In this document: positions 1 through 31,874 of the stretch, piece after piece
How the letters are laid out: the number at the start of each line of letters is the position of its first letter
How positions within the stretch are numbered: position 1 is the stretch's first letter
From: a virus
Length of the DNA: 31,874 bases
Virus record (IMG/VR): IMGVR_UViG_3300045988_165319
Coordinates: 1-31,874 of that record
Strand: one strand, 5' to 3'
The notes under the pieces: model-generated
What the model was told of the DNA's origin: nothing
Database searches by the model: none
The model's input: the letters and a program-made list of their open reading frames with translations, nothing else
Position numbers and translations under genes: made by a program

Positions 1-55
<55 letters not shown>

Positions 56-59
56 CTAG

Positions 60-68
60 TTATCCACA
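60..68 (+). promoter_or_regulatory. DnaA-box-like 9-mer TTATCCACA upstream of promoter P0
   Basis: Exact match to the E. coli DnaA box consensus TTATNCACA. Identical 9-mers lie at 8504-8512 and 10886-10894. Each sits 30-40 bp upstream of an early promoter -35. Confidence 0.45.
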
Positions 69-109
69 GGCAGATGTCATAATTACTATGTTTTATGTGT
101 GGTTAGGGC

Positions 110-137
110 TTGCGTTTACGGGGGGGCGCGGTATACT
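110..137 (+). promoter_or_regulatory. Early promoter P0 (TTGCGT-N16-TATACT) driving ORF 174-530
   Basis: TAGGGCTTGCGT -35 block shared with P1, P3 and P4, then -10 TATACT, then SD TAGGAGG 7 nt before the ATG at 174. Confidence 0.6.
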
Positions 138-173
138 AATAATGTCAAAAGTTAATAGTTAGGAGGTTTTGAC

Positions 174-530
174 ATGAGTTACTTTTATAAGTGGCGACCA
201 AGCGCCGGCGCCAAGCGGGAATTTGCTCAGAAAATGGCTGAGGTGGATGAATTCTGTCGGTTGCACAACATCGACCAGAGCAGTAGTAGTGATAGTTACT
301 ATTTTACTCTAAACAATAAGCGCTATCGGGTGTCAAATCACACCCGTGAGGCTAGTAACGCCAAGGCGTATGATGTGTTTACTGGTGAGAAGCGGCGCGA
401 GTTCTACCACGACTTAAGCGACACTGAAGAGATTCAGATTTTCGCCGGTAAAACGCGAATTATTCAAATCTACAATGACTTGGTTGCCGGCTATGAGCTG
501 GATGGGCGTGGTCGGCGCAAAACTGCCTAG
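174..530 (+). CDS. Hypothetical 118-aa protein (moron-like, own promoter and terminator)
   Basis: ORF with good SD (AGGAGG-N7-ATG), preceded by P0 and followed by the intrinsic terminator inside DR-L. I recognise no domain. Confidence 0.5.
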   Translation: MSYFYKWRPSAGAKREFAQKMAEVDEFCRLHNIDQSSSSDSYYFTLNNKRYRVSNHTREASNAKAYDVFTGEKRREFYHDLSDTEEIQIFAGKTRIIQIYNDLVAGYELDGRGRRKTA

Positions 531-715
531 CCCCTCTCACCCCGCCCGTCTGGGCGGGGCTTCTTTACGCCCTTTATCTTATTATTGTGCGACATTAGGG
601 GTTAGCGTTAGGGCTATATGTTTATGTGTCTTTGCTTTTTATCGGGGCTTAGGCGGGCGCTGGTGCGGTCGTTTATCAGCATCGGTTAGGTGTCTTGTCA
701 AGGGCTACTACTGTT
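527..715 (+). repeat. 189-bp direct repeat, left copy (DR-L)
   Basis: Identical to 31587-31775 at an offset of 31060 bp, as far as I can read. It contains a hairpin terminator, the TTGTCAAGGG motif and the CTGGTGCGGTC 11-mer. Confidence 0.9.
540..570 (+). terminator. Rho-independent terminator (CCCCGCCC-GTCT-GGGCGGGG + T-rich tail) inside DR-L
   Basis: 8-bp GC-rich perfect stem, 4-nt loop, then CTTCTTTACGCCCTTTATCTT. It lies immediately after the stop of ORF 174-530. The same hairpin occurs in DR-R at 31600-31630. Confidence 0.7.
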
Positions 716-1597
716 GGTCTTCACCCGGGCGTCAATGCTGTTTTTTCTCACATGGGCGTGGCGGTTGCGCTTGGCTAGCAGTTGCCCTAGTTTAGTTGCG
801 CCATCCGGCGCTTGTCGGCGTTTTAGTTCTGTCATCTGGCTTAGAATATTGCCCAGCTCTTTTGTTAATAGTGCCGTATCTCTAGCGCCCACCCCTCGCT
901 GTAGCTGATTAGCTATCCGGTCTCTCATTGCCTCGAGCACTTTCATCTGCCCGCCCTCTTCTTTAGCTAGAGCAACAATATCCACTTTGTCAACGTCCTT
1001 AAGCCCGGCTTGGTATATCTTGTCCATGCGGTACGGGTGCGTGATGATGTCGTGCCAGCGACGCAAAGCGGCCTCAGCCTCGACGTTCAGCATGCCTGTC
1101 TGCAAGATGAGCTTGAGGCGAGCGCTTGGCATCGTCTTGAAGTATGCGAGCCAGTCGTCATATGTGGCGACGTCGGCGTCAAGTAGGCTGATGTTGTAGT
1201 TGGTCTCGAGCCATTGCTGGCATAGCAGTTGTAGCTCCTTTTGGCTCAGTTGGCACACCGCCTCGACGAGCTGTTCATACGATATCGGCTCATCAGGCTT
1301 ATGCTCCACATTGGTGGCTTTTGGTTTAGTTTCATCAGGCTTATGCTCTGTGATAGAGAGTTTATCGATACCCGTAATAAGCCCACTGCCCGCTAGCCCT
1401 AATACAAGCCCTATATGCCAAGAGATGCCGAGGTTTATTCCGATAGCTACCCCGATAGAGGCAGAGGCTAAAATTGTAATAGCCGACTCGATATCATTCT
1501 TAGCGCATCGTTTAATAAACTCCGTTGCCCCTATACAAGCAATTGTTATTGTTGCAATAGCGATTGCCGGTGTCTGCTTTAGTATTTCGCTTATCAT
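698..1597 (-). CDS. Holin-like membrane protein with a large C-terminal extension (299 aa)
   Basis: The N-terminal ~75 aa carry three hydrophobic helices. The gene lies directly downstream of the endolysin. The C-terminal 220 aa are unassigned. The last codons run into DR-L. Confidence 0.45.
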   Translation of the reverse strand: MISEILKQTPAIAIATITIACIGATEFIKRCAKNDIESAITILASASIGVAIGINLGISWHIGLVLGLAGSGLITGIDKLSITEHKPDETKPKATNVEHKPDEPISYEQLVEAVCQLSQKELQLLCQQWLETNYNISLLDADVATYDDWLAYFKTMPSARLKLILQTGMLNVEAEAALRRWHDIITHPYRMDKIYQAGLKDVDKVDIVALAKEEGGQMKVLEAMRDRIANQLQRGVGARDTALLTKELGNILSQMTELKRRQAPDGATKLGQLLAKRNRHAHVRKNSIDARVKTNSSSP

Positions 1598-1612
1598 CTT
1601 GTTGCCCTCCTT

Positions 1613-2290
1613 TTAGTTACAATGCCCGAATATAATCTGACCGTCTAGTGTTCGTCTAGCGATATAGCGCCAGTTACCGCTATTAGCCTTATAAACTACC
1701 CAGCGATAGCCGTTAGTGTCTATGTAGCCTTGATAATTCACTGATTGTCCTCGGTTGTAGGTGGCTACTACGTTGTTGCCGTTAGTATCAGGATTACTCC
1801 TCACCCTCAGCCCATCCACTTCTACATGGAATGTCCCATTTTGAGAGATTACCCCATTTGGCAGGTCTTGCCGTGGAGCTTGAGCCACTGGACGCTCCAC
1901 CACCCACTTATCCAAGGATGCTAGTTGCATACATTGCCCGATTGGGCGAGTGCCTTCGGTAGTGATTAGGGGGCGTTGCCCGTTTTGCTCAAAGTTGGTC
2001 TCACCTCTTAAGTCAATCCAGACGTGTCCATAACCATTGCCCATATTGCTGTTTGAGCATACTCTTAGCCAGCCATCGCCACGTTGCGCTACCCCGTCGG
2101 CTACATATGCGTTAATGACGCTTTTGGCGTTACCTCTTGCTTTCCAGGGGTTAGGTGCGCCGAGATAGTTTAAGAGTGCTTTTATCAGAGCAACACACTG
2201 ACCGTCCAGGTCATGATTGCTTTCATCCTTTACCTTCTTGCCGACCTGGTTTCTCAGCCAAGCTCTGACTTCAGCTTTACTGCGTGACAT
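1613..2290 (-). CDS. Endolysin: N-terminal CHAP peptidase/amidase domain plus C-terminal SH3b cell-wall-binding domain
   Basis: Catalytic Cys (DLDGQCVALIKAL) and His (GYGHVWIDL) are spaced as in CHAP domains. The C-terminal YRWVVYKANSGNWRYIARRTL is an SH3b-like fold motif. SD AAAGGAG lies 8 nt upstream. Confidence 0.7.
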   Translation of the reverse strand: MSRSKAEVRAWLRNQVGKKVKDESNHDLDGQCVALIKALLNYLGAPNPWKARGNAKSVINAYVADGVAQRGDGWLRVCSNSNMGNGYGHVWIDLRGETNFEQNGQRPLITTEGTRPIGQCMQLASLDKWVVERPVAQAPRQDLPNGVISQNGTFHVEVDGLRVRSNPDTNGNNVVATYNRGQSVNYQGYIDTNGYRWVVYKANSGNWRYIARRTLDGQIIFGHCN

Positions 2291-2328
2291 TCTGCCCTCT
2301 CCTTTCTCTTCTCGAGTTGTTTTCTTTC

Positions 2329-2336
2329 ATTATACA
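2329..2336 (-). promoter_or_regulatory. Late-type -10 (TGTATAAT) upstream of the endolysin
   Basis: Minus strand reads GGTGTATAATG about 40 nt upstream of the lysin ATG. It is a one-T-shorter variant of the TGTTATAAT late promoter family. Confidence 0.4.
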
Positions 2337-3619
2337 CCAGCCGGGGTATTCTCCTGCCAGCCCGTTTCGTCGTCATTGTTTCTAAACTTCCACCACCGCT
2401 TACGTATCACATCTACATATTCAGGTGATAGTTCAGCTCCATAACATGTTCGACCTATTTGTTCGCAAGCCATCAAGGTTGATCCACTGCCGAGGAATGG
2501 GTCTAGCACTAGCTCATTGGATTGAGTGCTGTTATTGACCAGATATGCCATTAGCCCGACGGGCTTCATGGTGGGGTGGTCGAGCGATTTATTCGGCTTA
2601 TCGTGTTTGATAACCGTCTGCGGTAGTGTTTCCAGCATCCCTTTTAGCAGAGCCCTCAAGGCGTCTGCGCTCATTGAGTCGATATCGTCTATCTTGTCAT
2701 ATACGGTTGTAAGCGAGCGGTCGGCGATGAAGTAGTGCGATGCCCCCTCCTTAAACCCGTAAATAATCGGCTCATGCCGATAGTGGTAATCGTTGTGCGA
2801 TAGTACTAAGTGATTTTTGACCCAGACCAGGTCTTGAGTGATGTGCAACCCAACGTTCGCCGTTATAGCTTGCCTCACTTCTCTTGCCATCGACGAAGCG
2901 TAAAACACATAGAATGCTCCGCCGAGCTTGAGGTGATTGTTCGCCTCACTAAAGGCTTGCTTCAAAAACGCCTCCAGTTTTTCACTATCAACCTGGTCAT
3001 TGTCAATACTCACCTTTTTAGCTTTACCGACATAGCCGACGCCATAGGGCGGGTCGGTGAGCAATAGGTCGGCTCGCTGTCCGTCCATTAGCTTATCGAT
3101 AATGGTGTGGTCGGTACTATCGCCACATATCACCCTATGTCGCCCCAGCATGTACACTTCGCCAGGCTTACTGACGGGTGCTTCAGTCGATACTGTCGGT
3201 GGAGCGTCTTCAATAATCTCTACCTCTCCCTGGTCTGGCATATCGGGAATATCCAGCCCCCAGTCCTCCAAGGTCGCCACGTCCCAGCTGTTACTTAACT
3301 CATCCCAGTCCCAGTCGCCATAGGGCAGGTTATCCTTTACGATAAACTCTTTCTTCTGCTCTTCAGTTAGCCCCGTTACTTGGACAACCTCTATATCTTC
3401 ATAGCCGAGCTGTTTCAGCGCTCGATAGCGCATATTACCACCCAGGATGATATTGTCCTCGTCGACGATGATTGGGCGTATGCCCGTCATTTCGGGGAAC
3501 TCTCGGATGCTTTTGACCAGCTTAGCTAATTTATCTTTAGTGATGTGACGTGGGTTATTCTTGTTTAACTTGACGTCTTTCAGCCTCAGTCGAATAGTCT
3601 GTTTAGTGAACTTAGCCAC
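2330..3619 (-). CDS. ParB-like nuclease domain fused to a beta-class DNA methyltransferase (N6A/N4C type)
   Basis: The N-terminus has a ParB N-domain pattern (IRPIIVDEDNIILGGNMRYRALKQLG). The MTase part has motif IV (LLLTDPPYG) before motif I (LVLDPFLGSGST), i.e. a beta-class order. GTG start with SD AAAGGAG. Confidence 0.75.
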   Translation of the reverse strand: MAKFTKQTIRLRLKDVKLNKNNPRHITKDKLAKLVKSIREFPEMTGIRPIIVDEDNIILGGNMRYRALKQLGYEDIEVVQVTGLTEEQKKEFIVKDNLPYGDWDWDELSNSWDVATLEDWGLDIPDMPDQGEVEIIEDAPPTVSTEAPVSKPGEVYMLGRHRVICGDSTDHTIIDKLMDGQRADLLLTDPPYGVGYVGKAKKVSIDNDQVDSEKLEAFLKQAFSEANNHLKLGGAFYVFYASSMAREVRQAITANVGLHITQDLVWVKNHLVLSHNDYHYRHEPIIYGFKEGASHYFIADRSLTTVYDKIDDIDSMSADALRALLKGMLETLPQTVIKHDKPNKSLDHPTMKPVGLMAYLVNNSTQSNELVLDPFLGSGSTLMACEQIGRTCYGAELSPEYVDVIRKRWWKFRNNDDETGWQENTPAGV

Positions 3620-3644
3620 CCTTGCTCCTTTCTTAGTTACGGTT

Positions 3645-3653
3645 ATTATAGCA
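3645..3653 (-). promoter_or_regulatory. Extended -10 promoter (TGCTATAAT) for the MTase/lysis minus block
   Basis: Minus strand reads GGGTGCTATAATAACC about 25 nt upstream of the GTG start. It has the TGn extension typical of Gram-positive promoters. Confidence 0.5.
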
Positions 3654-3803
3654 CCCTCTCTTATAAAAGGTAAGAGCCCCGCCGGGTGGGAGGCGAGGCT
3701 TCTTGAAAGGAGACACTCTCATGACAACAGGCGTTGCAATGATGAGTAGTGATTAGAGAATATGCGACCCTAATCACGTTAGTATTATATCGCAAAACAA
3801 GGT

Positions 3804-3870
3804 GGCTAGGCTATTGTGCCTTGGCTCAAACCCAGAAAACCAAGGCGATACAGACAACAATAGCCTAGCC
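3804..3870 (+). other. Long nested stem-loop in the non-coding region (14-bp outer stem, 6-bp inner stem)
   Basis: GGCTAGGCTATTGT at 3804-3817 pairs with ACAATAGCCTAGCC at 3857-3870. The inner stem is CCTTGG/CCAAGG around a 15-nt loop. It is not a tRNA cloverleaf. Confidence 0.5.
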
Positions 3871-4001
3871 TTAAACGTGCGAGCACAGCAACTGTAGATT
3901 ACACAACTATCTGAATGTATGTGGTGACATGTAGTAGAACGAGACAAGCTGTTACGGTGCTATGGCTTCATGTTATCAAGTCACGTTATTTAAGTAAATA
4001 A

Positions 4002-4030
4002 CTATACCCCGGCGTGGAGCCGGGGTATAG
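4002..4030 (+). other. Perfect 12-bp hairpin CTATACCCCGGC-GTGGA-GCCGGGGTATAG
   Basis: Perfect inverted repeat with a 5-nt loop. On the minus strand it is followed by a T-rich stretch (TTATTTACTT). It belongs to the TATACCCC...GGGGTATA hairpin family also seen at 4920-4946 and 5039-5067. Confidence 0.5.
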
Positions 4031-4134
4031 AAGTTAGAAGGTGTGTACCCTACACGGATACCTTTAATGAAAGTATCACGGTGGCGGTTTATTGGCAAGC
4101 TATTTATTGATGTATTTATTACCTATCATAGGGC

Positions 4135-4163
4135 TTGCGTTTTCATATGAGGTTATATATAAT
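4135..4163 (+). promoter_or_regulatory. Early promoter P1 (TTGCGT-N17-TATAAT) with the conserved leader
   Basis: TAGGGCTTGCGT -35 block, 17-nt spacer, perfect TATAAT, then the conserved leader ATCATCAAATGAAAGGAGGAATGATGAG. Confidence 0.7.
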
Positions 4164-4189
4164 AACCATATCATCAAATGAAAGGAGGA

Positions 4190-4909
4190 ATGATGAGAGT
4201 TAATGAAAACCTAAGGAATGCTATCAGCCGAGTAGCTGACTATGAGTGCCTAAAACGAATTGAGGGCGAGGTAATCGGTTATTACCTCATGAAGGGCTAC
4301 ACCGTGCTACATAATAGCGTGGTCATCGATGAGGTGCTGAAGCCTAGCGATGAGGTCAAGCGACTGTTTAAGCGGGCGGGCATAGATGCTAGCGACGATG
4401 CTTATTGGGCGTTACTGGACATGCTTGATAAAGAACGTATTGCCGTTAAGATATGGCGCAAGCGTAACGGTCGGCTTACTTTAAGCAACACGATTGACAC
4501 TATGATTGCTTATCTTACCTGGCAGGATTTAGCCGGGGCGGTCACGCAGGATGATAACGACGAGGTCGTTTACGCCAAGTGCGAACGTGGCGTGCGAGCT
4601 ATGCACTATCTGCCTTACTGGGACGAGCTGGTGGCTGATGCTAAGGCTAAGGCTCACGAGAAGTTAGACAGAGAGTGTCGAGCAGTGGGCGAGAATAATT
4701 TATTGCCCGAACAAAAGCGAGTGATTTTCAGTCTAGCTCTGACCGATGCGCTTTACGATAACGTTTGCCGTAACGTCCTATATCTCAAAGAAAGTGAGAC
4801 TGTTTCGGTGGCTGATTACGAGTTTGGCTCTGCTTCGGCGCTGAGCGATATTGTCAGTAGTATTATCGGACACGAGATGAACATCGTTGCTGATGATATG
4901 GTGTTTTAG
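4190..4909 (+). CDS. Hypothetical protein (~239 aa)
   Basis: The ORF track starts at 4178 (MKGGMM), but that ATG lies inside the SD. Likely starts are the ATGATG at 4190 or 4193, downstream of AAAGGAGG. No domain recognised. Confidence 0.55.
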   Translation: MMRVNENLRNAISRVADYECLKRIEGEVIGYYLMKGYTVLHNSVVIDEVLKPSDEVKRLFKRAGIDASDDAYWALLDMLDKERIAVKIWRKRNGRLTLSNTIDTMIAYLTWQDLAGAVTQDDNDEVVYAKCERGVRAMHYLPYWDELVADAKAKAHEKLDRECRAVGENNLLPEQKRVIFSLALTDALYDNVCRNVLYLKESETVSVADYEFGSASALSDIVSSIIGHEMNIVADDMVF

Positions 4910-4919
4910 GGTAGTAAAA

Positions 4920-4946
4920 ATAGCCCTTCTGATTTAGAGGGGCTAT
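4920..4946 (+). other. Hairpin ATAGCCCTTCT-GATTT-AGAGGGGCTAT just after the stop of gene 4190-4909
   Basis: 11-bp stem with one G:U pair. An A-run precedes it and no U-run follows on the plus strand. Possibly a weak terminator or an RNA stability element. Confidence 0.4.
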
Positions 4947-5038
4947 CCCAGCCGGGCGACGTATTTACAATACGCTTAGTCATTCGACCGCTTACGGCTG
5001 TGCAACAGTACTTACGTCTGTAATATCACAATAATAAA

Positions 5039-5067
5039 TATACCCCTTCTAATCAAGAAGAGGTATA
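5039..5067 (+). other. Hairpin TATACCCCTTCT-AATCA-AGAAGAGGTATA upstream of gene 5107
   Basis: 12-bp stem with one mismatch. It shares TATACCCC/GGGGTATA-type arms with the hairpins at 4002 and 4920. Confidence 0.4.
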
Positions 5068-5106
5068 CTATAGGTGCGAGTCATCTAATTTTGAAAGGAG
5101 ATCATT

Positions 5107-5424
5107 ATGACCGCAGATCAAAATACACCTGGTTTTATTGTACCAGATGTAGGTGAGAAGTCAAGATTTCATGTTGATACTTTCGACTCCACCATTCTTT
5201 ACGACAATTATCTAACAAGTAACCAGAAAGTTGTCTATTTCTATTATTGCCAGCACGACCAGATTAGCGAGACGGCTGAGCAAGTCGCCAGTTTTCTTTA
5301 TTTAGGCGTCAGCACCGTAAAAGAGGCATGGCGTCGGCTCGAGGAGGATGGTTATTTGAAACTTATTGAGAAAAGAGGGCGAGTGCGTACGTACGTCGCC
5401 ATTTTTAAGTGCGGGCTATGGTAA
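5107..5424 (+). CDS. Small winged-helix-like DNA-binding protein (105 aa), possibly replication-associated
   Basis: SD GAAAGGAG 7 nt upstream. SETAEQVASFLYLGVSTVKEAWRRLEEDGYL resembles an HTH/wHTH segment. It sits immediately upstream of the initiator gene. Confidence 0.45.
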   Translation: MTADQNTPGFIVPDVGEKSRFHVDTFDSTILYDNYLTSNQKVVYFYYCQHDQISETAEQVASFLYLGVSTVKEAWRRLEEDGYLKLIEKRGRVRTYVAIFKCGLW

Positions 5425-5441
5425 AGAATAAGGAGGGTAAT

Positions 5442-6500
5442 ATGTCAAGCCAAAATAAGCAAAACTATCTATTAACGCCACAATCGCTTTTTGCGTGTGA
5501 TAAGTTCAGCTTAGCCGAGAAGGTGGTATTGGCTAGGGCGATGAGTTTCGGTAATCATCGCTATTACGAGTCGGTCGAGAAGACAGCATCGTTCTTGGGT
5601 ATAAGCGAGTCGGCAGTTGAAAAGGCGAGGGCTAAGTTTATCAAGCTAGGCTACTTTAAGAAGGTCGGCTATAGCAACAATAGGGTAGTTTATGAAGTAT
5701 GTGACGACATTATTGAGAAAGATTGTCAAGTGAGAAGAATTACAAAGAATGACATTTCTTTTTGTCCGAAACAATCGCAGAATGTGCAACCAACAATCGC
5801 AGAATGTGCGATTTCTCAAAACGATACATATATATATAATAATAAAGAAGATAATAAAGATATAACCCCCCTAAACCCCCCCATGGGGGGTTGTGTGGGG
5901 CAAAAAGACAAAAATGATGAAAAAGGAGAGGTTGACAACATATTTAATTTATGGCTTAGCTGTTTTGGGCTTTCGGAGCGTAAATTGACGCCCGGTCGGC
6001 AAACGAAGATTAGGCGACGTTTGAAGGATTGCGGTAAAGACCAGCTGGAGCTGGCTATCCGCAACGCTAGCCAGGACTACTTCTACCGTGGCGACAATGA
6101 CCGTGGCTGGCAGGCGGACATCGACTACATCTGCCGTTCAGCCGAGATTGTCGAACGATTAGCAAACATGACACCTAGGAGTGAACGCCCTATGACCTGG
6201 TGGGAAGAGAAGCAACAACGTGAGCTTGAGCAGTGCGCTCCCCGCTACGGCGGGTCGGAGCGGGGGTATACCGTGGCGGAAGAGGACGACGACCTGGTTA
6301 TTGCCTCCCCCGACTCTGCTCCCAATCCCGATGCTAAACCGACACCCGAGAAAACAGATAAGCCAGATCAGGATGAAGCTCCTGTCCCGCTGGACATGGA
6401 TGAGCTAAGGAAGCGATTTCTAGAGGGTAAAGCCAGGGCTATCAAGAGAAGGGATGAGGCTTTGAGCAACGATGAGGCGAGAACGAAGGTTGGCTTATGA
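5442..6500 (+). CDS. Replication initiator / phage replisome organizer (N-terminal wHTH plus C-terminal DnaD-like conserved phage C-terminus)
   Basis: Likely start is the ATG at 5442, with AAGGAGGG 6 nt upstream (the track start at 5409 lacks an SD). The N-terminus LAEKVVLARAMSFGN...SFLGISESAVEKARAKFIKLGYF is wHTH-like. The C-terminus DNIFNLWLSCFG...LELAIRNASQDYFYRGDNDRGWQADIDYI matches the replisome-organizer C-terminal family. Iterons lie inside the gene. Confidence 0.65.
   Translation: MSSQNKQNYLLTPQSLFACDKFSLAEKVVLARAMSFGNHRYYESVEKTASFLGISESAVEKARAKFIKLGYFKKVGYSNNRVVYEVCDDIIEKDCQVRRITKNDISFCPKQSQNVQPTIAECAISQNDTYIYNNKEDNKDITPLNPPMGGCVGQKDKNDEKGEVDNIFNLWLSCFGLSERKLTPGRQTKIRRRLKDCGKDQLELAIRNASQDYFYRGDNDRGWQADIDYICRSAEIVERLANMTPRSERPMTWWEEKQQRELEQCAPRYGGSERGYTVAEEDDDLVIASPDSAPNPDAKPTPEKTDKPDQDEAPVPLDMDELRKRFLEGKARAIKRRDEALSNDEARTKVGL
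5771..5809 (+). promoter_or_regulatory. Iteron pair ACAATCGCAGAATGTGC x2 with 22-bp periodicity (putative origin inside the initiator gene)
   Basis: Two exact 17-mers at 5771-5787 and 5793-5809. They are followed by a ~55-bp AT-rich tract and the palindrome CCCCCCATGGGGGG. Confidence 0.55.
5877..5890. promoter_or_regulatory. Perfect 14-bp palindrome CCCCCCATGGGGGG next to the AT-rich tract (origin-associated)
   Basis: Read directly. It lies at the end of the AT-rich stretch 5815-5870. Confidence 0.5.
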
Positions 6501-6592
6501 CCACTAAAAACGCCACTAGACGCATTCTGAGGCACTTTCTAGCCGTTTTTATAGCCAAGATGGGTATTTACCCTACTTTGGGGCTAAAACGT

Positions 6593-6653
6593 CACACAGA
6601 GGCTCTGGTGCGGTCTGAGGGGGTGTTTTGTGGGAGGGTAGGTCTTAGCATTC
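6593..6653 (+). repeat. Conserved G-rich element, copy A (CACAGAGGCTCTGGTGCGGTCTGAGGGGGTGTTTTGTGGGAGGGTAGG)
   Basis: Near-identical copies at 15313-15364 and 31182-31229. The pseudo-ORFs translating as HTEALVRSEGVFCGR are by-products of this repeat. Confidence 0.85.
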
Positions 6654-6692
6654 ACGAGATTGCTTTTTGCCCGCCCCGAATTAGCTCGGGAT

Positions 6693-6721
6693 TTGACAAA
6701 GCGGTATCGTCTTGCTACAAT
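6693..6721 (+). promoter_or_regulatory. Early promoter P2 (TTGACA-N17-TACAAT) with the conserved leader
   Basis: Consensus -35, 17-nt spacer, TACAAT, then ATCATCAATGAAAGGAGGAATGATGAG. Confidence 0.7.
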
Positions 6722-6746
6722 CGCCGTATCATCAATGAAAGGAGGA

Positions 6747-7205
6747 ATGATGAGTAAAAATAAGGGCGTCGTCTATCAGTTGATAGCTTTCAATCGGCAG
6801 ACGAAGGAGGAAGTCGTGGTGGGCTACGGTAGTCTCAACGAGATTTGCGAGCTGATCTACACCGACTACAACTACGATGGGGAGATTACGCTGGCTGACG
6901 AGGATGCTTACGATGCCGTCGTCTCGGTTATTGAGGCGATCCGCAATTCATTGCCGACCGTGGGGCGTAAGGAGGGCGGTTATGACGTGCCGAGCGATAT
7001 CGTGGAAGACATACGGCAAAGCGTCGATGTTGCCGTTACGGACTACGTCGCTCACGCCCATAGGTTGCTGTCGGCTCGAAGTCGTCACCCTGAGCGCACT
7101 AAAGTAGAGCGGTTTAACCAGTACTTTGACAGGATGATAGCCGGCTTTAAGCTTTGTGAGGATAACCCGAGCCTTGTCCATGAGGAAGAAAAGTCGGGTG
7201 ACTAA
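6747..7205 (+). CDS. Hypothetical protein (~152 aa)
   Basis: Start at the ATGATG at 6747 or 6750, downstream of AAAGGAGG. The track start at 6660 is upstream of the promoter. Confidence 0.5.
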   Translation: MMSKNKGVVYQLIAFNRQTKEEVVVGYGSLNEICELIYTDYNYDGEITLADEDAYDAVVSVIEAIRNSLPTVGRKEGGYDVPSDIVEDIRQSVDVAVTDYVAHAHRLLSARSRHPERTKVERFNQYFDRMIAGFKLCEDNPSLVHEEEKSGD

Positions 7206-7668
7206 AGTGCCCATAGCCGGGTATATCGTCAAGTTGGACGATGGGGCTGAGGTGTCTCTGACCGCTCCGCTTGATTGCCGATCTAATCGGTCAAGCCTAA
7301 ATAGCGTTTTACGTCGCTATCTCGCCAAGAACTATCCGGGGCTCCGCTCTTCGGCGACTGACTACCAGGTGGTTATCGATGTGGAGGCGACGGCTAAGAA
7401 GGTCGAGGAATTGGTAACCTATCGGCTACGTCGGCAGGGCTTTACGGTCAAGCGGGAGGCTAGTGTCGGCGGTGTGGTCTTGGACTATTACAAGCCCGCC
7501 GACAAGAATAAACCGACTGGACACCACCGTTTCGATCCGCTATATGCCACCTATCACACTGTTTGGGGTGTAGATGGAGTGGAGTGCGGTAGGGTCTGCT
7601 ACGACATGGACGGCGGTAAGCATGGCGAGGTATTCGTCGACCCTGTTTATTTAGAGGATATTTACTAA
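7156..7668 (+). CDS. Hypothetical protein; start uncertain (alternative starts at 7180 ATG or 7198 GTG)
   Basis: Long ORF that overlaps the previous gene by 50 nt if started at 7156. AGGAAG lies 9 nt before the GTG at 7198. Confidence 0.4.
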   Translation: MRITRALSMRKKSRVTKVPIAGYIVKLDDGAEVSLTAPLDCRSNRSSLNSVLRRYLAKNYPGLRSSATDYQVVIDVEATAKKVEELVTYRLRRQGFTVKREASVGGVVLDYYKPADKNKPTGHHRFDPLYATYHTVWGVDGVECGRVCYDMDGGKHGEVFVDPVYLEDIY

Positions 7669-7681
7669 GAAAGGAGAAGAC

Positions 7682-7876
7682 ATGAAAGATAAAGTGAAAG
7701 CCAAGTGTAAAGAGATAATGGCTAAATTAAAGAGCAATAAAGTCAATGGGGCGGTCAAGGTTGGGCTGGCTATCTATTTAGCGTTTTGTGTGTTAGTGCT
7801 GGTGCTCGGTTGCGTGATTTTAGCGCAATCTATCGGCTTTATGAAGGCTATCTTGATGCCGTGGCGTCGGCGGTAG
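7682..7876 (+). CDS. Small membrane protein (64 aa, one TM helix)
   Basis: SD AAAGGAGAAG 4 nt upstream. Hydrophobic segment VGLAIYLAFCVLVLVLGCVILA. Confidence 0.5.
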   Translation: MKDKVKAKCKEIMAKLKSNKVNGAVKVGLAIYLAFCVLVLVLGCVILAQSIGFMKAILMPWRRR

Positions 7877-7897
7877 TTTGAGGGAGAGGAGGTTATT

Positions 7898-8518
7898 ATG
7901 CAGACACCTGAAGGAAGAGCTAAAGCGCTCAAAACGATGAGGGAGCGTTACGGCGATGATTACTTTAAGCGAGTAGGTCGGCTCGGCGGTTCGAGCTATC
8001 ACTCCAAGCCCCGTGGCTTCGCTTCCGACCCTGAGCAGGCTCGGATAGCGGGGCGCAAGGGCGGAGCTAAGTCACGTCGTCAACGTGATAGTGCATATAT
8101 CCTGCCAGGCTCGTTAGACAGCGAGACAGTGCGACGGATCATGTGGCAGGCGATTAGTCAAAATCGGTCGCTTTATAAGTCGATTAAGTCCATTAACGCT
8201 GACATGTTTAGCGCCTCAAAGAATGATATCGTTTGGGTGACTGAAGATGTGGTGCGTGAATACGTGGGGTGGACGGTTAGCCCAAATAGCATTATTAAAC
8301 AGGGCGTGCTTCGACATGGGGTGGATAAGCCTGTCGTCTACTGGTATCGGGTGATATGTGCCCACGACATCAAGAATAGTAATATCAATATCATCCTAAT
8401 ACTGAACATTGGCGACACTACTTATTCGCTTTATTGGGACGTTACCACCGAGCGCCCCGCCCGTCTGGGGCGAGCTAAAGACATTAAGTGCGCTGAGACT
8501 GAGTTATCCACACCTTGA
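7898..8518 (+). CDS. Protein with an N-terminal KGG-repeat (stress-protein-like) domain (206 aa)
   Basis: The N-terminus ERYGDDYFKRVGRLGG...GFASDPEQARIAGRKGGAKS is paralogous to the 77-aa protein at 22911-23144. SD GGAGAGGAGG. The last codons ELSTP lie inside the repeated promoter module. Confidence 0.55.
   Translation: MQTPEGRAKALKTMRERYGDDYFKRVGRLGGSSYHSKPRGFASDPEQARIAGRKGGAKSRRQRDSAYILPGSLDSETVRRIMWQAISQNRSLYKSIKSINADMFSASKNDIVWVTEDVVREYVGWTVSPNSIIKQGVLRHGVDKPVVYWYRVICAHDIKNSNINIILILNIGDTTYSLYWDVTTERPARLGRAKDIKCAETELSTP
8504..8512 (+). promoter_or_regulatory. DnaA-box-like TTATCCACA upstream of P3
   Basis: Exact 9-mer read directly. Confidence 0.45.
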
Positions 8519-8543
8519 TGTAAATGTGGCTATGCTATAGGGC

Positions 8544-8572
8544 TTGCGTCTTGGGGTGGGGTGAGATATAGT
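8544..8572 (+). promoter_or_regulatory. Early promoter P3 (TTGCGT-N17-TATAGT) with the conserved leader
   Basis: The segment 8500-8570 is about 90% identical to 10882-10952. Confidence 0.65.
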
Positions 8573-8598
8573 GTGTGTATCATCAAATGAAAGGAGGA

Positions 8599-8775
8599 AT
8601 GATGAGAAGCAGTAAACTCAACTTTCACCGAGTTGGGGGACGGGTGGTTATCGAGCGAGACGATGATTACTTTCTGAAGTCCGACATTGTCGGCTTAAAG
8701 ATTAGCCTGGGGCTGATAATTGCGCTGTTTGCGCCATTAGCTATCCATGCTGTCGGGGCGTTGTTCGTGGAGTAA
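8599..8775 (+). CDS. Small membrane protein (~58 aa)
   Basis: ATGATG start after AAAGGAGG. Hydrophobic C-terminal helix GLIIALFAPLAIHAVGALFV. Confidence 0.5.
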   Translation: MMRSSKLNFHRVGGRVVIERDDDYFLKSDIVGLKISLGLIIALFAPLAIHAVGALFVE

Positions 8776-9065
8776 TGTGTATGTGTAGCGGTTTACTTAA
8801 AGAGGAGGGCTTACGAGTAAAAGCAACAAGAAGGTTAGCCAAGCTACCCAAGCCAAGTTGGCTGTCACAGGTAGCCGGCTATCTCGGTTCAAGATTTACT
8901 TTGAAGCAACATAGAGGGAAGTCTCGTCGGACAAAGCGGGAGATTGAGCGTCGGCACAAAGTCTTTGACGATACTCGCCCTCATGACGATATGGACGATT
9001 TAATCAGGGCGTTGGAGTTTGAGAACTTTATGCGTGATGATTATGTCAAAGAAGGTAGTCGGTGA
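8775..9065 (+). CDS. Hypothetical basic protein (96 aa)
   Basis: ORF with start/stop overlap (TAATG) to its neighbours, typical of translational coupling. Confidence 0.45.
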   Translation: MCMCSGLLKEEGLRVKATRRLAKLPKPSWLSQVAGYLGSRFTLKQHRGKSRRTKREIERRHKVFDDTRPHDDMDDLIRALEFENFMRDDYVKEGSR

Positions 9066-9358
9066 TTGGTAAGCTCGAGCCTGTCGTTCATCTTGAAGAT
9101 GGGAAGGAGGTAGTGGCTTGGCGCTGGCGGAAGAAGTACTTCAGCAAGCGGTCGCCCGGTTCACCTTACCGACATGGCGGGAGCTGGTTTACTCTGTCGA
9201 GCGACTCGGGTGGCTCGTGGATGGCTTGGCAGGATGTGCCTAGTCGGAGCGAAGACGGACAAATAATGTACTCGGAGGGGTCGCAACCCGTTACCACCGC
9301 CGAATACGAGAAGTTAGATAAAATGCTCGCCGAACGTATGGGCGGAGCAGGGAGGTAA
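9062..9358 (+). CDS. Hypothetical protein (98 aa)
   Basis: Overlapping start (GTGA), tightly packed. Confidence 0.45.
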   Translation: MIGKLEPVVHLEDGKEVVAWRWRKKYFSKRSPGSPYRHGGSWFTLSSDSGGSWMAWQDVPSRSEDGQIMYSEGSQPVTTAEYEKLDKMLAERMGGAGR

Positions 9359-9363
9359 ATAGT

Positions 9364-9708
9364 ATGAAAATGACAATGACAATCGATGGCAATAAGGGGC
9401 TATCGAGCCTGGCTGACATGATTAGTGATACGGCGAGGCTTGGGATAGCTGTCGTCACTATAAACGCCATGGCAGAGGCTAGTTGCGATAACTATTCTGA
9501 CCAGAGCGCCACATTTCACGAGGGGATGCTGGCGGTAGCCACCGAGATGGTTATTTATGGCGGGTTAGTCTATGACGCCCTTATTCACGCTGAGATGAAG
9601 GCTGTCGCCGATAACTTTCTGAAGGAGCTGAACGACCTGCGTAAAACCCAAGCTAAATATAGTGAGATGCATAAAAAGGCTCTCCGAGAAGCAAAGGAGG
9701 AGCAGTAG
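9364..9708 (+). CDS. Hypothetical protein (114 aa)
   Basis: SD GGAGCAGGGAGG upstream. Confidence 0.5.
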   Translation: MKMTMTIDGNKGLSSLADMISDTARLGIAVVTINAMAEASCDNYSDQSATFHEGMLAVATEMVIYGGLVYDALIHAEMKAVADNFLKELNDLRKTQAKYSEMHKKALREAKEEQ

Positions 9709-9710
9709 TC

Positions 9711-10091
9711 ATGGAAGCTGATTTGAAGGTAGCGATGTTTGACGAGTCGGTGACTAGTAAGATTAGAGAGCTGGCGTCGAGTGCGCTTAAAACATGGCTA
9801 AAGAAAGTTGGCGATGACAAGTCGGACAATCAATGGTATATCGAGAAGTGCCTGCGCCAAGTCATGGCTCACTCGGACTGGGTTGGGATAAATACAGCCG
9901 ACACTTTTCACGATTTTAAGAAGTGTAATATCGATTATGTTGATATTGCCGACAATGTAGCCGGGGTCGAGTCGGCGAATACGCCCTACTATCTCGTTAT
10001 CTTCAATATCGACGACAGTCGCTACGTTGCTCGCTTCAGCTTAGCGGGTGGGGTGATGGTCGACGAGCGGATGGACTTAGGAGACGACTAG
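9711..10091 (+). CDS. Hypothetical protein (126 aa)
   Basis: SD AAGGAGGAG upstream. Confidence 0.5.
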   Translation: MEADLKVAMFDESVTSKIRELASSALKTWLKKVGDDKSDNQWYIEKCLRQVMAHSDWVGINTADTFHDFKKCNIDYVDIADNVAGVESANTPYYLVIFNIDDSRYVARFSLAGGVMVDERMDLGDD

Positions 10092-10474
10092 TGGCGTCGG
10101 TACGCTCCTCCAATATCAAGTTTGCCTCGGATAGGCTGGCTAACGATGAGATGAGTATCATTGTACGGCGTCGGATAGCTCAATGCATGGACGCTGTCGA
10201 TAACTGGTGGTCAATCAACTATAAACGCCTAAAACGTAACGAGTTTTACGAGACTACCGAGACATTGCAGGAGCTGGTCAAGTCACATCGCCCTATCGGT
10301 CTGGTTGGCGAGATGATTTACAAGGCTAGGTCTGATGTTGAGTATATGGGCGTAATCAGCACAGCCTGGCTAGTTGAGGGGTATGTGTCCCATTCGGGAC
10401 ATTCCCTCTCCAGGTTGCAATGGATTGTGGTTGATGTTGGTAAGTATCGCTACTACTGCTCGCACTACTTCTAG
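10091..10474 (+). CDS. Hypothetical protein (127 aa)
   Basis: GTG/ATG overlap start. The gene fills the gap. Confidence 0.45.
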   Translation: MASVRSSNIKFASDRLANDEMSIIVRRRIAQCMDAVDNWWSINYKRLKRNEFYETTETLQELVKSHRPIGLVGEMIYKARSDVEYMGVISTAWLVEGYVSHSGHSLSRLQWIVVDVGKYRYYCSHYF

Positions 10475-10489
10475 TAGTATCATGGTGAT

Positions 10490-10900
10490 ATGAATGATGA
10501 CGATTTTGCTAAGCCGACAGACGGCATCCTGGGTGACGGGGTGCTGTCTTTTCGGTTAGCCCAGCTTTATGTTGGTGAGCCTAGGTATCACTGGGTCTAT
10601 CGCAACTATCTGGATCGCTTTACCCTATATCCTGTCGCTAGTGACAAATATCGAGGGCTACTGATTGTGCAGGTGGGCTTTGGGCGGGTGAGGCTACGGA
10701 CTCGAACGGGGGCGTGGGCTACCGAGCGATTGCGCCATATATCGATAGCTTGCGCTAAGCTACATAGTCACTTCAATTACGCTGTAGCTATCGTTACTAC
10801 TGCCGAAGACGCCAAGGCTATCTATCAATCATATGTTGACGGGACGAGCTATATCGATAACTTGACGGCTAATGCCTGCGGTGAGTTATCCACAGCTTGA
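10490..10900 (+). CDS. Hypothetical protein (136 aa)
   Basis: The ORF ends with ELSTA inside the repeated promoter module, paralleling the ELSTP ending of 7898-8518. Confidence 0.5.
   Translation: MNDDDFAKPTDGILGDGVLSFRLAQLYVGEPRYHWVYRNYLDRFTLYPVASDKYRGLLIVQVGFGRVRLRTRTGAWATERLRHISIACAKLHSHFNYAVAIVTTAEDAKAIYQSYVDGTSYIDNLTANACGELSTA
10886..10894 (+). promoter_or_regulatory. DnaA-box-like TTATCCACA upstream of P4
   Basis: Exact 9-mer read directly. Confidence 0.45.
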
Positions 10901-10925
10901 TGTAAATGTGGCTATGCTATAGGGC

Positions 10926-10954
10926 TTGCGTCTTAAGGTGGGGTGAGGTATGAT
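10926..10954 (+). promoter_or_regulatory. Early promoter P4 (TTGCGT-N17-TATGAT) with the conserved leader
   Basis: Same module as P3. Leader is TATCGTCAATGAAAGGAGGAATGATGAG. Confidence 0.65.
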
Positions 10955-10979
10955 ACTTGTATCGTCAATGAAAGGAGGA

Positions 10980-11330
10980 ATGATGAGTGAAAATAAGGAC
11001 AGTGGCGACATGGAGCAACTGCTCATAGCGATGAGTGCTACGTGCACGTTGCTGGAATGTGCAATAGCTGATCATAGCAACAATCATAGCCTGGTAGGGA
11101 TGTGCGCCATAGCTAACGAGCTTCAATGTCACGCCCGTGCTGTCTATAAGGCACTTACTATGGACAAAGTGGGCAAGTCGAACAGTGGGAGATTTAGCCT
11201 CGAGGAGAGTATTGACGAGCTGGAGGAGTTGATAACCGAGGCTGAGGCGTCAATGCTTATGAATAAGCTCGTGGATGGATGTAGGGCGATGTCCGGCGCC
11301 GGTGAGTCGAAGGACGATGATGGCGAGTAA
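10980..11330 (+). CDS. Hypothetical acidic protein (~116 aa)
   Basis: ATGATG start after AAAGGAGG. The C-terminus is Asp/Glu-rich. Confidence 0.5.
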   Translation: MMSENKDSGDMEQLLIAMSATCTLLECAIADHSNNHSLVGMCAIANELQCHARAVYKALTMDKVGKSNSGRFSLEESIDELEELITEAEASMLMNKLVDGCRAMSGAGESKDDDGE

Positions 11331-11886
11331 AAGCCAATCGCCACACGACACGATAGTTGGGCTTTGGCGGTGGCTGAGAAGCGGTTATATCAAGGGTAAA
11401 CTGGAGGGCAAGACAGTCCTCGATTCATGCTGTGGCGGGAGGATGTTTTACTTCGACAAGCATCATCCGCTCGTCATATATGGCGATGTACGTCAAGAGT
11501 CCGTCTCTATGACTGATCGGGGCAAGTTTAGGTCTCTGGACATTACTCCGGATGTAATACTGGACTTTACCTGTATGCCGTTTTTAGACGATAGCTTCAA
11601 CTTTGTGGTTTTTGACCCGCCTCATCTCGTGAATTGCGGTGAGAAAAGTTGGCTGGCGAAGAAGTACGGCAAGCTCGACAAGGACAGTTGGCAAGATACA
11701 TTGAGTAAAGGCTTGAGCGAATGTATGCGTGTGGTTAAGCCCGGTTGCGTCGTGGCTATGAAGTGGAGCGAGGGCGACATATCGACGGCTAAACTTCTAA
11801 GGGTATTGCCCTATAGCCCAGCCTTCGGCGATAAGCAAGGCAAGAAGCGATGGTTATTTTTTATTAAAGGGATGAAAGGAGAGTAG
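11317..11886 (+). CDS. Putative SAM-dependent DNA methyltransferase (small, motif I then DPPH motif IV)
   Basis: VLDSCCGGRMFYFD is an FxGxG-like motif I. FNFVVFDPPHL is a (D/N)PP(Y/F/W/H) motif IV. Likely start is MMASKS at 11317 (the track start at 11275 overlaps the previous gene). Confidence 0.5.
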   Translation: MMASKSQSPHDTIVGLWRWLRSGYIKGKLEGKTVLDSCCGGRMFYFDKHHPLVIYGDVRQESVSMTDRGKFRSLDITPDVILDFTCMPFLDDSFNFVVFDPPHLVNCGEKSWLAKKYGKLDKDSWQDTLSKGLSECMRVVKPGCVVAMKWSEGDISTAKLLRVLPYSPAFGDKQGKKRWLFFIKGMKGE

Positions 11887-11887
11887 A

Positions 11888-12490
11888 GTGATCATTTATA
11901 AACTAAAGGAAGATTGGTCGTCCTTTAAGGCTGGCGAGAAGTTCACTGCAAGTAGTTATGGTAATTTGTATCAGCTCGTCAACGATGACGGTGAGCTAGC
12001 TGACGGTAAGCTAGTGCTTGCTAAAATACAGCCAGACCTATTAGATAAGGTTGGTGATGGCGATTATTGGAAGCCAAAAGCACACGAGCACTACTATTTT
12101 ATAGATGATGCAGGGGACGTTGACGTGGACACATTTTGTCTTACTACGAATTACGACAACAACAGATTTGCGCTCGGTAATTGCTTTAAGACCAAGGAAG
12201 ATGCACAAGCTATGGTTGCTTGGCTCAAAGCTCGACAGAGGTTGATTGAAAGTGGAGCTATATTCATGAATGCGTCTGATGCAGACAAAGGTAGCGCCTA
12301 TTATAACGTTACTTTTGACAAAGATAGTTGCGAATTGATGGCGCGTCAGGTTTATAGCCTTGATAACTATGTCGCTGACAGAGCGTTATATTTTGACGAC
12401 TGTGAGTCCGCTAAGATAAGCATCAAAGAACATAAAGACGACTGGCTGATATATCTCGGCGTGAAGGAGAAGAGTGGTGGTAATTCATGA
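11888..12490 (+). CDS. Hypothetical protein (200 aa)
   Basis: SD AAAGGAGAG upstream. No domain recognised. Confidence 0.5.
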   Translation: MIIYKLKEDWSSFKAGEKFTASSYGNLYQLVNDDGELADGKLVLAKIQPDLLDKVGDGDYWKPKAHEHYYFIDDAGDVDVDTFCLTTNYDNNRFALGNCFKTKEDAQAMVAWLKARQRLIESGAIFMNASDADKGSAYYNVTFDKDSCELMARQVYSLDNYVADRALYFDDCESAKISIKEHKDDWLIYLGVKEKSGGNS

Positions 12491-12848
12491 CCTTGGTGCC
12501 GAAGCTACGGATATTGAACACTTGCGGACGGCGTGGCTCATCCGGACAGACATAGACGTTGTTAAGTATTCTGACGTCTCAGTTATTCGCTACATCGATG
12601 ATAGTAGCGACCATCGATATGGCACGTTTGTCTACCAGTTAGGAGGCGGGGCTTGGCGTATCGCTCGGATTGAGCGTGGATCGAGCAACAAAAAACTTGT
12701 TGTCACTCAAAAGAGCGATAAGGTCTATGCCCTACACGAAGTAATTCCCGCCTTAGCTAAAGGTGGCTATCACGGGGCTAAACAGATAGCTAGTTACATG
12801 ATGAAGCATTTCGGTTTAGACGAGGCGACAAGAGATGACCAAGACTAA
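12474..12848 (+). CDS. Hypothetical protein (124 aa)
   Basis: Overlapping, coupled ORF. Confidence 0.45.
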   Translation: MVVIHDLGAEATDIEHLRTAWLIRTDIDVVKYSDVSVIRYIDDSSDHRYGTFVYQLGGGAWRIARIERGSSNKKLVVTQKSDKVYALHEVIPALAKGGYHGAKQIASYMMKHFGLDEATRDDQD

Positions 12849-13038
12849 AAGACACTTTAACTTTGTTGATTTTATGGGCAGTGCCTGCGTCGTGGTGCTG
12901 GCGTTAGCATTCATCTATATGATATGCGCCTACGCCTTCTTCATAACCGACGACGCGTTAAGAGAGAGGCAAAAGAAGATAGACGGCTGTTGCGCTCAGT
13001 GTAAAGATTTAAGCAAGAAGAAAGGAGAGAGAAAATGA
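12835..13038 (+). CDS. Small membrane protein (67 aa)
   Basis: TM helix ACVVVLALAFIYMICAYAFFI. Cys-rich basic tail. Confidence 0.4.
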   Translation: MTKTKRHFNFVDFMGSACVVVLALAFIYMICAYAFFITDDALRERQKKIDGCCAQCKDLSKKKGERK

Positions 13039-13307
13039 TAAAAGGTGGCGACGGAGCACGATTTGGCTTAGCGTGTGTGATAGGGCTGTTGCTCGAGATT
13101 GTTCGAATAGTAGCAATAGCGGGGCTGGTGATCGTGGCGATATGTTTTGCCCGTGACACTATTCATAGTGCCACCCTGCCCGACGAAGACCAGGCTCAGT
13201 GTGAGAGCTTGGGTGGTCGATGGTCGGTCAATCACCAGTGTTATAACGCTGGTGAGCCGACGACTATTAAGAAGCTAAAAGAGAGCTTGAGGAATACGGC
13301 ACGATGA
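13035..13307 (+). CDS. Small membrane protein (90 aa)
   Basis: SD AAAGGAGAGAGAAAATG. TM helix LACVIGLLLEIVRIVAIAGLVIVAICF. Confidence 0.45.
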   Translation: MIKGGDGARFGLACVIGLLLEIVRIVAIAGLVIVAICFARDTIHSATLPDEDQAQCESLGGRWSVNHQCYNAGEPTTIKKLKESLRNTAR

Positions 13308-13912
13308 GTGAGAATAAATACAAGACCATTTATACGGACATAATGCCCGCCTATCGTGAGTCTGAGGATTACTGTCGTATGACGCTGGATATGCTTAAGC
13401 ACGCCATCGCCGGCATGGATACGGACGCAATGAGGGATGCTTACGATAAGCTAACCAAGTGCTTCGACGACCTAACTAAAACCGTGCAAGAGATATCGAT
13501 GCGGTTTAGAGAGGTGTCGGAACTTTTAGACGACTGTCTTGACGATAGTCGCCAGCCAGAAATAGACGAGGAACAGTACTCCGTGTATTGTGTCGGTGGT
13601 GGGCTATTATTAGACCCGCTAGAGGTTAGACACTGGGTATCCGAAGCGTTGCCTCACGCCTCTGTGCGCAGGGCGTGGTATCACGTCCCTTATAACCTAA
13701 CGCTCAAACGAGGGGTACTGGTATGCGAGCTCAATGGCGAGCATGGTTCGACATATCGGATGGCGTTACTTAGGTGTTATCCGATGCTCGACTTTGACGA
13801 TGGCGAGTATTCACTCAATAGTGTAATAAGACGCCTTTCGCCACACGACAGGGGGTACGGAGCTAATATGATTAGTAGACGTTTAAGAAAGGAGAAGAAG
13901 AATGAAGGATAA
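13304..13912 (+). CDS. Hypothetical protein (202 aa); N-terminus paralogous to the next gene
   Basis: EDYCRMTLDMLKHAIAG...LTKCFDDLTKTVQEI resembles DDCHLTIKVLKQHVAK...VGERFDELNDTVEAI in 13902-14489. Confidence 0.5.
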   Translation: MSENKYKTIYTDIMPAYRESEDYCRMTLDMLKHAIAGMDTDAMRDAYDKLTKCFDDLTKTVQEISMRFREVSELLDDCLDDSRQPEIDEEQYSVYCVGGGLLLDPLEVRHWVSEALPHASVRRAWYHVPYNLTLKRGVLVCELNGEHGSTYRMALLRCYPMLDFDDGEYSLNSVIRRLSPHDRGYGANMISRRLRKEKKNEG

Positions 13913-14489
13913 TCGGACTAAGAAGCTGGATAGACTTGTTGGGCAATATCGCATTAGCAGAGATGATTGTCACTTGACTATTAAAGTATTAAAGCAACAT
14001 GTCGCTAAATACAATGACGCTGACCTGGCTAATGGGGTTGAGCTTGTCGGCGAGCGGTTCGACGAGCTTAACGATACAGTAGAAGCCATTGTGGCGACTG
14101 CCCAAGAAGCGTGTAAGCCGACAGGAAGCGACGCCAATAGCCCAAAATGGACTCCCCTGCAGGATAATCTACGCAAGTATGAGCAGGACGAGATTATGGA
14201 TACCCTCTTTGAAGATATCGACGTTGACGAGATTATCTACTATGTAGAGTATAGCTTCCGCCCCGCTGATTGTCTGATAGTCTGCCGAGACAAAGCCGGT
14301 GACTGGTATTGTCGAAGCATTAAATTAGAGGATGGCTACGGTTTAGATTGCATGTACGACGATTGTGGCTTAACTAAGTTTAGTGCGGTAGGGATATATG
14401 GCTTGATGAAGTTGCATGACTGGGTTAGCAATTCGATGATGGCTACTCATTTGAAAACGGAAGGGTATCTGGCTGAGTATCTGAAATGA
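13902..14489 (+). CDS. Hypothetical protein (195 aa); paralog of 13304-13912 in its N-terminal part
   Basis: SD AAAGGAGAAGAAGAATG. Shared N-terminal pattern with the preceding gene. Confidence 0.5.
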   Translation: MKDNRTKKLDRLVGQYRISRDDCHLTIKVLKQHVAKYNDADLANGVELVGERFDELNDTVEAIVATAQEACKPTGSDANSPKWTPLQDNLRKYEQDEIMDTLFEDIDVDEIIYYVEYSFRPADCLIVCRDKAGDWYCRSIKLEDGYGLDCMYDDCGLTKFSAVGIYGLMKLHDWVSNSMMATHLKTEGYLAEYLK

Positions 14490-14908
14490 CCGAGGCTGAT
14501 TTACAAGTGCAAGTAGCTTATTACCTCAGGTTGCAATACCCTGACGTCATTTTTCACTCCGACTATGGCTCGGGGGTGAGACTAACCAGGTATCAAGCTA
14601 ATGTGCAACGTAAACAGAATGGTGGACGTCGAGCCTACCCTGATATGTTTATTGCCAAGATGATGAACGGCAAGGGTGGGCTATTTATTGAATTGAAAAA
14701 GGAGGGCACTAAATTAAAGAAGAAGGACGGCACTTGGCTCACCTCTCATCTGGCCGAGCAGGCGGAGATGTTGGAGAAGCTTAAAATGGAAGGGTACGAG
14801 GCTTATTTTGGGGTAGGTTTTGATAATACTAAGGCAATAATTGATAGCTACCTAGGAGGGACTAATGAACAAGAAGATACCGATGATGACCCGACAAGCG
14901 TTTTCTAA
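14486..14908 (+). CDS. VRR-NUC domain nuclease (PD-(D/E)xK superfamily)
   Basis: YPDMFIA ... GGLFIELKKEG gives the D...E-x-K catalytic pattern in the VRR-NUC arrangement. A helical tail follows. Confidence 0.55.
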   Translation: MTEADLQVQVAYYLRLQYPDVIFHSDYGSGVRLTRYQANVQRKQNGGRRAYPDMFIAKMMNGKGGLFIELKKEGTKLKKKDGTWLTSHLAEQAEMLEKLKMEGYEAYFGVGFDNTKAIIDSYLGGTNEQEDTDDDPTSVF

Positions 14909-15251
14909 ACTGGTAAATATCATCATTGAACAGTCAAAACGGGACAGAGAGTTTACTCAGGCTCTCAATAAATACACCGCCCCGAAGGGCAAGACGGGTG
15001 ATTGTGAGTTCATGAGTGATTGGCTAAGTGAGGACATTCTGTCAATCATCGATGATATCTTCGGCTATCCCGCCAGCAACTATGTCGGCTGGTGGATATG
15101 GGACTGTCCTAGTGCGGGCGAAGCGTCCTACGATGATTGCACGGTGACCGCCGACGGCAAGAAGTGGTGTATTAAGACGACTAATGATTTATACGACTTT
15201 TTAGCTGATGAAGTTATGCCCGGCAATATCGGCGAGTCTGACGTGATATAG
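14865..15251 (+). CDS. Hypothetical protein (128 aa), last gene of the early block
   Basis: SD AGGAGGG 5 nt upstream. Followed by a terminator hairpin. Confidence 0.5.
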   Translation: MNKKIPMMTRQAFSKLVNIIIEQSKRDREFTQALNKYTAPKGKTGDCEFMSDWLSEDILSIIDDIFGYPASNYVGWWIWDCPSAGEASYDDCTVTADGKKWCIKTTNDLYDFLADEVMPGNIGESDVI

Positions 15252-15280
15252 TCCGAGATATTTTATCGCTTTATTGTTAA

Positions 15281-15310
15281 AGATGAGTATATACTCATCT
15301 TTTTATTTAT
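15281..15310. terminator. Bidirectional intrinsic terminator between the convergent early and late blocks
   Basis: 20-nt perfect palindrome AGATGAGTATATACTCATCT followed by TTTTTATTTAT on the plus strand and TTTAACAATAAAG on the minus strand. Confidence 0.7.
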
Positions 15311-15312
15311 CA

Positions 15313-15364
15313 CGTCACACAGAGGCTCTGGTGCGGTCTGAGGGGGTGTTTTGTGGGAGGGGTG
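15313..15364 (+). repeat. Conserved G-rich element, copy B, between the terminator and the HNH gene stop
   Basis: CACGTCACACAGAGGCTCTGGTGCGGTCTGAGGGGGTGTTTTGTGGGAGGGG. See copies A and C. Confidence 0.85.
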
Positions 15365-15365
15365 G

Positions 15366-15698
15366 TTACCAGGCGTTACTTAGCGGTATAGGGCAATCCG
15401 AGTTTAACTCCATGTGGTCGCTGTCCATTCGCTTGCCTTTGCGCCGATTACACCTAAAGCACAGCGTCTGTAGGTTCGATATTTCATACGGTGCACCACC
15501 TCTAGCTAGCGGTACGATGTGATCTATTTCGACGGCTTGGGCGGTACAGCGAGGGGCATTCTTGTCAAGCGGTTTACCGCATATGGCGCAATGAATATCG
15601 TCGCCCGCTAGGTCAAGCACCCTCTTGCGAGCCTTCTCCCACGCATCAGGGTTCCACATTGTACCATCGGGCAGGACGTGCCATCTATGTTTAGGCAT
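15366..15698 (-). CDS. HNH endonuclease
   Basis: CAICGKPL...EIDHIVPLARGG...NLQTLCFRCNRRKG is a classic HNH Cys-box/His-Asn-His pattern. It is the last gene of the late block. Confidence 0.8.
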   Translation of the reverse strand: MPKHRWHVLPDGTMWNPDAWEKARKRVLDLAGDDIHCAICGKPLDKNAPRCTAQAVEIDHIVPLARGGAPYEISNLQTLCFRCNRRKGKRMDSDHMELNSDCPIPLSNAW

Positions 15699-16036
15699 TA
15701 GTTTAACCTCCTTACTTCAAAATTAACTCTACCAAAATAAACGATGTGGATTGCTATCTTGTTGTTATTGTCAAAGCCTCCTATGGCGCCGTAAATGTAG
15801 CAGTGATTGGCTTCGTCATAGTACTTATCCAGCGCCCCCGCTACAGACAGCACATCCGACGTCTTCGGTTCTACCAGGGTAGCTATAACCTCGCAATGGG
15901 CTTGGGTTGGCAGGTTGTATGAATAACTCTTCAGCCTGAGGGCATCCGCTCCATAGTACTGATCCGACTTGCTGTCGTCGGCGTCGGCTTTCAGGGTGGC
16001 GACCATATCCGGGAAGAAGTGGCGACTATCTCTCAT
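15698..16036 (-). CDS. Hypothetical protein (112 aa), distal tail region
   Basis: Translationally coupled to the upstream gene. No domain recognised. Confidence 0.45.
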   Translation of the reverse strand: MRDSRHFFPDMVATLKADADDSKSDQYYGADALRLKSYSYNLPTQAHCEVIATLVEPKTSDVLSVAGALDKYYDEANHCYIYGAIGGFDNNNKIAIHIVYFGRVNFEVRRLN

Positions 16037-16038
16037 AG

Positions 16039-16494
16039 CTAAGCTATCCTCTCAATATTGTACGACACTTGGCTGGTGGTAGCTATCCTGAATGATACGA
16101 AGTAACGGTTCTGAGCTAAGTCTGATAGCCACACATACCATGTATCTCTGCTTGGGTCATTCATCAGGATACGGCTTGCCGACATGCCGTAATCGTTGTA
16201 GTTACCGTTAACCAGCATGGTACGACGATTGCCTCCCAGGTCGGTGACGATAGGGGTTAGGTTACTGATGAACATATTCCCCTTCTCGAGCTTAGTGGGG
16301 GTGATAGTTATCTTAAAGATAGCTAGCCCTCGATATGAGCCGGGTTGCGATGATAGCCCCACCTCTTGCTTGGGGGTCGTTACCGATTTGGATATGACCT
16401 GGTTATCACCGATAAACTGAGTATTCTTCGACTCGTTGTTATCGGTTATTAGGTCGGCTACCGTTTCGGTTATCGATGTGGTTGGCTGGCGCAT
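16039..16494 (-). CDS. Putative receptor-binding / tail-fibre protein, paralog B (151 aa)
   Basis: The N-terminal 14 aa (MRQPTTSITETVADL) are near-identical to the neighbouring gene. The C-terminus differs. It is positioned downstream of Tal. Confidence 0.45.
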   Translation of the reverse strand: MRQPTTSITETVADLITDNNESKNTQFIGDNQVISKSVTTPKQEVGLSSQPGSYRGLAIFKITITPTKLEKGNMFISNLTPIVTDLGGNRRTMLVNGNYNDYGMSASRILMNDPSRDTWYVWLSDLAQNRYFVSFRIATTSQVSYNIERIA

Positions 16495-16503
16495 GCTACT
16501 CCT
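16455..16503 (-). repeat. About 49-bp repeat covering the RBS and 5' end of RBP paralog B
   Basis: Near-identical to 16991-17039, with 2 mismatches. Confidence 0.8.
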
Positions 16504-17030
16504 TAAAAATGGGTCTCCGTTACTTTTATGTTGACGTGACCACGTCTAGTGGCTCTGACACTGCTTACTACGGTAATAAAGGCGTCGCTCCATAGAGTGG
16601 ACAGGATAATGTTGGCGCTGTAATAATACGGTCGGTTGCCATTCCATGACTCCCAGTTGCCGTCCAGGACGGCCGTGCCGACCTGCGTCCCGTTATCGCC
16701 ATATAGCGGTAGTTGGTTTTGCCATATCATTAGCGTTTGATTGATAAACGGGTAGCTCCGTCGGTTGCTGTCATGTTGGTAAAAGTCGATGTACGGGTAT
16801 ATGACGGTTGGTTGCGCCGGGGTCGACCCGCTCTCTCCACCAAAAAACTCACATTCTACGAACAGGGTCGTATTTACTCCGCCGGGGATGTATTTCGACC
16901 AGGTGGTCTCTCTAGTGACATAGCCTAAGACCCCGCTATCCTGGCTAATAAACTGCGCCTCCTTGGCTTCTCTATTCCTCGTTACCAGCTCGGCTACCGT
17001 TTCAGTTATCGATGTGGTTGGTTGGCGCAT
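16503..17030 (-). CDS. Putative receptor-binding / tail-fibre protein, paralog A (175 aa)
   Basis: Shares the N-terminal anchor MRQPTTSITETVAEL and about 49 nt of its 5' end, including the RBS, with 16039-16494. Confidence 0.45.
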   Translation of the reverse strand: MRQPTTSITETVAELVTRNREAKEAQFISQDSGVLGYVTRETTWSKYIPGGVNTTLFVECEFFGGESGSTPAQPTVIYPYIDFYQHDSNRRSYPFINQTLMIWQNQLPLYGDNGTQVGTAVLDGNWESWNGNRPYYYSANIILSTLWSDAFITVVSSVRATRRGHVNIKVTETHF

Positions 17031-17039
17031 GCTACTCCT
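16991..17039 (-). repeat. About 49-bp repeat covering the RBS and 5' end of RBP paralog A
   Basis: See 16455-16503. Confidence 0.8.
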
Positions 17040-18126
17040 GGTCTTGGTTAGCGATAATATCCTCGATGTTGTAATCGTCGAATGTTAGGGTGACGCTCTC
17101 GCTGTCATTCTCATCTACACTGCATGATATTTGTTCAATTCGATACATTCCCTTGATACGTGACAGGTCGGCGTCGCCCGACTTACTGAGGTCGACGTCT
17201 ACCGTGTCACCCACCCCGATTTGGTTCAGGTCGACGACGTCATTCTTTAGGGTGATACTAGGTATCTCAAAGGGCATGCCGATACTATTACAGATACTGT
17301 CGACGTGTTGCTTTAGAGTGTCATATTGCTTAACCGAGTTATAGGTGACGACCTTTTCTCGTCGGTAGCAGTACCCGCCCGACAGGTCGTTTACCGCTTG
17401 AGCCGTTACGCAATCGTCGCCGTTACCACTACCTTTACCGATAATTACGTTAGCGACATTGTCGACACTTCTTGTCCATTGAAAGCCGGCGACATTACCG
17501 GGGTAGTGTATCCTGACGTCACTTCTAAATACCCCTTGTGCGCTGTAGATATTTAGCTTCTTATCTGCCGTAAACTCGAAGTCACACCCTCCGATTACCT
17601 TAGACATTTGCTGAAAGAGTGATTTTACCTCTTTGGTGTCATAGGTTCTATCTCGAACATATGCTTTGCCTATCCTGGTAAAGCCTCGCCTAACCCCATA
17701 GTCGCCGTTGGGTCCTCGGTTCATTAGCTCGATTACATGATAGAGGATTTCCTCTTGTGGTACTTGATGGTAGCTTGTTGTTACATAACGGTGGGCATAG
17801 TAGTTGAGATAGCCTGTGGCGTTGATGGTCTTAGTGATATCGTTGGCGTCGCCATTATAGTCGATGCTGATAACATTTACTCCGAATAGATATTGTCCGT
17901 TACGTTTTATCCTCAGGTCTGTCCTGCCCGCTTCGATAAAACTTAGCGGTGAGTCGCCATAGCCGATGGCTTTCAGGAGCTTGTTATAGTTCTCCTGGTT
18001 GATAGTTACCGATAGGCTCTCGGCTTCGTTTCGCTCTCTTGACCATTGTAAGCCCGAACAGACGGGGCGTATATCGCCCAGCAGTTTGCCTGATTTATCC
18101 CATACCTCGATTTGATACTTAGCCAT
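17032..18126 (-). CDS. Tail-associated lysin / Tal (tail tip protein, N-terminal gp27-like domain)
   Basis: It lies directly after Dit. The N-terminus MAKYQIEVWDKSGKLLGDI is typical of the siphovirus Tal/prophage-tail N-domain. Confidence 0.65.
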   Translation of the reverse strand: MAKYQIEVWDKSGKLLGDIRPVCSGLQWSRERNEAESLSVTINQENYNKLLKAIGYGDSPLSFIEAGRTDLRIKRNGQYLFGVNVISIDYNGDANDITKTINATGYLNYYAHRYVTTSYHQVPQEEILYHVIELMNRGPNGDYGVRRGFTRIGKAYVRDRTYDTKEVKSLFQQMSKVIGGCDFEFTADKKLNIYSAQGVFRSDVRIHYPGNVAGFQWTRSVDNVANVIIGKGSGNGDDCVTAQAVNDLSGGYCYRREKVVTYNSVKQYDTLKQHVDSICNSIGMPFEIPSITLKNDVVDLNQIGVGDTVDVDLSKSGDADLSRIKGMYRIEQISCSVDENDSESVTLTFDDYNIEDIIANQDQE

Positions 18127-18128
18127 AC

Positions 18129-18974
18129 CTACACCCCTATGTAGCCACTATTATACCTAATCTTAGCCACTGCCGTGTCACTATCCAGCTTGGTTATGAG
18201 GCGCAACTTATTATCGCCCGGGTCAAGGTGGATGAATTGACTCCCGGCCGTTATACCGTGGTAGACATTCCCGCCGTTGATAGTGACGGTGTGCCTGGTC
18301 GGTGAGCAATCGATGATTAAGGTGTCGCCATCCTTAGTATCCACCATCACTTCAATATATTGGTTGGTGGTTAGGTTAAGTATCTTGGGTGAGTGAGCTA
18401 TCCCGGTAATAGTAATGATTGGGTAAACGGCTGTACTGCCCGAGTTGTTTATCGGGGCATCCGGGGTGTCCGGTGAGATTGCTAGCGGTATCTTGAATGG
18501 GATAGTGAAGCCTCCGCCCTCCTGATAACGTCTCAGGGTGGCGACTACTGCTCCACCTGCTCCGTCGCTACTGTACCAAGTTGGGTCATCAGCTCGCATT
18601 ACCAGTTGGTATGGCTGTATGGTTTTAGTGGTGGTTACCCCCATGGTTAAGGCAGTGGTCTTAGCCAGTATGGAGTAGCTATACCCGCCGTCGGTTACCC
18701 AGGTAAGCATCATCTGTTGGCGATTGCCGGCTAACTGGGTGAGTTGGCGTCGCTTTTCCTCCAGCTCGGTTACGGTTTGGGCAAAGATAGTGCCCTTTAT
18801 GTTTAAGCTCCTAGCGTCGTAAAACGGGGTGGTCGACCAGCCTCCGTCCTGTCCTGCGTTCTGCCCGTCGGTAATACGAAGAGGTGGCAGTCCTGCGAAG
18901 CCCTCCAGCTCGGGCTGAATAGTCCAGCCGTTCTTGTCATCGTTTAAGTCGATATCACCGATGATTAATCTCAC
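18129..18974 (-). CDS. Distal tail protein (Dit)
   Basis: It follows the tape measure and overlaps it by 4 nt. The N-terminus MRLIIGDIDLNDDKNGWTI resembles the Sipho_tail family. Confidence 0.65.
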   Translation of the reverse strand: MRLIIGDIDLNDDKNGWTIQPELEGFAGLPPLRITDGQNAGQDGGWSTTPFYDARSLNIKGTIFAQTVTELEEKRRQLTQLAGNRQQMMLTWVTDGGYSYSILAKTTALTMGVTTTKTIQPYQLVMRADDPTWYSSDGAGGAVVATLRRYQEGGGFTIPFKIPLAISPDTPDAPINNSGSTAVYPIITITGIAHSPKILNLTTNQYIEVMVDTKDGDTLIIDCSPTRHTVTINGGNVYHGITAGSQFIHLDPGDNKLRLITKLDSDTAVAKIRYNSGYIGV

Positions 18975-21100
18975 GCTATCCCTCCTTTAACTCCTTGGCT
19001 TGCCTGATAGCCCATTAAGTATCCTAGCTCCGTTACGTCCACTTGATTACCCACCTTGTCAATATTCTGGTTGACGATTACCTTGGGGTAGATTGCCCCG
19101 GGGTTTGGTTCACCTGAAGCTAGCGGGTCATATGCTCCCGCCACATTAGCCCCTACGGTCAAGGCTGAGCTATCTTTCATTATTTCGTTGCTCAATGTAT
19201 CCATAGCCTTATTGACCACGTCGACATTATCGACGACACCCTTGGCTAAGCCCTCGCTAATATATCGACCGACTTCGTTTGCCATTCTCTTGGATGGTGA
19301 TTTGATGCCGAAGAAGCCCTTAATGCCGTCCATAATGGATTTGCCGAAGCCTTTTATCTTATCGATAATCCAGCCGGTTACATTCTTAATCCCGCCCCAC
19401 AACCCCTTAACCAGGTTTACGCCGACATCAATCAGCTTGTCGGGCGATAGTACAGATAAGAATTTGCCCAATATCTCGCCGGCTGATTTGGTAATTGCCC
19501 ATATACTGCGCCCTATGGCGTCGGCTATCGCTATGATTAGTTTAACGCCACAATCTATCATCATCTGTATAAACTGAGGACTGGTTAGCGTGTTGACGAT
19601 AGCATCGATTATCGTCGGTAGGGCTTTGGATATCGCTTCGATGCTGTATGGGATTGAGTTTATGAGAGCTATCAGTAGCTGGATACCGGCTTGAAGTAGG
19701 GCGGTGATTGCCGTCTCGTTTAGAAGTGCTCCGACGATAGCATCGATTACCTGGGGCACAGCGGCCGCTATTATCGGTAGGGCTTGATTAATCCCCTGCG
19801 CTAACGACGTAATGAGGGTAATTAGTCCTTGTACTAATGCCGGCAGGAAGCGGGGCAGGGCTATGACTATCTCCTCGATGATTGTAGCTATCCCCTTGAT
19901 TAGCATCGGGATTAGGGTTGGTAGTGTCTGGCTTATTGCCTGGACTAGTTCAGCCAGCTTACTGGCAATGCCTCGGATTACGCCGGCGCTGGTTAACTCC
20001 ATTACGATTTCTTGGATTATCTCCGGCAGTTGCTTCCCCATTACCTTGACTATGTCGATAAGCCCATCAATGAGCCCCAATGCTACCCCTGAGAGGCTTT
20101 GTAATAATTCGGGCACTAATGGCAAGATTGACGCTCCAAGGGTCTGCACGACGTTGATCATACTGGTGATAGCCTGCGGTAACCCCTCGGCTATCATCTT
20201 GGTTACCATGGGGATGAACTTGCGTATCAGCCCGTTGATAGTGCTGAATACCCCCTCTAGAGCGCTTGATATCCCATCACCGCTTAGGATTGCTTGCCAG
20301 AGGCGAGCCATGCGGTTGCTCAGGTTCTCGAGCGAGGTCTGCAACCCACCTGTGGCGTCAAATGCCTGATCACGCAAGCTCTTGAAGCCAGCCCCGCCTT
20401 TTTCGTCCATTTGGATGAGGGCGTCTCTGAACTGGTCAATCGATATCTTGCCGGTCTTCATCCGATTGTACAGCTCGGTAGTGTTGCCACTCTCTACCCC
20501 GAGTTGCTTAGATACCTGCGACAGTACGGAGGGCATGGTCTCCTGTAAGGTGCGCCAGCTCTGCAAGTCCACTTTACCTTTAGCGAATATCTGGCTTACC
20601 TGGCGCATACCACGCTCGACGTCGACGGTGCTTGCCCCTGATGCCAAGAAAGCGTCATTTAGAGCGATAGCTGTCTTGGTGGCTTGGTTCAGGTCTTTGC
20701 TCATCGGAGCGAACATCTTAGTGGAGGTGGCGATGTCGTCGAGCCCCGTCGGGAGCCCTGTTACCGCATCGGACATCTGCTGGATTGACTTTTGAGCGTC
20801 TTGAGCCGAATACCCCAAGTTCTGCATTATCTTGGGGTAATTGTTCATTGTGTCAAAACGCTGTACGCCGGCACTGAATGAACGTGCCATGCCGTCGATA
20901 GCACGAGAGGCTAGGTTGGAGGCTATGCCCCATAGCGACGCCATACCGAACGTGAACTTCTTCCCACTCGCTTGCACGCCGTTGCTCATCTGCGAGCCGG
21001 CTTCTTTGCCAATCGAATTAAACCTGGAGGCAATCTTGCCCTGTAAGCCCGTCATGTCCGGGGCAATTGTGATATAGGCTGTACCGAGTCTAGCTCCCAC
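18971..21100 (-). CDS. Tail tape measure protein (709 aa)
   Basis: GTG start with SD GGGAG. Long low-complexity helical protein with repeated GLIDGLIDIV-type segments, placed between the chaperone and Dit. Its length predicts a tail of about 105 nm. Confidence 0.85.
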   Translation of the reverse strand: MGARLGTAYITIAPDMTGLQGKIASRFNSIGKEAGSQMSNGVQASGKKFTFGMASLWGIASNLASRAIDGMARSFSAGVQRFDTMNNYPKIMQNLGYSAQDAQKSIQQMSDAVTGLPTGLDDIATSTKMFAPMSKDLNQATKTAIALNDAFLASGASTVDVERGMRQVSQIFAKGKVDLQSWRTLQETMPSVLSQVSKQLGVESGNTTELYNRMKTGKISIDQFRDALIQMDEKGGAGFKSLRDQAFDATGGLQTSLENLSNRMARLWQAILSGDGISSALEGVFSTINGLIRKFIPMVTKMIAEGLPQAITSMINVVQTLGASILPLVPELLQSLSGVALGLIDGLIDIVKVMGKQLPEIIQEIVMELTSAGVIRGIASKLAELVQAISQTLPTLIPMLIKGIATIIEEIVIALPRFLPALVQGLITLITSLAQGINQALPIIAAAVPQVIDAIVGALLNETAITALLQAGIQLLIALINSIPYSIEAISKALPTIIDAIVNTLTSPQFIQMMIDCGVKLIIAIADAIGRSIWAITKSAGEILGKFLSVLSPDKLIDVGVNLVKGLWGGIKNVTGWIIDKIKGFGKSIMDGIKGFFGIKSPSKRMANEVGRYISEGLAKGVVDNVDVVNKAMDTLSNEIMKDSSALTVGANVAGAYDPLASGEPNPGAIYPKVIVNQNIDKVGNQVDVTELGYLMGYQASQGVKGGIA

Positions 21101-21166
21101 TAAGGATATCTCCCTGTTTGTTAACCCAGCTTAGCCGATACTGTACGTGTTGCTATTTCTGTTTCA

Positions 21167-21175
21167 ATTATAACA
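21167..21175 (-). promoter_or_regulatory. Late promoter, extended -10 TGTTATAAT, upstream of the tape measure gene
   Basis: Minus strand reads TAATTGATGTTATAATTGAAACAGAAATAG. This 30-mer is repeated exactly upstream of the portal gene at 27855-27884. Confidence 0.55.
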
Positions 21176-21179
21176 TCAA

Positions 21180-21494
21180 TTACGACCTTACTCTGCCGGC
21201 ATTAACACTCTTAGCTAGCGCCATACCCGCCAAGTACATCTGACGAGACGTTCCGACGCTTCTAACTATCGCCACGGCACGAATGCCACGACTGTTTGTC
21301 CTGAGCTTAGTCTCCACCTCGAAGGTCGGTGGTGCTACCCTGTCGCTCTTTGCCATTACGCTGGGGGCTATTGACGTTGCTCTAGCCTGGATAGCTTGAG
21401 CTGACTGCTTAACCACCCCTTGTGCCATTTCCTGGAGGACGTAAGCGCCACCGTCGAGGTTTAGCCAGAAGTTGGCGTATTTTCGCTTTACCAT
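21180..21494 (-). CDS. Hypothetical protein (104 aa) between the chaperone and the tape measure
   Basis: ORF only. No recognised domain. Confidence 0.4.
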   Translation of the reverse strand: MVKRKYANFWLNLDGGAYVLQEMAQGVVKQSAQAIQARATSIAPSVMAKSDRVAPPTFEVETKLRTNSRGIRAVAIVRSVGTSRQMYLAGMALAKSVNAGRVRS

Positions 21495-21501
21495 ACCTCC
21501 A

Positions 21502-22187
21502 TTATACCCGAGGACGTTTCAAGAATGCTTTCATGTCGTCAATTGACATAGTGACCGTTTCGTCTTTTGCCTGTCGTTTCAGCCGTTCCAGTTTACGTCT
21601 GGCGTTCTTTAGCTCGGGCGGGTCGAATGGCTCGGGTGCTTTAGCTCCCTTACGGCTAGCCTGCTTGGTCTTAGTCCAAGCGATAAAGTTTAGGCTATTA
21701 GTCATAGCTAGCAGTAGATACTCTTGTTTCGTCCAGGCGTTAGCCGGACTATACCTTGTCTTAGTCCGACTATCGAGCGGTAGCTGGCTAGCTAGCCTAG
21801 CTTTACGACCACGCTCTACCTTAGCGATATCAAGGTGATAGTATTGCTGAAAGTCCGCCTCCAGCTCATCATGGGCGTTAGCTTCTGCCCATAGTAGGGC
21901 TAACCTTTTGGGTTTATCAGGCTGGTGGTCTTCTCGACAATCTCTGAGGCTACGCTGATAGGCAATCGACCACGCTCCGCCTTAAAGTGGGCATAGGTCT
22001 TTTGGTATCCCTCCTCACCCAGAATAAGGACTAACAGCTCTTTAATCAGTCCGATATTCTCTCCCTTCGTCAGCTCAGCTAGTTTGGGGAGCATCTCGAT
22101 ATCATCCAGCGGGCTGGCGTCGACAGTCATCTCGTATCCGTCCACTTCGATTACACCTTTTAGCTTGTCGTCCTGATTGACACTCAT
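21502..22187 (-). CDS. Tail assembly chaperone G-T fusion product made by -1 programmed frameshifting
   Basis: The -1 frame after CCCAAAA at 21906-21912 (minus strand) stays open for about 135 codons and joins ORF 21502-21705 in frame. I checked codon by codon. Confidence 0.5.
21900..22187 (-). CDS. Tail assembly chaperone (gpG-like)
   Basis: 95-aa acidic protein immediately downstream of the major tail protein. It ends with the slippery heptamer C CCA AAA. Confidence 0.6.
   Translation of the reverse strand: MSVNQDDKLKGVIEVDGYEMTVDASPLDDIEMLPKLAELTKGENIGLIKELLVLILGEEGYQKTYAHFKAERGRLPISVASEIVEKTTSLINPKG
21906..21912 (-). other. Slippery heptamer C_CCA_AAA (X_XXY_YYZ) three codons before the chaperone stop
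   Basis: Minus strand reads CTG ATA AAC CCA AAA GGT TAG. Confidence 0.5.
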
Positions 22188-22232
22188 GTGGTCTCCTCTC
22201 TTTATTAGTGGTTATATTTTACCAAAAACAAT

Positions 22233-22252
22233 AAGCCCCGACAACGGGGCTT
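22233..22252 (-). terminator. Intrinsic terminator after the major tail protein gene
   Basis: AAGCCCCG-ACAA-CGGGGCTT, a perfect 8-bp stem, followed on the minus strand by ATTGTTTTTGG. Confidence 0.7.
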
Positions 22253-22280
22253 AGGGTGCGACTATCTACCTACTATTCCA

Positions 22281-22841
22281 CTAGGGGGTCGGCTTGGCGA
22301 TATACTCGACGTGGGTGTTACCGCTAGCGTCGGGCAGGGCAGTGATATTGACCGGGTAGCTGATAGCGTCGCCATCAGTGTAGGTGATATCGCCCGAGCG
22401 GTCGCTAATCTTAGCGTGTGGGATTACGATACGCTTAATCCGTCCGCCCGTCATAGCTATCTCCGCTACACCGACTACCTCGGGTAGCTCAGCACTGTTC
22501 ATCTTAATGGTCAGTTTTCCGCCTGCATCGGCAGTGACGTTACCGTCTCCGAAGTACAGCTTCAGAGCGTTGACGTCGGTCTCCAGCAGGTTGATAGCGA
22601 AGGTGTCGCTAAAGCTGGTCTGAGCGGTCGCTACGACGTCGCCACCCCATGCTTTGACCTCTTCCTTATCGGTCGAGACGGTATTTACTAAGCCGTCCTC
22701 GCTGATATAGCCGACACTGACGAACTTGTTATTCAGTGCGGTGGTGGCGTCGGTCGGTACGGGTGTCCCTGCGGGGGCGTAATAGAAGCCTCCCGTCACC
22801 TTAGGCTTACCGAATGATACGTTTGAACTGTTATTAGCCAT
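22281..22841 (-). CDS. Major tail protein
   Basis: 186-aa beta-rich protein with SD AGGAGT. It sits between the terminase block and the chaperones. It has its own extended -10 promoter upstream and a terminator downstream, consistent with high expression. Confidence 0.7.
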   Translation of the reverse strand: MANNSSNVSFGKPKVTGGFYYAPAGTPVPTDATTALNNKFVSVGYISEDGLVNTVSTDKEEVKAWGGDVVATAQTSFSDTFAINLLETDVNALKLYFGDGNVTADAGGKLTIKMNSAELPEVVGVAEIAMTGGRIKRIVIPHAKISDRSGDITYTDGDAISYPVNITALPDASGNTHVEYIAKPTP

Positions 22842-22902
22842 TATTGTTTTACTCCTGTTTATTGGCTAACGGCACAACCATAGTTGGCTCTGCTTAGATG
22901 AA

Positions 22903-22911
22903 TTATAACAT
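22903..22911 (-). promoter_or_regulatory. Late promoter, extended -10 TGTTATAAT, upstream of the major tail gene
   Basis: Minus strand reads GTAAGTAATGTTATAATTCATC. Confidence 0.55.
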
Positions 22912-23144
22912 TACTTACGCCTGCGTCTGAGTGTCTTGCCCCGGTTGGCTCGTCCACCCTTTGCCCCTGCCACTTTGGCTCGTTGCTTACCTCTTAAACC
23001 GTCCTTACCTCGCTTACGAGAGGCGAACCCGCCATCCTTGCTTTCTTCTCCGCCCTGTTGACCTATCTTCTGATAGAAGCCTCGACCGTATCTTCTAACT
23101 ATCGTGTCTCTTGTTCTGCGGGCACTTTTCTTTGTAGTACTCAT
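22911..23144 (-). CDS. Small, highly basic KGG-repeat protein (77 aa)
   Basis: YGRGFYQKIGQQGG...GGFASRKRGKDGLRGKQRAKVAGAKGG is a KGG-type repeat. About 30% of residues are Arg/Lys. Coupled downstream of the large terminase. Confidence 0.55.
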   Translation of the reverse strand: MSTTKKSARRTRDTIVRRYGRGFYQKIGQQGGEESKDGGFASRKRGKDGLRGKQRAKVAGAKGGRANRGKTLRRRRK

Positions 23145-23153
23145 ACCAATATT

Positions 23154-24638
23154 TTACCAGAGCATCACTTCTTGTTGAGTCTCACCGTCATTACCTGCTA
23201 TTACCCGCCTAAAACGGTTAGCACCATAGTGGGCTAGGGCGACGGCTTCTACGGGGTCGGTCTGTACTTCGGGGTTGATTGAGGCGAAGCCAAAAGCCCC
23301 ATCTCTACCGATATCCCTGGTTTTAGCCACCCTAATAGCCATATTGAGGGCGGGCTGATTGTAATGGGTGATTGTCTTGTTCTTGACGGCTTGATAAAAG
23401 CCCCCAAAACCTGCCCCGACCTCTCTGACGTTGGGGGTGAGGATCTTCTTTTTCATCCGTCTATCACTTCGGATTAGGTCTTCGATTAGGAGCTGTGTAC
23501 CTGATGCTCCGTCGATGATTATCTTCTGTGCTTTATCACGGCGTGGTAGTAGCCACCTGGTTATCCAGCTAATTCCTGCCTGCAAGGGTCTACGGTCGAT
23601 TAGCTCGACGTGGATCTTATTATTGGGCATAACCACCCCGACGGCTAGGCTGACGAAGGCTCTGTCGGGTGAAAACTTAACAGCATAGCAAAGGCTTGGC
23701 TTATCAGGCAATACTACCTCTTTAACCGCTAATTTATTCCATTCCTCAGTCTTAAAAGCTCGATCCGAGTCTACCCCTCTCACCCAGCCTAGACGCATCT
23801 TATTAAAACTATCCAAGCTCATGGTGCTTGACTCGGCTTCGACCGCACCTAACTGCAGAAAATAGCCCAAGCTGGGGTTAGTGTCATACCAGGCTTGTCT
23901 GACCTTCGGGTCGGTGACGGTCTCTACACTCCACTCCCGCCAGGCTACGTGAGTAGCTTTACCGCTGATAGTATTCTCCCTAACTCGCATAAATGTAGTA
24001 CCTCTAGCCCCTGCCGGTGGGGGTGTGCCTGCATAAATCATCTGATAGTTATGGTTTCGCCCCGCCGAGATTGTCGGTCGGAGGGCTTCCTCCTGGGCGT
24101 CTGTGAGCTCCTGCGCTTCATCTATGATTAGGGTGTCATTAGTAAAGCCAAGTCCAGAGTCTCTCGTCCTTGTCCTAAAGACACACCGTCCACCATTGCG
24201 CAATTCGATATAGTCGAGGCTTTTCGGCTCGTTATTGAACTCATCAGTGAGCATATTGCGCAATTCCTGCTTTGCTCCATAGAAAAACTGAAAGACAAGA
24301 CGCTTAATCTCGTTTACGGTGACGACGGTGTGAGCGGTGTAGACTAGTGTCTCTCCCTCACACACCATACCCGTGATAATCCTGCTCCTAAGTAAAAACG
24401 TCTTGCCGTTCTGGCGTGGTAACAATAGCCCACACTCATGGTTTGACCAGTCGCCGTTGTCGTCTTGCATCATCCACTGGCGCAAGGTGTCCTCCTGCCA
24501 TGGCAGGAGCTTATCGCCATACGACTCCATCAGTTCAATGCCAATATCAGCCAGGTATGGGTCGCCTTGCTGAAAGATATCAATGCGTGGCTTTTGGCTA
24601 CCATAGCGAGGTAGGGTGCTTGCCGTCTGCTGTGCCAT
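23154..24638 (-). CDS. terL: Terminase large subunit
   Basis: Walker A LLLPRQNGKT, Walker B TLIIDEAQ, C-terminal nuclease-like region. 494 aa. Confidence 0.9.
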   Translation of the reverse strand: MAQQTASTLPRYGSQKPRIDIFQQGDPYLADIGIELMESYGDKLLPWQEDTLRQWMMQDDNGDWSNHECGLLLPRQNGKTFLLRSRIITGMVCEGETLVYTAHTVVTVNEIKRLVFQFFYGAKQELRNMLTDEFNNEPKSLDYIELRNGGRCVFRTRTRDSGLGFTNDTLIIDEAQELTDAQEEALRPTISAGRNHNYQMIYAGTPPPAGARGTTFMRVRENTISGKATHVAWREWSVETVTDPKVRQAWYDTNPSLGYFLQLGAVEAESSTMSLDSFNKMRLGWVRGVDSDRAFKTEEWNKLAVKEVVLPDKPSLCYAVKFSPDRAFVSLAVGVVMPNNKIHVELIDRRPLQAGISWITRWLLPRRDKAQKIIIDGASGTQLLIEDLIRSDRRMKKKILTPNVREVGAGFGGFYQAVKNKTITHYNQPALNMAIRVAKTRDIGRDGAFGFASINPEVQTDPVEAVALAHYGANRFRRVIAGNDGETQQEVMLW

Positions 24639-24653
24639 CTCCGAGCGGTCTCC

Positions 24654-25625
24654 TTAGTTGTAAATGTCGCCAAGACGGACGAGCCTCATGGTTGTCCAGC
24701 TCGGTAGTATGGTCATATTTATGCCACGGTTTTCGATACTTGCTCTCACCTCCTGCCCTGGAGACGTAATCGCTATCGGCACAGTAGAGCCATACACGTT
24801 ATAGCCGGTTGACCGGATTGATTTGGTGGTTAAGTAAATAATATCCCCTGGCTGGCTTGGGGTGGGAGGGGTGACGCTCAGGATGACCAGCACATCGTGG
24901 GACTCTTTCGTCCCGAGCAGTAGGGTGACAAGATATATCCCAGGCTTACTGATCCGTACGGTCGCATTATTAGTTATCGTGTAATAATCGTATGCGTTGG
25001 ACGATGATGCGGTCACTTTATTGAGTTCTGGTATAAGGATCTGTTGCCCATCGGCTCGAATATCCCATGGCTGGCTTGGTCTAATTGCTATATACGGCGA
25101 TGCCGGGTATAGCTCACTCCTGTGCGGTCTGACGTCGAGGATTAGGTCGTTGCTCAGGTTGGTCGCTCCCGCCGGCACGGTCACTTGAGCTAGCTTGATA
25201 AACGGGTTGCCCGCCCCGATAGCCTGTAGTACGGCGTTATCGTCGGGGGCTTGGGGCGATACGTTTGGTGTCCCCTTAACGGCGACGAGCTTCAGCATGT
25301 TATTGACGTTATCTTGGCTATCCGTGGTGGGGGCGACCGATGAGTCGATGTAAATAACTATGAGGTCTTTACGGGGTAGGGTCGTATCAGCGGTAGTGAT
25401 AGTTATATCTACAGGTGATGTTAGCGCCACCCGACGTGATAGTTCACTATCCACCCTAATTAGGGCATTGCCTTTAGCGACGGTAACCTTCATCCCTCCC
25501 GTGGTAGACACCCTTAGGGCGTCATAGCTGGCGACAGCATTACCGCCCAGTGCTTCGTTTTCAAAGGCGGTGTATGCACTGGCTGAGTGTAGCCCTCCTG
25601 CCATGTTATAGACTTTATTCGCCAT
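24654..25625 (-). CDS. Hypothetical beta-rich structural protein (323 aa) immediately upstream of terL
   Basis: Ser/Thr/Val-rich. It is not a small terminase by size or composition. Confidence 0.4.
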   Translation of the reverse strand: MANKVYNMAGGLHSASAYTAFENEALGGNAVASYDALRVSTTGGMKVTVAKGNALIRVDSELSRRVALTSPVDITITTADTTLPRKDLIVIYIDSSVAPTTDSQDNVNNMLKLVAVKGTPNVSPQAPDDNAVLQAIGAGNPFIKLAQVTVPAGATNLSNDLILDVRPHRSELYPASPYIAIRPSQPWDIRADGQQILIPELNKVTASSSNAYDYYTITNNATVRISKPGIYLVTLLLGTKESHDVLVILSVTPPTPSQPGDIIYLTTKSIRSTGYNVYGSTVPIAITSPGQEVRASIENRGINMTILPSWTTMRLVRLGDIYN

Positions 25626-26040
25626 AAATATCTGTCCTCCTTGTTGTAATTAATGACCCTACCGCTTGAACGCCCGACAATTTCAGTTGACGCAATTCCG
25701 CCCCCTTAAACCATAAGTCCCCTGCCGGGTTAGTATAGGTGAATTGCTGGGTTTCTGAATATAGCCCCGCCGTCTGTCCGAATGAGGCGCTGTTTACCGG
25801 TGGGTTATCTAGTGGGGTTAGCATCGCCCGCTTGACAGCCTCCATCACCACCAGTTTAACGCTATCCTCCAAAACTTCCCCGTTCTTTATCATCTCGTCT
25901 AAGTCTTGCCCGATATTCTTGGCTATCTGGCGGAGCTGGTTGCTGGCGAGCTTGATTAGATACTCCGCTCTCTCCTTCTCTGAGGCGGTTAGTAAACGCC
26001 AAAACTTCTCTAAATCAGCTACTGTTGCGTATGGTTTCAC
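25615..26040 (-). CDS. Head-tail connector protein (gp6/gp15-like)
   Basis: The N-terminus YATVADLEKFWRLLTASEKERAEYLIKLASNQL matches the characteristic connector/DNA-packaging pattern. Confidence 0.5.
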   Translation of the reverse strand: MKPYATVADLEKFWRLLTASEKERAEYLIKLASNQLRQIAKNIGQDLDEMIKNGEVLEDSVKLVVMEAVKRAMLTPLDNPPVNSASFGQTAGLYSETQQFTYTNPAGDLWFKGAELRQLKLSGVQAVGSLITTRRTDIYGE

Positions 26041-26426
26041 GGTTGTTTTACCTCCTCCAAGGTCGCCACCTTATTATCCAGACCGACTACGGGCAGTTGG
26101 CGGACTTTCTCCATCCCGGTAGAGATAAATGAGTTGCCACCAAGTAGTCGATATCGGTCATAAAGGCTTTCTATCACCTGTAATTCTTGATAGTCAACCT
26201 TGCCGTCGGATAAGCATCGCTCTATGCGCTCGTGTATCTTGCTTTTGATGATACTTAGGTCGTTCTGCTTCAGAAGTTCGATGCTCGAGGCTATCTCGCT
26301 AATCTTAGTCTCGGTAGTTTTACGGTCGTTGTCGATGATCCGCCACATTCCCGCTATTAGAATAGGGGCGACGATACTCCCTAACTCACTGGCATTAGCG
26401 AATATCACGTTAGCTATGTTATGCAT
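26037..26426 (-). CDS. Hypothetical protein (129 aa) with a hydrophobic N-terminal segment
   Basis: VIFANASELGSIVAPILIAGMWRII. Function unknown. Confidence 0.4.
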   Translation of the reverse strand: MHNIANVIFANASELGSIVAPILIAGMWRIIDNDRKTTETKISEIASSIELLKQNDLSIIKSKIHERIERCLSDGKVDYQELQVIESLYDRYRLLGGNSFISTGMEKVRQLPVVGLDNKVATLEEVKQP

Positions 26427-27804
26427 CGGTTGCTCCTTCCTGTTTAGTAGGGGCGGTTGGTTGGTTATTGCCTATCTGGTTGGCGTCAGCTACAAAGGCG
26501 GGGCGCTTATTCGAGTTCTGCCGGCGTAATTGCTCCATCTCTCGAGGGCTAATTCCCAGCATATTGTATATCATCGGGGTGTTTGCTAGTTCGGGCATTA
26601 CCTGTAGTACCTTATAGGCCGCATCGCCCATCGCTCCGACATCGGCTTGGAATAGGGGCGACCAGGTTGGGGTGAGGTTGCGCATGCTTTCCGGCATATG
26701 TGAGTTGGCGTCGCTTGCCATTCGCAAAGTAATCGCCATCTGCTTAATCTGCTTGCCCAGCTCTTTCTGACACCCCTGCGCTTCCAGCAGTAGGTCGTCG
26801 CTCATAGTTCGAAGCGACTCGGCACTGGTCGGGTTGGCTGTCTCATAGCCCAGGTTGCGCAAGGTAAGTCCCGTTTCAGCGCAAAAGTCTCGAGCCAGGT
26901 CTTTCTTTGACTCGGCAAAGCCCGAGATGCTCATCTGCGCTAACTGTCCGATATCGGGCTTGTCGCCATCTTCGTCTTTGCTGATAGTCATCATCTTACC
27001 GATAGCCAGGTCTACATTCTTATCTTTCTTTGCCCCATTAGCAAGTCCGTTGATATAGCGTTGCGGGGTAGAGTAAAACTCCTCCGCCACCTCTTGACGT
27101 TGCTTTACTCGAGCCATTTCATCGACTATTTCTCTTACCGTCTTTGATATCCGACTTCTGCCCAGTGGGCGGGAGATATTGCGTCGCCTGGTAAACACCT
27201 GCATGAAAGTGCGCCCGGTTACGTTCGGTATCGCTTGGCTTAACCTGCCGTCAATATATACGGCGGTCATGTATGGGGTTACCACTACCCAGTTGCGTGG
27301 GGTCATCCCGATAAACTTGGCATTGATATACCCGTTTGGCGACTCTGACCATTTCGTCACGGCTAGCCCGCTAGTCACCAAGCCGGTCTTCTGGTCGACT
27401 ATGGCGGTAGCTTCTCTAGCGGTAAATGGGATAATGTTGTAATCGTCCGAGTTTTGGTCTTTGTCGAATATGGCAAAGGCACACCCTGCCACCATGGTGT
27501 CCATAATTAGCCCGTCGATAATGTCAAACGCTCCTATTCGCTCGAAGTAAGCGTTCATGTTGTAACTGTCGTTGATAAAGCCGTCGAAGTTTAGGCGGTC
27601 GGATAGGGTGGTGATAGCTCGGCTAGCCCAGCCTACTCCCGGCTTGAGGCTCTGCATTTTGACAGGTAGGCTAATCCCGATCGGCTTGGTGGGGTTGTCG
27701 GCATTGTAGTAGCTATACTTAACCCCCACATCGTTAGAGTGCTGACCAAGTTGGTCTAGAAGTTGCTTTGATAGCTGGTCTATTGTGTTGCTCGTAATGT
27801 CCAT
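26419..27804 (-). CDS. Portal protein (SPP1 gp6-like)
   Basis: 461 aa. A conserved central portal core region is recognisable and the C-terminus is acidic. Confidence 0.75.
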   Translation of the reverse strand: MDITSNTIDQLSKQLLDQLGQHSNDVGVKYSYYNADNPTKPIGISLPVKMQSLKPGVGWASRAITTLSDRLNFDGFINDSYNMNAYFERIGAFDIIDGLIMDTMVAGCAFAIFDKDQNSDDYNIIPFTAREATAIVDQKTGLVTSGLAVTKWSESPNGYINAKFIGMTPRNWVVVTPYMTAVYIDGRLSQAIPNVTGRTFMQVFTRRRNISRPLGRSRISKTVREIVDEMARVKQRQEVAEEFYSTPQRYINGLANGAKKDKNVDLAIGKMMTISKDEDGDKPDIGQLAQMSISGFAESKKDLARDFCAETGLTLRNLGYETANPTSAESLRTMSDDLLLEAQGCQKELGKQIKQMAITLRMASDANSHMPESMRNLTPTWSPLFQADVGAMGDAAYKVLQVMPELANTPMIYNMLGISPREMEQLRRQNSNKRPAFVADANQIGNNQPTAPTKQEGATDA

Positions 27805-27868
27805 CTTGTTTAACTACTTATTACCAGACATTACCGCCTCTGTAGACGTCGTTACTATTTCTGTTTCA

Positions 27869-27877
27869 ATTATAACA
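27869..27877 (-). promoter_or_regulatory. Late promoter, extended -10 TGTTATAAT, upstream of the portal gene
   Basis: Exact 30-mer shared with the promoter at 21153-21182. Confidence 0.55.
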
Positions 27878-27885
27878 TCAATTAT

Positions 27886-28449
27886 TTAGCGCCTGCTAGA
27901 CGGTTTAACGTAATTATCCAGGACACCGTTGCGAGACTTCCACCCCCTGGTCTCGATAATGCAAGTACAGTGGGCGTGACGTCTGAATAGGTCGGGGTCG
28001 GGGTCTGATACCCAGCTCCCTCTAGTATCCAGCCCATAACACCACCGACAGGCACTCATGTGGGTGACTGAGCGCCGTATTTCGGGACGCTTGCCGGCTT
28101 CACGGGCTAGCTTGTGGGCGTCTCTTTGCGCCATTGACACGGCATTATTGATGAATGCCTCTATCAGCGCATCTATCTCGTCTTTATTGCCTAGCACTAC
28201 CGAGTCGCTGACGCTTTTAGCCAGTCCATATACCATCTCATCGGGTATCCCGTCGCCGATAGCGTCGGCTATCTCCATGTCCCAAGCGTTCATGTCGAAT
28301 ATCTTGTTATAGACCGACGTGCCGACCTGGCGCAGGGCTACTTCCAGGTTGTATTGCCTGGTTTCAGGTGCTACTTCAGGGTTGTTTATTACCTTGATTA
28401 GCTCGAATAACTTCTTCTTTACGGGTGGGGTGAGGGCAGTATAGTCCAT
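27886..28449 (-). CDS. Minor head protein, Mu F-like C-terminal domain
   Basis: C-terminal Cys/His motif SACRWCYGLD...FRRHAHCTCII, typical of the MuF/SPP1 gp7 family. At 187 aa it is shorter than typical. Confidence 0.5.
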   Translation of the reverse strand: MDYTALTPPVKKKLFELIKVINNPEVAPETRQYNLEVALRQVGTSVYNKIFDMNAWDMEIADAIGDGIPDEMVYGLAKSVSDSVVLGNKDEIDALIEAFINNAVSMAQRDAHKLAREAGKRPEIRRSVTHMSACRWCYGLDTRGSWVSDPDPDLFRRHAHCTCIIETRGWKSRNGVLDNYVKPSSRR

Positions 28450-28787
28450 TATTTACCCCCTAGGCTATTAAAGTCCCAGTCATCGACGATACGTTCTATG
28501 TCATCGACAATATCTGCCATCTTGGTCATACGTTTATTGCTGTAACTGTTGCGGGTAGGAGCTGGCTTTTGAGATAGGATATCGATTAGCCTACTGGCGT
28601 TGCCGGCGGTCATGCCGGCTACTATTTCATCCAAGCTTTCGGCATTTTGGACGGGCTTTTTAGTTAGCTGATTAGCGTCGACGAGCTCCTTCAGCTCTTT
28701 CAGCTCTTTTAGCTTAGCCACCGCCATATCAGCGATAAACCCTTTTTGGTTATCGGTGATTAGTTGCGCTCCTTTCTCCGCTTTCAT
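28449..28787 (-). CDS. Hypothetical protein (112 aa)
   Basis: ORF preceded by a TATAAT 10 nt before the ATG. Confidence 0.4.
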   Translation of the reverse strand: MKAEKGAQLITDNQKGFIADMAVAKLKELKELKELVDANQLTKKPVQNAESLDEIVAGMTAGNASRLIDILSQKPAPTRNSYSNKRMTKMADIVDDIERIVDDWDFNSLGGK

Positions 28788-28812
28788 GCTCTTGATTATA
28801 GCTTAAACTAAA

Positions 28813-28838
28813 AAAGAGGGGAAGTCGTTCCCCTCTTT
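28813..28838 (-). terminator. Intrinsic terminator after the major capsid gene
   Basis: AAAGAGGGGA-AGTCGT-TCCCCTCTTT, a perfect 10-bp stem, followed on the minus strand by TTTTAGTTT. Confidence 0.7.
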
Positions 28839-28857
28839 CATCGCTAGGCTCGCCTAA

Positions 28858-29763
28858 CTATTTAGACTTTACGACCACGTAAGCCTTCGGGTCTAAAAAT
28901 GCAAAGCCGAGGTAAGTCTCACCACGGATTGCAATCTCGTTAGTGCGCTGTAGGTCGCCACCACCGTCCGGGTCGCCGTATTCAATGGTCTTGACGCCCA
29001 TCTCCTTAGCGATACCCCATCGGAAGGTGTTCCAATCAGCCACGATAGCCAAGTCCTTGGCAGTTGCCGGGGTCTTGATATCGTTCTTACCACTAACGGT
29101 GTCACTCGAGCGAGCAGTTAGCCCCTGGAAGCTGTCCATGTTAAGCCCAAACTGTAGTTCAGGGTATAACGGGCGCTTCTGGGCGTCTACCACCTGGGAC
29201 AGGCGGTAGGTGAAGTGCGGGTCAAGTGCTAAGCCGGTGGGCTGGTAGCCATTGCTAATCAGCGTGCCGACCGCCTGTGACAACGCTACATTGGGGGTCT
29301 GGGCGTCCAGCTCGACTGCGCTGGCAAAGCCTGCCTTGTCCAGGTAGCTGGTGACCAGGGGTGACACCTCACCGGTCTTGGGGTTGATACCGTGAATGGC
29401 GATCAAGTCCAAGCTTCGGCTTAAGGCGGTCAAGATACGACCGACCAGGGCGTCTACTACTTGGATCTTTCCCTCCTCCCCAAGTAACTGAACCTCCTGG
29501 CTGTATCGATAGGTGACCTGCACTTTATAAGTGCCGGTAGTCACCTTGGTGGGCTTTTCGTCAGCACTCGACTTTTCGCCACCTTCGCCGACCAGTTCCG
29601 CCTTCGGAGTGCCGGTAAAGGTGAAGATATCGGTTGCGCCGACCTTTAGTTCCGGAGCCGTCGGAGTCAATTGCGACAGTACGCCGGCATTGATGCTTTT
29701 GCTCCAAATCTCGCTATTCACATAGTTAGCTAGATCAAGAGTCCCTGCTTTTAGAGTAGCCAT
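28858..29763 (-). CDS. Major capsid protein (HK97 fold)
   Basis: 301 aa with SD AGGGAGAG. It lies downstream of a coiled-coil scaffold gene and is followed by a terminator. Confidence 0.75.
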   Translation of the reverse strand: MATLKAGTLDLANYVNSEIWSKSINAGVLSQLTPTAPELKVGATDIFTFTGTPKAELVGEGGEKSSADEKPTKVTTGTYKVQVTYRYSQEVQLLGEEGKIQVVDALVGRILTALSRSLDLIAIHGINPKTGEVSPLVTSYLDKAGFASAVELDAQTPNVALSQAVGTLISNGYQPTGLALDPHFTYRLSQVVDAQKRPLYPELQFGLNMDSFQGLTARSSDTVSGKNDIKTPATAKDLAIVADWNTFRWGIAKEMGVKTIEYGDPDGGGDLQRTNEIAIRGETYLGFAFLDPKAYVVVKSK

Positions 29764-29800
29764 TATTCTCTCCCTATCTATTATGCGTCAATGACGCTGT

Positions 29801-30268
29801 TTACTCTTGGCTGAGTAAGTCCTTGGCTAATTGCTTAATCCCTGTATCGGGATGATTGCTACCTGTCGAGCTGTCTTTCTCTATATTAGCTCCGCCTGGG
29901 ACGGTTTCGTGCGACAACTTTTCGGCTCTCGCTCTAATTTCCTCCTCGGTATTGCCGGTGACAAACTCGGCAAGGCTGTCTTTCACCTTAAACTCTCGCA
30001 TAGCCTTTTCTTTAGCTGTTTCAAGCTTCGCCTCGGCTGAGCTAGCTGTAGCCTTAGCTAACTGCTCTTTTAGCTCGGCTATCTCGGACGTGTGAGCGGT
30101 TTTTAGCTCGTCAATTTTCGACACTTTCTCTTTCAGCTCGTCGTAATCGGCGTATTTAGCCGATTGACGTTCGAGCCTTTTCTGTACGATAGTGTCGACT
30201 TCGTCTTGGCTGAGCGCATTGACCTCTTTATACGTCCCATCCTCGAGTTTTGTGTAAAACTTAGCCAT
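29801..30268 (-). CDS. Scaffolding protein
   Basis: 155 aa, strongly coiled-coil (EIAELKEQLAKATASSAEAKLETAKEKAMRE). It lies directly upstream of the MCP. SD AAAGGAG. Confidence 0.65.
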   Translation of the reverse strand: MAKFYTKLEDGTYKEVNALSQDEVDTIVQKRLERQSAKYADYDELKEKVSKIDELKTAHTSEIAELKEQLAKATASSAEAKLETAKEKAMREFKVKDSLAEFVTGNTEEEIRARAEKLSHETVPGGANIEKDSSTGSNHPDTGIKQLAKDLLSQE

Positions 30269-30316
30269 TTATTACTCCTTTGACCGTTAGATTACTCAGC
30301 CGTCGCTGATGTATAA

Positions 30317-30325
30317 ATCATAACA
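30317..30325 (-). promoter_or_regulatory. Late promoter variant, extended -10 TGTTATGAT, upstream of the scaffold gene
   Basis: Minus strand reads CAATATGTTATGATTTATAC. Confidence 0.45.
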
Positions 30326-30341
30326 TATTGAGATGTGGCTG

Positions 30342-30719
30342 TCAGTCAACTATGGTGATGCGCTGATAGACGTCGAGGTATATCTGGTAGCGATGATAGC
30401 CCGATATAGCGTCGTCCAGGTGAATGATGCTATTTACCTCTGCCCTGGTTACGTTCTCAAACTCTAATAACTTGTTGACGGTGCGAGCAATCTTCTGCGC
30501 TTCCTGCATGGCTAGCGTTCGACTGTTCTTGTCGTATGCCTCTACCAGTATCTCCGCTCTGTCCAGCACTAAATCGCCATATCCACCGCCCGTTCTGTCA
30601 AAGGTGATGAACGAATTGGGGCGTTTAGTGGGAATGTCGGGAGTAACCGACCAGCCACCCGCCACTTCTTTAAGCCAGATATACACGTTCTCTTCTACAG
30701 TTGCCTTGCCGGGTTTCAT
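30342..30719 (-). CDS. Neck / tail-completion protein (DUF3168, SPP1 gp17-like)
   Basis: The pattern VYIWLKEVAG...NSFITFDRTGG...AEILVEAYDKNSRTLAMQEAQKIARTVN matches DUF3168-type proteins. Confidence 0.45.
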   Translation of the reverse strand: MKPGKATVEENVYIWLKEVAGGWSVTPDIPTKRPNSFITFDRTGGGYGDLVLDRAEILVEAYDKNSRTLAMQEAQKIARTVNKLLEFENVTRAEVNSIIHLDDAISGYHRYQIYLDVYQRITIVD

Positions 30720-31066
30720 CCGTTTATCTCCTCCGCTGTAAAGTATCTATTCCATCTTGTAGGGGTGTTCTCTGCCATAAATGAGTCGCCATCTTGATAG
30801 ACATGGTAAATATGCCCATCCCAAGTGACCTCACTATCACTAACGTCGCTATCGTCGGCTTTGGGAAGGTGGATGCGGACTAGCCTTTTACCTGCCGTCA
30901 CCGCCTGTTGCTCACGGGCTGACTGCGGTTCGACGAGCGGTTCGATTAGACAATCGTCAATTTTAATGGTCTTAAGCGAATGGGTTGGCTCACCGATACT
31001 GTTCGGCTTACCCTCAACCCGCTTGGTAAATGTCAGTGTCGTGCCTTTCAGTGCCATATTGTCCAT
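30716..31066 (-). CDS. Head-tail adaptor (Phage_H_T_join family)
   Basis: CLIEPLVEPQSAREQQAVTAGKRLVRIHLPK ... VTWDGHIYHV matches the head-tail joining consensus. Confidence 0.55.
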   Translation of the reverse strand: MDNMALKGTTLTFTKRVEGKPNSIGEPTHSLKTIKIDDCLIEPLVEPQSAREQQAVTAGKRLVRIHLPKADDSDVSDSEVTWDGHIYHVYQDGDSFMAENTPTRWNRYFTAEEING

Positions 31067-31072
31067 ATTATA
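31067..31072 (-). promoter_or_regulatory. TATAAT hexamer abutting the first ATG of the late block (possible leaderless-type start)
   Basis: Minus strand reads TTGGCTATAAT ATGGACAATATGGCA. There is no SD, and transcription would initiate at about the second ATG. Confidence 0.35.
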
Positions 31073-31143
31073 GCCAATAATCAGCCGTTTTGGCTACATG
31101 CCGTGTGGTTTATTCTCTGCCCGTTTTGTCGCTTTATTGTTAG

Positions 31144-31171
31144 AGATGGGCATGTACCCATCTTTTTGTTT
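31144..31171. terminator. Terminator hairpin AGATGGG-CATGTA-CCCATCT plus T-run (variant of the 15281 hairpin)
   Basis: Compared with copy B, the stem carries compensatory A>G and T>C changes. Followed by TTTTTGTTT. Confidence 0.6.
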
Positions 31172-31181
31172 AGGACGCCGT

Positions 31182-31229
31182 ACAGAGGCTCTGGTGCGGT
31201 CTGAGGGGGTATTTTGTGGGAGGGTAGGT
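31182..31229 (+). repeat. Conserved G-rich element, copy C
   Basis: TACAGAGGCTCTGGTGCGGTCTGAGGGGGTATTTTGTGGGAGGGTAGG. Confidence 0.85.
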
Positions 31230-31326
31230 ATCTCCCTTGACAACGCCCTCAATAAATGTCTCCAGATATTTTAGCTTTATACGGCGGACACAGCCCCGTT
31301 TTACAGTAGTGGGGACGCCCCCCTGT

Positions 31327-31346
31327 CTTGACGTCATGACGTCAGG
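31327..31346. promoter_or_regulatory. 18/20 palindrome CTTGACGTCATGACGTCAGG (two abutting TGACGTCA units), putative operator
   Basis: Read directly. It is flanked by inverted TTGTCAAGGG motifs and followed by a ~70-bp AT-rich tract. Confidence 0.5.
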
Positions 31347-31477
31347 TTGTTGTTTTTATATCTACAAAATGGGTTGAAAAACGTTTTTTATTCAATAAAT
31401 TGGTTGATCTGTCAAGCTGGGGCGGTGGGGGTTCTTGTTGGACATCAAGTGGGTGCTTTGTCAAGGGCTACTGCTAT

Positions 31478-31500
31478 TGGCTGGGGGCTGGGGCTGGGGA
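31478..31500 (+). repeat. (GCTGGGG)3 G-rich microrepeat; related GCTGGGGGCTGGCGCTGGGGCTG at 31778-31800
   Basis: Read directly. Both lie just 5' of a 189-bp-repeat-like segment. Confidence 0.7.
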
Positions 31501-31586
31501 TTAGTGTTCGGGTGGGGCTGTAAGCCCGCCCGGGTAGCCACTAATCGGCTCACCGACCACCTGGTCGCCCGCCTGCTGGCTAGGCT

Positions 31587-31775
31587 CTAGCCCCTCTCAC
31601 CCCGCCCGTCTGGGCGGGGCTTCTTTACGCCCTTTATCTTATTATTGTGCGACATTAGGGGTTAGCGTTAGGGCTATATGTTTATGTGTCTTTGCTTTTT
31701 ATCGGGGCTTAGGCGGGCGCTGGTGCGGTCGTTTATCAGCATCGGTTAGGTGTCTTGTCAAGGGCTACTACTGTT
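31587..31775 (+). repeat. 189-bp direct repeat, right copy (DR-R)
   Basis: Exact copy of 527-715. A partial extra copy of its 3' part (GTCAAGGGCTACTGCTATTGGCTGGGGGCTGGGGCTGGGG) lies at 31459-31498. Confidence 0.9.
31600..31630 (+). terminator. Second copy of the DR terminator hairpin
   Basis: Identical to 540-570 because it is part of DR-R. Confidence 0.6.
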
Positions 31776-31815
31776 ACGCTGGGGGCTGGCGCTGGGGCTG
31801 TAGCGCTCAGCCTCT

Positions 31816-31874
<59 letters not shown>

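Follow-up and report, generated by a model that had tools for sequence, protein, structure and literature searches.

Probable host-type promoter-leader modules, some with an upstream DnaA-box 9-mer, in the genome of an oral siphovirus-like phage

Families of near-identical early promoters are found in virulent phages such as T4, T5, T7 (A1-A3), SPO1, and SPP1 (PE). At class I activator-dependent promoters, CRP is positioned at -61.5, -71.5, or -82.5. Stem-loops or strong Shine-Dalgarno (SD) sequences at the 5' end act as stabilisers in E. coli ompA, B. subtilis aprE, ermC, SP82 early RNA, and the cryIIIA STAB-SD. In Cluster K mycobacteriophages, start-associated sequences (SAS) and extended SAS have been described (Pope et al., 2011, PMC3203893). 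In phage lambda, DnaA bound to boxes near pR and pO modulates transcription, and DnaA contacts RNA polymerase (Szalewska-Palasz, Wegrzyn and colleagues, summarised in PMC3985674). The modules analyzed here are an ordinary kind of phage element, and their testable twist is a perfect DnaA-box 9-mer at a fixed upstream distance.

The window (the whole stretch of DNA analyzed, 31,874 nucleotides) is a complete siphovirus-like genome of about 31.8 kb, a circular assembly of an uncultivated phage from human oral metagenomes. Its host, assigned from metagenomic binning, is probably Candidatus Saccharibacteria: a Saccharibacteria MAG bin includes the contig of a relative, and the size and habitat of the window agree with those of predicted Saccharibacteria phages (PMC9160773). 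The terminase, portal, capsid, and tape-measure genes are carried on the - strand and an O-like replication gene on the + strand. A Pfam search of the window gave no hit to a sigma factor, an RNA polymerase, or an integrase. In the + strand non-structural region, each sizeable intergenic gap contains one module (P1-P4), except the gap at 4909-5107, and a fifth module, P0, stands at the head of a variable accessory-gene cassette. A putative origin with iterons lies near 5770-5810, and the DnaA-type boxes are 2.7-5.7 kb away from it.

We consider it probable that these elements are expression modules, each combining a host-type promoter with a leader, and that the upstream site is linked to the promoter. 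They would be portable units read by host RNA polymerase and built from three parts: an upstream 9-mer, TTATCCACA, in a single orientation, whose end precedes the predicted start by 66 nt (P3, P4) or 75 nt (P0); a -35/-10 core, either TAGGGCTTGCGT-N16/17-TATAAT-like or, in P2, the consensus TTGACA-N17-TACAAT; and a short leader whose small stem holds the SD in its loop. A trans-acting protein on the 9-mer would contact RNA polymerase from one helix face, in a class-I-like geometry, and the near identity of the modules would let homologous recombination swap and homogenise promoters, leaders, and cargo genes.

Table 1. Features of the promoter-leader modules and of the gap at 4909-5107; every start site (+1) is predicted
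Feature	Position	Strand	Details
P0 box	60-68	+	TTATCCACA, exact match; flank (T/G)AG-box-GG; second conserved block GATGTCATAAT at 73-83
P0 core promoter	104-137	+	-35 block TAGGGCTTGCGT 104-115 (hexamer 110-115); 16-nt spacer; -10 TATACT 132-137
P0-type leader	142-176	+	5' arm AUGUCAAAA 142-150; loop SD AGGAGG 161-166; 3' arm UUUUGACAU 167-175
P1 core promoter, without box	4129-4163	+	-35 block 4129-4140; 17-nt spacer; -10 TATAAT 4158-4163
P1 leader	4170-4197	+	predicted +1 A4170; UCAUCA 4171-4176; SD GAAAGGAGG 4180-4188; AUGs 4190-4195; UGAUGA 4191-4196
DUF3800-I RNA	in gap 4909-5107	-	
P2 promoter	6693-6721	+	TTGACA-17-TACAAT, TG ahead of -10; without box and without TAGGGC block
P2 leader	6728-6754	+	predicted +1 A6728; UCAUCA 6729-6734; AUG AUG 6747-6752; UGAUGA 6748-6753
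P3 box	8504-8512	+	TTATCCACA; four variable nt, then block 2 GATGTAAAT 8517-8525
P3 core promoter	within 8538-8606	+	-35 block 8538-8549; -10 TATAGT 8567-8572
P3 leader	within 8538-8606	+	predicted +1 A8579; UCAUCA 8580-8585; AUG AUG 8599-8604; UGAUGA 8600-8605
P4 box	10886-10894	+	TTATCCACA; block 2 GATGTAAAT 10899-10907
P4 core promoter	within 10920-10987	+	-35 block 10920-10931; -10 TATGAT 10949-10954
P4 leader	within 10920-10987	+	predicted +1 A10961; UCGUCA 10962-10967; AUG AUG 10980-10985; UGAUGA 10981-10986

The conserved family of promoter-like sequences and leaders proposed in the first-pass annotation is real, and it precedes sense-strand non-structural gene blocks. The promoter coordinates given there for P0 to P4 (110-137, 4135-4163, 6693-6721, 8544-8572, and 10926-10954) were borne out, as was the common -35 block: TAGGGCTTGCGT occurs exactly four times, at 104, 4129, 8538, and 10920, always on the + strand, a count equalled in no shuffle. 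The leader core ATGAAAGGAGGAATGATGAG was also found four times, on the + strand only and at the expected coordinates, and exact module repeats far exceeded the shuffle expectation. Each module was kept at the orthologous site in about 10 relatives of 87-92% nucleotide identity (L080/L002, L081, L084, L085, L087, L088, L102, L103, and L104). The combinations found across these relatives and other lineages showed that box, core promoter, and leader are separable. Box, block, and leader A occur together in P3 and P4; block and leader A in P1; a consensus promoter with leader A in P2; box and block with leader B in P0; leader A without a promoter at L084:11634; and a box with a TTGACA promoter and a third leader in 40-kb phages.

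Every +1 was predicted from the -10 by a rule of thumb, which places the start of transcription 7 nt further downstream. The -35 hexamer of P0, P1, P3, and P4 is TTGCGT, which matches 3 of 6 consensus positions and is flanked by an invariant TAGGGC; the spacer is 16 nt in P0 and 17 nt in the others. P2 was the top match of the promoter scan (11 of 12 positions) and was kept in the relatives, with the -10 variants TACGAT and TACCAT. The other four promoters matched the consensus at only 8-9 of 12 positions; the scan did not list P1, P3, or P4, and it placed P0 in a different register (115-143). The promoter status of these four rests on position and conservation. Among the relatives the spacer varied from 16 to 18 nt, and the distance from -10 to leader was always 6 nt, even where the spacer sequence had been swapped entirely, as between P1 of the window and P1 of L080/L081.

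Exact DnaA-box 9-mers had been reported 30-40 bp before the -35 of P0, P3, and P4. TTATCCACA was indeed present at 60, 8504, and 10886, on the + strand only, and 41, 31, and 31 nt, respectively, before the -35. The shuffle mean was 0.20 copies, and three or more copies occurred in 0 of 100 shuffles. The earlier comparison of 3 observed with 0.24 expected copies had the count right but overstated the statistics, because P0, P3, and P4 arose as copies of a single module and have since diverged (68-71% identity in the vicinity of the box), and their paralogous boxes are not independent. The 9-mer survives the refutation test set in the first-pass annotation: all close relatives have it at the equivalent place, and it turned up again in a podovirus-like lineage of 40-kb phages and in a third lineage. 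L081 has two P0-type cassettes, both with the P0 box; in L084 and L102 this box reads TTTTCCACA. In four diverged module classes the 9-mer was the sole block in common, and over 17 distinct contexts it alone was conserved, with the next 4 nt hypervariable. Of the 15 matches to TTWTNCACA in 99 kb of further relatives, 12 were sense-strand module boxes. Two 2a orthologues had boxes with one mismatch, TTGTCCACA and TTATCAACA, so that within a clade the box is conserved no better than its flanks. Coding constraint cannot account for the conservation of a box that lies outside coding sequence in P0, in the 40-kb phages (right after a stop codon), and in L106 (right after terminators). Each box-bearing promoter has a single box, and P1, P2, and the 2b modules have none.

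The orientation of the box was constant, and its end lay 55, 66, or 75 nt before the predicted +1. The distance was 66 nt in all P3/P4 orthologues, 75-76 nt in P0, L083, and the 2a and 2c modules despite diverged intervening sequence, and 55 nt in L106. The box centres thus fall near -60, -71, and -80 relative to the predicted +1, spaced by about one turn of the helix. The probability of such phasing by chance, based on three spacing classes, is roughly 0.08, and since the module classes are homologous, their spacing could be partly inherited rather than selected. These fixed, helically phased distances point to a bound factor that would touch RNA polymerase. We tentatively suggest that the 9-mer may be the binding site of such a trans-acting protein, with host DnaA the likeliest. 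DnaA is the best candidate because the 9-mer matches its exact consensus; the box was scored against the general DnaA consensus, which may not be the specificity of the Saccharibacteria protein. The three box-bearing lineages have few genes in common (one has an SU10-type portal, GroEL, and RecT), which favours a host factor. In one lineage the box-promoter precedes a small gene and then terminase, so the label 'early', given to the proposed regulon in the first-pass annotation, is not general.

It is less likely, but deserves weight, that the 9-mer is an operator or activator site for a protein other than DnaA, either a Saccharibacteria transcription factor or a phage protein of a shared early module, and that the match to the DnaA consensus is coincidental. 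In most classes the conserved flanks exceed the 9-mer, with (G/T)AG before it and often GG after it; however, the 5' flank differs in class 2c (GAT or GAA), so only the 9-mer itself is universal. A second semi-conserved block, G-N-TGT-A/T-rich, follows 4 nt on in clade-1 and 2a modules and is absent in L106. The commonest box variant, TTTTCCACA, is the one that the relaxed DnaA consensus TTWTNCACA permits, and the two one-mismatch boxes also occur. The lineages do have a replication module and a few small basic proteins in common, but Pfam and PHROGs recognised no candidate regulator.

The stretch common to P3 and P4, said to include the ELSTP and ELSTA ends of the upstream genes, was confirmed as 87 nt at 89% identity, and these gene ends are module-encoded. 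The box and block 2 overlap the ELSTP codons and TGA stop (8516-8518) of a 206-aa gene at P3, and the ELSTA codons and TGA stop (10898-10900) of a 136-aa gene at P4. Contrary to what had been supposed, the gene ends were probably not duplicated along with the modules; more likely, the upstream genes run into the module, in which every frame has a stop codon (8500, 8516, and 8538 near P3). Exchange between modules was also seen. In L080 and L081, the spacer and -10 of P1 have been swapped for P3-type sequence with no change in length. P4 of the window has a P2-type leader and first six codons, and this part is 95% identical to its P2 counterpart over 40 nt. The P0 cargo genes vary among relatives, and the number of cassettes is 0, 1, or 2. 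Recombination has reassorted and homogenised module parts, and because the modules are near-identical, they would also be substrates for homologous recombination. This clear conversion and reassortment could mean that the modules are mainly recombination linkers kept alike by recent gene conversion, with the box as the outer edge of the duplicated unit and without binding function, and homology between classes does start at the box, the sequence to its left being unrelated. We regard this as quite unlikely. The box persists at exact distances in classes whose upstream sequence is otherwise unrecognisable, in L106 it accompanies a different promoter and leader, and recombination and promoter function can coexist.

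The same 28-nt leader had been assigned to P1 to P4. The leader family is real, but its members are not identical: P1 and P3 are the same over 29 nt, while P2 and P4 have one A fewer (CAATG versus CAAATG), a 1-nt indel that makes the P2 loop 1 nt shorter than those of P1 and P3, and P4 also has an A>G change. The proposed pairing of UCAUCA with UGAUGA is a perfect 6-bp complement, and UCGUCA in P4 gives the G:U pair that had been noted. The first nucleotide of the leader is a purine, exactly 7 nt past the -10, and from there to the first AUG the leader measures 19-21 nt in P1-P4, as against about 30 nt in P0. The loop displays a maximal SD, and the 3' arm covers the start codon or codons. The UCAUCA/UGAUGA stem was the minimum-energy fold (-3.3 to -5.4 kcal/mol, z -1.1 to -2.4). 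The P0 leader has a 9-bp perfect stem, which is likewise its minimum-energy fold (-6.5 kcal/mol, z -2.9), and its 3' arm overlaps the AUG (174-176) of a 118-aa ORF (174-530). At the same place, leader B of L102 has GCGAA/UUCGC, which amounts to two compensatory pair changes. Of 60 SD-led starts, only 7 had the SD enclosed by a stem of 6 bp or more, and 4 of these 7 were modules. In both leader families the stem begins at the predicted +1, a placement that suggests protection of the 5' end rather than gating of translation. On this ground the main role of the stems may quite possibly, if not yet probably, be to shield the 5' end of the mRNA and to display the SD.

The first-pass annotation had instead read the hairpin as a means of translational control. 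It would then sequester the tandem AUGs and gate the first protein of each block, which we find very doubtful. The stem does cover both AUGs and is the minimum-energy fold in all variants, its sole arm substitution, A>G in two contexts, keeps the pairing, and the second leader family has the same architecture with compensatory changes; yet leader A showed no compensatory change among eight distinct variants (5 of 6 pairs invariant, one A-U changed to G-U). The folding energy of leader A is low, and it faces a 9-nt SD with perfect complementarity to the usual anti-SD. Stems as weak as these reportedly caused no measurable drop in initiation in work on the MS2 coat gene. The homologous leaders of the other two lineages are unstructured, no trans-acting antisense partner for the leader was found in the genome, and Rfam gave no match at the modules. 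It is highly improbable that TCATCA-N13/14-TGATGA and GTCAAAA-N16-TTTTGAC instead serve as operators on the DNA, occupied by a dimeric repressor from +1 to about +30. Each forms a perfect inverted repeat that overlaps the predicted start site, but the two palindromes are unrelated in sequence, their half-sites are 13, 14, or 16 nt apart, L102 alters both arms in an RNA-compatible manner, and no repressor-like gene was found in the window.

Like the stabiliser leaders, the modules have a stem 0-1 nt from the 5' end and a very strong SD near the 5' end of a short leader. In contrast, their stems are short (5-9 bp, -3 to -6.5 kcal/mol) and predicted from sequence, with the SD in the loop and the 3' arm over the AUG. 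With class I CRP promoters they share a single site of fixed orientation upstream of an imperfect -35, at positions one helical turn apart; unlike there, the activator is putative, the starts are predicted, and the effect could equally be repression. As in the virulent phages, multiple promoters, here probable ones, for host RNA polymerase with an extended conserved sequence are arranged serially and in the same direction along the presumed early region, but the conserved unit of the modules spans the whole leader and first codons and is reassorted with the upstream 9-mer. Consensus-like DnaA 9-mers lie near phage promoters both here, where binding is predicted, and in lambda, where it has been shown. 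The lambda boxes lie downstream of the promoters, near the origin, and serve transcriptional activation of ori-lambda, whereas the module boxes lie upstream at about -60, -71, and -80, at several promoters and at a distance from the putative origin. SAS and modules are both short, asymmetric, near-identical repeats with an SD core a few nt before start codons. Both occur in a single orientation ahead of unrelated genes, a subset of the non-structural genes, and in both about half of the copies have an extra conserved upstream element thought to bind protein. Their sequences are unrelated (GGGATAGGAGCCC versus GAAAGGAGGAATGATG), the host phyla differ, and there are 4-5 modules here compared with 11-19 SAS per Cluster K genome. 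Most of the modules, unlike SAS, are joined to a recognisable -35/-10 promoter. They start at the predicted +1, and the conserved element upstream of them is one 9-mer, located at about -71 or -80, rather than a 17-bp inverted repeat adjoining the SAS.

The five plus-strand elements designated P0 to P4 read, when compared across related genomes, as one family of portable expression modules (box, promoter and leader) carried by an uncultivated phage probably infecting Saccharibacteria, and they are elements of known kinds. The observation reported in the first-pass annotation was confirmed, and its interpretation was partly supported. The window (31,874 nt) starts and finishes with the same (TAG)n tract and is therefore apparently a complete genome assembled as a circle. 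Searches of the window with Pfam and PHROGs gave no sigma factor, RNA polymerase, integrase or repressor; since a phage sigma factor and RNA polymerase were not detected, transcription by the host polymerase is the default inference. Megablast of 12 kb of the window against 50,697 catalogued phages returned zero nucleotide matches, and the identity of the portal to those of cultured phages did not exceed 32%, so the window lacks an annotated relative. Relatives were found by exact-pattern scans and protein look-ups. About 10 genomes (L002/L080, L081, L084, L085, L087, L088 and L102-L104) showed 87-92% nucleotide identity to the window, and P1, P2, P3 and P4 were kept at orthologous positions in all of them. 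The P0 cargo protein, used as a query against viral contigs, recovered no relative, and the lack of the P0 region in an IMG/VR relative is attributed to assembly breaking at repeats. A 29.9-kb contig of a relative is contained in a Candidatus Saccharibacteria MAG (metagenomic binning), and the size, oral origin and G+C content (about 49%) of the window agree with predicted Saccharibacteria phages (PMC9160773). On these two grounds the host is probably a member of the Saccharibacteria.

The core promoters were analyzed for sequence and geometry. The -35 block TAGGGCTTGCGT of P0, P1, P3 and P4 was found exactly where it had first been placed, and P2, described as a consensus promoter, was the top consensus promoter of its region in a promoter scan, with matches at 11 of 12 positions (6/6 against TTGACA in the -35 hexamer). 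The claim that P0, P1, P3 and P4 are also promoters held for the -10 and the spacer, but these four matched the consensus at only 8-9 of 12 positions and were not called by the scan in the proposed register. Their -35 hexamer TTGCGT matches TTGACA at 3/6, retaining TTG alone, and the consensus scan omits that register. The -10 hexamers (TATACT, TATAAT, TACAAT, TATAGT and TATGAT) matched the consensus at 5-6 of 6 positions, with spacers of 16 or 17 nt. Homologous modules of phages of about 40 kb have CTTGACA or CTTGACT at the place of the TTGCGT -35. The data showed that the spacer was 16-18 nt in every module of the window and its relatives, whatever its sequence, that exactly 6 nt lay between the -10 and the first base of the conserved leader, and that a purine stood exactly 7 nt after each -10; this first leader base was A where the leader opens with AUCAUCA and G where it opens with GUCAAAA or GCGAA. 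The constant spacer and 6-nt gap are what a sigma-70-type promoter with a fixed start would predict, and they form the main argument for promoter identity. P0-P4 are accordingly arranged like ordinary sigma-70-type promoters and are predicted to be such, with a weak -35 in P0, P1, P3 and P4. The modules occupy four of the five larger plus-strand intergenic gaps, and the fifth holds a DUF3800-I RNA on the minus strand. Two wider searches were set aside: the loose pattern TAGGGCTTGCGT-N-TATNNT matched 78 viral contigs, of which just 1 was BLAST-related and the rest were chance matches, and TAGGGCT, considered as a separate dispersed motif, had 12 copies against 5.5 expected, the excess being the four modules and the two copies of the repeat D1.

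Coordinates of the modules, their parts and other features of the window
Feature	Position	Strand	Remark
P0 module	~60-176	+	
P1 module	4129-4197	+	
P2 module	6693-6754	+	
P3 module	8504-8606	+	
P4 module	10886-10987	+	
Box TTATCCACA, exact	60; 8504; 10886	+	P0, P3, P4
-35 block TAGGGCTTGCGT, exact	104; 4129; 8538; 10920	+	P0, P1, P3, P4
Leader core ATGAAAGGAGGAATGATGAG	4178; 6735; 8587; 10968	+	P1-P4
Stop codons of P3 module	TGA 8500; TGA 8516; TAG 8538		all three frames
Larger intergenic gaps with modules	upstream of 4190; 6500-6747; 8518-8599; 10900-10980	+	
Fifth larger intergenic gap	4909-5107	+	
DUF3800-I RNA (RF02969)	4910-5028	-	
O-like replication initiator and ~25 orphan genes	4.1 to 15.25 kb	+	
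Scaffold, major capsid, portal, large terminase and tape-measure genes	31066 down to 15366	-	
Methylase-endolysin block	3619 down to 698	-	
Putative origin	~5770-5880		inside O-like replication gene
TGNTATAAT sites	3645-3653; 21167-21175; 22902-22910; 27869-27877	-	
34-nt repeat	21149-21182; 27851-27884		97% identical
D1 direct repeat	527-715; 31587-31775		189 nt, 100% identical
D2 repeat	6538-6643; 15261-15366; 31124-31229		
(TAG)n microsatellite	1-55; 31818-31874		at least 18 units; both window ends
Tandem palindrome TTGACGTCATGACGTCAGG	31328-31346		
92-nt direct repeat	16412-16503; 16948-17039		79% identity
Long inverted repeat	3799-3870		arms ~14 bp
Terminator-like hairpin	4002-4030		strong, bidirectional

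The 9-mer TTATCCACA is the DnaA-box consensus (relaxed form TTWTNCACA). Three exact copies were present in the window, all on the plus strand, as originally reported; the shuffle expectation was 0.20, and three or more copies occurred in none of 100 shuffles. The three copies had been weighed as independent events, but P0, P3 and P4 derive from one module and have since diverged (repeat D7 of P3 and P4, and D9 around the box in P0, P3 and P4), and the boxes thus represent one or two evolutionary events. P1, P2 and the boxless module class 2b are without the 9-mer. The proteins upstream of P3 and P4 do end in ELSTP and ELSTA; their genes appear just to run into the module, and not to have been duplicated together with it as was suggested, and stop codons of the P3 module were read from the sequence in every frame. 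The ELST codons of P3 and P4 cannot account for the conservation of the box, since it lies outside coding sequence in P0, the 40-kb phages and the third lineage L106.

The box was also investigated in relatives. Exact copies were present in all of them; the commonest variant was TTTTCCACA, which fits the relaxed consensus, and one-mismatch boxes (TTGTCCACA and TTATCAACA) occurred in two orthologues of the boxed module class 2a. A motif scan with GAGTTATCCACANNNNGNTGTAAAT revealed the box in a second group, the 39-40 kb phages, where it directly follows a stop codon and precedes by 40 nt a promoter that has TTGACA or TTGACT and another repeated leader; in their class 2c it has a different 5' flank and different intervening sequence. 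These phages (L105 and L107, with L090-L101) encode an SU10-type portal and adaptor, a GroEL homologue, RecT/YqaJ and RNA ligase/PNKP. Their replication module is common to the window siphovirus at about 89% nucleotide identity, as are several early genes, and the overlap consists of parts of the early region only; mosaicism across the morphotypes is strong, presumably within one host group. The third lineage, L106, has a replication protein just 33% identical and carries two copies of a terminator followed by GAGTTTTCCACAGG and then by TAGACA-N18-TGgTAAGAT or TGgTATATT.

In the comparison that the first-pass annotation had called for, the box stood at equivalent positions in relatives, in constant orientation and in fixed distance classes to the predicted +1. 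Every P3 and P4 orthologue had 66 nt between the box end and the predicted +1; this interval was 75 nt, or 76 nt in L081, for P0, the related contig L083 and the 2a and 2c modules, and 55 nt for L106. The box centres thus lie at about -60, -71 and -80/-81, one helical turn apart and in the same orientation throughout. The helical-phase pattern comprises three spacing classes only, measured from predicted start sites in module classes that are ultimately homologous, and its rough chance probability is about 0.08. Across 17 distinct box-anchored contexts from the window clade and the 40-kb phages, conservation was limited to the 9-mer, and the next four bases were hypervariable; in 99 kb of additional relatives, 12 of the 15 TTWTNCACA matches were module boxes. 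A box that has no binding function is considered improbable. A palindromic operator was rejected, as TGTGG, an inverted partial box on the downstream side of the 9-mer, reads TGTTG in L084 and is missing in the 40-kb phages.

A host factor is favoured as the binder by the exact DnaA consensus, its relaxed variant TTTTCCACA, the occurrence of the box in three lineages sharing few genes, and the lack of a recognisable phage regulator. Host DnaA is the obvious candidate, and we propose it tentatively. The consensus is that of E. coli and may not be that of the host, and literature searches on Saccharibacteria DnaA boxes or described promoters of these phages yielded nothing usable. A protein other than DnaA seems a rather unlikely binder. 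If such a protein did bind, the box would still be a regulatory site common to three phage lineages of one host group. Box R4 of E. coli oriC with its flanks, GAGTTATCCACAGTAGATC, is close to the P0 sequence GAGTTATCCACAGGTAGATG, which is a lead only. A putative origin contains two ACAATCGCAGAATGTGC iterons and an AT-rich tract, followed by C- and G-runs, and no DnaA box was found within this origin-like region. Since the putative origin is 2.7-5.7 kb from the boxes, a replication role of the boxes is unlikely. Under a broader model based on host DnaA, which as a whole is possible but doubtful, DnaA on a single consensus box, at one, two or three turns of the helix before the -35, would directly tune the transcription of non-structural and accessory genes in several unrelated Saccharibacteria phage lineages; phage expression would thus be tied to the replication and growth state of the ultrasmall episymbiont, and the cassette would be a portable unit moved between phage families by recombination.

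Comparison of relatives shows that the module is an assembly of separable parts. In L080 and L081, P1 has the -35 block and leader of the window P1, together with a 17-nt spacer and -10 of the P3 type, identical in length. The window P4 has a leader and first six codons of the P2 type (repeat D3). An extra promoter-less leader copy (UCGUCA variant) was found in L084 and L085, in a 44-nt intergenic gap before an inserted 68-aa HTH-like gene. P0-type cassettes have their own conserved leader and unrelated cargo genes, and their number is 0 in L087, 1 in the window, L084 and L102, and 2 in tandem in L081. The swapped spacers and leaders, the promoter-less leader copy and the cassette variation bear the signature of recombination and gene conversion among modules that are nearly identical. 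With 0, 1 or 2 tandem cassettes and differing cargo in relatives, the D1/P0 region behaves as a variable accessory-gene array, and the modules illustrate mosaicism and accessory-gene turnover driven by identical promoter-leader cassettes. D1, which includes the terminator CCCCGCCCGTCTGGGCGGGG, lies on either side of the (TAG)n tract and P0 cassette; TAG/TGG/TTG triplet tracts related to (TAG)n precede the P0-type box in L081, L084 and L102.

The leaders were examined for secondary structure. The leader core had been placed correctly in P1-P4; its four copies are on the plus strand only, 1-4 nt before AUGs. The leader was said to be identical in all four modules, which is true of P1 and P3, but P2 and P4 are one A shorter (1-nt indel). 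In leader A, the type of P1-P4, the UCAUCA/UGAUGA pairing was the minimum-energy fold of all variants (-3.3 to -5.4 kcal/mol, z -1.1 to -2.4). Among its eight distinct variants no compensatory change was found: five pairs were invariant, one changed from A-U to G-U, and the remaining variation was restricted to the 5' part of the loop. Leader B, the P0 type, has the same architecture with an unrelated stem sequence: a 9-bp stem of AUGUCAAAA and UUUUGACAU (-6.5 kcal/mol, z -2.9) encloses a loop containing the SD, and its 3' arm overlaps the AUG. In L102 the leader-B stem is GCGAA/UUCGC; compared with the window, both partners differ in two pairs (C-G in place of U-A, and G-C in place of C-G), and the stem still starts 6 nt after the -10. 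These compensatory changes were read by hand, as the MAFFT alignment of leader B misplaces a 1-nt indel. Stems of at least 6 bp enclosing the SD and reaching the start codon were found at 7 of the 60 SD-led starts in the window, and the modules supply four of these. The leaders of the 40-kb phages and L106 showed no fold. A search for a trans-acting antisense partner of leader A or B gave self matches only, and Rfam 15 (gathering score) gave nothing at the modules, its sole match in the window being the DUF3800-I RNA. An in-frame upstream AUG in the loop was rejected as a start, being TTG in several relatives and without an SD.

Translational control by the leader hairpin, as first proposed, was not supported: the stems appear real in this clade, but on our reading they would be too weak (-3.3 to -5.4 kcal/mol for leader A) to gate translation against a 9-nt SD. 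The inverted repeats might instead be DNA operators, since both leaders carry one; however, the palindromes of leaders A and B are unrelated and their arm spacing varies, and this explanation is unlikely. The constant feature of the leader stems is that they begin at the predicted +1.

Further signals were recorded outside the modules. The extended -10 TGNTATAAT occurs on the minus strand at 4/4 of its genome sites, in intergenic gaps upstream of the methylase block, the tape-measure gene, a 186-aa gene and the portal gene, and two of the sites are inside a 34-nt repeat; these may be a second, late promoter class. The DUF3800-I RNA (76 bits vs gathering 44) is located between the P1 gene and the one that follows; it is convergent with P1 and shows a terminator-like hairpin at its 3' end. 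It was also present in L081, L084 and L087 (64-82 bits), and no DUF3800 protein gene was evident near it. The D2 repeat is conserved in relatives. Of its three copies in the window, one precedes P2 by about 50 nt, another is at the point where the early and late regions converge, and the third is upstream of the late operon. Each has a hairpin that resembles a terminator, with covarying arms, and after it a G-rich block, in which the 29-nt run ACAGAGGCTCTGGTGCGGTCTGAGGGGGT and 45 of 48 positions (through TTTTGTGGGAGGGTAGGT) are identical in all three; the minus strand of D2 is C-rich and rut-like. L084 and L087 retain the tandem palindrome, which is situated upstream of the late operon in a large intergenic region. 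The 92-nt repeat spans the starts of adjacent minus-strand genes (151 aa and 175 aa), which may be paralogues that have the N-terminus and the upstream region in common. The long inverted repeat (GGCTAGGCTATTGT ... ACAATAGCCTAGCC) is in the 500-nt intergenic region from which the methylase block and P1 diverge, near the bidirectional hairpin.

To our knowledge, nothing is known about transcription in phages of Saccharibacteria or other CPR bacteria, and nearly all early genes of these phages are orphans. The modules offer specific candidates for promoters of the host type, for start sites and for ribosome-binding leaders in Saccharibacteria phages. They could also be used as parts for new Saccharibacteria genetic tools (PMC10633639). 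The most interesting feature is the position-locked consensus DnaA box common to three phage lineages; if it does bind DnaA, the phage would read the replication-initiation status of its host. A precedent is found in lambda pR/pO, where DnaA acts at phage promoters. However, the lambda boxes are downstream of the promoters and near the origin, whereas those of the window are upstream of the promoters and distant from the putative origin. Counted from the predicted starts, the box spacing would resemble that of class I activation, in which the activator site is near -61.5, -71.5 or -82.5 on one helix face. With a stem at the predicted 5' end, the leaders have the same geometry as the 5'-end-protecting stem-loops of ompA, aprE and ermC. 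Finally, the leader repeats resemble the start-associated sequences of Cluster K mycobacteriophages, which are likewise asymmetric SD-containing repeats near the start codons of non-structural genes in one orientation; as the Cluster K consensus GGGATAGGAGCCC is a different sequence and the window is not a Cluster K genome, the leader repeats are an analogue of that family and not a member.

What the first reader, a model, noticed from the sequence alone, without database searches (positions are those of the whole stretch)
527..31775. Two identical 189-bp direct repeats bracket a cassette made of (TAG)n plus a promoter plus an orphan 118-aa ORF
The 189-bp repeat (527-715 and 31587-31775) is identical as far as I can read. 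Each copy contains a strong intrinsic terminator, the motif TTGTCAAGGG and the 11-mer CTGGTGCGGTC. In a circular reading the two copies lie only about 810 bp apart. Between them sit the (TAG)n microsatellite, a DnaA-box-like site, promoter P0 and ORF 174-530. The right copy ends the late-operon control region. The left copy overlaps the 3' end of the holin-like gene. Such architecture is expected for a moron or excisable cassette that homologous recombination between the repeats could remove or exchange. Alternatively the repeats could be the packaging (pac/cos) repeats of the genome. The ORF product has no recognisable domain.
Basis: seen in the sequence. Interest (0 to 1): 0.75.

Follow-up and report, generated by a model that had tools for sequence, protein, structure and literature searches.

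The report
Repeat-bounded swappable phage gene cassette
The two identical 189-bp repeats are the terminator ends of a small row of plug-in gene cassettes in a phage from the human mouth; close relatives carry different genes in the same slots, and the gene carried here is a distant relative of the anti-CRISPR protein AcrIIA5.

Summary
Window 527-715 and 31587-31775 are 100% identical. The contig closes on itself through a 55-nt overlap that lies wholly inside (TAG)n. Three independent assemblies reproduce both repeat/cassette junctions. The true repeat spacing is 759 bp, not about 810.

The repeat R is the 3' end module of a cassette unit. A unit is a GCTGG-rich spacer, (TAG)n, an early-type promoter module, one small ORF, then R, which starts at the ORF's stop codon with a GC hairpin terminator.

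Relatives 91-93% identical in the flanks carry other versions of the locus. One has two full units, with 68-aa and 155-aa ORFs. One has a single unit, a single R and a 165-aa ORF. In the window the right R closes a decayed first unit, of which only the last ~100 bp of the 68-aa gene remain.

The "orphan" ORF has 534 homologues and is a remote AcrIIA5 homologue. The "holin-like" ORF is a holin::TerS-like fusion seen only in this contig.

Best reading: a PeSL-like or moron-like array shuffled by homologous recombination. The pac/cos reading is not supported. This is a new variant of a known kind.

The parts
31587..31775 (+). R, right copy: the 189-nt end module of the decayed first cassette. Terminator hairpin at 31600-31619, CTGGTGCGGTC at 31720-31730, TTGTCAAGGG at 31755-31764.
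   Evidence: Absent at this position in relative L060. Present after the 68-aa gene in L056.
527..715 (+). R, left copy: the end module of the intact cassette. It starts 1 nt before the TAG stop of ORF118 and ends 18 nt inside the convergent TerS-like gene. Terminator hairpin at 540-559.
   Evidence: A conserved R-like sequence occupies the same position in L036 (~88% identity), L056 (86%) and L060 (3' 160 nt, 88%).
174..530 (+). Cargo gene of the intact cassette: a 118-aa remote homologue of the anti-CRISPR AcrIIA5.
56..173 (+). Promoter module: GTTATCCACAGG (DnaA-box-like, 59-70), GATGT, TAGGGC-TTGCGT (-35, 110-115), 16-nt spacer, TATACT (-10, 132-137), AGGAGG (161-166).
   Evidence: Same architecture at 4129, 8502-8560 and 10884-10942 in the window and upstream of the cargo ORFs of L056 and L060. 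The -35 block is invariant, the spacer varies, and TAnnnT is kept.
1..55 (+). (TAG)n microsatellite. This is the same tract as 31817-31874, because the contig ends overlap here.
   Evidence: Tract length is 9, 19 or 21 units in sequences otherwise identical over the compared stretches. Relatives have (TAG)4 or (TAG)4(TGG)3(TAG)4.
31817..31874 (+). (TAG)19 plus T: the other end of the same microsatellite.
31776..31816 (+). X2: a GC-rich GCTGG(G/C)G-repeat spacer (73% GC) between R and (TAG)n.
   Evidence: Homologous spacers sit in both L056 units.
31458..31499 (+). X1: an older copy of the R-end-plus-X junction (TTGTCAAGGGCTACTgct... GCTGGGG x3). It marks where the first cassette begins.
   Evidence: 88% identical to 31755-31797. 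Aligned with L056.
31494..31590 (+). Remnant (3' ~100 nt) of a 68-aa membrane-protein gene. Its (TAG)n, promoter and 5' half are deleted in this genome.
   Evidence: About 95% identical to the 3' end of the 68-aa ORF of L056, which has the full unit.
698..1597 (-). Flanking gene: a holin-like (N-terminal TM helices) :: TerS-like (phrog_1459) in-frame fusion. Its last 6 codons (NSSSP*) lie inside R.
31067..31412 (.). Control region of the head/tail operon, conserved in all relatives. It includes D2 module copy c and a TATAAT abutting the first late ATG. It forms the other flank of the cassette array.

Best explanation
The 189-bp repeat R is the standard 3' end module of a cassette unit, and the window carries two of them because it holds one and a half units.

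LOCATION. The locus lies between the lysis/TerS-like genes and the head-tail operon, both on the - strand. It is a short tandem array of + strand cassettes.

A UNIT, in order:
- a GC-rich GCTGG-repeat spacer;
- (TAG)n;
- a ~115-bp early-type promoter module with a strong Shine-Dalgarno sequence;
- one small accessory ORF;
- R, which starts at the ORF's stop codon with a strong hairpin terminator and runs on for about 150 bp.

IN THIS GENOME. Unit 1 has decayed to the last ~100 bp of a 68-aa membrane-protein gene plus its R, which is the 'right' copy. Unit 2 is intact. It carries a 118-aa distant homologue of the Cas9 inhibitor AcrIIA5 and is closed by the 'left' copy.

HOW IT WORKS. The promoter and end modules are the same in every unit and in co-circulating relatives. 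Ordinary homologous recombination between them, within a genome or concatemer or between co-infecting phages, can therefore add, delete or swap ORFs while keeping each one correctly expressed and insulated from the opposing late transcription. The microsatellite is the fastest-changing part.

SHOWN: the anatomy; the reality of both junctions; the variable content of the locus in near-identical phages, with breakpoints at the module edges; the AcrIIA5 homology.

INFERRED: promoter and terminator activity; recombination as the mechanism; anti-CRISPR function; the Saccharibacteria host.
For: (1) Two real copies. Identical repeats are seen. Contigs L034 and L035 from other assemblies start and end inside R at exactly k nt, which requires two different left flanks and two different right flanks for R. 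L033 reproduces the layout.

(2) The locus varies in close relatives.
- L056 is 93% identical over the late genes and 91% over the TerS-like gene. It has two complete units, with 68-aa and 155-aa ORFs. Its two R copies are 100% identical over 191 nt, and its two promoter modules are 100% identical over 199 nt. Identity starts 1 nt before each stop codon and ends 9 nt into each ORF.
- L060 is 91-92% identical in the flanks. It has one unit, one R and a 165-aa ORF, and no repeats.
- L061 and L062 show further junction types.
- R differs by about 14% between lineages but is identical within each genome.

(3) Window 31494-31590 aligns at about 95% to the 3' end of the L056 68-aa gene, while its promoter and 5' half are missing.

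(4) The promoter module is shared with three other + strand transcription units of the same genome. The pattern is a conserved -35, a variable 16-17-nt spacer and a kept TAnnnT. The terminator is called by the scan.

(5) The cargo is accessory and anti-defence-like.
- ORF118 matches AcrIIA5 by fold and by profile.
- AcrIIA5 residues whose mutation abolishes activity are D50, R62, H66, H73 and K88 (PMC7367191). They align to invariant D40, R52, H56, H79 and K93 of the family.
- Homologues sit at different positions in other phages.
- The alternative cargos are unannotated and very acidic.
- In S. thermophilus phage D4276, acrIIA5 also lies just past the lysis genes.

(6) No integrase or other recombinase turned up among the window ORFs scanned with Pfam or PHROGs. 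Most ORFs were scanned with only one of the two libraries, and a few small + strand ORFs were not scanned.
Against: - No reads were available, so copy number per molecule, mixtures with a cassette-less form, and excised circles are all untested.
- Only about four alleles of the locus were recovered. No relative with an empty slot was found.
- The 100% identity of the copies may be enforced by graph assembly.
- The modules (about 190 and about 200 bp) are much longer than needed for a terminator and a promoter.
- A 26-nt block of R (GGTGCGGTCGTTTATCAGCATCGGTT) is invariant in all lineages and unexplained, so R probably has a further function.
- Promoter and terminator calls are predictions only.
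Confidence: 0.7

Rival explanations
1. Assembly artefact. The genome has one R, and the assembler duplicated it or stitched two strains together.
For: The contig comes from a k=55 graph and R (189 nt) is longer than k. The same contig demonstrably lacks 156 nt between two 67-nt repeats that other assemblies keep.
Against: The cassette's left edge (X2) is preceded by the last 119-127 nt of R, and its right edge is followed by the first 119-127 nt of R, in contigs from other assemblies. Any molecule carrying the cassette next to the rest of the genome must therefore have R on both sides. L033 and L056 give the same topology.
Confidence: 0.03
2. R is a packaging signal (pac/cos) or a terminal repeat of the virion DNA, duplicated near the TerS-like gene.
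For: The left copy abuts the 3' end of a TerS-like gene: phrog_1459 is matched by all 27 family members. R holds an invariant 26-nt block of unknown role. An HNH endonuclease is encoded at 15366-15698.
Against: The right copy is absent from relative L060, and in the window it sits after a dead gene. The TerS assignment is weak: no Pfam hit and an uninformative fold search. The contig's end overlap lies in (TAG)n, not in R. Terminal repeats would assemble as one copy, not as two copies 759 bp apart.
Confidence: 0.06
3. R is duplicated mainly for regulation. Each copy would supply a - strand promoter or operator (TTGACA on the - strand) or an antisense control element for late genes and for the cargo, and the variability of the locus would be incidental.
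For: On the - strand R reads CCCTTGACAA-N17-TGATAA. Both this -35 and the putative -10 region are conserved between lineages, while the spacer between them varies. TTGTCAAGGG recurs at 31458, and inverted at 31234, in the late control region.
Against: The -10 is poor, and the scan did not call a - strand promoter in R. L060 manages with one copy. This reading does not explain why identity stops exactly at ORF boundaries. It is compatible with the best explanation rather than exclusive of it.
Confidence: 0.15
4. R copies are att-like sites of a small site-specific mobile element (integron-like or IS-like).
For: Direct repeats flank a short insert. A single crossover with a circle would give R-cargo-R.
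Against: No integrase, transposase or recombinase was found among the window ORFs scanned with Pfam or PHROGs. There are no inverted terminal repeats. R was not found in IMG/VR, in species-representative genomes or in JGI metagenomes. 189 nt is far longer than a target-site duplication.
Confidence: 0.03

Closest known systems
PeSL (promoter-early stem-loop) mobile regulatory cassettes of T4-type phages (Arbiol et al. 2010, PMC2839356; Comeau et al. 2014, PMC4122927)
   Same: Repeated composite terminator-plus-promoter intergenic modules flank small ORFs of mostly unknown function. Insertions, deletions and replacements between closely related phages end in the modules. The modules insulate the ORFs from neighbouring late transcription (searches compared).
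   Different: - Here the phage is a 31.8-kb siphovirus-type genome, not a 170-kb myovirus.
- There is one locus with 1-2 units, not about 50 motifs per genome.
- The modules are about 190 plus 200 bp, with the terminator and promoter separated by a GC-rich spacer and a microsatellite, rather than one compact motif.
- The copies are 100% identical within a genome.
- Mini-circles were not tested.
Morons of lambdoid phages (Juhala et al. 2000; Hendrix et al. 2000; from my own knowledge, not read here)
   Same: An autonomous unit of promoter, one accessory ORF and terminator sits between two blocks of essential genes and is present or absent among relatives.
   Different: - No relative with an empty slot was found, so the cargo is replaced rather than simply added.
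- GC content does not deviate (ORF118 48% against genome 49%).
- The units are tandem and share identical regulatory ends.
AcrIIA5 anti-CRISPR of Streptococcus thermophilus phage D4276 (PDB 6LKF; PMC7367191, PMC6910239)
   Same: The cargo protein shares the fold and the profile signal. It also shares the residues essential for Cas9 inhibition, and its position is just beyond the lysis genes.
   Different: - Identity is only about 21%.
- It is 118 aa against 140 aa, with a shorter N-terminal tail.
- The family is unusually conserved (about 60% identity across many phages).
- No Cas9 inhibition has been shown.
- The putative host is different (Saccharibacteria, by binning only).
Integron gene cassettes
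   Same: A tandem array of single-ORF cassettes with conserved boundaries and variable content.
   Different: There is no integrase and no attC/attI. Each unit has its own promoter. Exchange is presumably by homologous rather than site-specific recombination.

Membership tests
PeSL-type mobile regulatory cassettes | A repeated intergenic module combining a sigma70-like promoter with a stem-loop terminator | tested here: met
   R holds a hairpin terminator. It is followed by a promoter module with a conserved -35, a 16-17-nt spacer and a -10. The composite is about 400 bp, much longer than a PeSL, and its activity is predicted only.
PeSL-type mobile regulatory cassettes | The modules flank small non-essential ORFs or ORFans | tested here: met
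   The cargos are 118, 68, 155 and 165 aa. None has a Pfam hit.
PeSL-type mobile regulatory cassettes | Indels and replacements between close relatives have their endpoints in the modules | tested here: met
   Window against L056 against L060: identity ends within 1-9 nt of ORF starts and stops. Only about four alleles were available.
PeSL-type mobile regulatory cassettes | Many copies spread through hyperplastic regions of a T4-type genome | tested here: not met
   There is one locus with 2 R copies and 4 promoter-module copies, in a 31.8-kb non-T4 genome.
PeSL-type mobile regulatory cassettes | Excised mini-circles formed by recombination between modules | not testable with these tools
   This needs reads or outward-facing PCR.
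Moron | Own promoter and own terminator around one accessory ORF | tested here: met
   (predictions)
Moron | The flanking genes are adjacent in related phages that lack the insert | tested here: inconclusive
   The unit count varies (1, 1.5, 2), but no relative with zero units was recovered.
AcrIIA5 family | Significant sequence-profile similarity to AcrIIA5 | tested here: met
   hmmsearch E 4.1e-5. hhalign probability 94.6%, E 7.3e-8, 82 columns.
AcrIIA5 family | The same alpha/beta fold | tested here: met
AcrIIA5 family | Conservation of the residues required for activity (D50, R62, H66, H73, K88 of AcrIIA5) | tested here: met
   They align to invariant D40, R52, H56, H79 and K93.
AcrIIA5 family | A basic, intrinsically disordered N-terminal tail of about 20 residues, essential for inhibition | tested here: inconclusive
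   The first 10 residues have lower pLDDT (73) and carry K6 and R8 (K14 and R15 follow). The helix starts at residue 11, so the tail is shorter (PMC7367191).
AcrIIA5 family | Inhibition of Cas9 | not testable with these tools
   This needs an experiment.
Acr-Aca operon | An adjacent HTH anti-CRISPR-associated (aca) repressor gene | tested here: not met
   The cassette holds one ORF only.
Integron cassette array | A tyrosine-recombinase integrase plus attC sites | tested here: not met
   No recombinase was found among the window ORFs scanned with Pfam or PHROGs.
Direct terminal repeat / pac-cos region | The repeat coincides with the physical genome ends or a terminase cutting site | not testable with these tools
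   Indirect evidence argues against it. The right copy is absent in L060, and the contig overlap lies in (TAG)n, not in R.

The most novel reading that the evidence does not exclude
The locus would be a dedicated anti-defence 'cassette exchanger' of phages of oral Saccharibacteria. Identical terminator and promoter modules would let units be excised as small circles and traded between co-infecting phages. The hypermutable (TAG)n tract upstream of the promoter (9 to 21 or more units in otherwise identical genomes) would act as a contingency switch. It would tune or phase-vary expression of the anti-CRISPR cargo, or stimulate the recombination itself.
Probability: 0.15. Interest if true: 0.75.

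Novelty: new variant of a known kind. Interest (0 to 1): 0.55.

Why it matters
- It shows that modular shuffling through conserved terminator/promoter modules, so far described for large T4-type phages, also operates in a small siphovirus-type phage of the human mouth. It also gives a concrete, PCR-testable locus.
- It identifies a well-conserved and so far unannotated branch of the AcrIIA5 family: no Pfam model, 534 homologues, 192 representative clusters at 50% identity. Members could be tested as broad Cas9 inhibitors.
- If the Saccharibacteria host is right, this would be a candidate anti-CRISPR in a phage of a CPR bacterium. Human-associated CPR lineages do carry type II systems (PMC10746230).
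- It is a practical warning for virome work. Contigs of this phage group break or collapse at exactly these repeats, so the accessory genes are easily lost or mis-joined.

Tried and rejected
- Cultured-phage database: no relative beyond a 71-nt methylase match.
- Exact-pattern scans for R. The terminator 22-mer and the 16-mer TTGTCAAGGG... in IMG/VR gave only chance hits, with no other similarity by blastn. The R centre in JGI metagenomes gave 0 hits. The invariant 26-mer gave 0 hits in species-representative genomes and in IMG/VR.
- ORF118 in IMG/VR and in JGI metagenomes: nothing closer than 64% identity.
- The one IMG/VR relative (also binned in a Saccharibacteria MAG) is cut at window ~31277 and ~1285. 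It lacks the whole locus.
- Exact-protein look-ups for the right end of scaffold_376 failed five times. The P0246 look-up gave a contig ending 220 nt upstream of the late operon.
- Repeats around ORF118 homologues in four unrelated phages: there are no R-like brackets, so bracketing is a property of this phage group and not of the gene.
- R as a structured RNA: the folding z-scores are -2.0 (+ strand) and -3.4 (- strand), and I attribute them mainly to the terminator hairpin. Rfam has no hit there.
- A Chi-like reading of GCTGGTGC in R was dropped, because relatives have TTAGGTGC there.
- DnaA box: the exact 9-mer occurs only in the three promoter-module copies. At 1 mismatch the count is not above chance (10 against 6.4). 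Its role was therefore left open.


Full report
1. THE OBSERVATION

The window has an exact 189-nt direct repeat, called R here, at 527-715 and 31587-31775. Similarity stops abruptly on both sides. No other repeat in the genome comes close: the next best are at most 106 nt at 76-86% identity.

The first and last 55 nt of the window are identical, and every base of that overlap is (TAG)n. This is the usual signature of a circular contig from a k=55 de Bruijn graph. The circle is therefore 31819 bp. The two copies lie 759 bp apart start to start, with 570 bp between them.

A tract of 19 units (57 nt) is also the shortest that such a graph can emit for any tract of 55 nt or more (my inference). 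The true length in this sample is therefore 19 units or more.

Each R copy carries the following motifs:
- an 8-GC-pair hairpin with a T-rich tail;
- CTGGTGCGGTC, 5 copies in the window, all on the + strand, against 0.48 expected;
- TTGTCAAGGG, 4 exact copies, against 1.55 expected at up to 1 mismatch.

2. IS THE SECOND COPY REAL?

The exact ORF118 protein is encoded on contigs from other assemblies of human oral metagenomes.
- L034 (830 nt, k127) consists of exactly the last 127 nt of R, the cassette, then the first 127 nt of R.
- L035 (778 nt, k119) has the same form with 119 nt at each end.
- L033 (a 31896-bp scaffold) starts with the last 55 nt of R and runs through the cassette and a full R into the flanking genes.

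Contigs that stop exactly k nt into a repeat show that the graph branches there. R therefore has two different left neighbours and two different right neighbours in those samples too. Because the cassette is preceded and followed by R, any molecule that links it to the rest of the genome has two copies.

Apart from tract length, these sequences are identical to the window at every base over the compared stretches: the first 1400 nt of L033 and the whole of L034 and L035. One caveat remains. The perfect identity of the two copies may be partly imposed by assembly, since both are read from one graph node.

3. THE GENOME AROUND IT

The window is a complete siphovirus-type phage genome with no close relative among cultured phages.

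On the - strand, 31066 down to 15366 encodes the following:
- head-closure, tail-terminator, scaffold and major capsid proteins;
- portal (26419-27804) and large terminase (23154-24638);
- major tail protein, tape measure and distal tail protein;
- an HNH endonuclease.

Also on the - strand, 3619 down to 698 encodes a ParB-N6 methyltransferase, an SH3_5 endolysin and the 299-aa ORF.

The + strand from 4178 to 15251 holds replication and early genes.

The 299-aa ORF is not simply holin-like. Its N-terminus (TM helices) is the 121-aa holin-like protein of the other assemblies, and its C-terminus is their 223-aa protein. That protein matches only PHROG 1459, small terminase, as do all 27 family members, with a best E of 8.6e-10. 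The window lacks 156 nt between two 67-nt direct repeats. L033 and L001 keep that segment, and L036 has the TerS-like gene as a separate 220-aa ORF. The 223-aa form has 52 cluster members, against 3 for the fusion.

No integrase or other recombinase was found among the window ORFs scanned with Pfam or PHROGs. Most ORFs were scanned with only one of the two libraries, and a few small + strand ORFs were not scanned.

4. WHAT THE RELATIVES SHOW (the decisive evidence)

The first late protein belongs to a 90%-identity cluster with 75 variants, on contigs of 31.0-32.8 kb. Three of these contigs cover the locus.

(a) L056 (scaffold_874, 31048 bp) is 93% identical over the late genes and 91% over the TerS-like gene. 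It has two complete units in tandem. In window orientation the order is:
- X (TTGTCAAGGGCTA... GCTGG repeats);
- (TAG)4(TGG)3(TAG)4;
- promoter module;
- 68-aa hydrophobic ORF;
- R;
- X;
- (TAG)4(TGG)3(TAG)4;
- promoter module;
- 155-aa ORF;
- R;
- TerS-like gene.

Its two R copies are 100% identical over 191 nt, and its two promoter modules are 100% identical over 199 nt. Identity begins 1 nt before each stop codon and ends 9 nt into each ORF. Only the ORFs differ.

(b) L060 (NODE_705, 32129 bp) is 91-92% identical in the flanks. It has one unit and one R. The late control region, up to window 31412, runs straight into (TAG)4, then the promoter module, a 165-aa ORF, a different terminator hairpin, the 3' 160 nt of R and the TerS-like gene. 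It has no repeat at all.

(c) L061 and L062 show further junctions. In L061, X1 is followed directly by R. L062 is like L060 and ends in the TAG tract.

(d) L036 is an 87%-identity version of ORF118. It has the same ORF, R and convergent TerS-like gene layout, with R about 88% conserved.

Aligning the window with L056 shows that window 31494-31590 is the last ~100 nt of the 68-aa gene at about 95% identity. The tract, promoter and 5' half of that unit are deleted.

The right copy of R is therefore the end module of a dead first cassette, and the left copy is the end module of the live second one. R differs by about 14% between lineages but is identical within each genome. This fits recent duplication or gene conversion, with the assembly caveat above.

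5. ANATOMY OF A UNIT

The promoter module at 56-173 has the same architecture as three other + strand promoters of this genome (4129, 8502-8560, 10884-10942) and as the modules in L056 and L060. Its elements, in order, are:
- GTTATCCACAGG;
- GATGT;
- the invariant block TAGGGCTTGCGT;
- a 16-17-nt non-conserved spacer;
- TAnnnT;
- AGGAGG, 7 nt before the ATG.

Conserved hexamers at fixed spacing around a free spacer are what a real promoter looks like. The cargo is therefore probably expressed with the early genes.

The exact DnaA-box 9-mer occurs only in these modules. It is not enriched at 1 mismatch, and its role is open.

R begins at the stop codon with the terminator. The remaining ~150 nt include a 26-nt block (GGTGCGGTCGTTTATCAGCATCGGTT) that is invariant in every lineage seen. 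They also include, on the - strand, a perfect TTGACA. Neither is explained. A - strand promoter or operator is possible, but the -10 is poor and the scan did not call one.

R does not look like a structured RNA beyond its hairpin.

6. THE CARGO

ORF118 has no Pfam hit, but it has 534 homologues at E <= 1e-3, about 60% identical to one another. An exhaustive search finds 192 representative clusters at 50% identity.

Evidence for AcrIIA5 homology:
- An AlphaFold model built on 52 homologues is confident (pLDDT 88.9).
- The family profile finds the same chain by sequence (E 4.1e-5).
- hhalign against full-length AcrIIA5 of phage D4276 gives 94.6% probability and E 7e-8.
- AcrIIA5 residues whose mutation abolishes inhibition are D50/R62 and D74/K85/K88, with H66/N70/H73 partly required (reported in PMC7367191 from Garcia et al.). 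Of these, D50, R62, H66, H73 and K88 align with invariant D40, R52, H56, H79 and K93 of the family.

The N-terminal tail is shorter than the ~22-residue disordered tail that AcrIIA5 needs. Activity cannot be assumed.

In other phages the homologues sit in different places: before the terminase genes in L037, after the tail genes in L039. They have no R-like brackets there. The gene is a mobile accessory gene, and the bracketing belongs to this phage group.

The alternative cargos (155 and 165 aa) have no family match and are very acidic: D+E against K+R is 32 against 9 and 38 against 11. This is typical of DNA-mimic anti-restriction and anti-CRISPR proteins (my knowledge) but proves nothing.

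In D4276, acrIIA5 likewise lies just beyond the holin and lysin genes.

7. HOST

A relative with 96% identity in the endolysin is binned in a Candidatus Saccharibacteria MAG from the same oral project. That contig is 29942 bp, the same length as the IMG/VR relative. Binning is weak evidence.

It fits the SH3_5 lysin and the 49% GC. Human-associated Saccharibacteria are reported to carry type II-A and II-C1 (Cas9) systems (PMC10746230). No paper linking anti-CRISPRs to Saccharibacteria phages was found.

8. MECHANISM AND RIVALS

The best-supported reading is a small array of self-contained cassettes whose conserved promoter and terminator modules serve as portable homology. Homologous recombination between them adds, deletes and swaps ORFs.

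- Shown: the architecture, the reality of both junctions, the polymorphism of the locus, the coincidence of breakpoints with module edges, and the AcrIIA5 homology.
- Inferred: promoter and terminator activity, recombination as the mechanism, anti-CRISPR function, and the host.

Rivals:
- Assembly duplication is essentially excluded (section 2).
- A pac/cos or terminal repeat is not supported, because the right copy is dispensable in L060 and the contig overlap is in the microsatellite. The left R next to the TerS-like gene could still contain a packaging signal. This is untestable here.
- A site-specific element is unlikely. No recombinase was found, and R was not found elsewhere.
- A regulatory role for R on the - strand is possible and not exclusive.

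9. COMPARISON WITH WHAT IS KNOWN

The closest described system is the PeSL of T4-type phages. PeSLs are composite early-promoter/stem-loop motifs that flank ORFans, mediate modular shuffling between close relatives and can form mini-circles (PMC2839356, PMC4122927).

The present locus works like that. It is not a member of that family in the strict sense, for these reasons:
- the phage type is different;
- there is one locus rather than about 50 motifs;
- the modules total about 400 bp and include a microsatellite;
- mini-circles are untested.

It also fits the moron concept (own promoter and terminator, accessory ORF), except that no empty-slot relative was found and base composition does not deviate. 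It is not an integron, and it is not a classic acr-aca operon.

10. THE MICROSATELLITE

The tract sits at the upstream edge of the cassette promoter modules only. The three other promoter-module copies in the window lack it.

It has 4 units, or 4+3+4 interrupted units, in relatives. In sequences of the AcrIIA5-bearing lineage that are identical at every other compared base, it has 9, 19 or more, or 21 units. It is therefore the fastest-evolving feature.

Whether length matters, for example through promoter phasing or recombination, is unknown. This is the basis of the 'novel case'.

11. VERDICT

The pac/cos alternative, the 'orphan' label and the 'late-control' reading of the right copy are not supported.

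Novelty: a new variant of a known kind.

Interest: moderate, 0.55. The principle is known. A PeSL-like exchanger in a small, probably Saccharibacteria-infecting phage, carrying a new and well-conserved branch of AcrIIA5 behind a hypervariable microsatellite, is worth a follow-up.

Noticed in passing
window 4910-5028 (- strand): Full-length match to the Rfam family DUF3800-I RNA (RF02969): 76 bits against a gathering score of 44. It lies between the 243-aa ORF and the replication genes.
   Followed up: no
window 1285-1351; L033 1384-1606; L056 1-252: The end of the holin-like gene and the start of the TerS-like gene share tandem repeats of 42/84-nt period that encode TEHKPDE... units. The window lacks 156 nt between two 67-nt copies, which fuses the two genes in frame into the 299-aa ORF. 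Other assemblies keep them apart. This is either a real deletion variant or a k=55 collapse.
   Followed up: partly
window 6538-6643, 15261-15366, 31124-31229: A second repeated intergenic module (D2) has three copies, all on the + strand. Each has a hairpin terminator followed by an almost invariant ~48-nt block, ACAGAGGCTCTGGTGCGGTCTGAGGGGGTGTTTTGTGGGAGGG. The block is also conserved in relatives. Its function is unknown.
   Followed up: partly
window 31057-31096 (- strand): The first gene of the head/tail operon has no Shine-Dalgarno sequence. A perfect TATAAT abuts the ATG at 31066 (TAGCCA-18-TATAAT-ATG), which suggests a leaderless late transcript. Gene callers start the gene at the second ATG, giving 113 aa.
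   Followed up: no
L066 (CALIXD010000109.1), L001/L043 (IMGVR_UViG_3300045988_179655): The closest database relative is binned in a Candidatus Saccharibacteria MAG, which points to a TM7 host. That contig is cut at repeats on both sides of the cassette locus (window ~31277 and ~1285), so the accessory genes are missing from it.
   Followed up: partly
L041 6220-10280: Another phage carrying an ORF118 homologue has a 30-nt motif (TCGTCCCGAGCATGACGTTAAAAG-like) repeated about every 1 kb, in five copies. One copy lies immediately after the homologue. This may be a different intergenic module system.
   Followed up: no
window 23154-24638 versus 698-1369: The gene order is unusual. The large terminase sits in the middle of the structural operon, after the portal and head genes. 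The only TerS-like gene is about 9 kb away around the circle, next to the lysis genes and separated from the head genes by the cassette array.
   Followed up: no
proteins P0292, P0294, P0296, P0297 and others: Some members of the AcrIIA5-like family are embedded in much longer proteins (about 430-1030 aa; one of 3454 aa has 15 matched stretches). The domain is therefore not always a stand-alone small protein.
   Followed up: no

Follow-up and report, generated by a model that had tools for sequence, protein, structure and literature searches.

A 30-bp repeat as the core of a proposed duplicated late-gene control cassette heading the portal and tape-measure genes of an uncultured siphovirus

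The stretch of DNA analysed here (the window; 31,874 nucleotides) comes from a siphovirus of about 31 kb that belongs to a large family of uncultured phages. Its minus strand constitutes the late arm, in which TGnTATAAT elements are present in almost all intergenic gaps. The relatives compared with it were about 90 phage contigs, with portal proteins 50-64% identical. In a genome collection, four of the six contigs of this family were binned in Candidatus Saccharibacteria MAGs, and one of these has a portal 98% identical in protein, and a late arm 92% identical in DNA, to those of the window; a Luteolibacter MAG holds one relative. An earlier note on this DNA had called the lack of a good -35 typical for extended -10 promoters of Firmicutes or for late promoters needing a phage activator. 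The mention of Firmicutes finds no support: judged by MAG binning only, the host is probably a member of the Saccharibacteria rather than of the Firmicutes.

The 30-mer TAATTGATGTTATAATTGAAACAGAAATAG occurs exactly twice in the window, before the portal gene (27855-27884, minus strand; copy A) and before the tape-measure (TMP) gene (21153-21182, minus strand; copy B), as reported in the earlier note, and 100 shuffled sequences yielded no match, even at three mismatches. Copy A lies between the stop codon of g28449 (27888-27886) and the portal ATG (27804), while the 5' end of copy B is the TAA stop of g21494, with the TMP GTG (21100) 52 nt downstream. Each copy holds the extended -10 element TGTTATAAT (27869-27877 and 21167-21175, respectively, both minus strand) together with the initially transcribed region of the predicted operon promoter. 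Counted from the predicted starts, A27862 (which follows C27863, a Y-1/A+1 step) and A21160, the repeat comprises the -10 and the first ~8 transcribed nucleotides. Beyond the stretch of identity the two copies stay structurally related, in the form of a pseudoknot.

Of the 13 near-consensus sites on the minus strand of the late arm, 11 lie no more than 80 nt upstream of a start codon (12% expected, p = 6e-9). The exact sequence TGNTATAAT is found four times on the minus strand of the window and never on the plus strand (expectation 1.3; a count of four is reached by 4 of 100 shuffles), and at one mismatch it is not enriched overall in the window (34 vs 31.3 expected), so that what stands out is the placement of the sites upstream of start codons and not their number. 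Among the related contigs, 245 distinct TGNTATAAT sites were found on the late strand versus 17 on the other, and promoter elements recur at orthologous junctions, namely those of the portal, TMP, tail-tube (MTP), scaffold, Hc1 and post-MCP genes. A position matrix built from 399 sites has the signature TTRTGnTAtAAT followed, 7 nt downstream of the -10, by a Y-A start-site step (Y-1, 83%; A+1, 61%), and contains no -35 box (2.51 of 6 matches vs 2.47 in the background). In many relatives the -10 is preceded, at a distance of 18 nt, by another -10-like element. In contrast, the early arm has TTGACA-17-TGcTACAAT at 6693-6721, as well as a repeated TTGATG family. The conservation at orthologous junctions, the strand bias, the TRTG extension and the Y-1/A+1 step uphold the earlier claim of a late promoter family built on an extended -10, and the -35 score agrees with its remark that none has a good -35; the prediction that such promoters drive the late genes thus appears largely right.

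The TGTTATAAT element also precedes the tail-tube gene (22902-22910, minus strand), directly 3' of the g23144 stop, and a variant, TGTTATGAT (30317-30325, minus strand), would serve as the scaffold-MCP promoter. Ahead of the MTase gene, TGCTATAAT (3645-3653, minus strand) lies 25 nt upstream of the GTG, with a terminator-like hairpin (3700-3675) before it. The site preceding the lysin gene, TATAAT (GGTGTATAAT; 2329-2334, minus strand), includes the MTase stop codon; because its TG is one base out of register it is a plain and not an extended -10, so the variants listed earlier are all present, but this one falls outside the class. A predicted promoter for g22187, a gene that has an SD, is TGGTAAAAT at 22216-22224 (minus strand), overlapping the T-tract of the MTP terminator. 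The candidate AGGTATAAT (18150-18158, minus strand), 23 nt before the Tal ATG and within the 3' end of Dit, is uncertain as a promoter.

Intrinsic terminators are found behind the major capsid gene (28812-28839, minus strand; a 12-bp stem and a T-run) and behind the tail-tube gene (22232-22253, minus strand), with conservation in 58 of 58 and 57 of 57 relatives, respectively; after the portal, TMP, scaffold and Dit genes the rate in relatives is 0-9%. With a conserved terminator behind both MCP and MTP, internal promoters are needed. No strong terminators lie inside the portal and TMP operons, and conserved ones lie upstream of their cassettes. We propose that the late arm is not a single operon but a series of short transcription units, in which those for abundant proteins (scaffold-capsid and tail-tube) would each be ended by a strong intrinsic terminator.

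In several small late genes the -10 lies very close to the start codon. AGCTATAAT (28795-28803, minus strand), directly after the MCP terminator, is 7 nt before the ATG at 28787, which is without an SD; TGGTAAAAT (23151-23159, minus strand) and GGGTATAAT (21501-21509, minus strand) are each 6 nt before an ATG, those of g23144 (at 23144) and g21494 (at 21494), respectively. The spacing from -10 to ATG peaks at 6-7 nt, and leaderless-type spacing is kept in the Hc1 and g21494 homologs of relatives. On predicted -10 spacing, assignment of g28787, g23144 and g21494 to the leaderless type holds. The sites at g23144 and g21494 had been missed in the earlier note, which had suggested leaderless mRNAs for the genes starting at 28787 and 31066; only the first of these survives. 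Upstream of Hc1, GGCTATAAT (31067-31075, minus strand) abuts the ATG at 31066, and a spacing of 0 nt is incompatible with a start there. Alignment with relatives indicates that the real start of Hc1 is probably the in-frame ATG at 31057, 9 nt from the -10, which would leave a leader of ~2 nt. Leaderless mRNAs are exemplified by lambda cI transcribed from PRM and are common in Actinobacteria and Deinococcus-Thermus. With a -10 lying 6-7 nt from the AUG and no usable SD, g28787, g23144 and g21494 resemble this known class (PMC4633059), but here predicted leaderless genes and SD-led genes are mixed in one arm. Where the -10 and the AUG are just 6-9 nt apart, as in some small late genes, transcription may yield mRNAs with little or no leader.

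The leaders of the portal and TMP genes contain a 23-27 nt H-type pseudoknot, ACGC..ACRG..GCGG.AAA.CYGG, which begins 12-19 nt after the -10. Helix P1 is CGC(N)/(N)GCG and helix P2 is CRG(N)/(N)CYG, the 5' strand of P2 lying within the P1 loop; an A-rich third loop connects the helices, which comprise 7-8 base pairs in all. Highly conserved among the unpaired nucleotides are an A before P1, an A before P2 and a G after each 3' strand. The element is about 5-12 nt away from the predicted 5' end of the transcript and 14-32 nt away from the start codon downstream, and it adjoins the SD. In the window, the portal-leader pseudoknot (ACGUCUACAGAGGCGGUAAUGUCUGG; 27824-27849, minus strand; covariance model match 27820-27853, 28.3 bits) has P1 CGUC/GGCG, P2 CAGA/UCUG and L3 GUAAUG, and ends 19 nt before the ATG. 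In the TMP-leader copy (ACGUACAGUAUCGGCUAAGCUGG; 21126-21148, minus strand; match 21122-21154, 24.8 bits), P2 is CAGU/GCUG (4 bp) and P1 is weakened to CG/CG (2 pairs) plus a U-U mismatch. The pseudoknot went unnoticed in the earlier note.

A regular expression for the element, applied to 1.14 Mb, gave 160 matches on the late strand vs 1 on the other; 149 of the 160 have a -10 that ends 12-19 nt upstream, and the gene downstream is the portal gene in 92 cases, the TMP gene in 61 and another in about 2. The covariance model found 150 matches, all on the late strand, exactly two of them in the window, and among the 126 matches of a collection-wide scan, portal or TMP homologs follow only the 16 that have the full cassette. 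No Rfam family matches the pseudoknot, which we regard as a small, previously undescribed RNA element. Folding further places hairpins in the MTP leader (GCAGAGCCA-ACUA-UGGUUGUGC; 22872-22893, minus strand), whose closing stem is conserved (59 relatives, 5 pairs, none broken; A-U 49, C-G 10), and in the scaffold leader (UCAGC-GACG-GCUGA; 30296-30309, minus strand), which has at least nine helix variants among relatives.

Pairing in the pseudoknot is maintained through sequence change. P2 is paired at 99.7%; its middle pair is G-U in 41, G-C in 37, A-U in 22 and anything else in 0, and its fourth is UA in 43, AU in 5, CG in 1 and GC in 1. The fourth pair of P1 is AU in 13, UA in 10, UG in 9, GC in 3 and CG in 2. 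An anchored parse of 53 distinct cores gave, at one position, G-C 21, A-U 13, G-U 19 and A-C 0 (Fisher p = 6e-4), and for the third pair of P1, CG 42, UA 4, AU 1 and UG 4. The observed covariation was reached by 0 of 500 shuffles, a statistic that ignores kinship among these related sequences, so that part of the signal may be inherited; slid controls collapse. Each length class has a fourth pair of its own, which can form in 25 of 26, and all three pair types are found in both portal and TMP copies; the two copies of one genome often differ. Conversely, nested MFE folds of the leaders did not outperform shuffles (z, 0 to -1.9), making the case for the pseudoknot comparative and not thermodynamic. 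These comparisons show that the element covaries as RNA does and is specific to strand and gene, and suggest that the pseudoknot forms in the portal and TMP mRNA leaders. The earlier reading of the repeat as a promoter stands insofar as it contains a -35-less extended -10, but a promoter alone fails to explain the 30-bp identity, because the repeat runs on into a covarying RNA pseudoknot specific to these leaders. We propose that the repeat is the core of a duplicated late-gene control cassette and itself represents the promoter and the A-rich, G-poor initially transcribed sequence of two paralogous copies, which head the portal and the tape-measure operon, respectively.

Several other functions were considered for the cassette. 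The pseudoknot could be a processive antitermination or elongation signal (of nut/boxB, put or ops type) that modifies the RNA polymerase setting out from the two promoters and so enables it to complete the portal and TMP operons, which we judge unlikely. Like RfaH ops (GGCGGTAGnnTG) and lambda nut/boxB, it is a promoter-proximal leader element heading long operons, here the two longest of the late arm (about 5.5 and 5.7 kb); the window portal copy has GGCGGTA in common with ops, the second -10-like element of many relatives could cause sigma-dependent pausing, and gp39 of phage P23-45 couples promoter switching with antitermination (PMC7403470). However, neither operon has strong internal terminators, the residues that define ops vary in the phage family (at T6 about half of the copies have C and others T or A; at G8 they have A), and a pseudoknot of two helices differs in fold from a 2-bp DNA hairpin or a boxB stem-loop. 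Further, no N-, Q- or NusG-like protein, including a NusG paralog, was found in the phage, and the constant position near the start codon, adjoining the SD, points to translation.

It is improbable that the cassettes are plain promoters only, their 30-bp identity due to recent gene conversion and the likeness downstream a functionless remnant of duplication. The window copies are indeed identical over the promoter and diverge beyond it, P1 is weak in the TMP copy, and MFE folding is unremarkable. In one relative (L002), however, the pattern is reversed, the pseudoknot part being identical in both copies and the promoter part differing, and the downstream element is kept in about 150 copies across relatives with 50% protein identity. 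Its conservation, its changes (compensatory or to G-U, never A-C) and its strict gene and strand specificity are not what neutral remnants would show.

There is similarly little likelihood that the leader structures are generic 5' mRNA stabilisers, or spacers for SD access, without a specific partner. The pseudoknot, the scaffold hairpin and the MTP hairpin hold equivalent places, and a pseudoknot placed before MTP in another relative (L005) suggests interchangeable leaders; yet conservation goes beyond pairing and extends to the sequence of the loops and flanks, and the strict portal/TMP specificity would be left unexplained. Moreover, the predicted single-stranded 5' tail of 5-12 nt is longer than is usual for stem-loops that protect against RNase J/E. 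We give still less credence to ACGC..GCGG..CYGG being a double-stranded DNA operator through which a dimeric phage regulator represses or activates both promoters, even though it contains short inverted repeats (CGCA/TGCG, CGG/CCG), lies around +10 to +35, a position from which a repressor can prevent escape, and shares the genome with an HTH-like ORF (5107-5424; weak Pfam matches). G-T 'pairs' abound, with 19 among 53 cores at a single position and about 10 more at others, and A-C is never seen, an asymmetry that is meaningless for a duplex DNA palindrome and argues for a single-stranded fold on the late strand; the two repeats interleave pseudoknot-wise, forming no single dyad, and the spacers shift by 1-3 nt with pairing kept. 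Finally, a very small riboswitch tying portal and TMP expression to a host metabolite is highly improbable: the element shares with the preQ1-I aptamer an H-type topology, an A-rich third loop, nearly its size (about 25-34 nt), highly conserved unpaired nucleotides and a location just upstream of the SD, but the nucleotides conserved are others, Rfam riboswitch models gave no match even on short stretches with lax filters, leader folds offer no evident alternative structure sequestering the SD, queuosine-related genes are not found nearby, and the collection-wide scan finds it only in phage late leaders. With 23-27 nt, the element would also be smaller than every aptamer known to us.

Extended -10 promoters, with TG one base upstream of TATAAT, a TRTG extension and no -35, bypass the sigma-4/-35 contact, which phage factors exploit for the late switch (PMC7403470). 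The late promoters described here share the TGn, the near-consensus TATAAT, the TRTG and the missing -35, but are the rule for a whole late arm, are conserved at orthologous junctions across about 90 phages, have predicted start sites and are possibly read by the polymerase of a CPR bacterium. In Thermus phage P23-45 (gp39; middle/late promoters) and in T4 (AsiA), sigma-4-displacing proteins shut -10/-35 promoters, late transcription using extended -10 promoters (PMC7403470). The window likewise combines -35-bearing early promoters with late ones that lack this box; however, nothing in the phage is recognisable as a gp39- or AsiA-like protein, nor as a candidate pseudoknot-binding protein, sigma factor, anti-sigma or antiterminator, and a switch is a hypothesis here. 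In our reading, the consensus T-18 T-17 R-16 T-15 G-14 n TAtAAT would start each late unit, presumably read by host primary-sigma RNA polymerase via sigma regions 2 and 3 and with initiation at the conserved pyrimidine-A step 7 nt downstream of the -10. If transcription is switched away from the early promoters, which do carry a -35, the absence of this box would allow the late promoters to evade the switching factor or to rely on it.

We consider reasonably probable the explanation as a whole, in which short -35-less units, terminators and leaderless genes are combined with two cassettes that carry a pseudoknot operator. Protein-bound regulatory leader pseudoknots are known from T4 gene 32 mRNA and from the ribosomal protein S15 and S4 operators. 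The phage element is similarly a compact H-type pseudoknot in the 5' UTR, near the RBS of a gene whose level is set, but it is unrelated in sequence, has only 7-8 bp and occurs in each genome as two paralogous copies at the start of different operons. It may serve as an operator. The trans-acting factor recognising it, most likely a protein, would adjust translation or mRNA fate for the portal and TMP operons, each of which begins with a gene whose product a virion needs in few copies. Control of the dosage of these low-copy proteins, a role suggested solely by the identity of the two genes, is most likely what the pseudoknot operator would provide.

PHROG and Pfam scans identify the window as a siphovirus of about 50% GC. 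Its minus-strand late arm encodes, in order, Hc1, the tail terminator, the scaffold, the major capsid protein, two small genes, the portal, the Ad1 adaptor, a head protein, TerL, a small gene, the tail tube, chaperones, the tape measure protein (TMP), Dit and Tal, followed by more small genes and, last, an HNH endonuclease gene. The window also has a plus-strand early arm, and a minus-strand group consisting of a DNA methyltransferase (MTase), a lysin and a terS-like gene. The MTase (2330-3619, minus strand) has an N-terminal ParB-like domain (PF02195 and PF01555), and the TATAAT that precedes the lysin gene includes the MTase stop codon. In the tail region, the adjacent genes g16494 and g17030 (named, like those below, by their start coordinates) both begin ATGCGCCA and are probably paralogs; a 92-nt repeat with 79% identity (16412-16503 and 16948-17039) spans their 5' ends and ribosome binding sites.

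Compared by megablast with 50,697 phage records, the late arm gave no match, and there is no close relative among deposited phages. Metagenomes, however, hold 1,143 portal homologs, many of them on contigs of 30-34 kb, and 91 related loci were fetched as a comparison set. Six contigs of this phage family (L007-L012) were found in the genome collection: four, from four independent studies, had been binned in metagenome-assembled genomes (MAGs) of Candidatus Saccharibacteria / Saccharimonadales, one in a Luteolibacter MAG and one in an unclassified MAG. One of the Saccharibacteria-binned contigs shares 98% identity with the window in the portal protein and 92% in late-arm DNA. MAG binning is not proof of host, but on this basis the family probably infects Saccharibacteria (CPR); nothing points to the Firmicutes host suggested by an earlier note on this DNA.

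That note had drawn attention to a 30-mer, TAATTGATGTTATAATTGAAACAGAAATAG, which does occur exactly twice, on the minus strand (21153-21182 and 27855-27884); none of 100 shuffles contained a match, even with three mismatches. Both copies are intergenic: one (27855-27884) lies between the stop codon of g28449 and the portal ATG (27804), while the other (21153-21182) begins with the g21494 stop codon, upstream of the TMP GTG (21100). The further -10 variants listed before other genes are likewise all present. A search for TGNTATAAT across the window, proposed as a check, found four exact matches, all on the minus strand (1.3 expected; 4 of 100 shuffles reach four); with one mismatch there was no overall excess (34 vs 31.3 expected). 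The placement of the -10 elements is nevertheless striking, 11 of the 13 minus-strand sites in the minus-coded arms lying no more than 80 nt upstream of a start codon (12% expected; p = 6e-9). Extended -10 elements precede the portal, TMP, tail-tube, scaffold and MTase genes, as well as g22187 and g23144. The sites at g28787, g21494, Hc1 and Tal have AG or GG in place of TG, and at the lysin gene, which had been counted among the extended -10 sites, the TG is out of register.

Relatives whose portals are 50-64% identical carry TGnTAnAAT at the same junctions, namely those of the portal, TMP, tail-tube, scaffold and Hc1 genes and of the gene following the capsid. Across the loci, 245 distinct TGNTATAAT sites fall on the late strand and 17 on the other. 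This conservation and strand bias bear out the proposed late promoter family, and argue that these predicted promoters form a real, conserved family, within a promoter class that is already well known. A matrix of 399 family sites reads T-18 (58%), T-17 (66%), R-16 (75%), T-15, G-14, n, TAtAAT, which is the full extended -10 signature (TTRTGnTAtAAT-like, with the T-17 R-16 extension) known from the literature (PMC7403470). Exactly 6 and 7 nt past the hexamer stand a pyrimidine (Y-1, 83%) and an A (A+1, 61%), a Y-A step at the position expected of a transcription start site; we infer starts at 27862 and 21160 in the window. In most relatives (L013-L091), another extended -10-like element, TGTTACAAT, accompanies the portal promoter; it lies 18 nt upstream of TGGTATAAT, within a conserved block, TTATGTTACAATTACAATATCTGGTATAAT, about 30 nt upstream of the portal -10. 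This doubling may reflect tandem promoters or an arrangement for sigma-dependent pausing; the window has a single -10.

The absence of a good -35 also held: at the 399 family sites, the best match to TTGACA at a spacing of 16-18 nt averaged 2.51 of 6 positions, vs 2.47 at random positions. The early arm differs from the late arm in this respect, having a canonical TTGACA-17-TGcTACAAT (6693-6721) and a repeated family carrying TTGATG. The missing -35 fits the hypothesis, drawn by analogy, that a displacement switch acts on the late promoters, as P23-45 gp39 and T4 AsiA displace sigma region 4 so that only extended -10 promoters stay active (PMC7403470). Neither Pfam nor PHROG detected a gp39- or AsiA-like protein, although about 25 early proteins carry no annotation at all.

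Across the family, the -10 most often lies 6-7 nt from the ATG of the next long ORF, which would place the start codon at or within about 2 nt of the predicted start site, the geometry that, combined with the lack of a Shine-Dalgarno sequence (SD), we took to define a leaderless gene. As the earlier note had proposed, g28787 is predicted to be leaderless, its -10 lying 7 nt from the ATG with no usable SD; g23144 and g21494 (6 nt each, also without a usable SD) are further candidates. The same proposal fails for Hc1 at 31066, where TATAAT abuts the ATG, so that this codon cannot be a leaderless start. Relatives that share this 0-1 nt spacing carry another in-frame ATG 6-7 nt on, where the conserved protein begins. 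The counterpart in the window is the ATG at 31057, 9 nt past the hexamer, and only if translation starts there would Hc1 be of the leaderless type. The window's portal gene also lacks a recognisable SD (27805-27823, minus strand; GUAAUAAGUAGUUAAACAAG-AUG) where nearly all relatives have AAAGGA, and its translation may depend on something else.

Strong intrinsic terminators follow the capsid gene (28839-28812) and the tail-tube gene (22253-22232), and are kept in 58 of 58 and 57 of 57 distinct relatives, respectively; after other genes they are rare in relatives (portal, 2 of 71; TMP, 4 of 43; scaffold, 0 of 49; Dit, 0 of 27). Directly past each of the two lies a -10 element, an arrangement indicating that the late arm is built of several insulated units, those closed by terminators being the units for the most abundant virion proteins. 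As predicted from this layout, a single upstream late promoter would not suffice. A published parallel for an entire late arm with extended -10 promoters, leaderless genes and terminator-insulated units is the Thermus phage P23-45. The structural gene order is permuted relative to the usual siphovirus (15366-31066 and 698-1597, minus strand): Hc1 and the tail terminator come first, then scaffold and capsid, then portal through TerL, and then the tail, with the terS-like gene far from TerL, which is placed elsewhere again in relatives (L002). Such permutation fits a set of independent transcription units.

The 30-bp repeat had been interpreted as a promoter, which is right for its -10 but incomplete, since a conserved, covarying element continues downstream. 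Taken as a whole, the earlier note was correct about the promoters, their lack of a -35 and, in general terms, leaderless mRNAs, and wrong or incomplete about the host, the lysin site, the start at 31066 and the nature of the repeat; the covarying pseudoknot described next is the chief addition to it. The second element, ACG(C)..AC(A/G)G..(G)CGG..AAA..C(U/C)GG, lies 12-19 nt (mode 16-17) past the portal and TMP -10. In 1.14 Mb, a loose regular expression matched 160 late-strand copies and one on the other strand; 149 of the 160 have a -10 at 12-19 nt upstream. The next gene is the portal in 92 cases, TMP in 61 and others in about two, and 14-32 nt separate the end of the element from the start codon. 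A covariance model returned 150 copies, all on the late strand, of which exactly two are in the window (27820-27853 and 21122-21154). Of 126 loose matches in the whole viral collection, only the 16 that also have a -10 precede portal or TMP homologs, and the remainder look like chance matches. One relative (L005) carries the element before its tail-tube gene, an exchange between leaders.

The variants fit an H-type pseudoknot (27824-27849 and 21126-21148, minus strand, in the window), in which the 5' strand of helix P2 lies inside the loop of helix P1. P1 consists of C-G, G-C and a third pair, with a fourth added when the linker is 2 nt; P2 consists of C-G, R-Y and G-C, with a fourth added when the linker is 3 nt; and the joining loop is A-rich (YAAAA) and 5-6 nt long. 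Pairs were counted in 101 distinct aligned copies and in an anchored regular-expression parse of 53 distinct cores, with statistics that ignore kinship. The second parse was used because both the MAFFT and the covariance-model alignments shift the third P1 pair by one column in short-linker variants, and so understate P1 pairing. In the 101 copies, P2 is paired at 99.7%; its middle pair is G-U in 41, G-C in 37 and A-U in 22, and is never unpaired, and its fourth is UA (43), AU (5), CG, GC or UG (1 each) or unpaired (1). The fourth P1 pair is AU (13), UA (10), UG (9), GC (3) or CG (2). None of 500 shuffles did as well in pairing, in covariation score or in how many pair types occur, although these copies are related and kinship is ignored, and sliding the partners by 1-3 columns lowered pairing to 12-53%. 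In the 53 cores, the third P1 pair is CG in 42, UA in 4, AU in 1 and UG in 4, with 2 mismatches, and the R-Y pair is never A-C (Fisher p = 6e-4). The fourth pairs follow length class, being formed in 25 of 26 cases for P2 with the 3-nt linker and in 17 of 25 for P1 with the 2-nt linker. Portal and TMP copies alike show all three pair types, and the two copies of a single genome often differ, indicating that the changes arose more than once. Frequent G-U without A-C is what a fold of RNA (or a single strand) on the late strand would predict, and is not predicted by a palindrome in duplex DNA. The fold is small, with only 7-8 pairs, and in the window's TMP copy P1 is down to two pairs and a U-U mismatch. 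Nested minimum-free-energy folds of the leaders gave z-scores of 0 to -1.9, which are not significant; pseudoknots are outside that tool's scope.

Two other late leaders are structured. Scaffold leaders have a 4-5 bp hairpin in the same A-CRG..CYG-G frame as the pseudoknot, directly before the AAAGGA SD, with at least nine helix variants (e.g., CGGU/ACCG, CAGG/CCUG, CGGG/CCCG, CGAG/CUCG and CGCU/GGCG); by folding and anchored parsing of relatives, the window's version is CAGC-GACG-GCUG (30308-30297, minus strand). RNAalifold predicted nothing in scaffold leaders, because MAFFT had misregistered the 4-bp hairpin, and the anchored parse was used in its place. Tail-tube leaders have the form GCAGAGC..variable hairpin..GUUGUGC (22893-22872, minus strand, in the window, from folding and comparison of 59 sequences). 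None of the five pairs of the closing stem is broken in the 59, and one changes from A-U (49) to C-G (10).

A search of the literature for an earlier account of a portal/TMP leader motif found none, and a published paper on Saccharibacteria phages contains nothing on promoters. By sequence comparison, the portal/TMP pseudoknot is a candidate new motif among regulatory leader pseudoknots, a category already known. Its most likely role is that of an operator for a trans-acting factor, because it marks precisely those two operons that begin with a gene for a low-copy part of the virion, and because its unpaired bases are conserved and it appears too weak to be a stable block alone; the mechanism is loosely held. 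The host primary-sigma polymerase would start at the Y-A step (27862 and 21160), the A-rich, G-poor (6% G) 5' tail would stay single-stranded, the pseudoknot would form adjoining the ribosome binding site, and a trans-acting factor would tune translation or mRNA fate through it. Pfam and PHROG searches of essentially all ORFs for a phage-encoded partner found no sigma factor, anti-sigma, antiterminator, NusG-like or RNA-binding protein. More specifically, and only tentatively, since we consider it rather unlikely in this full form, the pseudoknot may be a specific sensor and not a passive structure, either an operator to which an unassembled phage protein, structural or regulatory, binds (assembly-coupled feedback) or a small-ligand element, setting the dose of the portal and TMP operons and constituting a new, unusually small regulatory RNA class in phages that probably infect Saccharibacteria.

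A riboswitch would have the right topology, but the element is very small and no Rfam model matches at the leaders (whole window, E <= 5; 111-121 nt stretches, E <= 10), including that of the preQ1-I riboswitch (RF00522) at the same thresholds. The case for an antitermination signal is weak, though such a role is possible: the operons have no terminators inside them that would have to be overcome, the conserved ones being upstream of the promoter-pseudoknot cassettes, and no N, Q (lambda N/nut or Q/qut type) or NusG-like protein was found among the window's proteins. The RfaH ops element (GGCGGTAGnnTG, with T6 flipped out and a C3:G8 pair) was rejected, as the T6 and G8 positions are not conserved in the family, which has GCGG, then C, T, A or G, then AA(A); no window protein gave the NGN/KOW match expected of a cognate NusG paralog. 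A generic 5' stabiliser would leave the sequence-conserved loops and the gene specificity unexplained. A duplex DNA operator was rejected on the G-U/A-C asymmetry and the interleaved helices, and a neutral leftover of duplication on the pattern of conservation and compensation, as well as on relatives whose two copies are identical in the pseudoknot part and not in the promoter part.

Other repeats and RNA elements were seen outside the late leaders. A strong, full-length match to the Rfam family DUF3800-I RNA (RF02969; 76 bits vs a gathering score of 44) lies at 4910-5028 on the minus strand between two plus-strand early ORFs, and just upstream of it are a minus-strand promoter, TTGACT-16-TGgTACAAT (5164-5137), and hairpins at 5151-5124 and 5069-5037. 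The adjoining 243-aa ORF has no Pfam match, and no DUF3800 gene is evident. An exact 189-nt direct repeat (527-715 and 31587-31775, 31,060 nt apart) contains a GC-rich terminator hairpin and has unrelated flanks (22-26% identity). The repeat may mark one unit length of a genome that is circular or permuted and was assembled across a variant module, or it may represent att-like ends; a search for prophage att features found no tRNA or integrase. A plus-strand repeat family in the early arm, AGTTATCCACA..TTGATGTAAATGTGGCTATGCTATAGGGCTTGCGT (58-126, 8500-8586 and 10882-10968; partial at 4128-4151), contains a perfect DnaA-box-like TTATCCACA and the -35-like TTGATG, with a near-identical ribosome binding site and start region, TATCATCAAATGAAAGGAGGAATGATGAG, after each copy (4169, 6726, 8578 and 10959); the family probably consists of early promoter/operator cassettes. 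Where the early and late arms meet, a repeat of about 106 nt (6538-6643, 15261-15366 and 31124-31229; 76-86% identity) comprises a palindromic terminator-like hairpin followed by a G-rich stretch, GAGGCTCTGGTGCGGTCTGAGGGGGTGTTTTGTGGGAGGG.

To our knowledge, gene regulation in Saccharibacteria (CPR) is essentially unstudied. The family is a large, widespread group of uncultured phages of about 30-34 kb, for which sequences alone yield a testable transcription map without culture: a late arm of many short units, promoters that lack a -35, genes that are leaderless, and terminators insulating the units for abundant proteins. If the hosts are Saccharibacteria, the TTRTGnTAtAAT matrix and its Y-A start would show indirectly which sequences are recognised by a CPR RNA polymerase. 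The pseudoknot occurs in about 150 natural variants, covaries clearly and is of a size suited to direct biophysical work, and its tie to two genes whose products are present in few copies per virion would make dosage control in phage assembly directly testable.

Follow-up and report, generated by a model that had tools for sequence, protein, structure and literature searches.

The gap between a minus-strand DNA methyltransferase gene and the first plus-strand early gene of an uncultivated phage is conserved, non-coding and densely structured. We put at about even the chance that the left part of this gap encodes three short structured non-coding RNAs on the minus strand (U1, U2 and U3), of which U3 would damp the early genes that carry a common leader. 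The window that we analyzed (31,874 nucleotides) is essentially the whole phage genome of about 32 kb, and related contigs of 29.9-32.6 kb come from human-associated metagenomes.

In the proposed organization, the gap would be a compact transcription-control region. The right part (4100-4192) would be a copy of an early promoter-leader cassette, and the left part (3620-4100) would be read on the minus strand as three successive units, each with a -10 element (an extended one with TGn in the putative promoters Pa and Pb), an RNA with a helix at its 5' end, and a GC-rich hairpin with a U-rich tail. The methyltransferase operon's own promoter would come after the third unit. The most likely products would be U1 (about 70 nt), U2 (about 170 nt) and U3 (about 115 nt), and the hairpins picked out by the initial annotation of the region would serve mainly as terminators and as 5' stabilizing helices. 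Table 1 lists the features.

Table 1. Predicted features of the gap between the methyltransferase gene and the first early gene
Feature	Position	Strand	Description
Early promoter-leader cassette	4100..4192	plus	-35 TTGCGT 4135-4140; -10 TATAAT 4158-4163; leader TATCATCAAATGAAAGGAGGAATGATG
Pa (candidate promoter)	4070..4098	minus	-35 TTGCCA 4098-4093; 17-nt spacer; TGa + -10 TACTTT 4075-4070
U1 (candidate RNA)	3993..4063	minus	about 70 nt; 5' hairpin 4061-4056 / 4050-4045; single-stranded ACACACCUUCUAAC 4044-4031; then T1
T1 (terminator-like hairpin)	3992..4030	minus	12-bp hairpin (8 GC), 4030-4019 / 4013-4002; tail UUAUUUACUU (TTATTTACTT)
Pb (candidate promoter)	3970..3998	minus	-35 TTTACT 3998-3993; 17-nt spacer; TGa TAACAT 3978-3970
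U2 (candidate RNA)	3793..3963	minus	about 170 nt; helix A 3961-3951 / 3891-3881; hairpin 3920-3916 / 3905-3901; conserved unpaired stretches; T3
T3 (terminator-like nested hairpin)	3791..3870	minus	outer stem 3870-3861 / 3813-3804; inner stem 3846-3840 / 3824-3818; then ACCUUGUUUUGCG (ACCTTGTTTTGCG)
Pc (candidate promoter)	3784..3789	minus	perfect TATAAT -10; weak -35 TAGCCT; predicted start near 3777, at the base of the 5' hairpin of U3
U3 (candidate RNA)	3663..3777	minus	about 115 nt; 5' hairpin 3777-3749; middle hairpin 3748-3714; single-stranded CUCCUUUCA 3712-3704; T2
T2 (terminator-like hairpin)	3663..3700	minus	AGCCUCGCC/GGCGGGGCU, 3700-3692 / 3683-3675, 9 bp (7 GC); tail CUUACCUUUUAU (CTTACCTTTT, CTTACCTTTTAT)
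Methyltransferase promoter (candidate)	3645..3673	minus	-35 TTACCT 3673-3668; TGc 3653-3651; -10 TATAAT 3650-3645

Conservation and covarying structure of the gap

The left flank is a ParB-N6/N4 DNA methyltransferase gene on the minus strand (2330-3619, with a GTG start at 3619), and to its left, on the same strand, lie an endolysin gene and then a gene for a small-terminase-like protein. The right flank is a plus-strand gene, followed on the same strand by replication initiator-like genes. The initial annotation had likewise named a minus-strand methyltransferase gene and a plus-strand early gene as the flanks, and the start of the right-hand gene can now be fixed at ATG 4193: since all homologues of the protein have 238 amino acids, this is the real start, and the true gap is 3620-4192, or about 570 bp. 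When the 238-aa protein was considered as a DUF3800 protein, no Pfam match was obtained even at E values up to 10, and the AlphaFold model has a pLDDT of 49. No tRNA or tmRNA genes were found.

The gap was recovered from 11 related contigs, which gave nine distinct haplotypes with the window included. The mean pairwise identity was 0.92 in the gap, compared with 0.78-0.79 at the third codon positions of three flanking genes (the first and second codon positions of these genes have an identity of 0.92-0.99). Since the identity of the gap is above that of the third codon positions, the gap evolves like constrained sequence and is, as judged from these alignments, under purifying selection without coding.

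The absence of a plausible ORF, pointed out in the initial annotation, was confirmed, as the longest ORF in the gap has at most 57 amino acids. We ruled out a protein-coding gap on three grounds. The ORFs of 30-57 aa at 3661-3947 are destroyed by indels in the relatives, which also shift the small ORFs at 3976-4150 (frameshifting indels were found at about 3767, 3834, 3860, 3897, 4048 and 4070). The recurring plus-strand small ORFs of about 28-48 aa, which start from near 3916 and 4043, have no ribosome-binding site, and the second of these ORFs overlaps with the promoter block. A micro-ORF of 11 codons (3721-3756) has a good Shine-Dalgarno (SD) sequence and evolves non-synonymously: in L020, the most divergent haplotype, its start codon and 4 of its 11 residues are changed, and these changes coincide exactly with the compensatory partners in an RNA hairpin.

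It was proposed in the initial annotation that the gap contains four strong secondary structures, and all four are real and lie where they had been placed. The nested hairpin has perfect 14-nt arms (3804-3817 / 3857-3870), with an inner stem (GCCTTGG/CCAAGGC) of 7 bp rather than the 6 bp first given. The perfect hairpin at 4002-4030 has 12-nt arms (4002-4013 / 4019-4030), and the inverted repeat near 3750 is GTGATTAG/CTAATCAC at 3749-3777. The 18-bp near-palindrome GTTATTTA/TAAATAAC is present at 3985-4002, but substitutions break its symmetry in the relatives. The gap had also been described as having more structure than a divergent promoter region needs. It is indeed far more structured than the rest of the genome, with the qualification that its last 90 nt or so are a repeated promoter-leader cassette.

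Folding of 3660-4075 gave -145.8 kcal/mol on the minus strand (z -7.1) and -145.5 kcal/mol on the plus strand (z -5.8), relative to dinucleotide shuffles. When the whole genome was folded on both strands in 791 windows of 120 nt, 3661-3780 came out as the most structured of all, with a z of -7.4 on the minus strand vs -2.6 on the plus strand. The scan window at 3781-3900 was joint second (z -6.8, tied with 10501-10620), and that at 3981-4100 ranked among the first seven. For the nested hairpin, the folding energy is -34 to -39 kcal/mol (z about -5.5 to -5.8); the region of the 4002-4030 hairpin has a z of about -4.8.

RNAalifold gave clean consensus structures for U1, U2 and U3. In the alignment of the nine haplotypes, 84 pairs in nine helices are 98.1% paired, and seven pairs in five of the nine helices have compensatory double changes: one in the U1 hairpin, one in T1, two in the T3 inner stem, one in the U3 5' hairpin and two in the U3 middle hairpin. 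None of 500 shuffles reached the values for pairing and double changes, and when the partners were slid by 1-3 columns, pairing fell to 32-45% with at most one double-change pair. Since the nine haplotypes are close relatives, these covariation counts rest on a handful of events and are support rather than proof. The variation sits mostly in loops and promoter spacers. Identity is 0.53 in the T3 inner loop, which also has indels of 3-6 nt, vs 0.86-0.98 in the stems of T1, T2, T3 and U3; an exception among the stems is the short 5' hairpin of U1 (0.65). A covariance check had been suggested in the initial annotation, and its outcome, stems whose pairing is preserved by compensatory changes, is what at least one small structured RNA would give.

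The Rfam scan suggested at the same time was also run. With Rfam 15 at permissive E values, no family reaches its gathering threshold in the gap, and the best match in 3400-4400 is CC0196 (23.9 bits vs a threshold of 35), driven by the T1 hairpin. U1-U3 gave no match to the DUF3800-I, other DUF3800-associated, drum and skipping-rope models at E values up to 10. Among the 50,697 phage records of INPHARED, megablast, blastn and tblastn returned no cultured-phage homologue. The methyltransferase homologues drop from 91-95% to about 54% identity beyond the close clade, and the phages with about 54% identity in the methyltransferase or about 55-60% in the endolysin have a collinear gene order and no equivalent gap. 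No similarity to the gap was detected by blastn and nhmmer in the contigs L003, L004, L017-L019 and L024-L028, and the U3 covariance model found no match in L003, L004 and L017-L019. Two pattern scans of metagenomes found nothing, and two of viral contigs returned a known relative contig and L004 (which has no gap similarity) and no further relative. On this sampling, the gap elements appear to be confined to one close clade.

Candidate minus-strand transcription units

T-rich tails follow the hairpins at 4002-4030 and 3804-3870, and a third at 3675-3700 that the initial annotation does not list, on the minus strand and not on the plus strand. These tails, which the initial annotation passes over, assign a strand to the structures and make a terminator role likely for them. 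The U3 consensus fold is also biased to the minus strand, at -45.8 kcal/mol vs -37.2 kcal/mol on the plus strand, and the T2 fold has a z of -4.3 on the minus strand vs -1.9 on the plus strand. One pair of the T2 stem alternates between U.G and C-G, a change tolerated on the minus strand only and producing a C.A mismatch on the plus strand. The folding of U1 and U2 shows no strand preference, so that their strand call rests on the U-tails and the promoter elements. Single-sided changes favor the minus over the plus strand weakly, by about 10 to 7.

T1 and T2 have the form of intrinsic (Rho-independent) terminators on the minus strand, in a scan that gave four sites vs 0.5 expected. T1 is the top-ranked terminator-like site of the first 16 kb, and its stem has one compensatory change, from U-A to C-G, in L020. 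T3 has a strong conserved stem, in whose inner part two pairs covary across five haplotype classes, but its interior is a nested 39 nt and the U-run UUGUUUUG lies 3 nt past the stem. The scan did not flag T3 because the loop exceeds its limit, and by these features T3 is not a textbook terminator. T1 was also considered as the terminator of a DUF3800-I RNA encoded elsewhere in the genome, and this was ruled out, as that RNA has its own terminator. The 18-bp palindrome at 3985-4002 was likewise ruled out as an operator: it is not conserved, with T>G and T>C substitutions in L008-L012 and more in L020, and it reads better as the putative T1 U-tail overlapping the -35 box of Pb.

The promoters were called by eye; the promoter scan flags none, and no gap promoter passes the 9/12 rule in the window. 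Pa, which would stand back to back with the cassette promoter, is the weakest predicted promoter in the window (8/12 to consensus). Its -10 element is TACATT or TACAGT in the relatives, and the window carries a 4-nt GAAA insertion at this site. The -10 element of Pb is TAATAT in L008 and L009. In L020, the -35, TG and -10 elements of Pb are kept, and 4 of the 14 spacer bases upstream of TG are changed. The -10 element of Pc is invariant in all haplotypes, the divergent L020 included. For the methyltransferase promoter, TGnTATAAT is invariant (1.00) and the spacer varies (0.75); the -10/start region, TATAATAACC(G/A)TA, matches that of the plus-strand cassette promoter. In general, the spacers drift, most clearly in L020, and the -10 and TG elements show little or no change; each predicted start is 0-3 nt from a helix. 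Measured against the sigma-70 pattern of two hexamers 16-18 nt apart, the candidate promoters Pb, Pc and that of the methyltransferase have conserved or invariant -10 and TG elements, variable spacers and weak -35 boxes.

The three candidate RNAs vary in different ways. The U1 hairpin has a compensatory change from A-U to G-C together with C-G/U.G alternation, and the linker ACACACCUUCUAAC that follows it has an identity of 0.98. Helix A and the small hairpin of U2 vary by alternation of G.U and Watson-Crick pairs only, and ATTCAGATAGTTGTGTAATCT in U2 is invariant in all haplotypes. In U3, three pairs have compensatory double changes; CUCCUUUCA is single-stranded in the consensus fold and invariant, and UCUCCUUUCA has an identity of 1.00.

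The genome itself holds a precedent for a minus-strand RNA gene. The only Rfam family above threshold in the window is the DUF3800-I RNA (RF02969), at 4910-5028 on the minus strand (76 bits vs a 44-bit threshold) and 720 nt from the gap. This RNA has its own promoter-like site and terminator (5164-4910).

The early cassette and its relation to U3

The motif TAGGGCTTGCGT-N17-TATRRT occurs at 4129, 8538 and 10920 (three sites vs 0 expected), and the leader TATCATCAAATGAAAGGAGGAATGATGAG recurs at 6734, 8578 and 10967. These repeats identify about 90 nt of the gap as the first copy of an early promoter-leader cassette. In the relatives, the hexamers of the cassette are conserved and the spacer varies. 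The cassette also has a conserved upstream block with a small palindrome, CTATCATAG, beside the -35 box, and related sequence is found at the other copies.

Parts of the leader are repeated in the U3 locus. There are five copies of AATGATGAG in the genome, four in leaders and one in the U3 locus (about 0.25 by chance). All seven copies of TGAAAGGAG are on the plus strand; six are SD sites before plus-strand gene starts, and one is in U3 (again about 0.25 by chance). In the U3 locus, AATGATGAG is 26 nt from TGAAAGGAG, in the same order and on the same strand as in the leader. CUCCUUUCA of U3 is complementary to six gene-proximal copies of UGAAAGGAG, the seventh being the U3 locus. U3 carries CUCAUCAUU too, and this segment and CUCCUUUCA together complement the SD sequence and the start codons of the leader common to four plus-strand early genes. 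In U3, the two segments sit around the middle hairpin.

Since two segments of U3 complement the SD sequence and start codons of the leader, we infer that U3 would damp the translation of the four leader-bearing early genes in trans, in the manner of c4 of P1/P7 or sar of P22, and we take this as the most promising clue to its role. A conserved pyrimidine-rich single strand is present just before the terminator-like hairpin in U1 (CCUUCU) as well as in U3 (CUCCUUUCA). Such a strand before the terminator is the usual layout of anti-Shine-Dalgarno small RNAs, and the strands of U1 and U3 could pair with Shine-Dalgarno regions.

Pairing predictions did not bear out a specific targeting of the leader by U3, as duplexfold and cofold do not single out the leader-bearing genes. 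In cofold, the leader start regions pair with U3 at -8 to -12 kcal/mol vs -18.5 kcal/mol for the top partner, and one of the complementary 9-mers lies inside a U3 stem. We keep the antisense idea solely as suggested by sequence identity; the repeat in U3 may also be no more than a decayed cassette copy.

Alternative readings and known systems

The left part of the gap might instead be one long regulated leader, in which transcription from a constitutive Pa would run into three terminators and phage antitermination would carry it on into the methyltransferase, endolysin and following genes, as in the P_R'/6S RNA/t_R' arrangement of lambda with Q. Terminators upstream of an endolysin/small-terminase operon are the lambdoid late-operon order, and here three same-strand terminator-like hairpins precede an operon with an endolysin and a small-terminase-like gene. 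Moreover, a covarying pairing (3880-3877 / 3794-3791) spans the T3 tail, so that a longer read-through RNA fits this pairing better than separate units do, and in the minimum-energy fold the U1 hairpin pairs over a long range with U2. Read-through would not be needed, however, because the methyltransferase has its own invariant TGcTATAAT promoter element right after T2, and a perfect invariant TATAAT follows T3. No Q-like or other antiterminator was recognized among the early proteins, most of which have no family match. A Q-type antiterminator family, which a lambdoid Q-dependent leader would call for, was not detected among the approximately 29 proteins scanned; since most proteins match nothing, this is weak evidence. 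We consider the long leader unlikely.

Still less likely is that the gap is a replication origin like that of the lactococcal c2-type phages (Ceduovirus), where an untranslated structured transcript primes or activates replication. The origins of Ceduovirus are located where the early and late modules diverge, in a region free of ORFs that is flanked by promoters and >90% conserved in the group (PMC7150918), and the gap has the same position and the same properties. The cumulative GC skew also turns at the gap, though it follows gene orientation as well. A more conventional origin candidate is found inside the O-like replication initiator gene: two exact copies of an 18-nt direct repeat (5770 and 5792), together with an AT-rich run (5825-5838) and G/C runs (5866-5900), where the GC content is the lowest of the genome. 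The gap has no iterons, and its candidate transcripts, like its terminators and -10 elements, are oriented away from the early genes, in which they differ from PE1 of c2. In sequence it does not resemble the c2, bIL67 or 923 origin types, as blastn against 50,697 phage records gave no match.

A purely DNA-level role, with the inverted repeats as operators or cruciforms for the divergent promoters and no RNA product, is also improbable, and to much the same degree. Compensatory changes keep an inverted repeat on both strands, so that such changes alone do not prove an RNA; U1 and U2 show no strand bias, and the small palindrome CTATCATAG adjoins the -35 box of the cassette, with related sequence at the other copies. 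But the arms of the repeats are 5-39 nt apart with variable loop lengths and indels, which is unusual for operators, and the G.U-only pairs, together with the large difference between the strands in U3, speak for RNA, as do the T-tails consistently on one strand. The repressor-operator set that the initial annotation had thought possible was not found: no motif recurs within the gap, and the one true palindrome is not conserved.

A more far-reaching version of the preferred reading, that of three minus-strand RNAs, would be an RNA-only timing switch. U1-U3 would lie on one side of the first early gene and the DUF3800-I RNA on the other, as one control module of several RNAs, and U3, derived from a duplicated leader, would shut off the translation of four operons and replace a protein repressor in a phage that may infect Saccharibacteria. 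We regard this version as quite doubtful. To our knowledge, the biology of Saccharibacteria phages is essentially unknown.

If the candidate RNAs are real, about 1.5% of the genome would be given to three unclassified structured RNAs in addition to the DUF3800-I RNA, whose function has been unknown since 2017. The gap would then be a compact case for the timing of gene expression without recognizable protein regulators and for the roles of DUF3800-I-type RNAs. The leader common to four early genes and the matching antisense segment would form a regulatory circuit open to direct testing. Should the RNAs not be made, the gap still provides a well-delimited set of candidate promoters and terminators for annotating this phage group.

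Among known systems, c4 arises by processing of a longer transcript; U3, by contrast, appears to be transcribed from a promoter of its own. Both the c4 RNA of P1/P7 and the sar RNA of P22 are short and structured, carry a terminator of their own and block translation through pairing around the ribosome-binding site, and c4 works through two short complementary segments (PMC12197685). U3 resembles them in having two 9-nt segments complementary to the SD sequence and start codons of the leader. It differs from them in that there is no sequence or Rfam similarity, in that one U3 segment is buried in a stem, and in that U3 would act in trans on four dispersed genes rather than on one antirepressor.

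In lambda, the 6S/t_R' unit lies directly upstream of the lysis genes. The OOP RNA of lambda is a short terminated transcript that is cis-antisense to cII (PMC12197685). The candidate units would share with OOP and P_R'/6S/t_R' the short terminated transcripts, the constitutive promoters and a control point between gene blocks. They differ from OOP in that U1-U3 overlap no gene, and from the lambda late leader in that no Q-like factor was identified and the downstream operon would have its own strong promoter. Compared with the Ceduovirus origins, the transcripts would have the opposite orientation, three terminator-bounded units would take the place of one early transcript, the better origin candidate is in the initiator gene, and there is no sequence similarity.

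The DUF3800-I class comprises conserved RNAs with 3' terminators and of unknown function, described by Weinberg et al. (PMC5737381). U1-U3 do not match the DUF3800-I model. The likeness would lie in the form of the DUF3800-I RNA of this genome, a structured minus-strand RNA that ends in a terminator, within the early region of the plus strand. The gap is a plausible RNA-based control point and not a new kind of system. The candidate RNAs would be ordinary in kind, as small phage RNAs from a divergent control region, with their promoters and terminators; what sets them apart is that they are unclassified, unusually dense, three in tandem and neighbors of a DUF3800-I RNA.

Early-region RNA and origin-like features

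We found a clear match to the DUF3800-I RNA (Rfam RF02969) immediately past the 238-aa gene that follows the structured non-coding gap. The RNA has its own terminator and is antisense to the early genes, and a promoter-like site lies just upstream of it. Since the 238-aa neighbour gave no Pfam match, the customary DUF3800 protein partner was not identified. The table also shows that the O-like initiator gene, a plus-strand gene resembling replication initiators, contains a group of origin-like features, and the stretch that holds them is the GC minimum of the genome.

Features of the early region and related elements elsewhere in the window
Feature	Position	Strand	Description
DUF3800-I RNA	4910-5028	minus	76 bits vs 44-bit threshold
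Promoter-like site of DUF3800-I RNA	5164-5137	minus	10/12 match + TG
O-like initiator gene	5409-6500	plus	origin-like features at 5700-5910
10-nt repeat	5735		within O-like initiator gene
18-nt direct repeats (n=2)	5770 and 5792		exact; AACAATCGCAGAATGTGC
AT run	5825-5838		TACATATATATA; within O-like initiator gene
Opposed C-runs and G-runs	5866-5900		within O-like initiator gene
Early promoter and/or leader cassette, further copies	8538-8607, 10920-10987, 6734-6754		
Two related ~50-nt elements	15279-15361 and 31142-31229		each adjoining hairpin with T-run

Repeated elements and window ends

The copies of the early cassette share an identical Shine-Dalgarno sequence and first codons (ATGATGAG). 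Three short-read contigs of related phages (L007, L015 and L016) begin 25-76 nt upstream of the 238-aa gene, as if assembly breaks at the cassette repeat. The two ~50-nt elements, one situated where the plus- and minus-strand gene blocks converge and the other preceding the structural genes, probably act as shared terminators or as sites of late control.

A (TAG)n trinucleotide repeat occupies both window ends (1-55 and 31816-31874), and an exact 189-nt repeat near the start (527-715) recurs near the end (31587-31775). The two repeats together suggested either that the genome is circular or terminally redundant, or that assembly produced an artefact where its ends meet.

Comparison with related phages

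Only in the window does a 4-nt insertion (GAAA, plus strand, 4067-4070) fall inside the -10 element of Pa, the predicted minus-strand promoter upstream of candidate RNA U1, changing TACATT to TACTTT. Judged from this sequence change, predicted Pa may be weakened in the phage's own genome.

In four relatives (L017-L019 and L024), the methyltransferase (~54% identical to that of the window) and the endolysin (~57%) are encoded on the strand of the replication genes, unlike in the window, and the studied clade thus seems to carry an inverted segment, with the structured gap at one of its boundaries. The closest relative contig, L022 (CALIXD010000109.1, the same 29,942-nt contig as IMGVR_UViG_3300045988_179655), has been binned into a MAG that carries the label Candidatus Saccharibacteria. 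Such binning is only a hint to the host; if true, the phage would infect a member of the candidate phyla radiation.

Follow-up and report, generated by a model that had tools for sequence, protein, structure and literature searches.

A putative replication origin within the initiator gene of an uncultured phage lineage

Results

The initiator and its domains

The segment at positions 5770-5900 of the window (the whole stretch of 31,874 nucleotides that was analysed) is likely to be a phage theta-type replication origin, situated within its own initiator gene, in the part that codes for a linker. An origin inside this gene had been proposed in the original prediction, and the proposal gains support from the match of the gene product to PHROG 345, the location of the elements in linker-coding DNA, their presence in 15 of 15 relatives, and the co-variation of the repeats with the N-terminal domain of the protein.

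The initiator gene (5442..6500, 352 aa) and the peptide KEDNKDITPLNPPMGGCVGQKDKNDEKGE that it encodes are as originally described. It has a ribosome-binding site, AAGGAGG, 5 nt upstream, and the ATG of the following ORF (6497) overlaps its stop codon; the gene and all of the regions within it described below are on the + strand. It matches PHROG 345, 'replication initiation O-like', with an E-value of 3.7e-17, and more weakly PHROG 186, 'DnaD-like helicase loader' (E 2.7e-8). In the earlier label of 'wHTH/DnaD-like initiator', the DnaD-like part has this weaker PHROG 186 match as its only basis. Neither the whole window initiator nor its separate domains had a significant match to a family in Pfam or NCBIfam. 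In Pfam, Phage_rep_O included, the whole initiator returned nothing at E <= 0.01 except a sub-threshold NUMOD-like HTH, and the separate domains returned nothing at E <= 1. The window protein also had no match to DnaD-like and replisome-organiser models (Pfam DnaB_2 and Phage_rep_org_N; TIGR01714). One relative, P0042, passed the Phage_rep_org_N cut-off (26 bits versus 23.3), only by way of its different N-terminal domain; its C-terminal domain is of the same type as that of the window protein.

AlphaFold2 predicts two folded domains joined by a segment of low confidence. The first, encoded by 5442..5747 (residues 1-102, pLDDT 74-89), has the order H-H-H-E-E. Within residues ~10-100, helices at 24-34, 45-52 and 56-69 are followed by strands at 72-78 and 81-86 (pLDDT 81-89 for these elements), and the model thus shows the helix-turn-helix and subsequent beta-hairpin wing by which winged-helix domains are recognized. 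In a Foldseek search of the PDB, the top matches to this domain were all wHTH DNA binders, including the N-terminal domain of pSK41/pTZ2162 RepA, with weak E-values of 0.02-0.1; because none reached E <= 0.001, no specific initiator family can be claimed despite the consistent wHTH signal. A PDB profile search returned MarR/AdcR-type wHTH regulators as weak matches (E 0.09-0.35). We presume that the N-terminal domain binds the iterons and determines specificity.

Residues 103-158, which have pLDDT below 50 and lie between the two folded domains, agree with the earlier guess that this stretch is an inter-domain linker; it is rich in Lys, Asn and Asp. The linker is encoded by 5748..5915, so that the repeats, the AT tract and the palindrome all fall within linker-coding DNA. 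Beyond it, 5916..6176 encodes a conserved helical C-terminal domain (residues 159-245, with AlphaFold2 helices over 159-241) that carries the motif YRGDNDRGWQADIDYI. This domain is near-invariant in the family alignment and is presumed to recruit the replisome or a helicase. The alignment further delimits a variable C-terminal tail (6177..6497), made up of an acidic Pro-rich segment and then a terminal helix. The type of tail co-varies with the downstream module: proteins of 352-355 aa occur with ORFs of 86, 181, 170 and 206 aa, and proteins of 292 aa with ORF94 and RecT (followed in L023 by YqaJ).

Elements of the candidate origin

The iterons are an 18-bp exact direct repeat, AACAATCGCAGAATGTGC, at 5770-5787 and 5792-5809, with a period of 22 bp. 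Unit 1 occupies 5770..5791, the repeat being followed by a 4-bp spacer, and unit 2 occupies 5792..5813. The 17-mer reported earlier, ACAATCGCAGAATGTGC, is present at 5771-5787 and 5793-5809 as claimed and is one base short of the full exact repeat. The repeat is far above chance expectation (matched in 0 of 100 dinucleotide shuffles), and a search of both strands of the window with up to 3 mismatches found no further copies. Because 22 bp is not a multiple of 3, the two copies are read in different frames, giving KQSQNV from copy 1 and TIAECA from copy 2, which rules out a peptide repeat as the source of the iterons. Unit 2 contains a dyad, AATCGCA (5795-5801) and TGCGATT (5807-5813) separated by the 5-nt spacer GAATG, and a hairpin forms at this dyad in the single-stranded DNA fold. 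The half-site-like sequence ACAATCGC occurs four times in the window, always within 5480-6724, a count equalled in 1 of 100 shuffles and on which we base no claim.

Directly after the repeats, where an AT-rich tract had been noted, we measured 56 bp at 84% A+T (5810..5865), which we presume to be the DNA-unwinding element. No other 56-nt stretch of the window is as AT-rich (GC 0.16 versus 0.494 overall), and nearest-neighbour duplex stability reaches its global minimum for the 31.9-kb window here (z = 4.9, 4.6 and 4.2 at 40, 50 and 60 bp). The tract holds a family-conserved box, TCAAAAYGATACATATA, and a tandem ATAATAAAGA at 5839-5848 and 5851-5860. This stability minimum is located inside a coding region. 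A promoter scan placed one promoter-like site in the tract (5813-5840); the 9 sites in the region, compared with 5.1 +/- 2.1 expected, are not informative.

The tract is followed by a GC-rich element, C6-TAAA-C7-AT-G6-TTGTGT-G4 (5866..5900), which we presume to bound the candidate origin or to serve as its hairpin. Its core, the exact palindrome CCCCCCATGGGGGG that had been noted as C6-AT-G6, is found at 5877-5890. This is the sole C6-NN-G6 site in the window (the two matches listed overlap), where 0.06 would be expected by chance. The left run of the palindrome is in fact 7 C, and an additional C6 lies at 5866-5871. When the DNA is folded as a single strand, the element adopts a hairpin (z -3.4 for 5760-5910).

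Elsewhere in the window, the cumulative GC skew has its minimum near 3.3-3.7 kb, not at the putative origin; this minimum coincides with a switch in gene orientation and is therefore uninformative as to the origin. No DnaA boxes were found at the putative origin. Exact TTATCCACA sites occur three times in the window, at 60, 8504 and 10886, and form part of another repeat element. No helicase, helicase loader or primase was recognized in the window.

Conservation and co-variation among relatives

We found 42 homologues of the initiator. In all 15 distinct relative sequences there are exactly two repeats, at 22-bp spacing and at the same position, and in 15 of 15 family sequences the register of the repeats relative to a conserved box, GATACATATA, is constant. 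Absence of the iterons from relatives had been named beforehand as evidence that would speak against an origin in the initiator gene, and they are present in every one of the 15. The alignment of relatives had also been suggested as a way to see iteron number vary; no such variation was found, the number being always two among close relatives.

The N-terminal domain falls into five sequence types within the family, each with its own repeat sequence in an unchanged geometry: AACAATCGCAGAATGTGC in type A, a diverged form (TCGCAG-GCGTGC) in type A', AAAAACTGCAAA in type B, AAGAAGTCGGAATGCCCGACTC in type C and AAGAAGTGAGCTCAGACCAAAC in type D. Iteron identity is 0.40 across types versus 0.89 within types. 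Some changes affect both copies of one genome in parallel; L004 and L030 each have GTGC to ATGC, and L023 has AT to GC. Several iterons contain dyads, namely AGTCGG-N5-CCGACT in type C, TGAGCTCA in type D and AATCGCA-N5-TGCGATT in copy 2 of type A, an arrangement that fits binding by a dimer. The co-variation of iterons with the N-terminal domain could owe something to linkage, since the two are physically adjacent.

The AT tract and the C/G element are conserved at the DNA level across all N-domain types. Synonymous-codon identity between types is 0.88-0.89 over 5811-5975 (0.89 over 5811-5900), compared with 0.76 in the C-terminal domain and 0.57 in the N-terminal domain, a contrast with a Fisher p of 4e-5 computed on pairs that are not independent. 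A 3-nt indel in type D distorts the ungapped cross-type identities of the AT and palindrome segment (0.64 and 0.51); the codon-aligned values are the valid ones. The C-terminal domain is more strongly conserved as protein than the central segment, yet its synonymous identity is lower.

All 15 relatives retain a stem of C-run and G-run that is 5 bp or longer, with centres that vary among AT, CAC, TTA, TTAA and TAA. The runs are kept in two reading registers, encoding PLNPPMGGCVG in one and PLTPLRGAVAV in the other, with the frame restored within 35 nt. We considered an internal start at the ATG of the palindrome and rejected it, because relatives have ACG, TTA or TAA at this place. Together, the sequence comparisons show that both the AT tract and the C/G element are constrained as DNA; the conservation of the central segment could also stem in part from recent recombination, the gene being a mosaic.

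Among more distant relatives that share the C-terminal domain alone, 7 of 8 have their own tandem repeats just upstream of it. These are two copies of 24 bp in L024, three copies of a 24-bp unit at 24- and 54-bp spacing in L020, three to four copies of about 22 bp in L035, five copies of 12 bp in L034, and four to five copies of 11 bp in L011, L025 and L036. In L024, L025 and L036 an AT-rich tract follows the repeats.

Comparison with known origins

The precedent invoked in the original prediction, an origin inside the initiator gene of lambdoid and Firmicutes phages, is correct: ori-lambda lies in O and SPP1 oriL in gene 38. In lambda, the origin is in the middle of gene O (PMC7466680; PMC3349717), at nt 348-474 of 897; its four 18-bp iterons span some 87 bp, a period of roughly 22 bp, and adjoin an AT-rich tract of 38 bp, which transcription reaches after the iterons (PMC3349717). 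The iterons of the window start at nt 329 of the initiator gene, and the order of elements is the same. We found here sequence traits of a lambda-type embedded origin: elements inside the initiator ORF and in linker-coding DNA, at least two direct repeats phased at about 21-23 bp, an AT-rich element adjoining them, and an iteron sequence that co-varies with the DNA-binding domain (linkage possibly contributing). As in lambda and the Stx phages P27 and 933W, the elements sit mid-gene, between the segments for a DNA-binding N-terminal and a partner-binding C-terminal domain; the 18-bp iterons recur about every 22 bp and have internal dyads; the AT-rich tract is transcribed immediately after them; the initiator gene and the one that follows it are tightly coupled; and iteron sequences differ where initiator N-terminal domains differ (PMC3349717; PMC7466680).

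Unlike ori-lambda, the candidate has an AT tract of 56 bp rather than 38 bp and a conserved C-run/G-run hairpin element after it; unlike lambda O, the window initiator has no Pfam Phage_rep_O match, and unlike that of lambdoid phages, the host is likely not a proteobacterium. Counting against the origin reading are the number of iterons, two where lambdoid phages have four to six (four in lambda, six in Stx phages), the fact that the window protein matches none of the curated Pfam/NCBIfam models for O, DnaD or replisome organisers, a GC skew that does not mark the site, and the failure to recognize a helicase, helicase loader or primase in the window. In lambda, two iterons and the AT tract are enough for unwinding and for replication in vitro (PMC7466680, citing Dodson 1986 and Wickner & McKenney 1987).

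SPP1 oriL, inside the gene for the replisome organiser G38P (gene 38), has direct repeats together with an AT-rich unwinding element (PMC6316719), and the candidate likewise combines direct repeats with an AT-rich element within an initiator gene. Unlike SPP1, with its oriR, the window has no second origin copy, as there are no further iteron copies. Relative P0042 resembles Firmicutes replisome organisers in that it joins the same C-terminal domain to a Phage_rep_org_N N-terminal domain, with 11-bp repeats and then an AT tract in the linker; the window protein itself, unlike that family, has no match to the model. The winged-helix N-terminal domain also recalls RepA_N-type initiators through Foldseek matches to 4pql, 4pt7 and 5kbj, a weak likeness (E 0.036-0.05) at which many unrelated wHTH regulators score alike and which has no counterpart at the sequence level. 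RepA_N-type plasmids such as pSK41 and pTZ2162 carry origin repeats within the middle portion of the rep gene; unlike them, the element here is a phage.

Alternative explanations

The repeats might instead be an operator, bound by the initiator or by a small winged-helix protein encoded upstream, for autoregulation or as a transcription roadblock, with the AT tract incidental. wHTH proteins are often repressors, plasmid iterons often double as origin and autoregulatory sites, and a small wHTH ORF (5107-5424) lies directly upstream of the initiator gene, is weakly similar to the initiator N-terminal domain (36% identity over 33 aa, E 7e-5) and is conserved at 69-94% in relatives. However, in this ORF type A shares 79-80% identity with types B/C and 69-70% with type D, though the iterons differ wholly; ORF and iterons do not co-vary. 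We consider an operator improbable for the further reasons that a position 330 nt into a coding region, beside the least stable duplex of the window and a conserved GC hairpin, would be atypical, and that the distant relatives' four to five tandem 11-12-bp repeats, followed by AT tracts, are typical of origins.

It is quite improbable that the segment is simply a recombination junction, in which the AT and C/G sequence would serve as a shared linker for swaps between N- and C-terminal halves and the 22-bp duplication would be a slippage product tolerated in a disordered linker. The gene is indeed mosaic, its tail type tracks the downstream module, and the type A N-terminal domain with its iterons occurs together with either C-terminal form, of 352 aa or of 292 aa, and with either palindrome variant. 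Random slippage would not, however, give five independent repeat sequences that share two copies, a 22-bp period and a register, and the parallel changes in two copies, like the survival of the C/G runs through a change of frame, suggest that selection acts on the DNA as such. Nor need a junction and an origin exclude each other; lambdoid origins serve as both. A role at the RNA or protein level, with none for the DNA, seems to us barely credible. The repeats and runs would then encode a flexible linker, in keeping with its Lys/Asn/Asp-rich composition and low-confidence prediction, or the C7/G6 runs would cause ribosome pausing or slippage, which homopolymer runs can promote. Against this, the 22-bp-period copies give two unrelated peptides, the two variants of the C/G element retain the DNA runs but encode wholly different peptides, the ATG of the palindrome is replaced in relatives, and no RNA family in Rfam matches the putative origin region.

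Discussion

On the origin reading, we infer that the initiator binds the iterons through its N-terminal domain, that the AT tract melts and that a helicase is recruited to initiate replication. The winged-helix domain, probably as dimers, would bind the two 18-bp iterons, whose 22-bp spacing, close to two helical turns, places them on the same face of the DNA. The resulting nucleoprotein complex would stress and melt the adjoining 56-bp AT-rich tract. The C/G-run palindrome immediately after the tract would bound the bubble, and may extrude as a hairpin once single-stranded. The C-terminal domain and variable tail would then recruit a helicase, either from the host directly or through a phage partner encoded by the downstream genes, which are translationally coupled.

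A blastn search of 5100-6800 against GenBank phages and a tblastn search of the initiator against 50,697 GenBank phage records gave no match, and no GenBank phage record shares more than 35% identity with the large terminase. Relatives 39-40 kb in length come from metagenomes such as ERZ772772, ERZ772921 and ERZ773063. Contigs of the relatives are binned with Candidatus Saccharibacteria genomes (L011 is the 169-kb Saccharimonadales contig DATFHU010000004.1), and this uncultured phage lineage may infect Saccharibacteria.

The lambda design, with an origin in the initiator gene, 18-bp iterons at a 22-bp pitch and an AT tract, thus appears to recur in a phage lineage without cultured relatives. 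The design is itself already known and the mechanistic novelty is little, with the C/G hairpin element as a possible exception. The five N-domain types and their respective iterons form a natural specificity-swap series, from which we predict that each initiator binds its cognate iterons only. If the host assignment holds, the compact cassette of initiator and origin would be a starting point for a replicating vector. A bolder reading, which we advance as speculation and think unlikely, is that the 1.06-kb initiator gene, origin included, is a self-contained minimal replicon of a Saccharibacteria (CPR) phage family with at least five naturally exchangeable specificity cassettes, and that the C/G hairpin is an undescribed essential origin element, acting as a helicase-loading or priming signal or as a clamp on the direction of unwinding. 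Were that reading true, it would provide the basis of a vector for a bacterial group with almost no genetic tools.

The initiator gene and its linker

The initiator gene (ORF 5442-6500, 352 aa) is preceded by a good ribosome-binding site. Its product matches PHROG 345, "replication initiation O-like" (E 3.7e-17), and several further PHROGs that carry a replication-initiator or DnaD-like-loader annotation, while Pfam and NCBIfam models gave zero matches to it. From a 19-sequence alignment, AlphaFold2 predicts a confident N-terminal winged-helix domain (residues ~10-100), a stretch at pLDDT <50 (residues 103-158), a helical C-terminal domain, or C-domain (159-245), and a mostly low-confidence tail with a terminal helix at its end. 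All Foldseek matches, at weak E-values, are winged-helix DNA binders, including the N-domains of plasmid RepA initiators. Of the label originally given to the protein, wHTH/DnaD-like initiator, the winged helix agrees with the predicted structure; the DnaD-like part is backed by PHROG annotation and not by any Pfam or NCBIfam model. The encoded stretch that had been taken for an inter-domain linker does fall in a segment of low pLDDT between two predicted domains, residues 103-158. Because these residues correspond to window positions 5748-5915, the iterons, AT-rich tract and C/G element lie exactly in linker-coding DNA.

Immediately upstream of the initiator is a small winged-helix ORF of 105 aa (5107-5424, +), which bears a weak likeness to the initiator N-domain (36% over 33 aa, E 7e-5) and to initiator PHROGs 186 and 270. 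It is 69-94% conserved in all relatives, whatever their iteron type.

Origin-like elements in the window

The iteron AACAATCGCAGAATGTGC occurs exactly at 5770-5787 and 5792-5809. The original prediction was right about two copies at 22-bp spacing, but the exact repeat is 18 bp long, not 17 bp. Counting this pair, the window has just three exact direct repeats that reach 17 bp and lie no more than 300 bp apart. Allowing up to three mismatches, we found no third copy on either strand of the whole 31,874-bp window, and shuffles gave zero matches. A period of 22 bp is not divisible by three, so the copies fall in different reading frames and encode KQSQNV and TIAECA, which excludes a peptide repeat as their source. 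Copy 2 and the next four bases form the dyad AATCGCA-GAATG-TGCGATT (5795-5813). Across the window the iteron core ACAATCGC has four occurrences, each on the + strand and all within 1.25 kb: the two iterons and two extra copies at 5480-5487 and 6717-6724; one of 100 shuffles reaches four.

The AT-rich tract proposed earlier spans 5810-5865 (56 bp, 84% A+T), and no other stretch of the window is as rich in A+T. Nearest-neighbour duplex stability, computed at 40, 50 and 60 bp, likewise reaches its global minimum for the window here (z 4.9, 4.6 and 4.2, respectively); the runner-up stretches are nearly all intergenic or in the microsatellite contig ends. Directly after it comes the C/G element, C6-TAAA-C7-AT-G6-TTGTGT-G4 (5866-5900), with the predicted palindrome CCCCCCATGGGGGG present exactly, and once in the window, at 5877-5890. 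The single-stranded DNA fold of 5760-5910 beats 200 of 200 shuffles (z -3.4), forming hairpins where iteron 2 and the C/G element lie.

Conservation and exchange among close relatives

A large protein collection yielded 42 initiator homologues, and for the close family we obtained 15 distinct DNA sequences from IMG/VR, ENA and JGI metagenomes. For each sequence we took the 110 nt that precede the conserved box GATACATATA, and the best direct repeat there was always spaced by exactly 22 bp. The comparison of relatives proposed with the original prediction gives exactly two iterons, in the same register, in all 15; their number does not vary, and none of the 15 lacks them. By sequence, the N-terminal domains divide into five types, each with its own repeat: AACAATCGCAGAATGTGC in type A (that of the window), a diverged form, AAGTCGCAGAGCGTGC / CAATCGCAGGGCGTGC, in type A', AAAAACTGCAAA in type B, AAGAAGTCGGAATGCCCGACTC in type C and AAGAAGTGAGCTCAGACCAAAC in type D. 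Clear dyads are present in the repeats of types C and D and in copy 2 of type A, as would be expected of dimer-bound sites. Substitutions occur in both iteron copies together: ATGC replaces GTGC in two type A loci (L004 and L030), and AT becomes GC in locus L023.

All five types have near-identical DNA from TCAAAAYGATACATATA onward, across the C/G element and into the beginning of the C-domain. In a codon alignment with one representative per N-domain type, the codons of identical residues were themselves identical at a fraction of 0.88-0.89 over 5811-5975, compared with 0.76 in the C-domain and 0.57 in the N-domain; the C-domain is the more strongly conserved protein segment, yet its same-codon fraction is the lower. 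The C/G element takes two forms, C6-TAAA-C7-AYG-G6, encoding PLNPPMGGCVG, and C6-TTA-C6-TTA-G6, encoding PLTPLRGAVAV. Their runs stand in different reading registers and their peptides are unlike, with the frame regained inside the same 35 nt, so the runs in the DNA are kept, as is an unbroken ORF, and the peptide is not. Of all the observations, this one points most clearly to selection acting directly on the DNA. Type A N-domains, with their iterons, are found with both tail forms and both palindrome variants, which indicates recombination within the initiator gene; part of the central conservation may therefore come from recombination instead of constraint, and the two causes are compatible.

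We compared tails and downstream modules over window positions 6177-8518 and 11 loci carrying initiator relatives (L001-L008, L010, L022 and L023). Initiators of 352-355 aa go with the downstream ORFs of 86, 181, 170 and 206 aa, and those of 292 aa with ORF94 and RecT, followed in L023 by YqaJ. This co-variation of tail type with downstream module suggests contact between the tail and the product of a downstream gene.

Repeats in distant relatives

Seven of eight distant relatives have only the YRGDNDRGW C-domain in common with the family, yet carry their own tandem repeats immediately 5' of that domain: 24 bp x2 in L024, three copies of a 24-bp unit (spacing 24 and 54 bp) in L020, ~22 bp x3-4 in L035, 12 bp x5 in L034, and 11 bp x4-5 in L011, L025 and L036. 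L024, L025 and L036 also have an AT-rich tract after their repeats.

Phage, host and other elements

The phage is siphovirus-like and tailed, with genes for a large terminase, portal, major head protein, tape measure protein, SH3_5 endolysin, a ParB-methylase fusion and a second methylase. We recognised no helicase, helicase loader, primase or polymerase among the window's gene products. Among 50,697 GenBank phage records, none has an initiator-like sequence, and the large terminase reaches at most 35% identity to any. Relatives of this phage have been assigned by binning to Candidatus Saccharibacteria / Saccharimonadales MAGs (L009, L010 (CALIXD01) and L011 (DATFHU010000004.1)); two contigs with close relatives fall within a Candidatus Saccharibacteria MAG, although binning of phage contigs is no proof of host. 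L011, a 169-kb Saccharimonadales contig that is probably chromosomal, encodes the C-domain at 51% identity behind its 11-bp repeats and may represent a prophage, or a related replicon, of a CPR bacterium. (AGT)18 opens the window (2-55) and (AGT)19 closes it (31818-31874), and relatives are 39-40 kb; both ends in the same microsatellite suggest a circular genome or an assembly break there.

Several other elements were seen. An Rfam DUF3800-I RNA (RF02969) match at 4910-5028 (-; 76.1 bits, gathering score 44.2) falls on the opposite strand, in the intergenic DNA that separates ORF 4178-4909 from the small wHTH ORF 5107-5424, with a promoter-like site upstream at 5164-5137 (-). A three-copy element (6596-6638, 15319-15361 and 31182-31224, +), found in L003 too, has a 43-nt near-invariant core ACAGAGGCTCTGGTGCGGTCTGAGGGGGTnTTTTGTGGGAGGG; its RNA fold does not reach significance (z -0.7) and Rfam gave zero matches. 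Copies 2 and 3 have a terminator-like hairpin and T-run in front, and copy 1 is inside the 86-aa 'ORF' 6497-6757 directly after the initiator gene, for which reason that 'ORF' may be partly non-coding. Another three-copy element of ~100 nt (~57-160, 8501-8600 and 10883-10985, +) lies upstream of ORFs beginning at 174, 8575 and 10950. Each copy opens with the exact DnaA-box-like TTATCCACA (three copies in 0 of 100 shuffles), followed by CTTGATGTAAATGTGGCTATGCT...ATAGGGCTTGCGTCTT and a ribosome-binding site; a repeated promoter or leader is one possible reading. An exact 17-bp direct repeat, TCATCAGGCTTATGCTC (1290-1306 and 1332-1348, 42-bp spacing), may be a pac-type site, because the surrounding ORF 698-1597 (-) weakly matches a small terminase subunit (phrog_1459).

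Comparison with known origins

Ori-lambda, at nt 348-474 of gene O, has four 18-bp iterons with short spacers, ~87 bp in all, joined to a 38-bp AT-rich tract, the iterons being upstream in the direction of transcription (PMC3349717; PMC7466680). The window is alike in its 18-bp repeat, 22-bp pitch and order of elements, and its iterons begin at nt 329 of the initiator gene. PMC7466680, citing Dodson 1986 and Wickner & McKenney 1987, gives two iterons plus the AT tract as the minimal lambda fragment for unwinding and in vitro replication, so two copies in the window are no objection to an origin. The precedent invoked originally, an origin within the initiator gene, holds for ori-lambda in O (PMC3349717) and for a second case, SPP1 oriL inside gene 38 (PMC6316719), and the anatomy shared with ori-lambda supports the same interpretation here.

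We consider it very likely that this structure is the phage's replication origin. In this model the iterons would be bound by the winged-helix domain, and melting would take place in the AT tract. The GC hairpin element would serve as a bubble boundary or single-strand signal, and recruitment of the helicase machinery would fall to the C-domain and tail. The kind of origin is already known from ori-lambda and SPP1 oriL, and this structure would be a further case of it; its value is raised somewhat by a clean natural specificity-swap series, a conserved C/G element and a possible CPR host.

Follow-up and report, generated by a model that had tools for sequence, protein, structure and literature searches.

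A triplicated terminator-associated cassette with an invariant 21-bp box at gene-block boundaries of a small oral phage

Genome organization

The window analyzed here is the whole stretch of viral DNA, 31,874 nt in length. The source phage is small, was recovered from human mouth metagenomes and has a circular genome of ~31.8 kb; the host of this oral phage lineage is possibly a member of the Saccharibacteria. The genes are arranged in an early block on the + strand, which extends up to position 15251, and a late operon on the - strand, which borders it with the stop of an HNH gene (15366-15698). On the - strand the order is methylase, lysin, a TerS-like gene, the genome end and the head/tail genes. 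The TerS-like gene (698-1597, - strand) was assigned by a weak match (E=2.7e-7 across 67 residues). Hc1 is the first late gene (start 31066/31057, - strand). By annotation with Pfam and PHROGs, no repressor, sigma factor or antiterminator was detected, and neither a repressor nor an integrase was found in the phage.

Several control elements of this genome occur more than once. Promoter/5'UTR cassettes are reused at 104, 4129, 8538 and 10920, while 6693 has the 5'UTR part only, and late extended -10 cassettes are located at 21149 and 27851. Since other regulatory cassettes are reused as well, copying of control modules is normal for this phage.

Structure of the repeated cassette

Sequence reads and a repeat finder (family D2) revealed three direct copies of a ~106-nt cassette, all on the + strand, together with the following features.

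6538-6643, + strand: unit A, 76% identical to the reference copy, after the initiator stop and before the promoter at 6693-6721
6552-6586, + strand: hairpin of unit A, weak and imperfect, lacking a T-run (degenerate terminator); relatives differ in the loop and in the top of the stem
6597-6617, + strand: 21-mer CAGAGGCTCTGGTGCGGTCTG of copy A, invariant
6618-6643, + strand: G/T-rich tail of copy A (AGGGGGTGTTTTGTGGGAGGGTAGGT), G4Hunter score 1.5-1.75
6693-6721, + strand: sigma70-like promoter TTGACA-17-TACAAT, TG-extended, 3' of unit A
15261-15366, + strand: unit B, the reference copy, at the convergent junction between the early block end (15251) and the HNH stop (15366)
15279-15302, + strand: hairpin of unit B, AAAGATGAGTAT/ATACTCATCTTT followed by TTATTTAT, from a terminator scan
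15320-15340, + strand: 21-mer of copy B, invariant
31124-31229, + strand: unit C, 86% identical to the reference copy, between Hc1 and a long non-coding region
31142-31165, + strand: hairpin of unit C plus T-run (TTGTTTAGG), from a terminator scan
31183-31203, + strand: 21-mer of copy C, invariant
31257-31290, no strand: probable physical genome end, where assemblies end, 47 nt right of unit C
527-715, + strand: 189-nt direct repeat, copy 1, with a GC-rich terminator (540-559) and the 11-mer (660-670)
31587-31775, + strand: second copy of the 189-nt direct repeat, 11-mer at 31720-31730; at this point relatives have only GGTGCGGTC

Each cassette consists, in this order, of an AT-rich hairpin with a T-run, a gap of 17 nt, the 21-mer and a G/T-rich tail. 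The distance between hairpin and box is constant in the three copies, and the orientation is identical whatever direction the flanking genes run. The original prediction of a non-random triplicated element beside hairpin/T-run structures at gene-block boundaries was borne out, but its coordinates covered the right-hand ~50 nt only, since the repeat runs ~55 nt further to the left and includes the hairpin. The strong promoter placed downstream of copy A and the HNH stop placed at the edge of copy B were both recovered. The stop of the replication-initiator gene (5409-6500) directly precedes unit A. The cassette was rejected as a replication iteron because the ori-like region, which has its own iterons, is situated inside the initiator gene.

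Five copies of the 11-mer CTGGTGCGGTC are present (660, 6605, 15328, 31191 and 31720), all of them on the + strand. No additional site with one mismatch or fewer exists in the genome, and none of 100 shuffled sequences reached five matches. The two 189-nt repeats, the first of which overlaps the 3' end of the TerS-like gene, are perfect copies. That they share a motif with the cassette is correct for this genome; the connection is weaker than claimed, however, as the repeat of relatives reads TTAGGTGCGGTC and has only a 9-mer in common with it.

Conservation of the cassette and its parts

Comparison with relatives demonstrated that the constraint is confined to the 21-mer. This sequence is unchanged in all 12 copies from at least five assemblies, which are ~90% identical overall. 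Of the orthologous positions, 0/63 segregate in the 21-mer, whereas the flanks, the hairpin region and the tail together have 78/483 (0.16 per site; P~2e-5). This test is strong for the 21-mer but cannot, at ~10% genome divergence, separate a DNA from an RNA function. Because the hairpin of copy A has decayed while its box is intact, the box is selected in its own right. In the sequence, the box comprises an 11-bp dyad, CAGAG-G-CTCTG (perfect 5-1-5), and a third half-site, GTCTG, 10 bp or one helical turn further on, which is a typical operator architecture.

The G tracts are not part of the constrained sequence. Over the three copies, substitutions in the G-rich tail are as frequent as in the background (8/66 sites in orthologous comparisons). 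The G-tract pattern described earlier is present, but it is noncanonical for a G-quadruplex and not conserved in relatives. Neither G3+N1-7 nor loops of N1-12 gave a canonical motif within the element, and copy B of one relative even reads GTGTTGGGG. A + strand G-quadruplex, in DNA or read-through RNA, is thus very improbable as the structural signal: though the tail is among the highest-scoring G-rich windows of the genome (G4Hunter 1.5-2.0), it has three G3+ tracts only, their pattern shifts in relatives (GGGAGGG to GTTGGGG, GAGGGGG to GGGAGGG), and the constrained part is the 21-mer, which is not a G-quadruplex sequence.

Conservation outside this genome does exist, but it is limited to relatives with ~88-92% identity. 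The box is restricted to this lineage, whereas the hairpin part has distant homologues across the phage family. A search of a phage database, Rfam and Pfam gave no match to the cassette. The element is also not a fragment of a known IS or MITE, as a search for a transposase, for target duplications and for inverted repeats at its termini found none of them. It is non-coding: no conserved reading frame was detected, and an 86-aa ORF spanning copy A is frameshifted in an IMG relative.

The hairpin as terminator

The hairpins of copies B and C are canonical intrinsic terminators on the + strand; that of copy A is a degenerate version. The stems are rich in AT and of low stability (-6 to -12 kcal/mol). 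It is plausible that the unit B hairpin also acts as a weak bidirectional terminator for the late operon. Compensatory stem changes had been put forward as a sign of selection for the hairpin. One such pair is real (GAG/CTC in B versus GGG/CCC in C), but the argument rests on this single covarying pair, and mismatched intermediates exist: GAG/CCC, found in 4/12 copies of relatives, is mismatched on the + strand (A.C) and pairs as G.U on the - strand. The suggestion of a small structured RNA is unlikely, since nothing was predicted beyond the hairpin (+ strand z-scores -1.2 to +1.0) and Rfam gave no match.

In distant members of the phage family, homologous imperfect palindromes of ~100 nt occupy varied intergenic places in both orientations. 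Hairpin homologues of relatives are located at gene-block boundaries, at lysin/membrane-protein junctions and upstream of initiator genes. Presence of the module varies, as one locus (L028) possesses two copies while another (L017) has none at the lysin junction and one upstream of the initiator gene.

Proposed role of the box

As the leading explanation, though a possibility rather than a probability, we tentatively propose that the box is a DNA-protein recognition site carried on a duplicated terminator cassette and that it affects transcription. We infer that it acts as duplex DNA and that a protein binds to it with a transcriptional effect. The cassette may be a portable boundary unit in which an old AT-rich hairpin module was joined to a lineage-specific 21-bp box. 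Its three copies would mark the point at which the replication operon ends, the early/late junction, where the hairpin of copy B would close two convergent operons, and the edge of the late operon beside the genome end. A sequence-specific DNA-binding protein of phage or host would recognize the box and, being positioned just downstream of a terminator, might reinforce or insulate these boundaries as a roadblock or operator, similar to a stoperator. The common orientation may reflect duplication history together with a genome-wide rule, by which words of the box (GTCTGA, GTGCG, GGTCT) occur almost only on the + strand.

Several points stand against this proposal. The Pfam/PHROGs annotation yielded no candidate binder, and no + strand transcription unit is obvious that copy C could terminate. 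The position of this copy near the probable genome end and the 9-mer near the TerS-like gene hint at packaging. Moreover, the uniform orientation fits a strand-specific DNA process at least equally well.

Alternative explanations

Such a process could be linked with unidirectional replication or with a nuclease that enters at the genome end, with the cassette as an ssi/sso-like priming hairpin plus box on the displaced G/T-rich strand or as a Chi-like anti-nuclease signal. Every copy lies on the + strand regardless of gene direction, and both gene blocks are rich in G and T on this strand. Fifteen hexamers exhibit a strand polarity of at least 10:0, compared with 0.46 expected, and the right half of the box is made up of the most polar 5-mers (GTGCG 38:3, GGTCT 58:10, TCTGA 39:5). 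The 189-nt repeat contains GCTGGTGC, a 7/8 match to the Chi site of E. coli, whose consensus may not be that of the host. By analogy with lambda and Chi, the box is presumably oriented in the active sense for an enzyme of the RecBCD/AddAB type entering at the right end (31276). We nevertheless consider this explanation unlikely. An invariant sequence of 21 nt far exceeds the length of any known Chi site, and with the repeats masked, the skew of shorter words within the box does not stand out (GTGCGGT 6:1, rank ~1900). The intermediate hairpin variants are mismatched on the + strand, and the ori-like region with its own iterons is elsewhere. Ordinary lagging-strand synthesis is not known to need specific priming sites.

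A packaging site is likewise improbable, even though the surroundings of copy C lend themselves to this idea. The ends of three independent assemblies fall at 31276|31277 and that of a fourth lies 12 nt earlier, at 31264. No contig ended at the corresponding position next to A or B. The sequence downstream is unique in the genome, so the break was not caused by a repeat, and the coinciding ends suggest a genome terminus 47 nt right of copy C rather than near copy B and the HNH gene. An imperfect inverted repeat, TGTCTCC / GGCGGACA, encloses an AT-rich centre of 19 nt, within which this site lies. The terminase small subunit or HNH/TerL might bind the box or its 9-mer core GGTGCGGTC; copy C and the two 189-nt repeats would then form a recognition region around the genome end, with A and B as accessory or pause sites devoid of a cleavage sequence. 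The 9-11-mer is indeed present in both 189-nt repeats, which flank the region beside the TerS-like gene, copy B adjoins the HNH gene, and the phage family shows the HNH-next-to-TerL order typical of cos packaging (PMC11331095). However, three equally conserved dispersed copies would be harmful as cos sites, relatives have kept only 9 nt of the motif in the 189-nt repeat, and the TerS assignment is weak. Furthermore, the box is 73-93 bp away from the putative end, whereas HK97 has one TerS site of 15 bp, located 15-29 bp from the cut (PMC11331095).

It is also doubtful that the cassette is a selfish or neutral repeat, be it a short MITE-like palindrome or a mere product of control regions recombining with each other, and that the box by itself serves no function. 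The hairpin homologues, with their varied contexts, both orientations and presence/absence differences (L028, L017), would be in line with such a repeat, as would gene conversion between copies, since the left half of B in assembly ERZ28634387 (L097) matches that assembly's C. On the other hand, 0 substitutions at 63 box positions contrast with 16% elsewhere in the cassette, the hallmarks of transposition are missing, and the positions of the copies are fixed in all relatives examined.

Quite unlikely, finally, is an RNA element on the - strand. There, the complement of box and tail is rich in C and poor in G, and the hairpin comes after it; in late transcripts this region would provide rut-like Rho loading, a processing site or a 3'-end stabilizer, after HNH in B and ahead of the late operon in C. 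The - strand RNA of the core is unstructured and contains ~50% C and 12% G, and every B and C copy retains a fully paired - strand hairpin, the intermediates doing so through G.U. Transcripts of this strand may cross copy C, as the late gene order resembles that of the lambda late operon. Just after the hairpin, copy B reads UCUUUAACAAU, which matches the E. coli rrn boxA over 11 nt, but this string occurs only in copy B of the window while other copies read UCUCUAACAA. Copy A is situated in a gene block that is exclusively + strand, rut sites are not known to need 21 invariant nucleotides, and a TATAAT promoter adjoining the first late gene is located downstream of copy C.

Comparison with known systems

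With intrinsic and bidirectional terminators the cassette shares a hairpin between an A-tract and a T-run, copy B being positioned between converging blocks and copy A ending the replication operon. What separates it from them are the weak AT-rich stems, the missing T-run of A, the lack of an evident + strand unit at C and, above all, the invariant 21-bp box at a fixed distance downstream, which is no part of a terminator. MITE-, REP- and Correia-like repeats as well as single-strand origins of rolling-circle replicons are similar in being imperfect palindromes of ~100 nt, several per genome, with variable intergenic positions and orientations; unlike them, the cassette has neither terminal inverted repeats with target duplications nor a cognate transposase or Rep, and its 21-mer is not part of the palindrome.

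Chi and restriction sites measure 5-8 nt, and the Type III restriction sites of T7 are found in a single orientation. The cassette resembles both in its strict one-strand orientation, its G-richness and the many one-strand words in the genome, but its constrained sequence comprises 21 nt and is attached to a hairpin. In lambda, cosB and cosQ are recognition sites of the cos region. As in HNH-type cos sites, copy C is less than 100 bp from a probable end, HNH and TerL genes are present and the motif occurs near the TerS-like gene; in contrast to HK97 cos, 73-93 bp separate the box from the end, and two equally conserved copies are many kilobases off.

The stoperators of cluster A mycobacteriophages are 13-14 bp long, number 20-30 per genome, point in the direction of transcription and have a known immunity repressor as their binding protein, and it has been proposed that they stop transcription once the phage protein binds (PMC9283540, PMC6550527). 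The present phage differs from this in having three (plus two partial) sites of 21 bp on one strand regardless of gene direction, and no repressor was found; what both have in common are asymmetric conserved sites in multiple copies scattered over short intergenic regions of a siphovirus genome.

Structure and position of the cassette

With a repeat finder, a 106-nt unit present in three direct copies (A, B and C) was detected in the window, which confirms the triplicated element described by the original prediction. The extent proposed there corresponds to the right-hand half of the unit; the left half had been missed. Each unit comprises, in this order, an AT-rich hairpin, a spacer of exactly 17 nt, a 21-mer (CAGAGGCTCTGGTGCGGTCTG), hereinafter referred to as the box, and a G/T-rich tail (AGGGGGTGTTTTGTGGGAGGGTAGGT). 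Within the box, a perfect 5-1-5 dyad (CAGAG-G-CTCTG) is followed by a third GTCTG at a distance of one helical turn. The cassette is located at three block boundaries, at one of them beside a probable genome end. The copies and the surrounding genes are:

6538-6643, + strand: copy A (box at 6597-6617), after the initiator gene (5409-6500) and ahead of a strong promoter (6693-6721)
15261-15366, + strand: copy B (box at 15320-15340), filling the interval where the early and late blocks converge
31124-31229, + strand: copy C (box at 31183-31203), flanked by the first late gene and a non-coding stretch of about 500 nt
4178-15251, + strand: early block, including a replication initiator and a DNA methylase
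5409-6500, + strand: O/DnaD-like replication initiator
31066 down to 15366, - strand: late operon
23154-24638, - strand: TerL, within the late operon
15366-15698, - strand: HNH endonuclease, last gene of the late operon
3619-698, - strand: short block with a ParB-methylase, an endolysin and a weakly TerS-like protein (698-1597)

All copies are on the + strand, yet C and half of B face genes on the - strand. The 11-mer CTGGTGCGGTC was found five times, as had been predicted, always on the + strand, three times in the units and twice in a perfect pair of 189-nt direct repeats (527-715 and 31587-31775); five matches were reached in none of 100 shuffles. The suggested link between the units and the 189-nt repeats holds in part: a common 15-nt stretch is significant in the window (p=0.006), but the relatives share only GGTGCGGTC. 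In the relatives, the motif of the 189-nt repeats is TTAGGTGCGGTC. Eleven nucleotides of the box (GTGCGGTCTGA) occur once more on the + strand within a late gene (25122-25132), which may be a chance match.

Genome organization and lineage of the phage

A (TAG)n microsatellite occupies both ends of the window (1-56 and 31817-31874). Since other assemblies, differing in the number of TAG units, read across this junction without a break, the window represents a circularly closed genome of approximately 31.8 kb. The number of units is about 9, 19 and 21, depending on the assembly, and in more distant strains the microsatellite is interrupted or nearly absent. A DnaA box and a promoter follow shortly downstream of it. 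Perfect DnaA-box sequences (TTATCCACA) are located at 61-69, 8505-8513 and 10887-10895, about 45 nt upstream of the -35 element of three near-identical early promoter cassettes with unusually G-rich -35/-10 spacers, and also at approximately 8350 in L096, a relative with a 71%-identical TerL.

The late operon encodes products for head closure, tail terminator, scaffold, major capsid, portal, adaptor, TerL, major tail, tape measure, Dit and Tal, and the predicted gene content identifies the phage as a siphovirus. Compared to the usual siphovirus order, the late genes (- strand, 15366-31066) are scrambled, with TerL in the middle of the operon and the HNH gene at its far end, while L096 exhibits the order HNH, 141-aa gene, HNH, TerL. 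Late-promoter cassettes with an extended -10 element (TGTTATAAT) are situated on the - strand at 21149-21182, 27851-27884 and 22884-22917. For two genes, the first of the late operon and the one with its start at 28787, TATAAT was found 0-7 nt from the ATG, which suggests that their mRNAs are leaderless or have a very short leader. Within the TerS-like gene (698-1597), a 67-nt segment (1285-1351) is duplicated in the nearly identical assembly L099, whose TerS-like ORF is split differently by gene callers; the segment can thus be regarded as a variable internal repeat. A full-length match to the DUF3800-I RNA of Rfam (76 bits versus a gathering threshold of 44) lies on the - strand at 4910-5028, between two + strand early genes; a DUF3800 protein was not detected nearby.

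No nucleotide match of the window was obtained in the phage database. A 29,942-nt relative is binned in a Candidatus Saccharibacteria MAG, and human oral metagenomes are the source of short identical contigs. The host of the phage is probably a member of the Saccharibacteria (CPR). A literature search on Saccharibacteria phages yielded nothing relevant.

An origin-like region (5757-5910) is located in the kilobase with the lowest GC content of the genome. Inside the initiator gene, it harbors two perfect 18-bp repeats (AACAATCGCAGAATGTGC), which lie 22 bp apart at 5770 and 5792, a 44-nt AT-rich run (5822-5865) and a C/G palindrome (CCCCCCTAAACCCCCCCATGGGGGGTTGTGTGGGG, 5866-5900). The arrangement of repeats and an AT run inside the initiator gene is similar to the origin layout of lambda. 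A module covering 5094-6214 is common to the otherwise unrelated 40-kb phage L104 (90% identity), which shares only this module. A module-exchange boundary at the element was rejected, as the shared segment stops at 6214 instead. Likewise, a replication iteron or origin at copy A was discarded as main explanation: the origin-like region lies elsewhere and its iterons are unrelated in sequence to the box, making it unlikely that the element is the binding site of the initiator. The cassette is not the origin.

Conservation of the box

Exact scans with 19-23-mers in viral, metagenome and genome collections recovered the core of the element in this phage lineage only. Other 19-mer matches were chance hits without similarity of the flanks. 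Through their proteins, further assemblies (IMG/CALIXD, ERZ28634387, ERZ27319671, ERZ28635620 and others) with the same architecture and approximately 88-92% nucleotide identity were retrieved, and in all of them the positions of the three cassettes are unchanged. When 12 copies were aligned, the 21-mer proved to be invariant. Segregating sites were counted within orthologous groups of copies.

Segregating sites in the parts of the cassette and its flanks
Hairpin region and left flank: 29/186
21-mer: 0/63
G-rich tail: 8/66
Outer flanks: 41/231

If the 21-mer changed at the background rate (0.16 per site), it would remain free of substitutions with a probability of about 2e-5. Thus, the constraint sits on the 21-mer, and the box is under clear purifying selection. 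The G tracts drift at the rate of their surroundings. Gene conversion between copies was recognized in the ERZ28634387 assembly (locus L097), where the left half of copy B equals that of copy C.

The element is absent from L096, which has a different gene arrangement, and likewise from 80 loci of the wider family (TerL at 55-61% identity). An nhmmer search for the core over these 80 loci and L096 gave no hit, and analogous dispersed repeats were not found in nine other family genomes from this set. Judging from this distribution, the 21-mer and the tail are an addition specific to this lineage.

The hairpin module

In a scan of the + strand for intrinsic terminators (GC-containing stem-loop directly followed by a T-run), copies B (15279-15302 followed by TTATTTAT) and C (31142-31165 followed by TTGTTTAG) were identified, while copy A (6552-6586) failed, with an imperfect stem and no T-run. 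Copies A and B each lie at the 3' end of a + strand unit (after 5409-6500 and 14865-15251, respectively). Upstream of copy C, the + strand is antisense to the late operon. The original prediction had deduced selection for the hairpin from compensatory changes. One pair indeed covaries (GAG/CTC versus GGG/CCC), but four of the 12 copies carry a mismatched intermediate, by which the stability on the + strand drops from about -11 to -6 kcal/mol, while a G.U pair is kept on the - strand. These data argue weakly for selection on the hairpin.

With a profile of the left half, homologous imperfect palindromes of about 100 nt (consensus GAGATGrGTA...CTTT...AAAAGCCCTCACAGAGC) were detected in distant family members. 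They are flanked by the lysin gene and a gene for a small membrane protein (L026, L027, L028 and L033) or precede initiator genes within non-coding DNA (L017, L028 and L051); L036 carries the same module, L028 possesses two palindromes and L017 has none at the lysin junction. Due to their varied places and their occurrence in either orientation, the hairpin module can be considered an intergenic cassette that moves about within this phage family. According to this distribution, the hairpin part is older than the 21-mer and the tail. The element is a triplicated cassette composed of an old hairpin/terminator module and a lineage-specific 21-bp box.

Possible functions of the box

Tentatively, the box might be a recognition site for a protein on DNA, reinforcing or insulating the block boundaries. 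Some other functions have to be weighed against this reading.

The box may be related to packaging, since a probable genome end was found beside copy C. Nine assemblies cover the site around 31276. Three independent ones with differing local sequence (IMG/CALIXD, ERZ28634387 and ERZ28578008) stop exactly at this position (...TTTAGCT|TTATACGG), a fourth stops 12 nt earlier and the remaining five read through. As the sequence to the right of 31276 is unique in the genome, the break was not caused by a repeat. The cut (31276|31277) lies in the 19-nt AT-rich center between TGTCTCC and GGCGGACA (31257-31290), and the 11 nt on its left side show hypervariability from strain to strain. As indirect evidence, these assembly ends indicate that 31276|31277 is probably a physical, cos-type genome terminus, consistent with the presence of HNH and TerL genes. 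To the right of the putative end, a C-run (31318-31323) varying from 6 to 8 nt among strains adjoins a perfect, operator-like 16-bp palindrome (TGACGTCATGACGTCA, 31327-31346) in non-coding DNA. Unit C ends 47 nt before the inferred terminus, and its box lies at a distance of 73-93 nt. HK97 possesses a single TerS site of 15 bp, located 15-29 bp from its cut (PMC11331095), whereas the phage studied here has three boxes, the nearest of them 73-93 bp away. Because of this distance, the geometry differs from that of HK97; the box is not a single site within about 30 bp of the cleavage position. Moreover, a pure packaging model does not account for copies A and B.

The 21-mer may also act through the polarity of the DNA. 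Both gene blocks show a + strand rich in G and T, and fifteen hexamers occur at least ten times on this strand and never on the - strand, among them GTTGGC (22:0, with sites from 1249 to 30984), GGTTGG (21:0), GTTGCC (17:0), GTCTGA (15:0) and GCTACG (12:0). When 500-nt blocks were flipped at random, 0.46 one-strand hexamers were obtained on average and three at most. The polarity is present in + and - gene blocks alike. It is kept in close (~90%-identical) relatives and absent in L096, L104 and the distant family. The most polar 5-mers include GTGCG (38:3), GGTCT (58:10) and TCTGA (39:5), of which the right half of the box is composed; with the repeats masked, longer sub-words of the box (7-8-mers) were not exceptional. 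The common orientation of the cassettes could simply follow from this rule, as an inverted copy would violate it. Possible causes of the polarity are a one-strand mutational regime, escape from orientation-dependent restriction or a polar process. That the 21-mer is an oriented DNA signal for a machine acting on one strand, subject to the same regime as the one-strand hexamers and with its first copy less than 100 bp from the end, is improbable in our view. Such a signal may function in complementary-strand priming, Chi-like nuclease attenuation or packaging pause or termination. If true, it would represent a novel type of polar cis-element, and this in a phage with a probable Saccharibacteria (CPR) host.

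Alternatively, the box may act in an RNA transcribed from the - strand, the strand on which the mismatched hairpins retain G.U pairing. An rrn boxA-like string on this strand was dismissed because it exists only in copy B of the window. The box may also belong to a selfish repeat. Gene conversion occurs and the older hairpin module shifts among distant relatives, while the three cassette positions are fixed in all close relatives. Origin from a known IS or MITE had been named by the original prediction as a refutation. The element is not a fragment of this kind: neither TIR nor TSD was found at the unit borders, the phage database contained no match, and searches of the ORFs against Pfam and PHROGs revealed no transposase.

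Coding sequence in relatives, the second refutation named there, was not found either. Gene callers predicted an 86-aa ORF at copy A (6497-6757), but in the IMG relative a deletion of 2 nt disrupts this ORF, and its substitutions show no preference for the third codon position (8, 5 and 10 at positions 1, 2 and 3, respectively). A small protein across the core was also rejected; one frame is open through all three copies, but it is shifted in one relative. The cassette is non-coding and corresponds to no described RNA. A structured small RNA, as had been proposed, is unlikely: no fold beyond the hairpin was detected, the + strand z-scores (-1.2 to +1.0) were not significant, and an Rfam covariance-model search of the whole window (E<=1) gave no match at any copy.

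The core was further compared with known signals. As a decayed copy of the early promoter cassette it is an ambiguous candidate: its best local match to the region upstream of the cassette at position 104 (P104) comprises 26/33 (p=0.004), but the flank included in this match is found only at copy A, and different registers are selected by other programs. Convincing hexamers of a sigma70, sigma54, ECF or T7-like promoter were found on neither strand of the core, nor is a phage RNA polymerase gene among the ORFs of the window. By sequence inspection, no convincing likeness of the core to dif/Xer sites, parS or CRISPR repeats was noticed. A long palindrome formed by the core and an inverted partner upstream of copy A was only marginal (p=0.06), and the core tail as 5' arm of a second, tandem copy of the family-wide palindrome was rejected (p=0.41). 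Least supported is the G-quadruplex of the original prediction, because each copy has only three tracts of at least three G without a G3+N1-7 or N1-12 match (G4Hunter scores of 1.5-2.0), and the G-tract pattern is altered in copies B and C of the IMG relative, the tail changing at the background rate (8/66).

Comparison with known systems

Multi-copy intergenic control sequences recur in phage genomes and are poorly understood. To our knowledge, almost nothing is known about regulation, replication and packaging in phages of uncultivated Saccharibacteria. The conserved 21-bp box is a concrete handle for finding the factor that binds it, and the genome end near copy C, the origin in the initiator gene and the word polarity make the biology of this phage directly testable. 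In stoperator systems a cognate repressor is expected, whereas neither a repressor nor an integrase or another transcription-factor family was recognized among the ORFs; a novel binder of the box is conceivable since many early proteins lack annotation. Furthermore, stoperators follow the direction of transcription, while the cassette copies are on the + strand regardless of it. The closest analogues of the cassette are terminator cassettes and stoperator-type dispersed operators, a likeness by which membership in either class is not established. The element is restricted to its lineage and resembles known classes of terminator and operator repeats.

Follow-up and report, generated by a model that had tools for sequence, protein, structure and literature searches.

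The locus at positions 31234-31586 of this phage sequence raises the question of what a large intergenic space crowded with inverted motifs, a palindrome, an AT-rich tract and G-rich repeats does for the phage. The original prediction saw in it either a control region of the origin or packaging type, with multiple protein-binding sites flanking an unwinding element, or the operator region of an early/late switch. Analysis of the window, by which we mean the whole stretch of 31,874 nucleotides, leads us to regard the region as the junction of the chromosome ends and hence as the cos packaging site, a reading to which we assign a probability of roughly 80% on the evidence of contig ends.

The window represents a siphophage-like genome of approximately 31.8 kb from human oral metagenomes. 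Both of its ends consist of (TAG)n, and three independent oral-metagenome contigs cross this tract; the window is therefore a circular-type assembly whose break lies inside a real microsatellite. The structural operon runs on the minus strand from 31057 down to 15366 and encodes, in order, head-closure-like and tail-terminator-like proteins, scaffold, capsid, portal, adaptor, large terminase, tail tube, tape measure, Dit and a small HNH nuclease. Early genes, an O-like initiator among them, occupy the plus strand at 4178-15251, and the minus strand from 3619 to 698 carries a ParB-methyltransferase, an endolysin and a 299-aa protein. From this layout, the region is a large intergenic space reaching from the end of the 3619-698 gene group to the start of the structural operon. 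BLAST searches of GenBank phages with the whole window and with the region returned no match, an Rfam search of the region identified no family, no tRNA genes were found, and an exact-protein look-up of the window's first two late proteins returned no record.

Relatives were therefore collected from metagenomes by two routes. The 75 members of a cluster of near-identical first late proteins led to further oral-metagenome assemblies, and an alignment of the first late protein, run against metagenome contigs, yielded 63 distantly related loci with 37-59% identity; one distant relative is a 63.5-kb contig carrying the gene twice (L066/L069). Among the close relatives, which form the window lineage at approximately 91% identity, L297, L298, L303 and L304 span the junction described below, while L001/L295, L300, L302 and L305 start at it. 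Members of this uncultured phage family are widespread in metagenomes from the mouth, fresh water, wastewater and the rumen. Oral samples that contain the phage of the window include ERR589377, ERR589602, SRR19400555 and SAMEA10741150. A Candidatus Saccharibacteria genome bin includes one member of the family, and the host is probably a member of the Saccharibacteria.

The chromosome ends can be located from the points at which contigs of these relatives begin and stop. Among the 63 distant loci searched, 22 contigs begin at one identical base, directly after a 12-mer that in the window reads 5'-TCCGCCGTATAA-3' on the late-operon (minus) strand and TTATACGGCGGA on the plus strand, and that the wider family keeps as TCCGCYGTRTAA. 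The shared start reads AT(G/A)CCGAATTT and lies 63-72 nt before the first late gene; many samples and assemblers contributed to this set, in which several contigs have the full genome length of 32-34 kb. In two further relatives (L035 and L044) an Illumina adapter (...CGCTCTTCCGATCT) is joined straight to the same left-end base, and a physical DNA end must therefore have existed there. On the other side, scans of viral contigs for the G-run motif supplied four right-end contigs (L191, L204, L238 and L308), all of which stop at ...(T/G)AC, the base before the 12-mer (TCCGCC...) and exactly 20 nt past a block reading ...GGTCGCCC. L191 and L036 appear to be the two ends of one 32,404-nt contig, as both are 32,404 nt long and their sample numbers match. 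At least 13 distant relatives read through the junction as ...GAC/TCCGCYGTRTAA/AT..., and in permuted relatives it takes the form ...AACAGGGGGGGAGGTCGCCC-N20-/TCCGCYGTRTAA/AT.CCGAATTT....

The window's own lineage repeats this pattern. Contigs of four assemblies start at the equivalent of 31276, that of L305 being 31,757 nt long, and the window and its four junction-spanning relatives read through the junction. In total, 24 left ends and four right ends are separated by a clean gap of 12 nt, with the 12-mer missing at both ends of linear contigs. Judged by contig ends, the termini are thus unique and fixed, as in cos phages, and they are joined through a short shared sequence in the window, four close relatives and at least 13 distant ones; on this basis we place the left chromosome end at 31276 and the right end at 31289 (Table 1). 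A few relatives' contigs stop elsewhere nearby, at +18, +30, -20, -33 or in the G-run, and these stops are assumed to be assembly run-through. The right end in the window's own lineage was sought by scanning viral contigs for GACGTCAAGACAGGGGGG, which produced one unrelated match, and through the endolysin, for which a look-up led to one circular-type assembly only. A further scan of viral contigs, with the 16-mer CTTGTCAAGGGCTACT, produced 29 scattered single matches on unrelated contigs, which were dropped as chance matches. The packaging-type part of the original prediction is borne out by these positions, as both ends fall inside the span that it flagged, and the key element, the 12-mer at the cut site, was absent from its list of motifs. 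A cos site is a known kind of phage element; here it is newly located to the base in an uncultured phage family.

Table 1. Coordinates of the features in and around the putative cos site and of the genes proposed to act on it.
Feature	Position	Strand	Details
Small HNH endonuclease, 110 aa	15366..15698	-	PHROG 338 HNH endonuclease, E = 3e-22; possible cos-cleavage helper
Large terminase subunit	23154..24638	-	PHROG 9 "terminase large subunit", E = 2.8e-52; presumed cos nuclease and packaging motor
Late promoter TAGCCA-18-TATAAT (-10 at 31067-31072) and first late start ATG at 31057	31057..31096	-	promoter scan 10/12
106-nt element, third copy (others at 6538 and 15261)	31124..31229	+	between left chromosome end and late promoter
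Left chromosome end, from contig ends	31234..31276	-	reads AGCTAAAATATCTGGAGACATTTATTGAGGGCGTTGTCAAGGG; holds TTGTCAAGGG at 31234-31243
Putative cohesive-end sequence (cosN equivalent)	31277..31288	-	12-mer, unique in window; invariant in 5 junction-spanning lineage sequences
Right chromosome end, from contig ends	31289..31326	-	reads ...ACAGGGGGGCGTCCCCACTACTGTAAAACGGGGCTGTG; G-run = C-run 31318-31323 on plus strand
Palindrome CTTGACGTCATGACGTCAGG (two TGACGTCA units), hairpin then T-run	31327..31346	+	18/20 palindrome; terminator scan
AT-rich tract with AAAAACGTTTTT (31377-31388)	~31347..31407		promoter-like matches in both directions
Unit B: CTGTCAAGCTGGGG, inverted-repeat arm 31441-31467 with TTGTCAAGGG, (GCTGGGG)3	31408..31515	+	aligned to 31700-31817
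Second copy of exact 189-nt repeat	31587..31775	+	stop codon, strong terminator 31600-31619, spacer ending TTGTCAAGGGCTACTACTGTT

All of the elements named in the original prediction lie where it had placed them. Exact copies of TTGTCAAGGG occur at 31458-31467, 31755-31764 and 695-704 on the plus strand in addition to the minus-strand copy at 31234-31243, and allowing up to one mismatch there are six matches against 1.55 expected, a number reached in none of 100 shuffles. Two of the four exact copies are not independent of each other, since both lie inside an exact 189-nt repeat (527-715 and 31587-31775). The inverted pair extends to 27 nt with 78% complementarity (31234-31260 and 31441-31467), CTGTCAAGCTGGGG is present at 31409-31422, and GCTGGGG starts at 31480, 31487 and 31493. 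In plus-strand RNA, the palindrome gives a stem of 8 bp closed by a loop of 4 nt, with UUGUUGUUUUU after it (-9.3 kcal/mol, z = -2.05); the plus strand after it reads TTGTTGTTTTT, and the scan calls the structure terminator-like. The AT-rich tract holds a weak plus-strand promoter match from the scan, TTGAAA-16-TAAATT at 31374-31401, and on the minus strand TTGACA-17-AATAAA, read from the sequence. The hairpin is probably a plus-strand terminator and the AT-rich tract probably promoter DNA. Other signals were also considered: the Neisseria DUS and the Haemophilus USS are absent, and the idea that the G-rich repeats are E. coli Chi sites was rejected, as GCTGGTGG occurs four times and none of the copies is in the region.

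Comparison with relatives divides these elements into two groups. In close relatives only positions ~31234-31410 are conserved. This part includes the TTGTCAAGGG copy at 31234, the AT-rich tract, which is almost invariant in the five lineage sequences and has AT-rich counterparts beside the G-run in distant relatives, and the hairpin palindrome, which is kept in four of the five lineage sequences, altered in its loop in L297 and absent from distant relatives. The (GCTGGGG)3 run is found in the window only, and the second TTGTCAAGGG at 31458, the CTGTCAAG site and CTGTCAAGCTGGGG are missing from L297, which is otherwise intact. The expected conservation of the motifs holds for the first group and fails for the plus-strand TTGTCAAGGG at 31458, for the G-rich repeats and for the partial repeat, which is a cassette boundary duplicated in a strain-specific manner. 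An arrangement of multiple protein-binding sites flanking an unwinding element finds no counterpart in this pattern, the repeats beyond ~31410 being strain-variable.

A replication origin, in which the AT-rich tract would be an unwinding element between repeated initiator sites, might be suspected from the approximately 60 nt of AT-rich DNA lying between repeated motifs and from TTATCCACA, a DnaA-box-like sequence some 600 nt away at window positions 60-68. However, the O-like initiator gene (5409-6500, plus strand) carries its own tandem pair of 18-nt iterons at 5770-5809, the usual place for an origin of this kind; the repeated motifs of the region vary in number or are missing among intact close relatives; and each of the three TTATCCACA copies sits in a repeat just upstream of an early promoter, which fits operators better. 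Positions 31234-31586 hold no iteron-like tandem array and no recognizable iteron/DnaA origin, and we regard an origin here as highly improbable. A role chiefly in transcriptional control of the late operon or of an early/late switch, with TTGTCAAGGG and the TGACGTCA palindrome as operator or activator sites, has more to recommend it and is still unlikely. The complement of TTGTCAAGGG contains TTGACA; approximately 40-50 nt upstream of the late -10, a typical activator position, distant relatives have TTTGCCAAGCG or TTTGACAAGCG; the AT-rich tract is promoter-like in both directions, and the palindrome with its T-run resembles a plus-strand terminator. The late promoter itself, however, lies at 31067-31096, outside the span flagged in the original prediction, and within that span no sigma-70 late promoter or operator was found beyond the weak plus-strand match noted above. 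The TTGACA sequences at 31237 and 31458 have, as read from the sequence, no acceptable -10 partner. In the window lineage, the 106-nt insertion puts approximately 140 nt between TTGTCAAGGG and the late promoter and the motif is nevertheless kept, and the chromosome end falls between the motifs. Control of transcription can coexist with cos for single motifs, but it fails to explain the region as a whole.

For the variable elements, the reading that they have no binding function at all and are recombination leftovers of cassette shuffling in the right arm has about an even chance of being correct, and it is compatible with a cos site, under which it is adopted for units B and C. Unit B repeats, in diverged form, the tail of the 189-nt repeat and the ~45 nt beyond it (31776-31817); it is partly kept in L298, L303 and L304 and wholly absent in L297, and the second copy of the 189-nt repeat is absent from all four. 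That the repeat is a true one is consistent with two short independent contigs (L293 and L294) that start and end inside it; its terminator folds at -19.3 kcal/mol. In L303 a whole module is duplicated, comprising boundary unit, (TAG)n, TTATCCACA-like box, early promoter and small gene, so that copy number and content of the right-arm units differ among close relatives: L297 has one cassette, L303 two, and the window one and a nearly empty one. Given this duplication, and a TTGTCAAGGG copy (695-704) that shares bases with the stop codon of gene 698-1597, the variable elements (second TTGTCAAGGG, G-rich repeats, partial repeat) are best taken for borders of gene cassettes that are shuffled in the right arm, rather than for a set of sites that serve cos. 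The overlap with the stop codon also suggests that other copies may be duplicated gene ends, and the restriction of (GCTGGGG)3 to the window likewise favours recombination leftovers. Against a mere leftover stand the presence of the boundary unit at every cassette boundary, always in one orientation, which could reflect selection for a recombination or regulatory site, and the retention of the minus-strand copy at 31234 beside the chromosome end.

The copy number of (TAG)n differs between strains, from 4 to 21 or more, and the tract directly precedes an operator box and early promoter. One may further speculate that the right arm by cos is a cassette system in which a TTGTCAAGGG/G-rich boundary unit and a (TAG)n microsatellite bracket each small accessory gene, the boundary units driving exchange by recombination and the length of (TAG)n tuning or phase-varying the cassette gene. 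We consider this improbable; if true, it would amount to a contingency locus in a phage probably infecting Saccharibacteria. Several features beside cos are more unusual than the site itself, among them the hypervariable (TAG)n, the cassette structure, the 106-nt element repeated three times and the apparently leaderless late start. The 106-nt element, confined to the oral lineage, consists of a hairpin with compensatory changes followed by an invariant core of ~45 nt. Its interpretation as coding sequence was rejected, as the same frame being open in three copies follows from their shared sequence and the compensatory hairpin changes are not protein-like. Small open reading frames were considered across the region at 31098-31274, 31347-31523 and 31435-31590; the last, of 51 codons, stops at the same codon as gene 174-530, inside the 189-nt repeat. 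As for the late start, the first late gene is head-closure-like, and protein alignment favours its second ATG. In relatives the ATG is preceded, at a distance of 7-8 nt, by TGnTAAAAT or TATAAT, and in distant relatives only ~65 nt separate the chromosome end from the first start codon.

Returning to the cos site, the form of its ends can be approached through library preparation. During end repair, 5' overhangs are filled in and the shared 12-mer would remain at both ends, whereas 3' overhangs are removed and it would remain at neither. The absence of the 12-mer from both contig ends therefore points to 12-base 3' extensions, assuming end-repaired libraries, and the sticky ends are probably 12-base 3' overhangs; the 12-nt gap fits complementary 3' extensions trimmed by end repair, as in HK97-type cos phages. 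One might suppose instead that the ends are real but carry 5' overhangs, are blunt, or form short terminal repeats distorted by library or assembly, given that the 3' polarity is read solely from the missing 12-mer and that contigs ending at +18 or +30 or starting at -20 or -33 could hint at a short terminal redundancy. However, with terminal repeats or with 5' overhangs that had been filled in, both ends should show the shared sequence, whereas the 24 left ends and four right ends are gapped by 12 nt; the odd ends agree neither among themselves nor with a k-mer length in common use. Ends of such another form thus seem rather unlikely to us.

Conserved blocks are found on both sides of the 12-mer. 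Inside the left end, positions +13 to +43 (31264 down to 31234) are nearly invariant and positions +4 to +12 variable among nine sequences. Distant relatives have TTTGCCAAGCG or TTTGACAAGCG at ~+22, to which TTGTCAAGGG of the window corresponds in position only, with an offset of ~11 nt. As the small-terminase site of HK97 lies at +15 to +29 (PMC11331095), this block is the best candidate for a small-terminase recognition site. On the right-end side, conservation among 23 distinct family sequences is highest, apart from the 12-mer, in the G-run and the GG.C.C.C after it; the length of the G-run is 6 to 8 within the window lineage. This family-invariant G-run may be a second terminase contact, by analogy with cosQ.

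These elements suggest a scheme in which terminase, acting on replicated DNA that is concatemeric or circular, would introduce two nicks 12 bp apart, at 31276/31277 on the late-operon strand and at 31288/31289 on the other. The nuclease would be the large subunit, possibly with the small HNH nuclease as a helper. Recognition would involve one block at 31234-31266, just inside the left end and including the minus-strand TTGTCAAGGG, by analogy with HK97, and a second formed by the invariant G-run that lies 30-40 bp in from the right end. The product would be linear virion DNA whose left end leads from 31276 into the late structural operon and whose right end stops at 31289, each end bearing a complementary 12-base 3' extension, TCCGCCGTATAA and its complement.

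The proteins presumed to act on the site are partly recognizable. The large terminase has no PDB relative detectable by sequence, and the HNH protein matches PDB entry 5h0m_A, deposited as "HNH endonuclease" (E = 3e-4). The HNH gene lies ~7.5 kb from the large terminase gene and ~15.6 kb from cos, and is thus not adjacent as in HK97-like HNH-dependent cos systems; by adjacency the site falls outside that group, although it may share the same mode of action. Searches of Pfam, NCBIfam and PDB identified no small terminase. The only match, a weak one, is that of the C-terminal part of the 299-aa protein encoded at 698-1597 to PHROG 1459 (E = 2.7e-7); this protein found nothing in Pfam, NCBIfam or PDB. 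Other candidates would be the 77-aa, 129-aa and 323-aa proteins encoded beside the large terminase gene.

Location of the cos site fixes the true chromosome ends and the genome map for an uncultured phage family, and it shows that contig ends pooled over unrelated metagenomes can place cos to the base without read data. It also keeps the repeats of the region from being taken for an origin or an operator array. Should such phages become tools for bacteria that are hard to manipulate, cosmid-like vectors or transducing particles could make use of the packaging signal.

A comparison with known cos systems shows both likenesses and differences. The cos site of HK97 has a 10-nt 3' overhang and undergoes HNH-stimulated cleavage (PMC11331095). 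Like HK97-type sites, the site described here has a unique cut site, fixed ends, an inferred 3' extension (12 nt here, 10 nt in HK97) and a conserved block 13-43 bp inside the left end, and the genome encodes a large terminase and a 110-aa HNH nuclease. In contrast to HK97-type phages, the terminase genes are not beside cos: a head-closure-like gene comes first, the large terminase lies ~6.6 kb in from the left end, HNH is the last late gene, far from cos, and no small terminase is recognized. The invariant G-run on the right-end side and, in most relatives, a late promoter within 65 nt of the chromosome end are further differences, and the cos sequence is without similarity to that of HK97. 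With lambda (cosQ-cosN-cosB) the site shares the length of its probable cohesive end, 12 bases, and the presence of conserved elements to either side of the putative nicks. As in lambda, lysis genes occupy the right end and structural genes the left, both on one strand, such that a circular or concatemeric template joins them across cos. Lambda overhangs are 5', whereas the contig ends here point to 3' ones; no R-site array, IHF site or sequence similarity is recognized, and the terminase genes, which in lambda directly follow cos, do not do so here. Among siphophages of Gram-positive hosts, such as the lactococcal Skunavirus/936 group and Lactobacillus LL-H, cos sites have 3' overhangs of ~9-13 nt with G/C-rich tracts nearby, and HNH and terminase genes flank cos. 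One report also ties the HNH gene of such phages to packaging (PMC12967558). The present site resembles them in its probable overhang class (~9-13 nt, 3'), its G/C-rich tract and its HNH gene, and differs in its probable host and in having the HNH and terminase genes away from cos. Taken together, the site probably works most like an HK97-type 3'-overhang cos, with a putative overhang of the length found in lambda, in a sequence common to neither and within an unusual gene order.

The first late gene, a head-closure-like gene at the start of the structural operon, has its late -10 element (TGnTAAAAT or TATAAT) only 7-8 nt ahead of its ATG, and this spacing holds family-wide, which suggests, on sequence grounds, that its mRNA may be leaderless or almost so. 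A repeated early-promoter module has TAGGGCTTGCGT followed by 16-17 nt and then TATAnT. Three of the four copies are preceded by AGTTATCCACA(G/C)..., a putative operator that resembles a DnaA box and carries a CCACA/TGTGG inverted repeat. Coordinates of these and the other features are collected in the table.

Features of the window and of its relatives (L-numbers)
Feature	Position	Strand	Remark
Late promoter and start codon of first late gene	window 31057-31096	minus	also upstream of first late gene in L034-L073
Early-promoter module, 4 copies	window 58-143, 4128-4198, 8500-8607, 10882-10968		all face + strand genes
106-nt element, 3 copies	window 6538-6643, 15261-15366, 31124-31229	+	all in the same orientation
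(TAG)n microsatellite	window 31817-31874 and 1-54		bridged by independent oral-metagenome assemblies
DUF3800-I RNA	window 4910-5028	minus	Rfam match, full length
299-aa protein adjoining endolysin	window 698-1597	minus	also L033 5900-6162
Tandem duplication of left-end motif ATTTGCCAAGCGTTTTTCTG	L061, about 4900-5000		just inside chromosome end

Relatives add to the picture of the inferred cohesive-end packaging site, cos. The 63,555-nt contig OEJR01000037.1 (loci L066/L069) of one relative has two copies each of the first late gene and of the cos junction, 27.2 kb apart; it represents a head-to-tail dimer whose assembly runs across cos. The tandem ATTTGCCAAGCGTTTTTCTG of one relative, L061, is compatible with this motif serving as a protein-binding unit. 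The 106-nt element, which is restricted to the oral lineage (the window and its close relatives), combines a hairpin, which has a T-run and shows compensatory changes, with a downstream 45-nt core (ACAGAGGCTCTGGTGCGGTCTGAGGGGGTRTTTTGTGGGAGGG) that is invariant; one copy lies immediately after the HNH gene and another immediately inside the left chromosome end. A comparison of this element with Rfam returned no match. The match to DUF3800-I RNA, a separate feature, reached 76.1 bits (gathering score 44.2; E = 2.8e-10).

The (TAG)n tract at the window ends is a genuine, hypervariable microsatellite. Independent oral-metagenome assemblies that span it contain 9, 19 and 21 copies, and close relatives have four copies, or 11 with TGG interruptions, L303 carrying two tracts of this latter kind. 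The tract is placed between the TTGTCAAGGG boundary unit, which flanks strain-variable gene cassettes, and the TTATCCACA box and early promoter of gene 174-530. Repeat number also varies in the 299-aa protein, whose EHKPDE repeats broke the assembly of a 97% relative. This protein has a hydrophobic segment at its N-terminus, and its C-terminal part gives a weak small-terminase-like match (PHROG 1459, E = 2.7e-7).

Wherever a sample record names a source, the oral-lineage contigs (L292-L305) come from the human oral metagenome; those of distant relatives stem from numerous other metagenome projects. An oral-metagenome MAG assigned to Candidatus Saccharibacteria includes, by binning, the 29.9-kb close relative L295 (CALIXD010000109.1), and this offers a clue to the host of the phage lineage.
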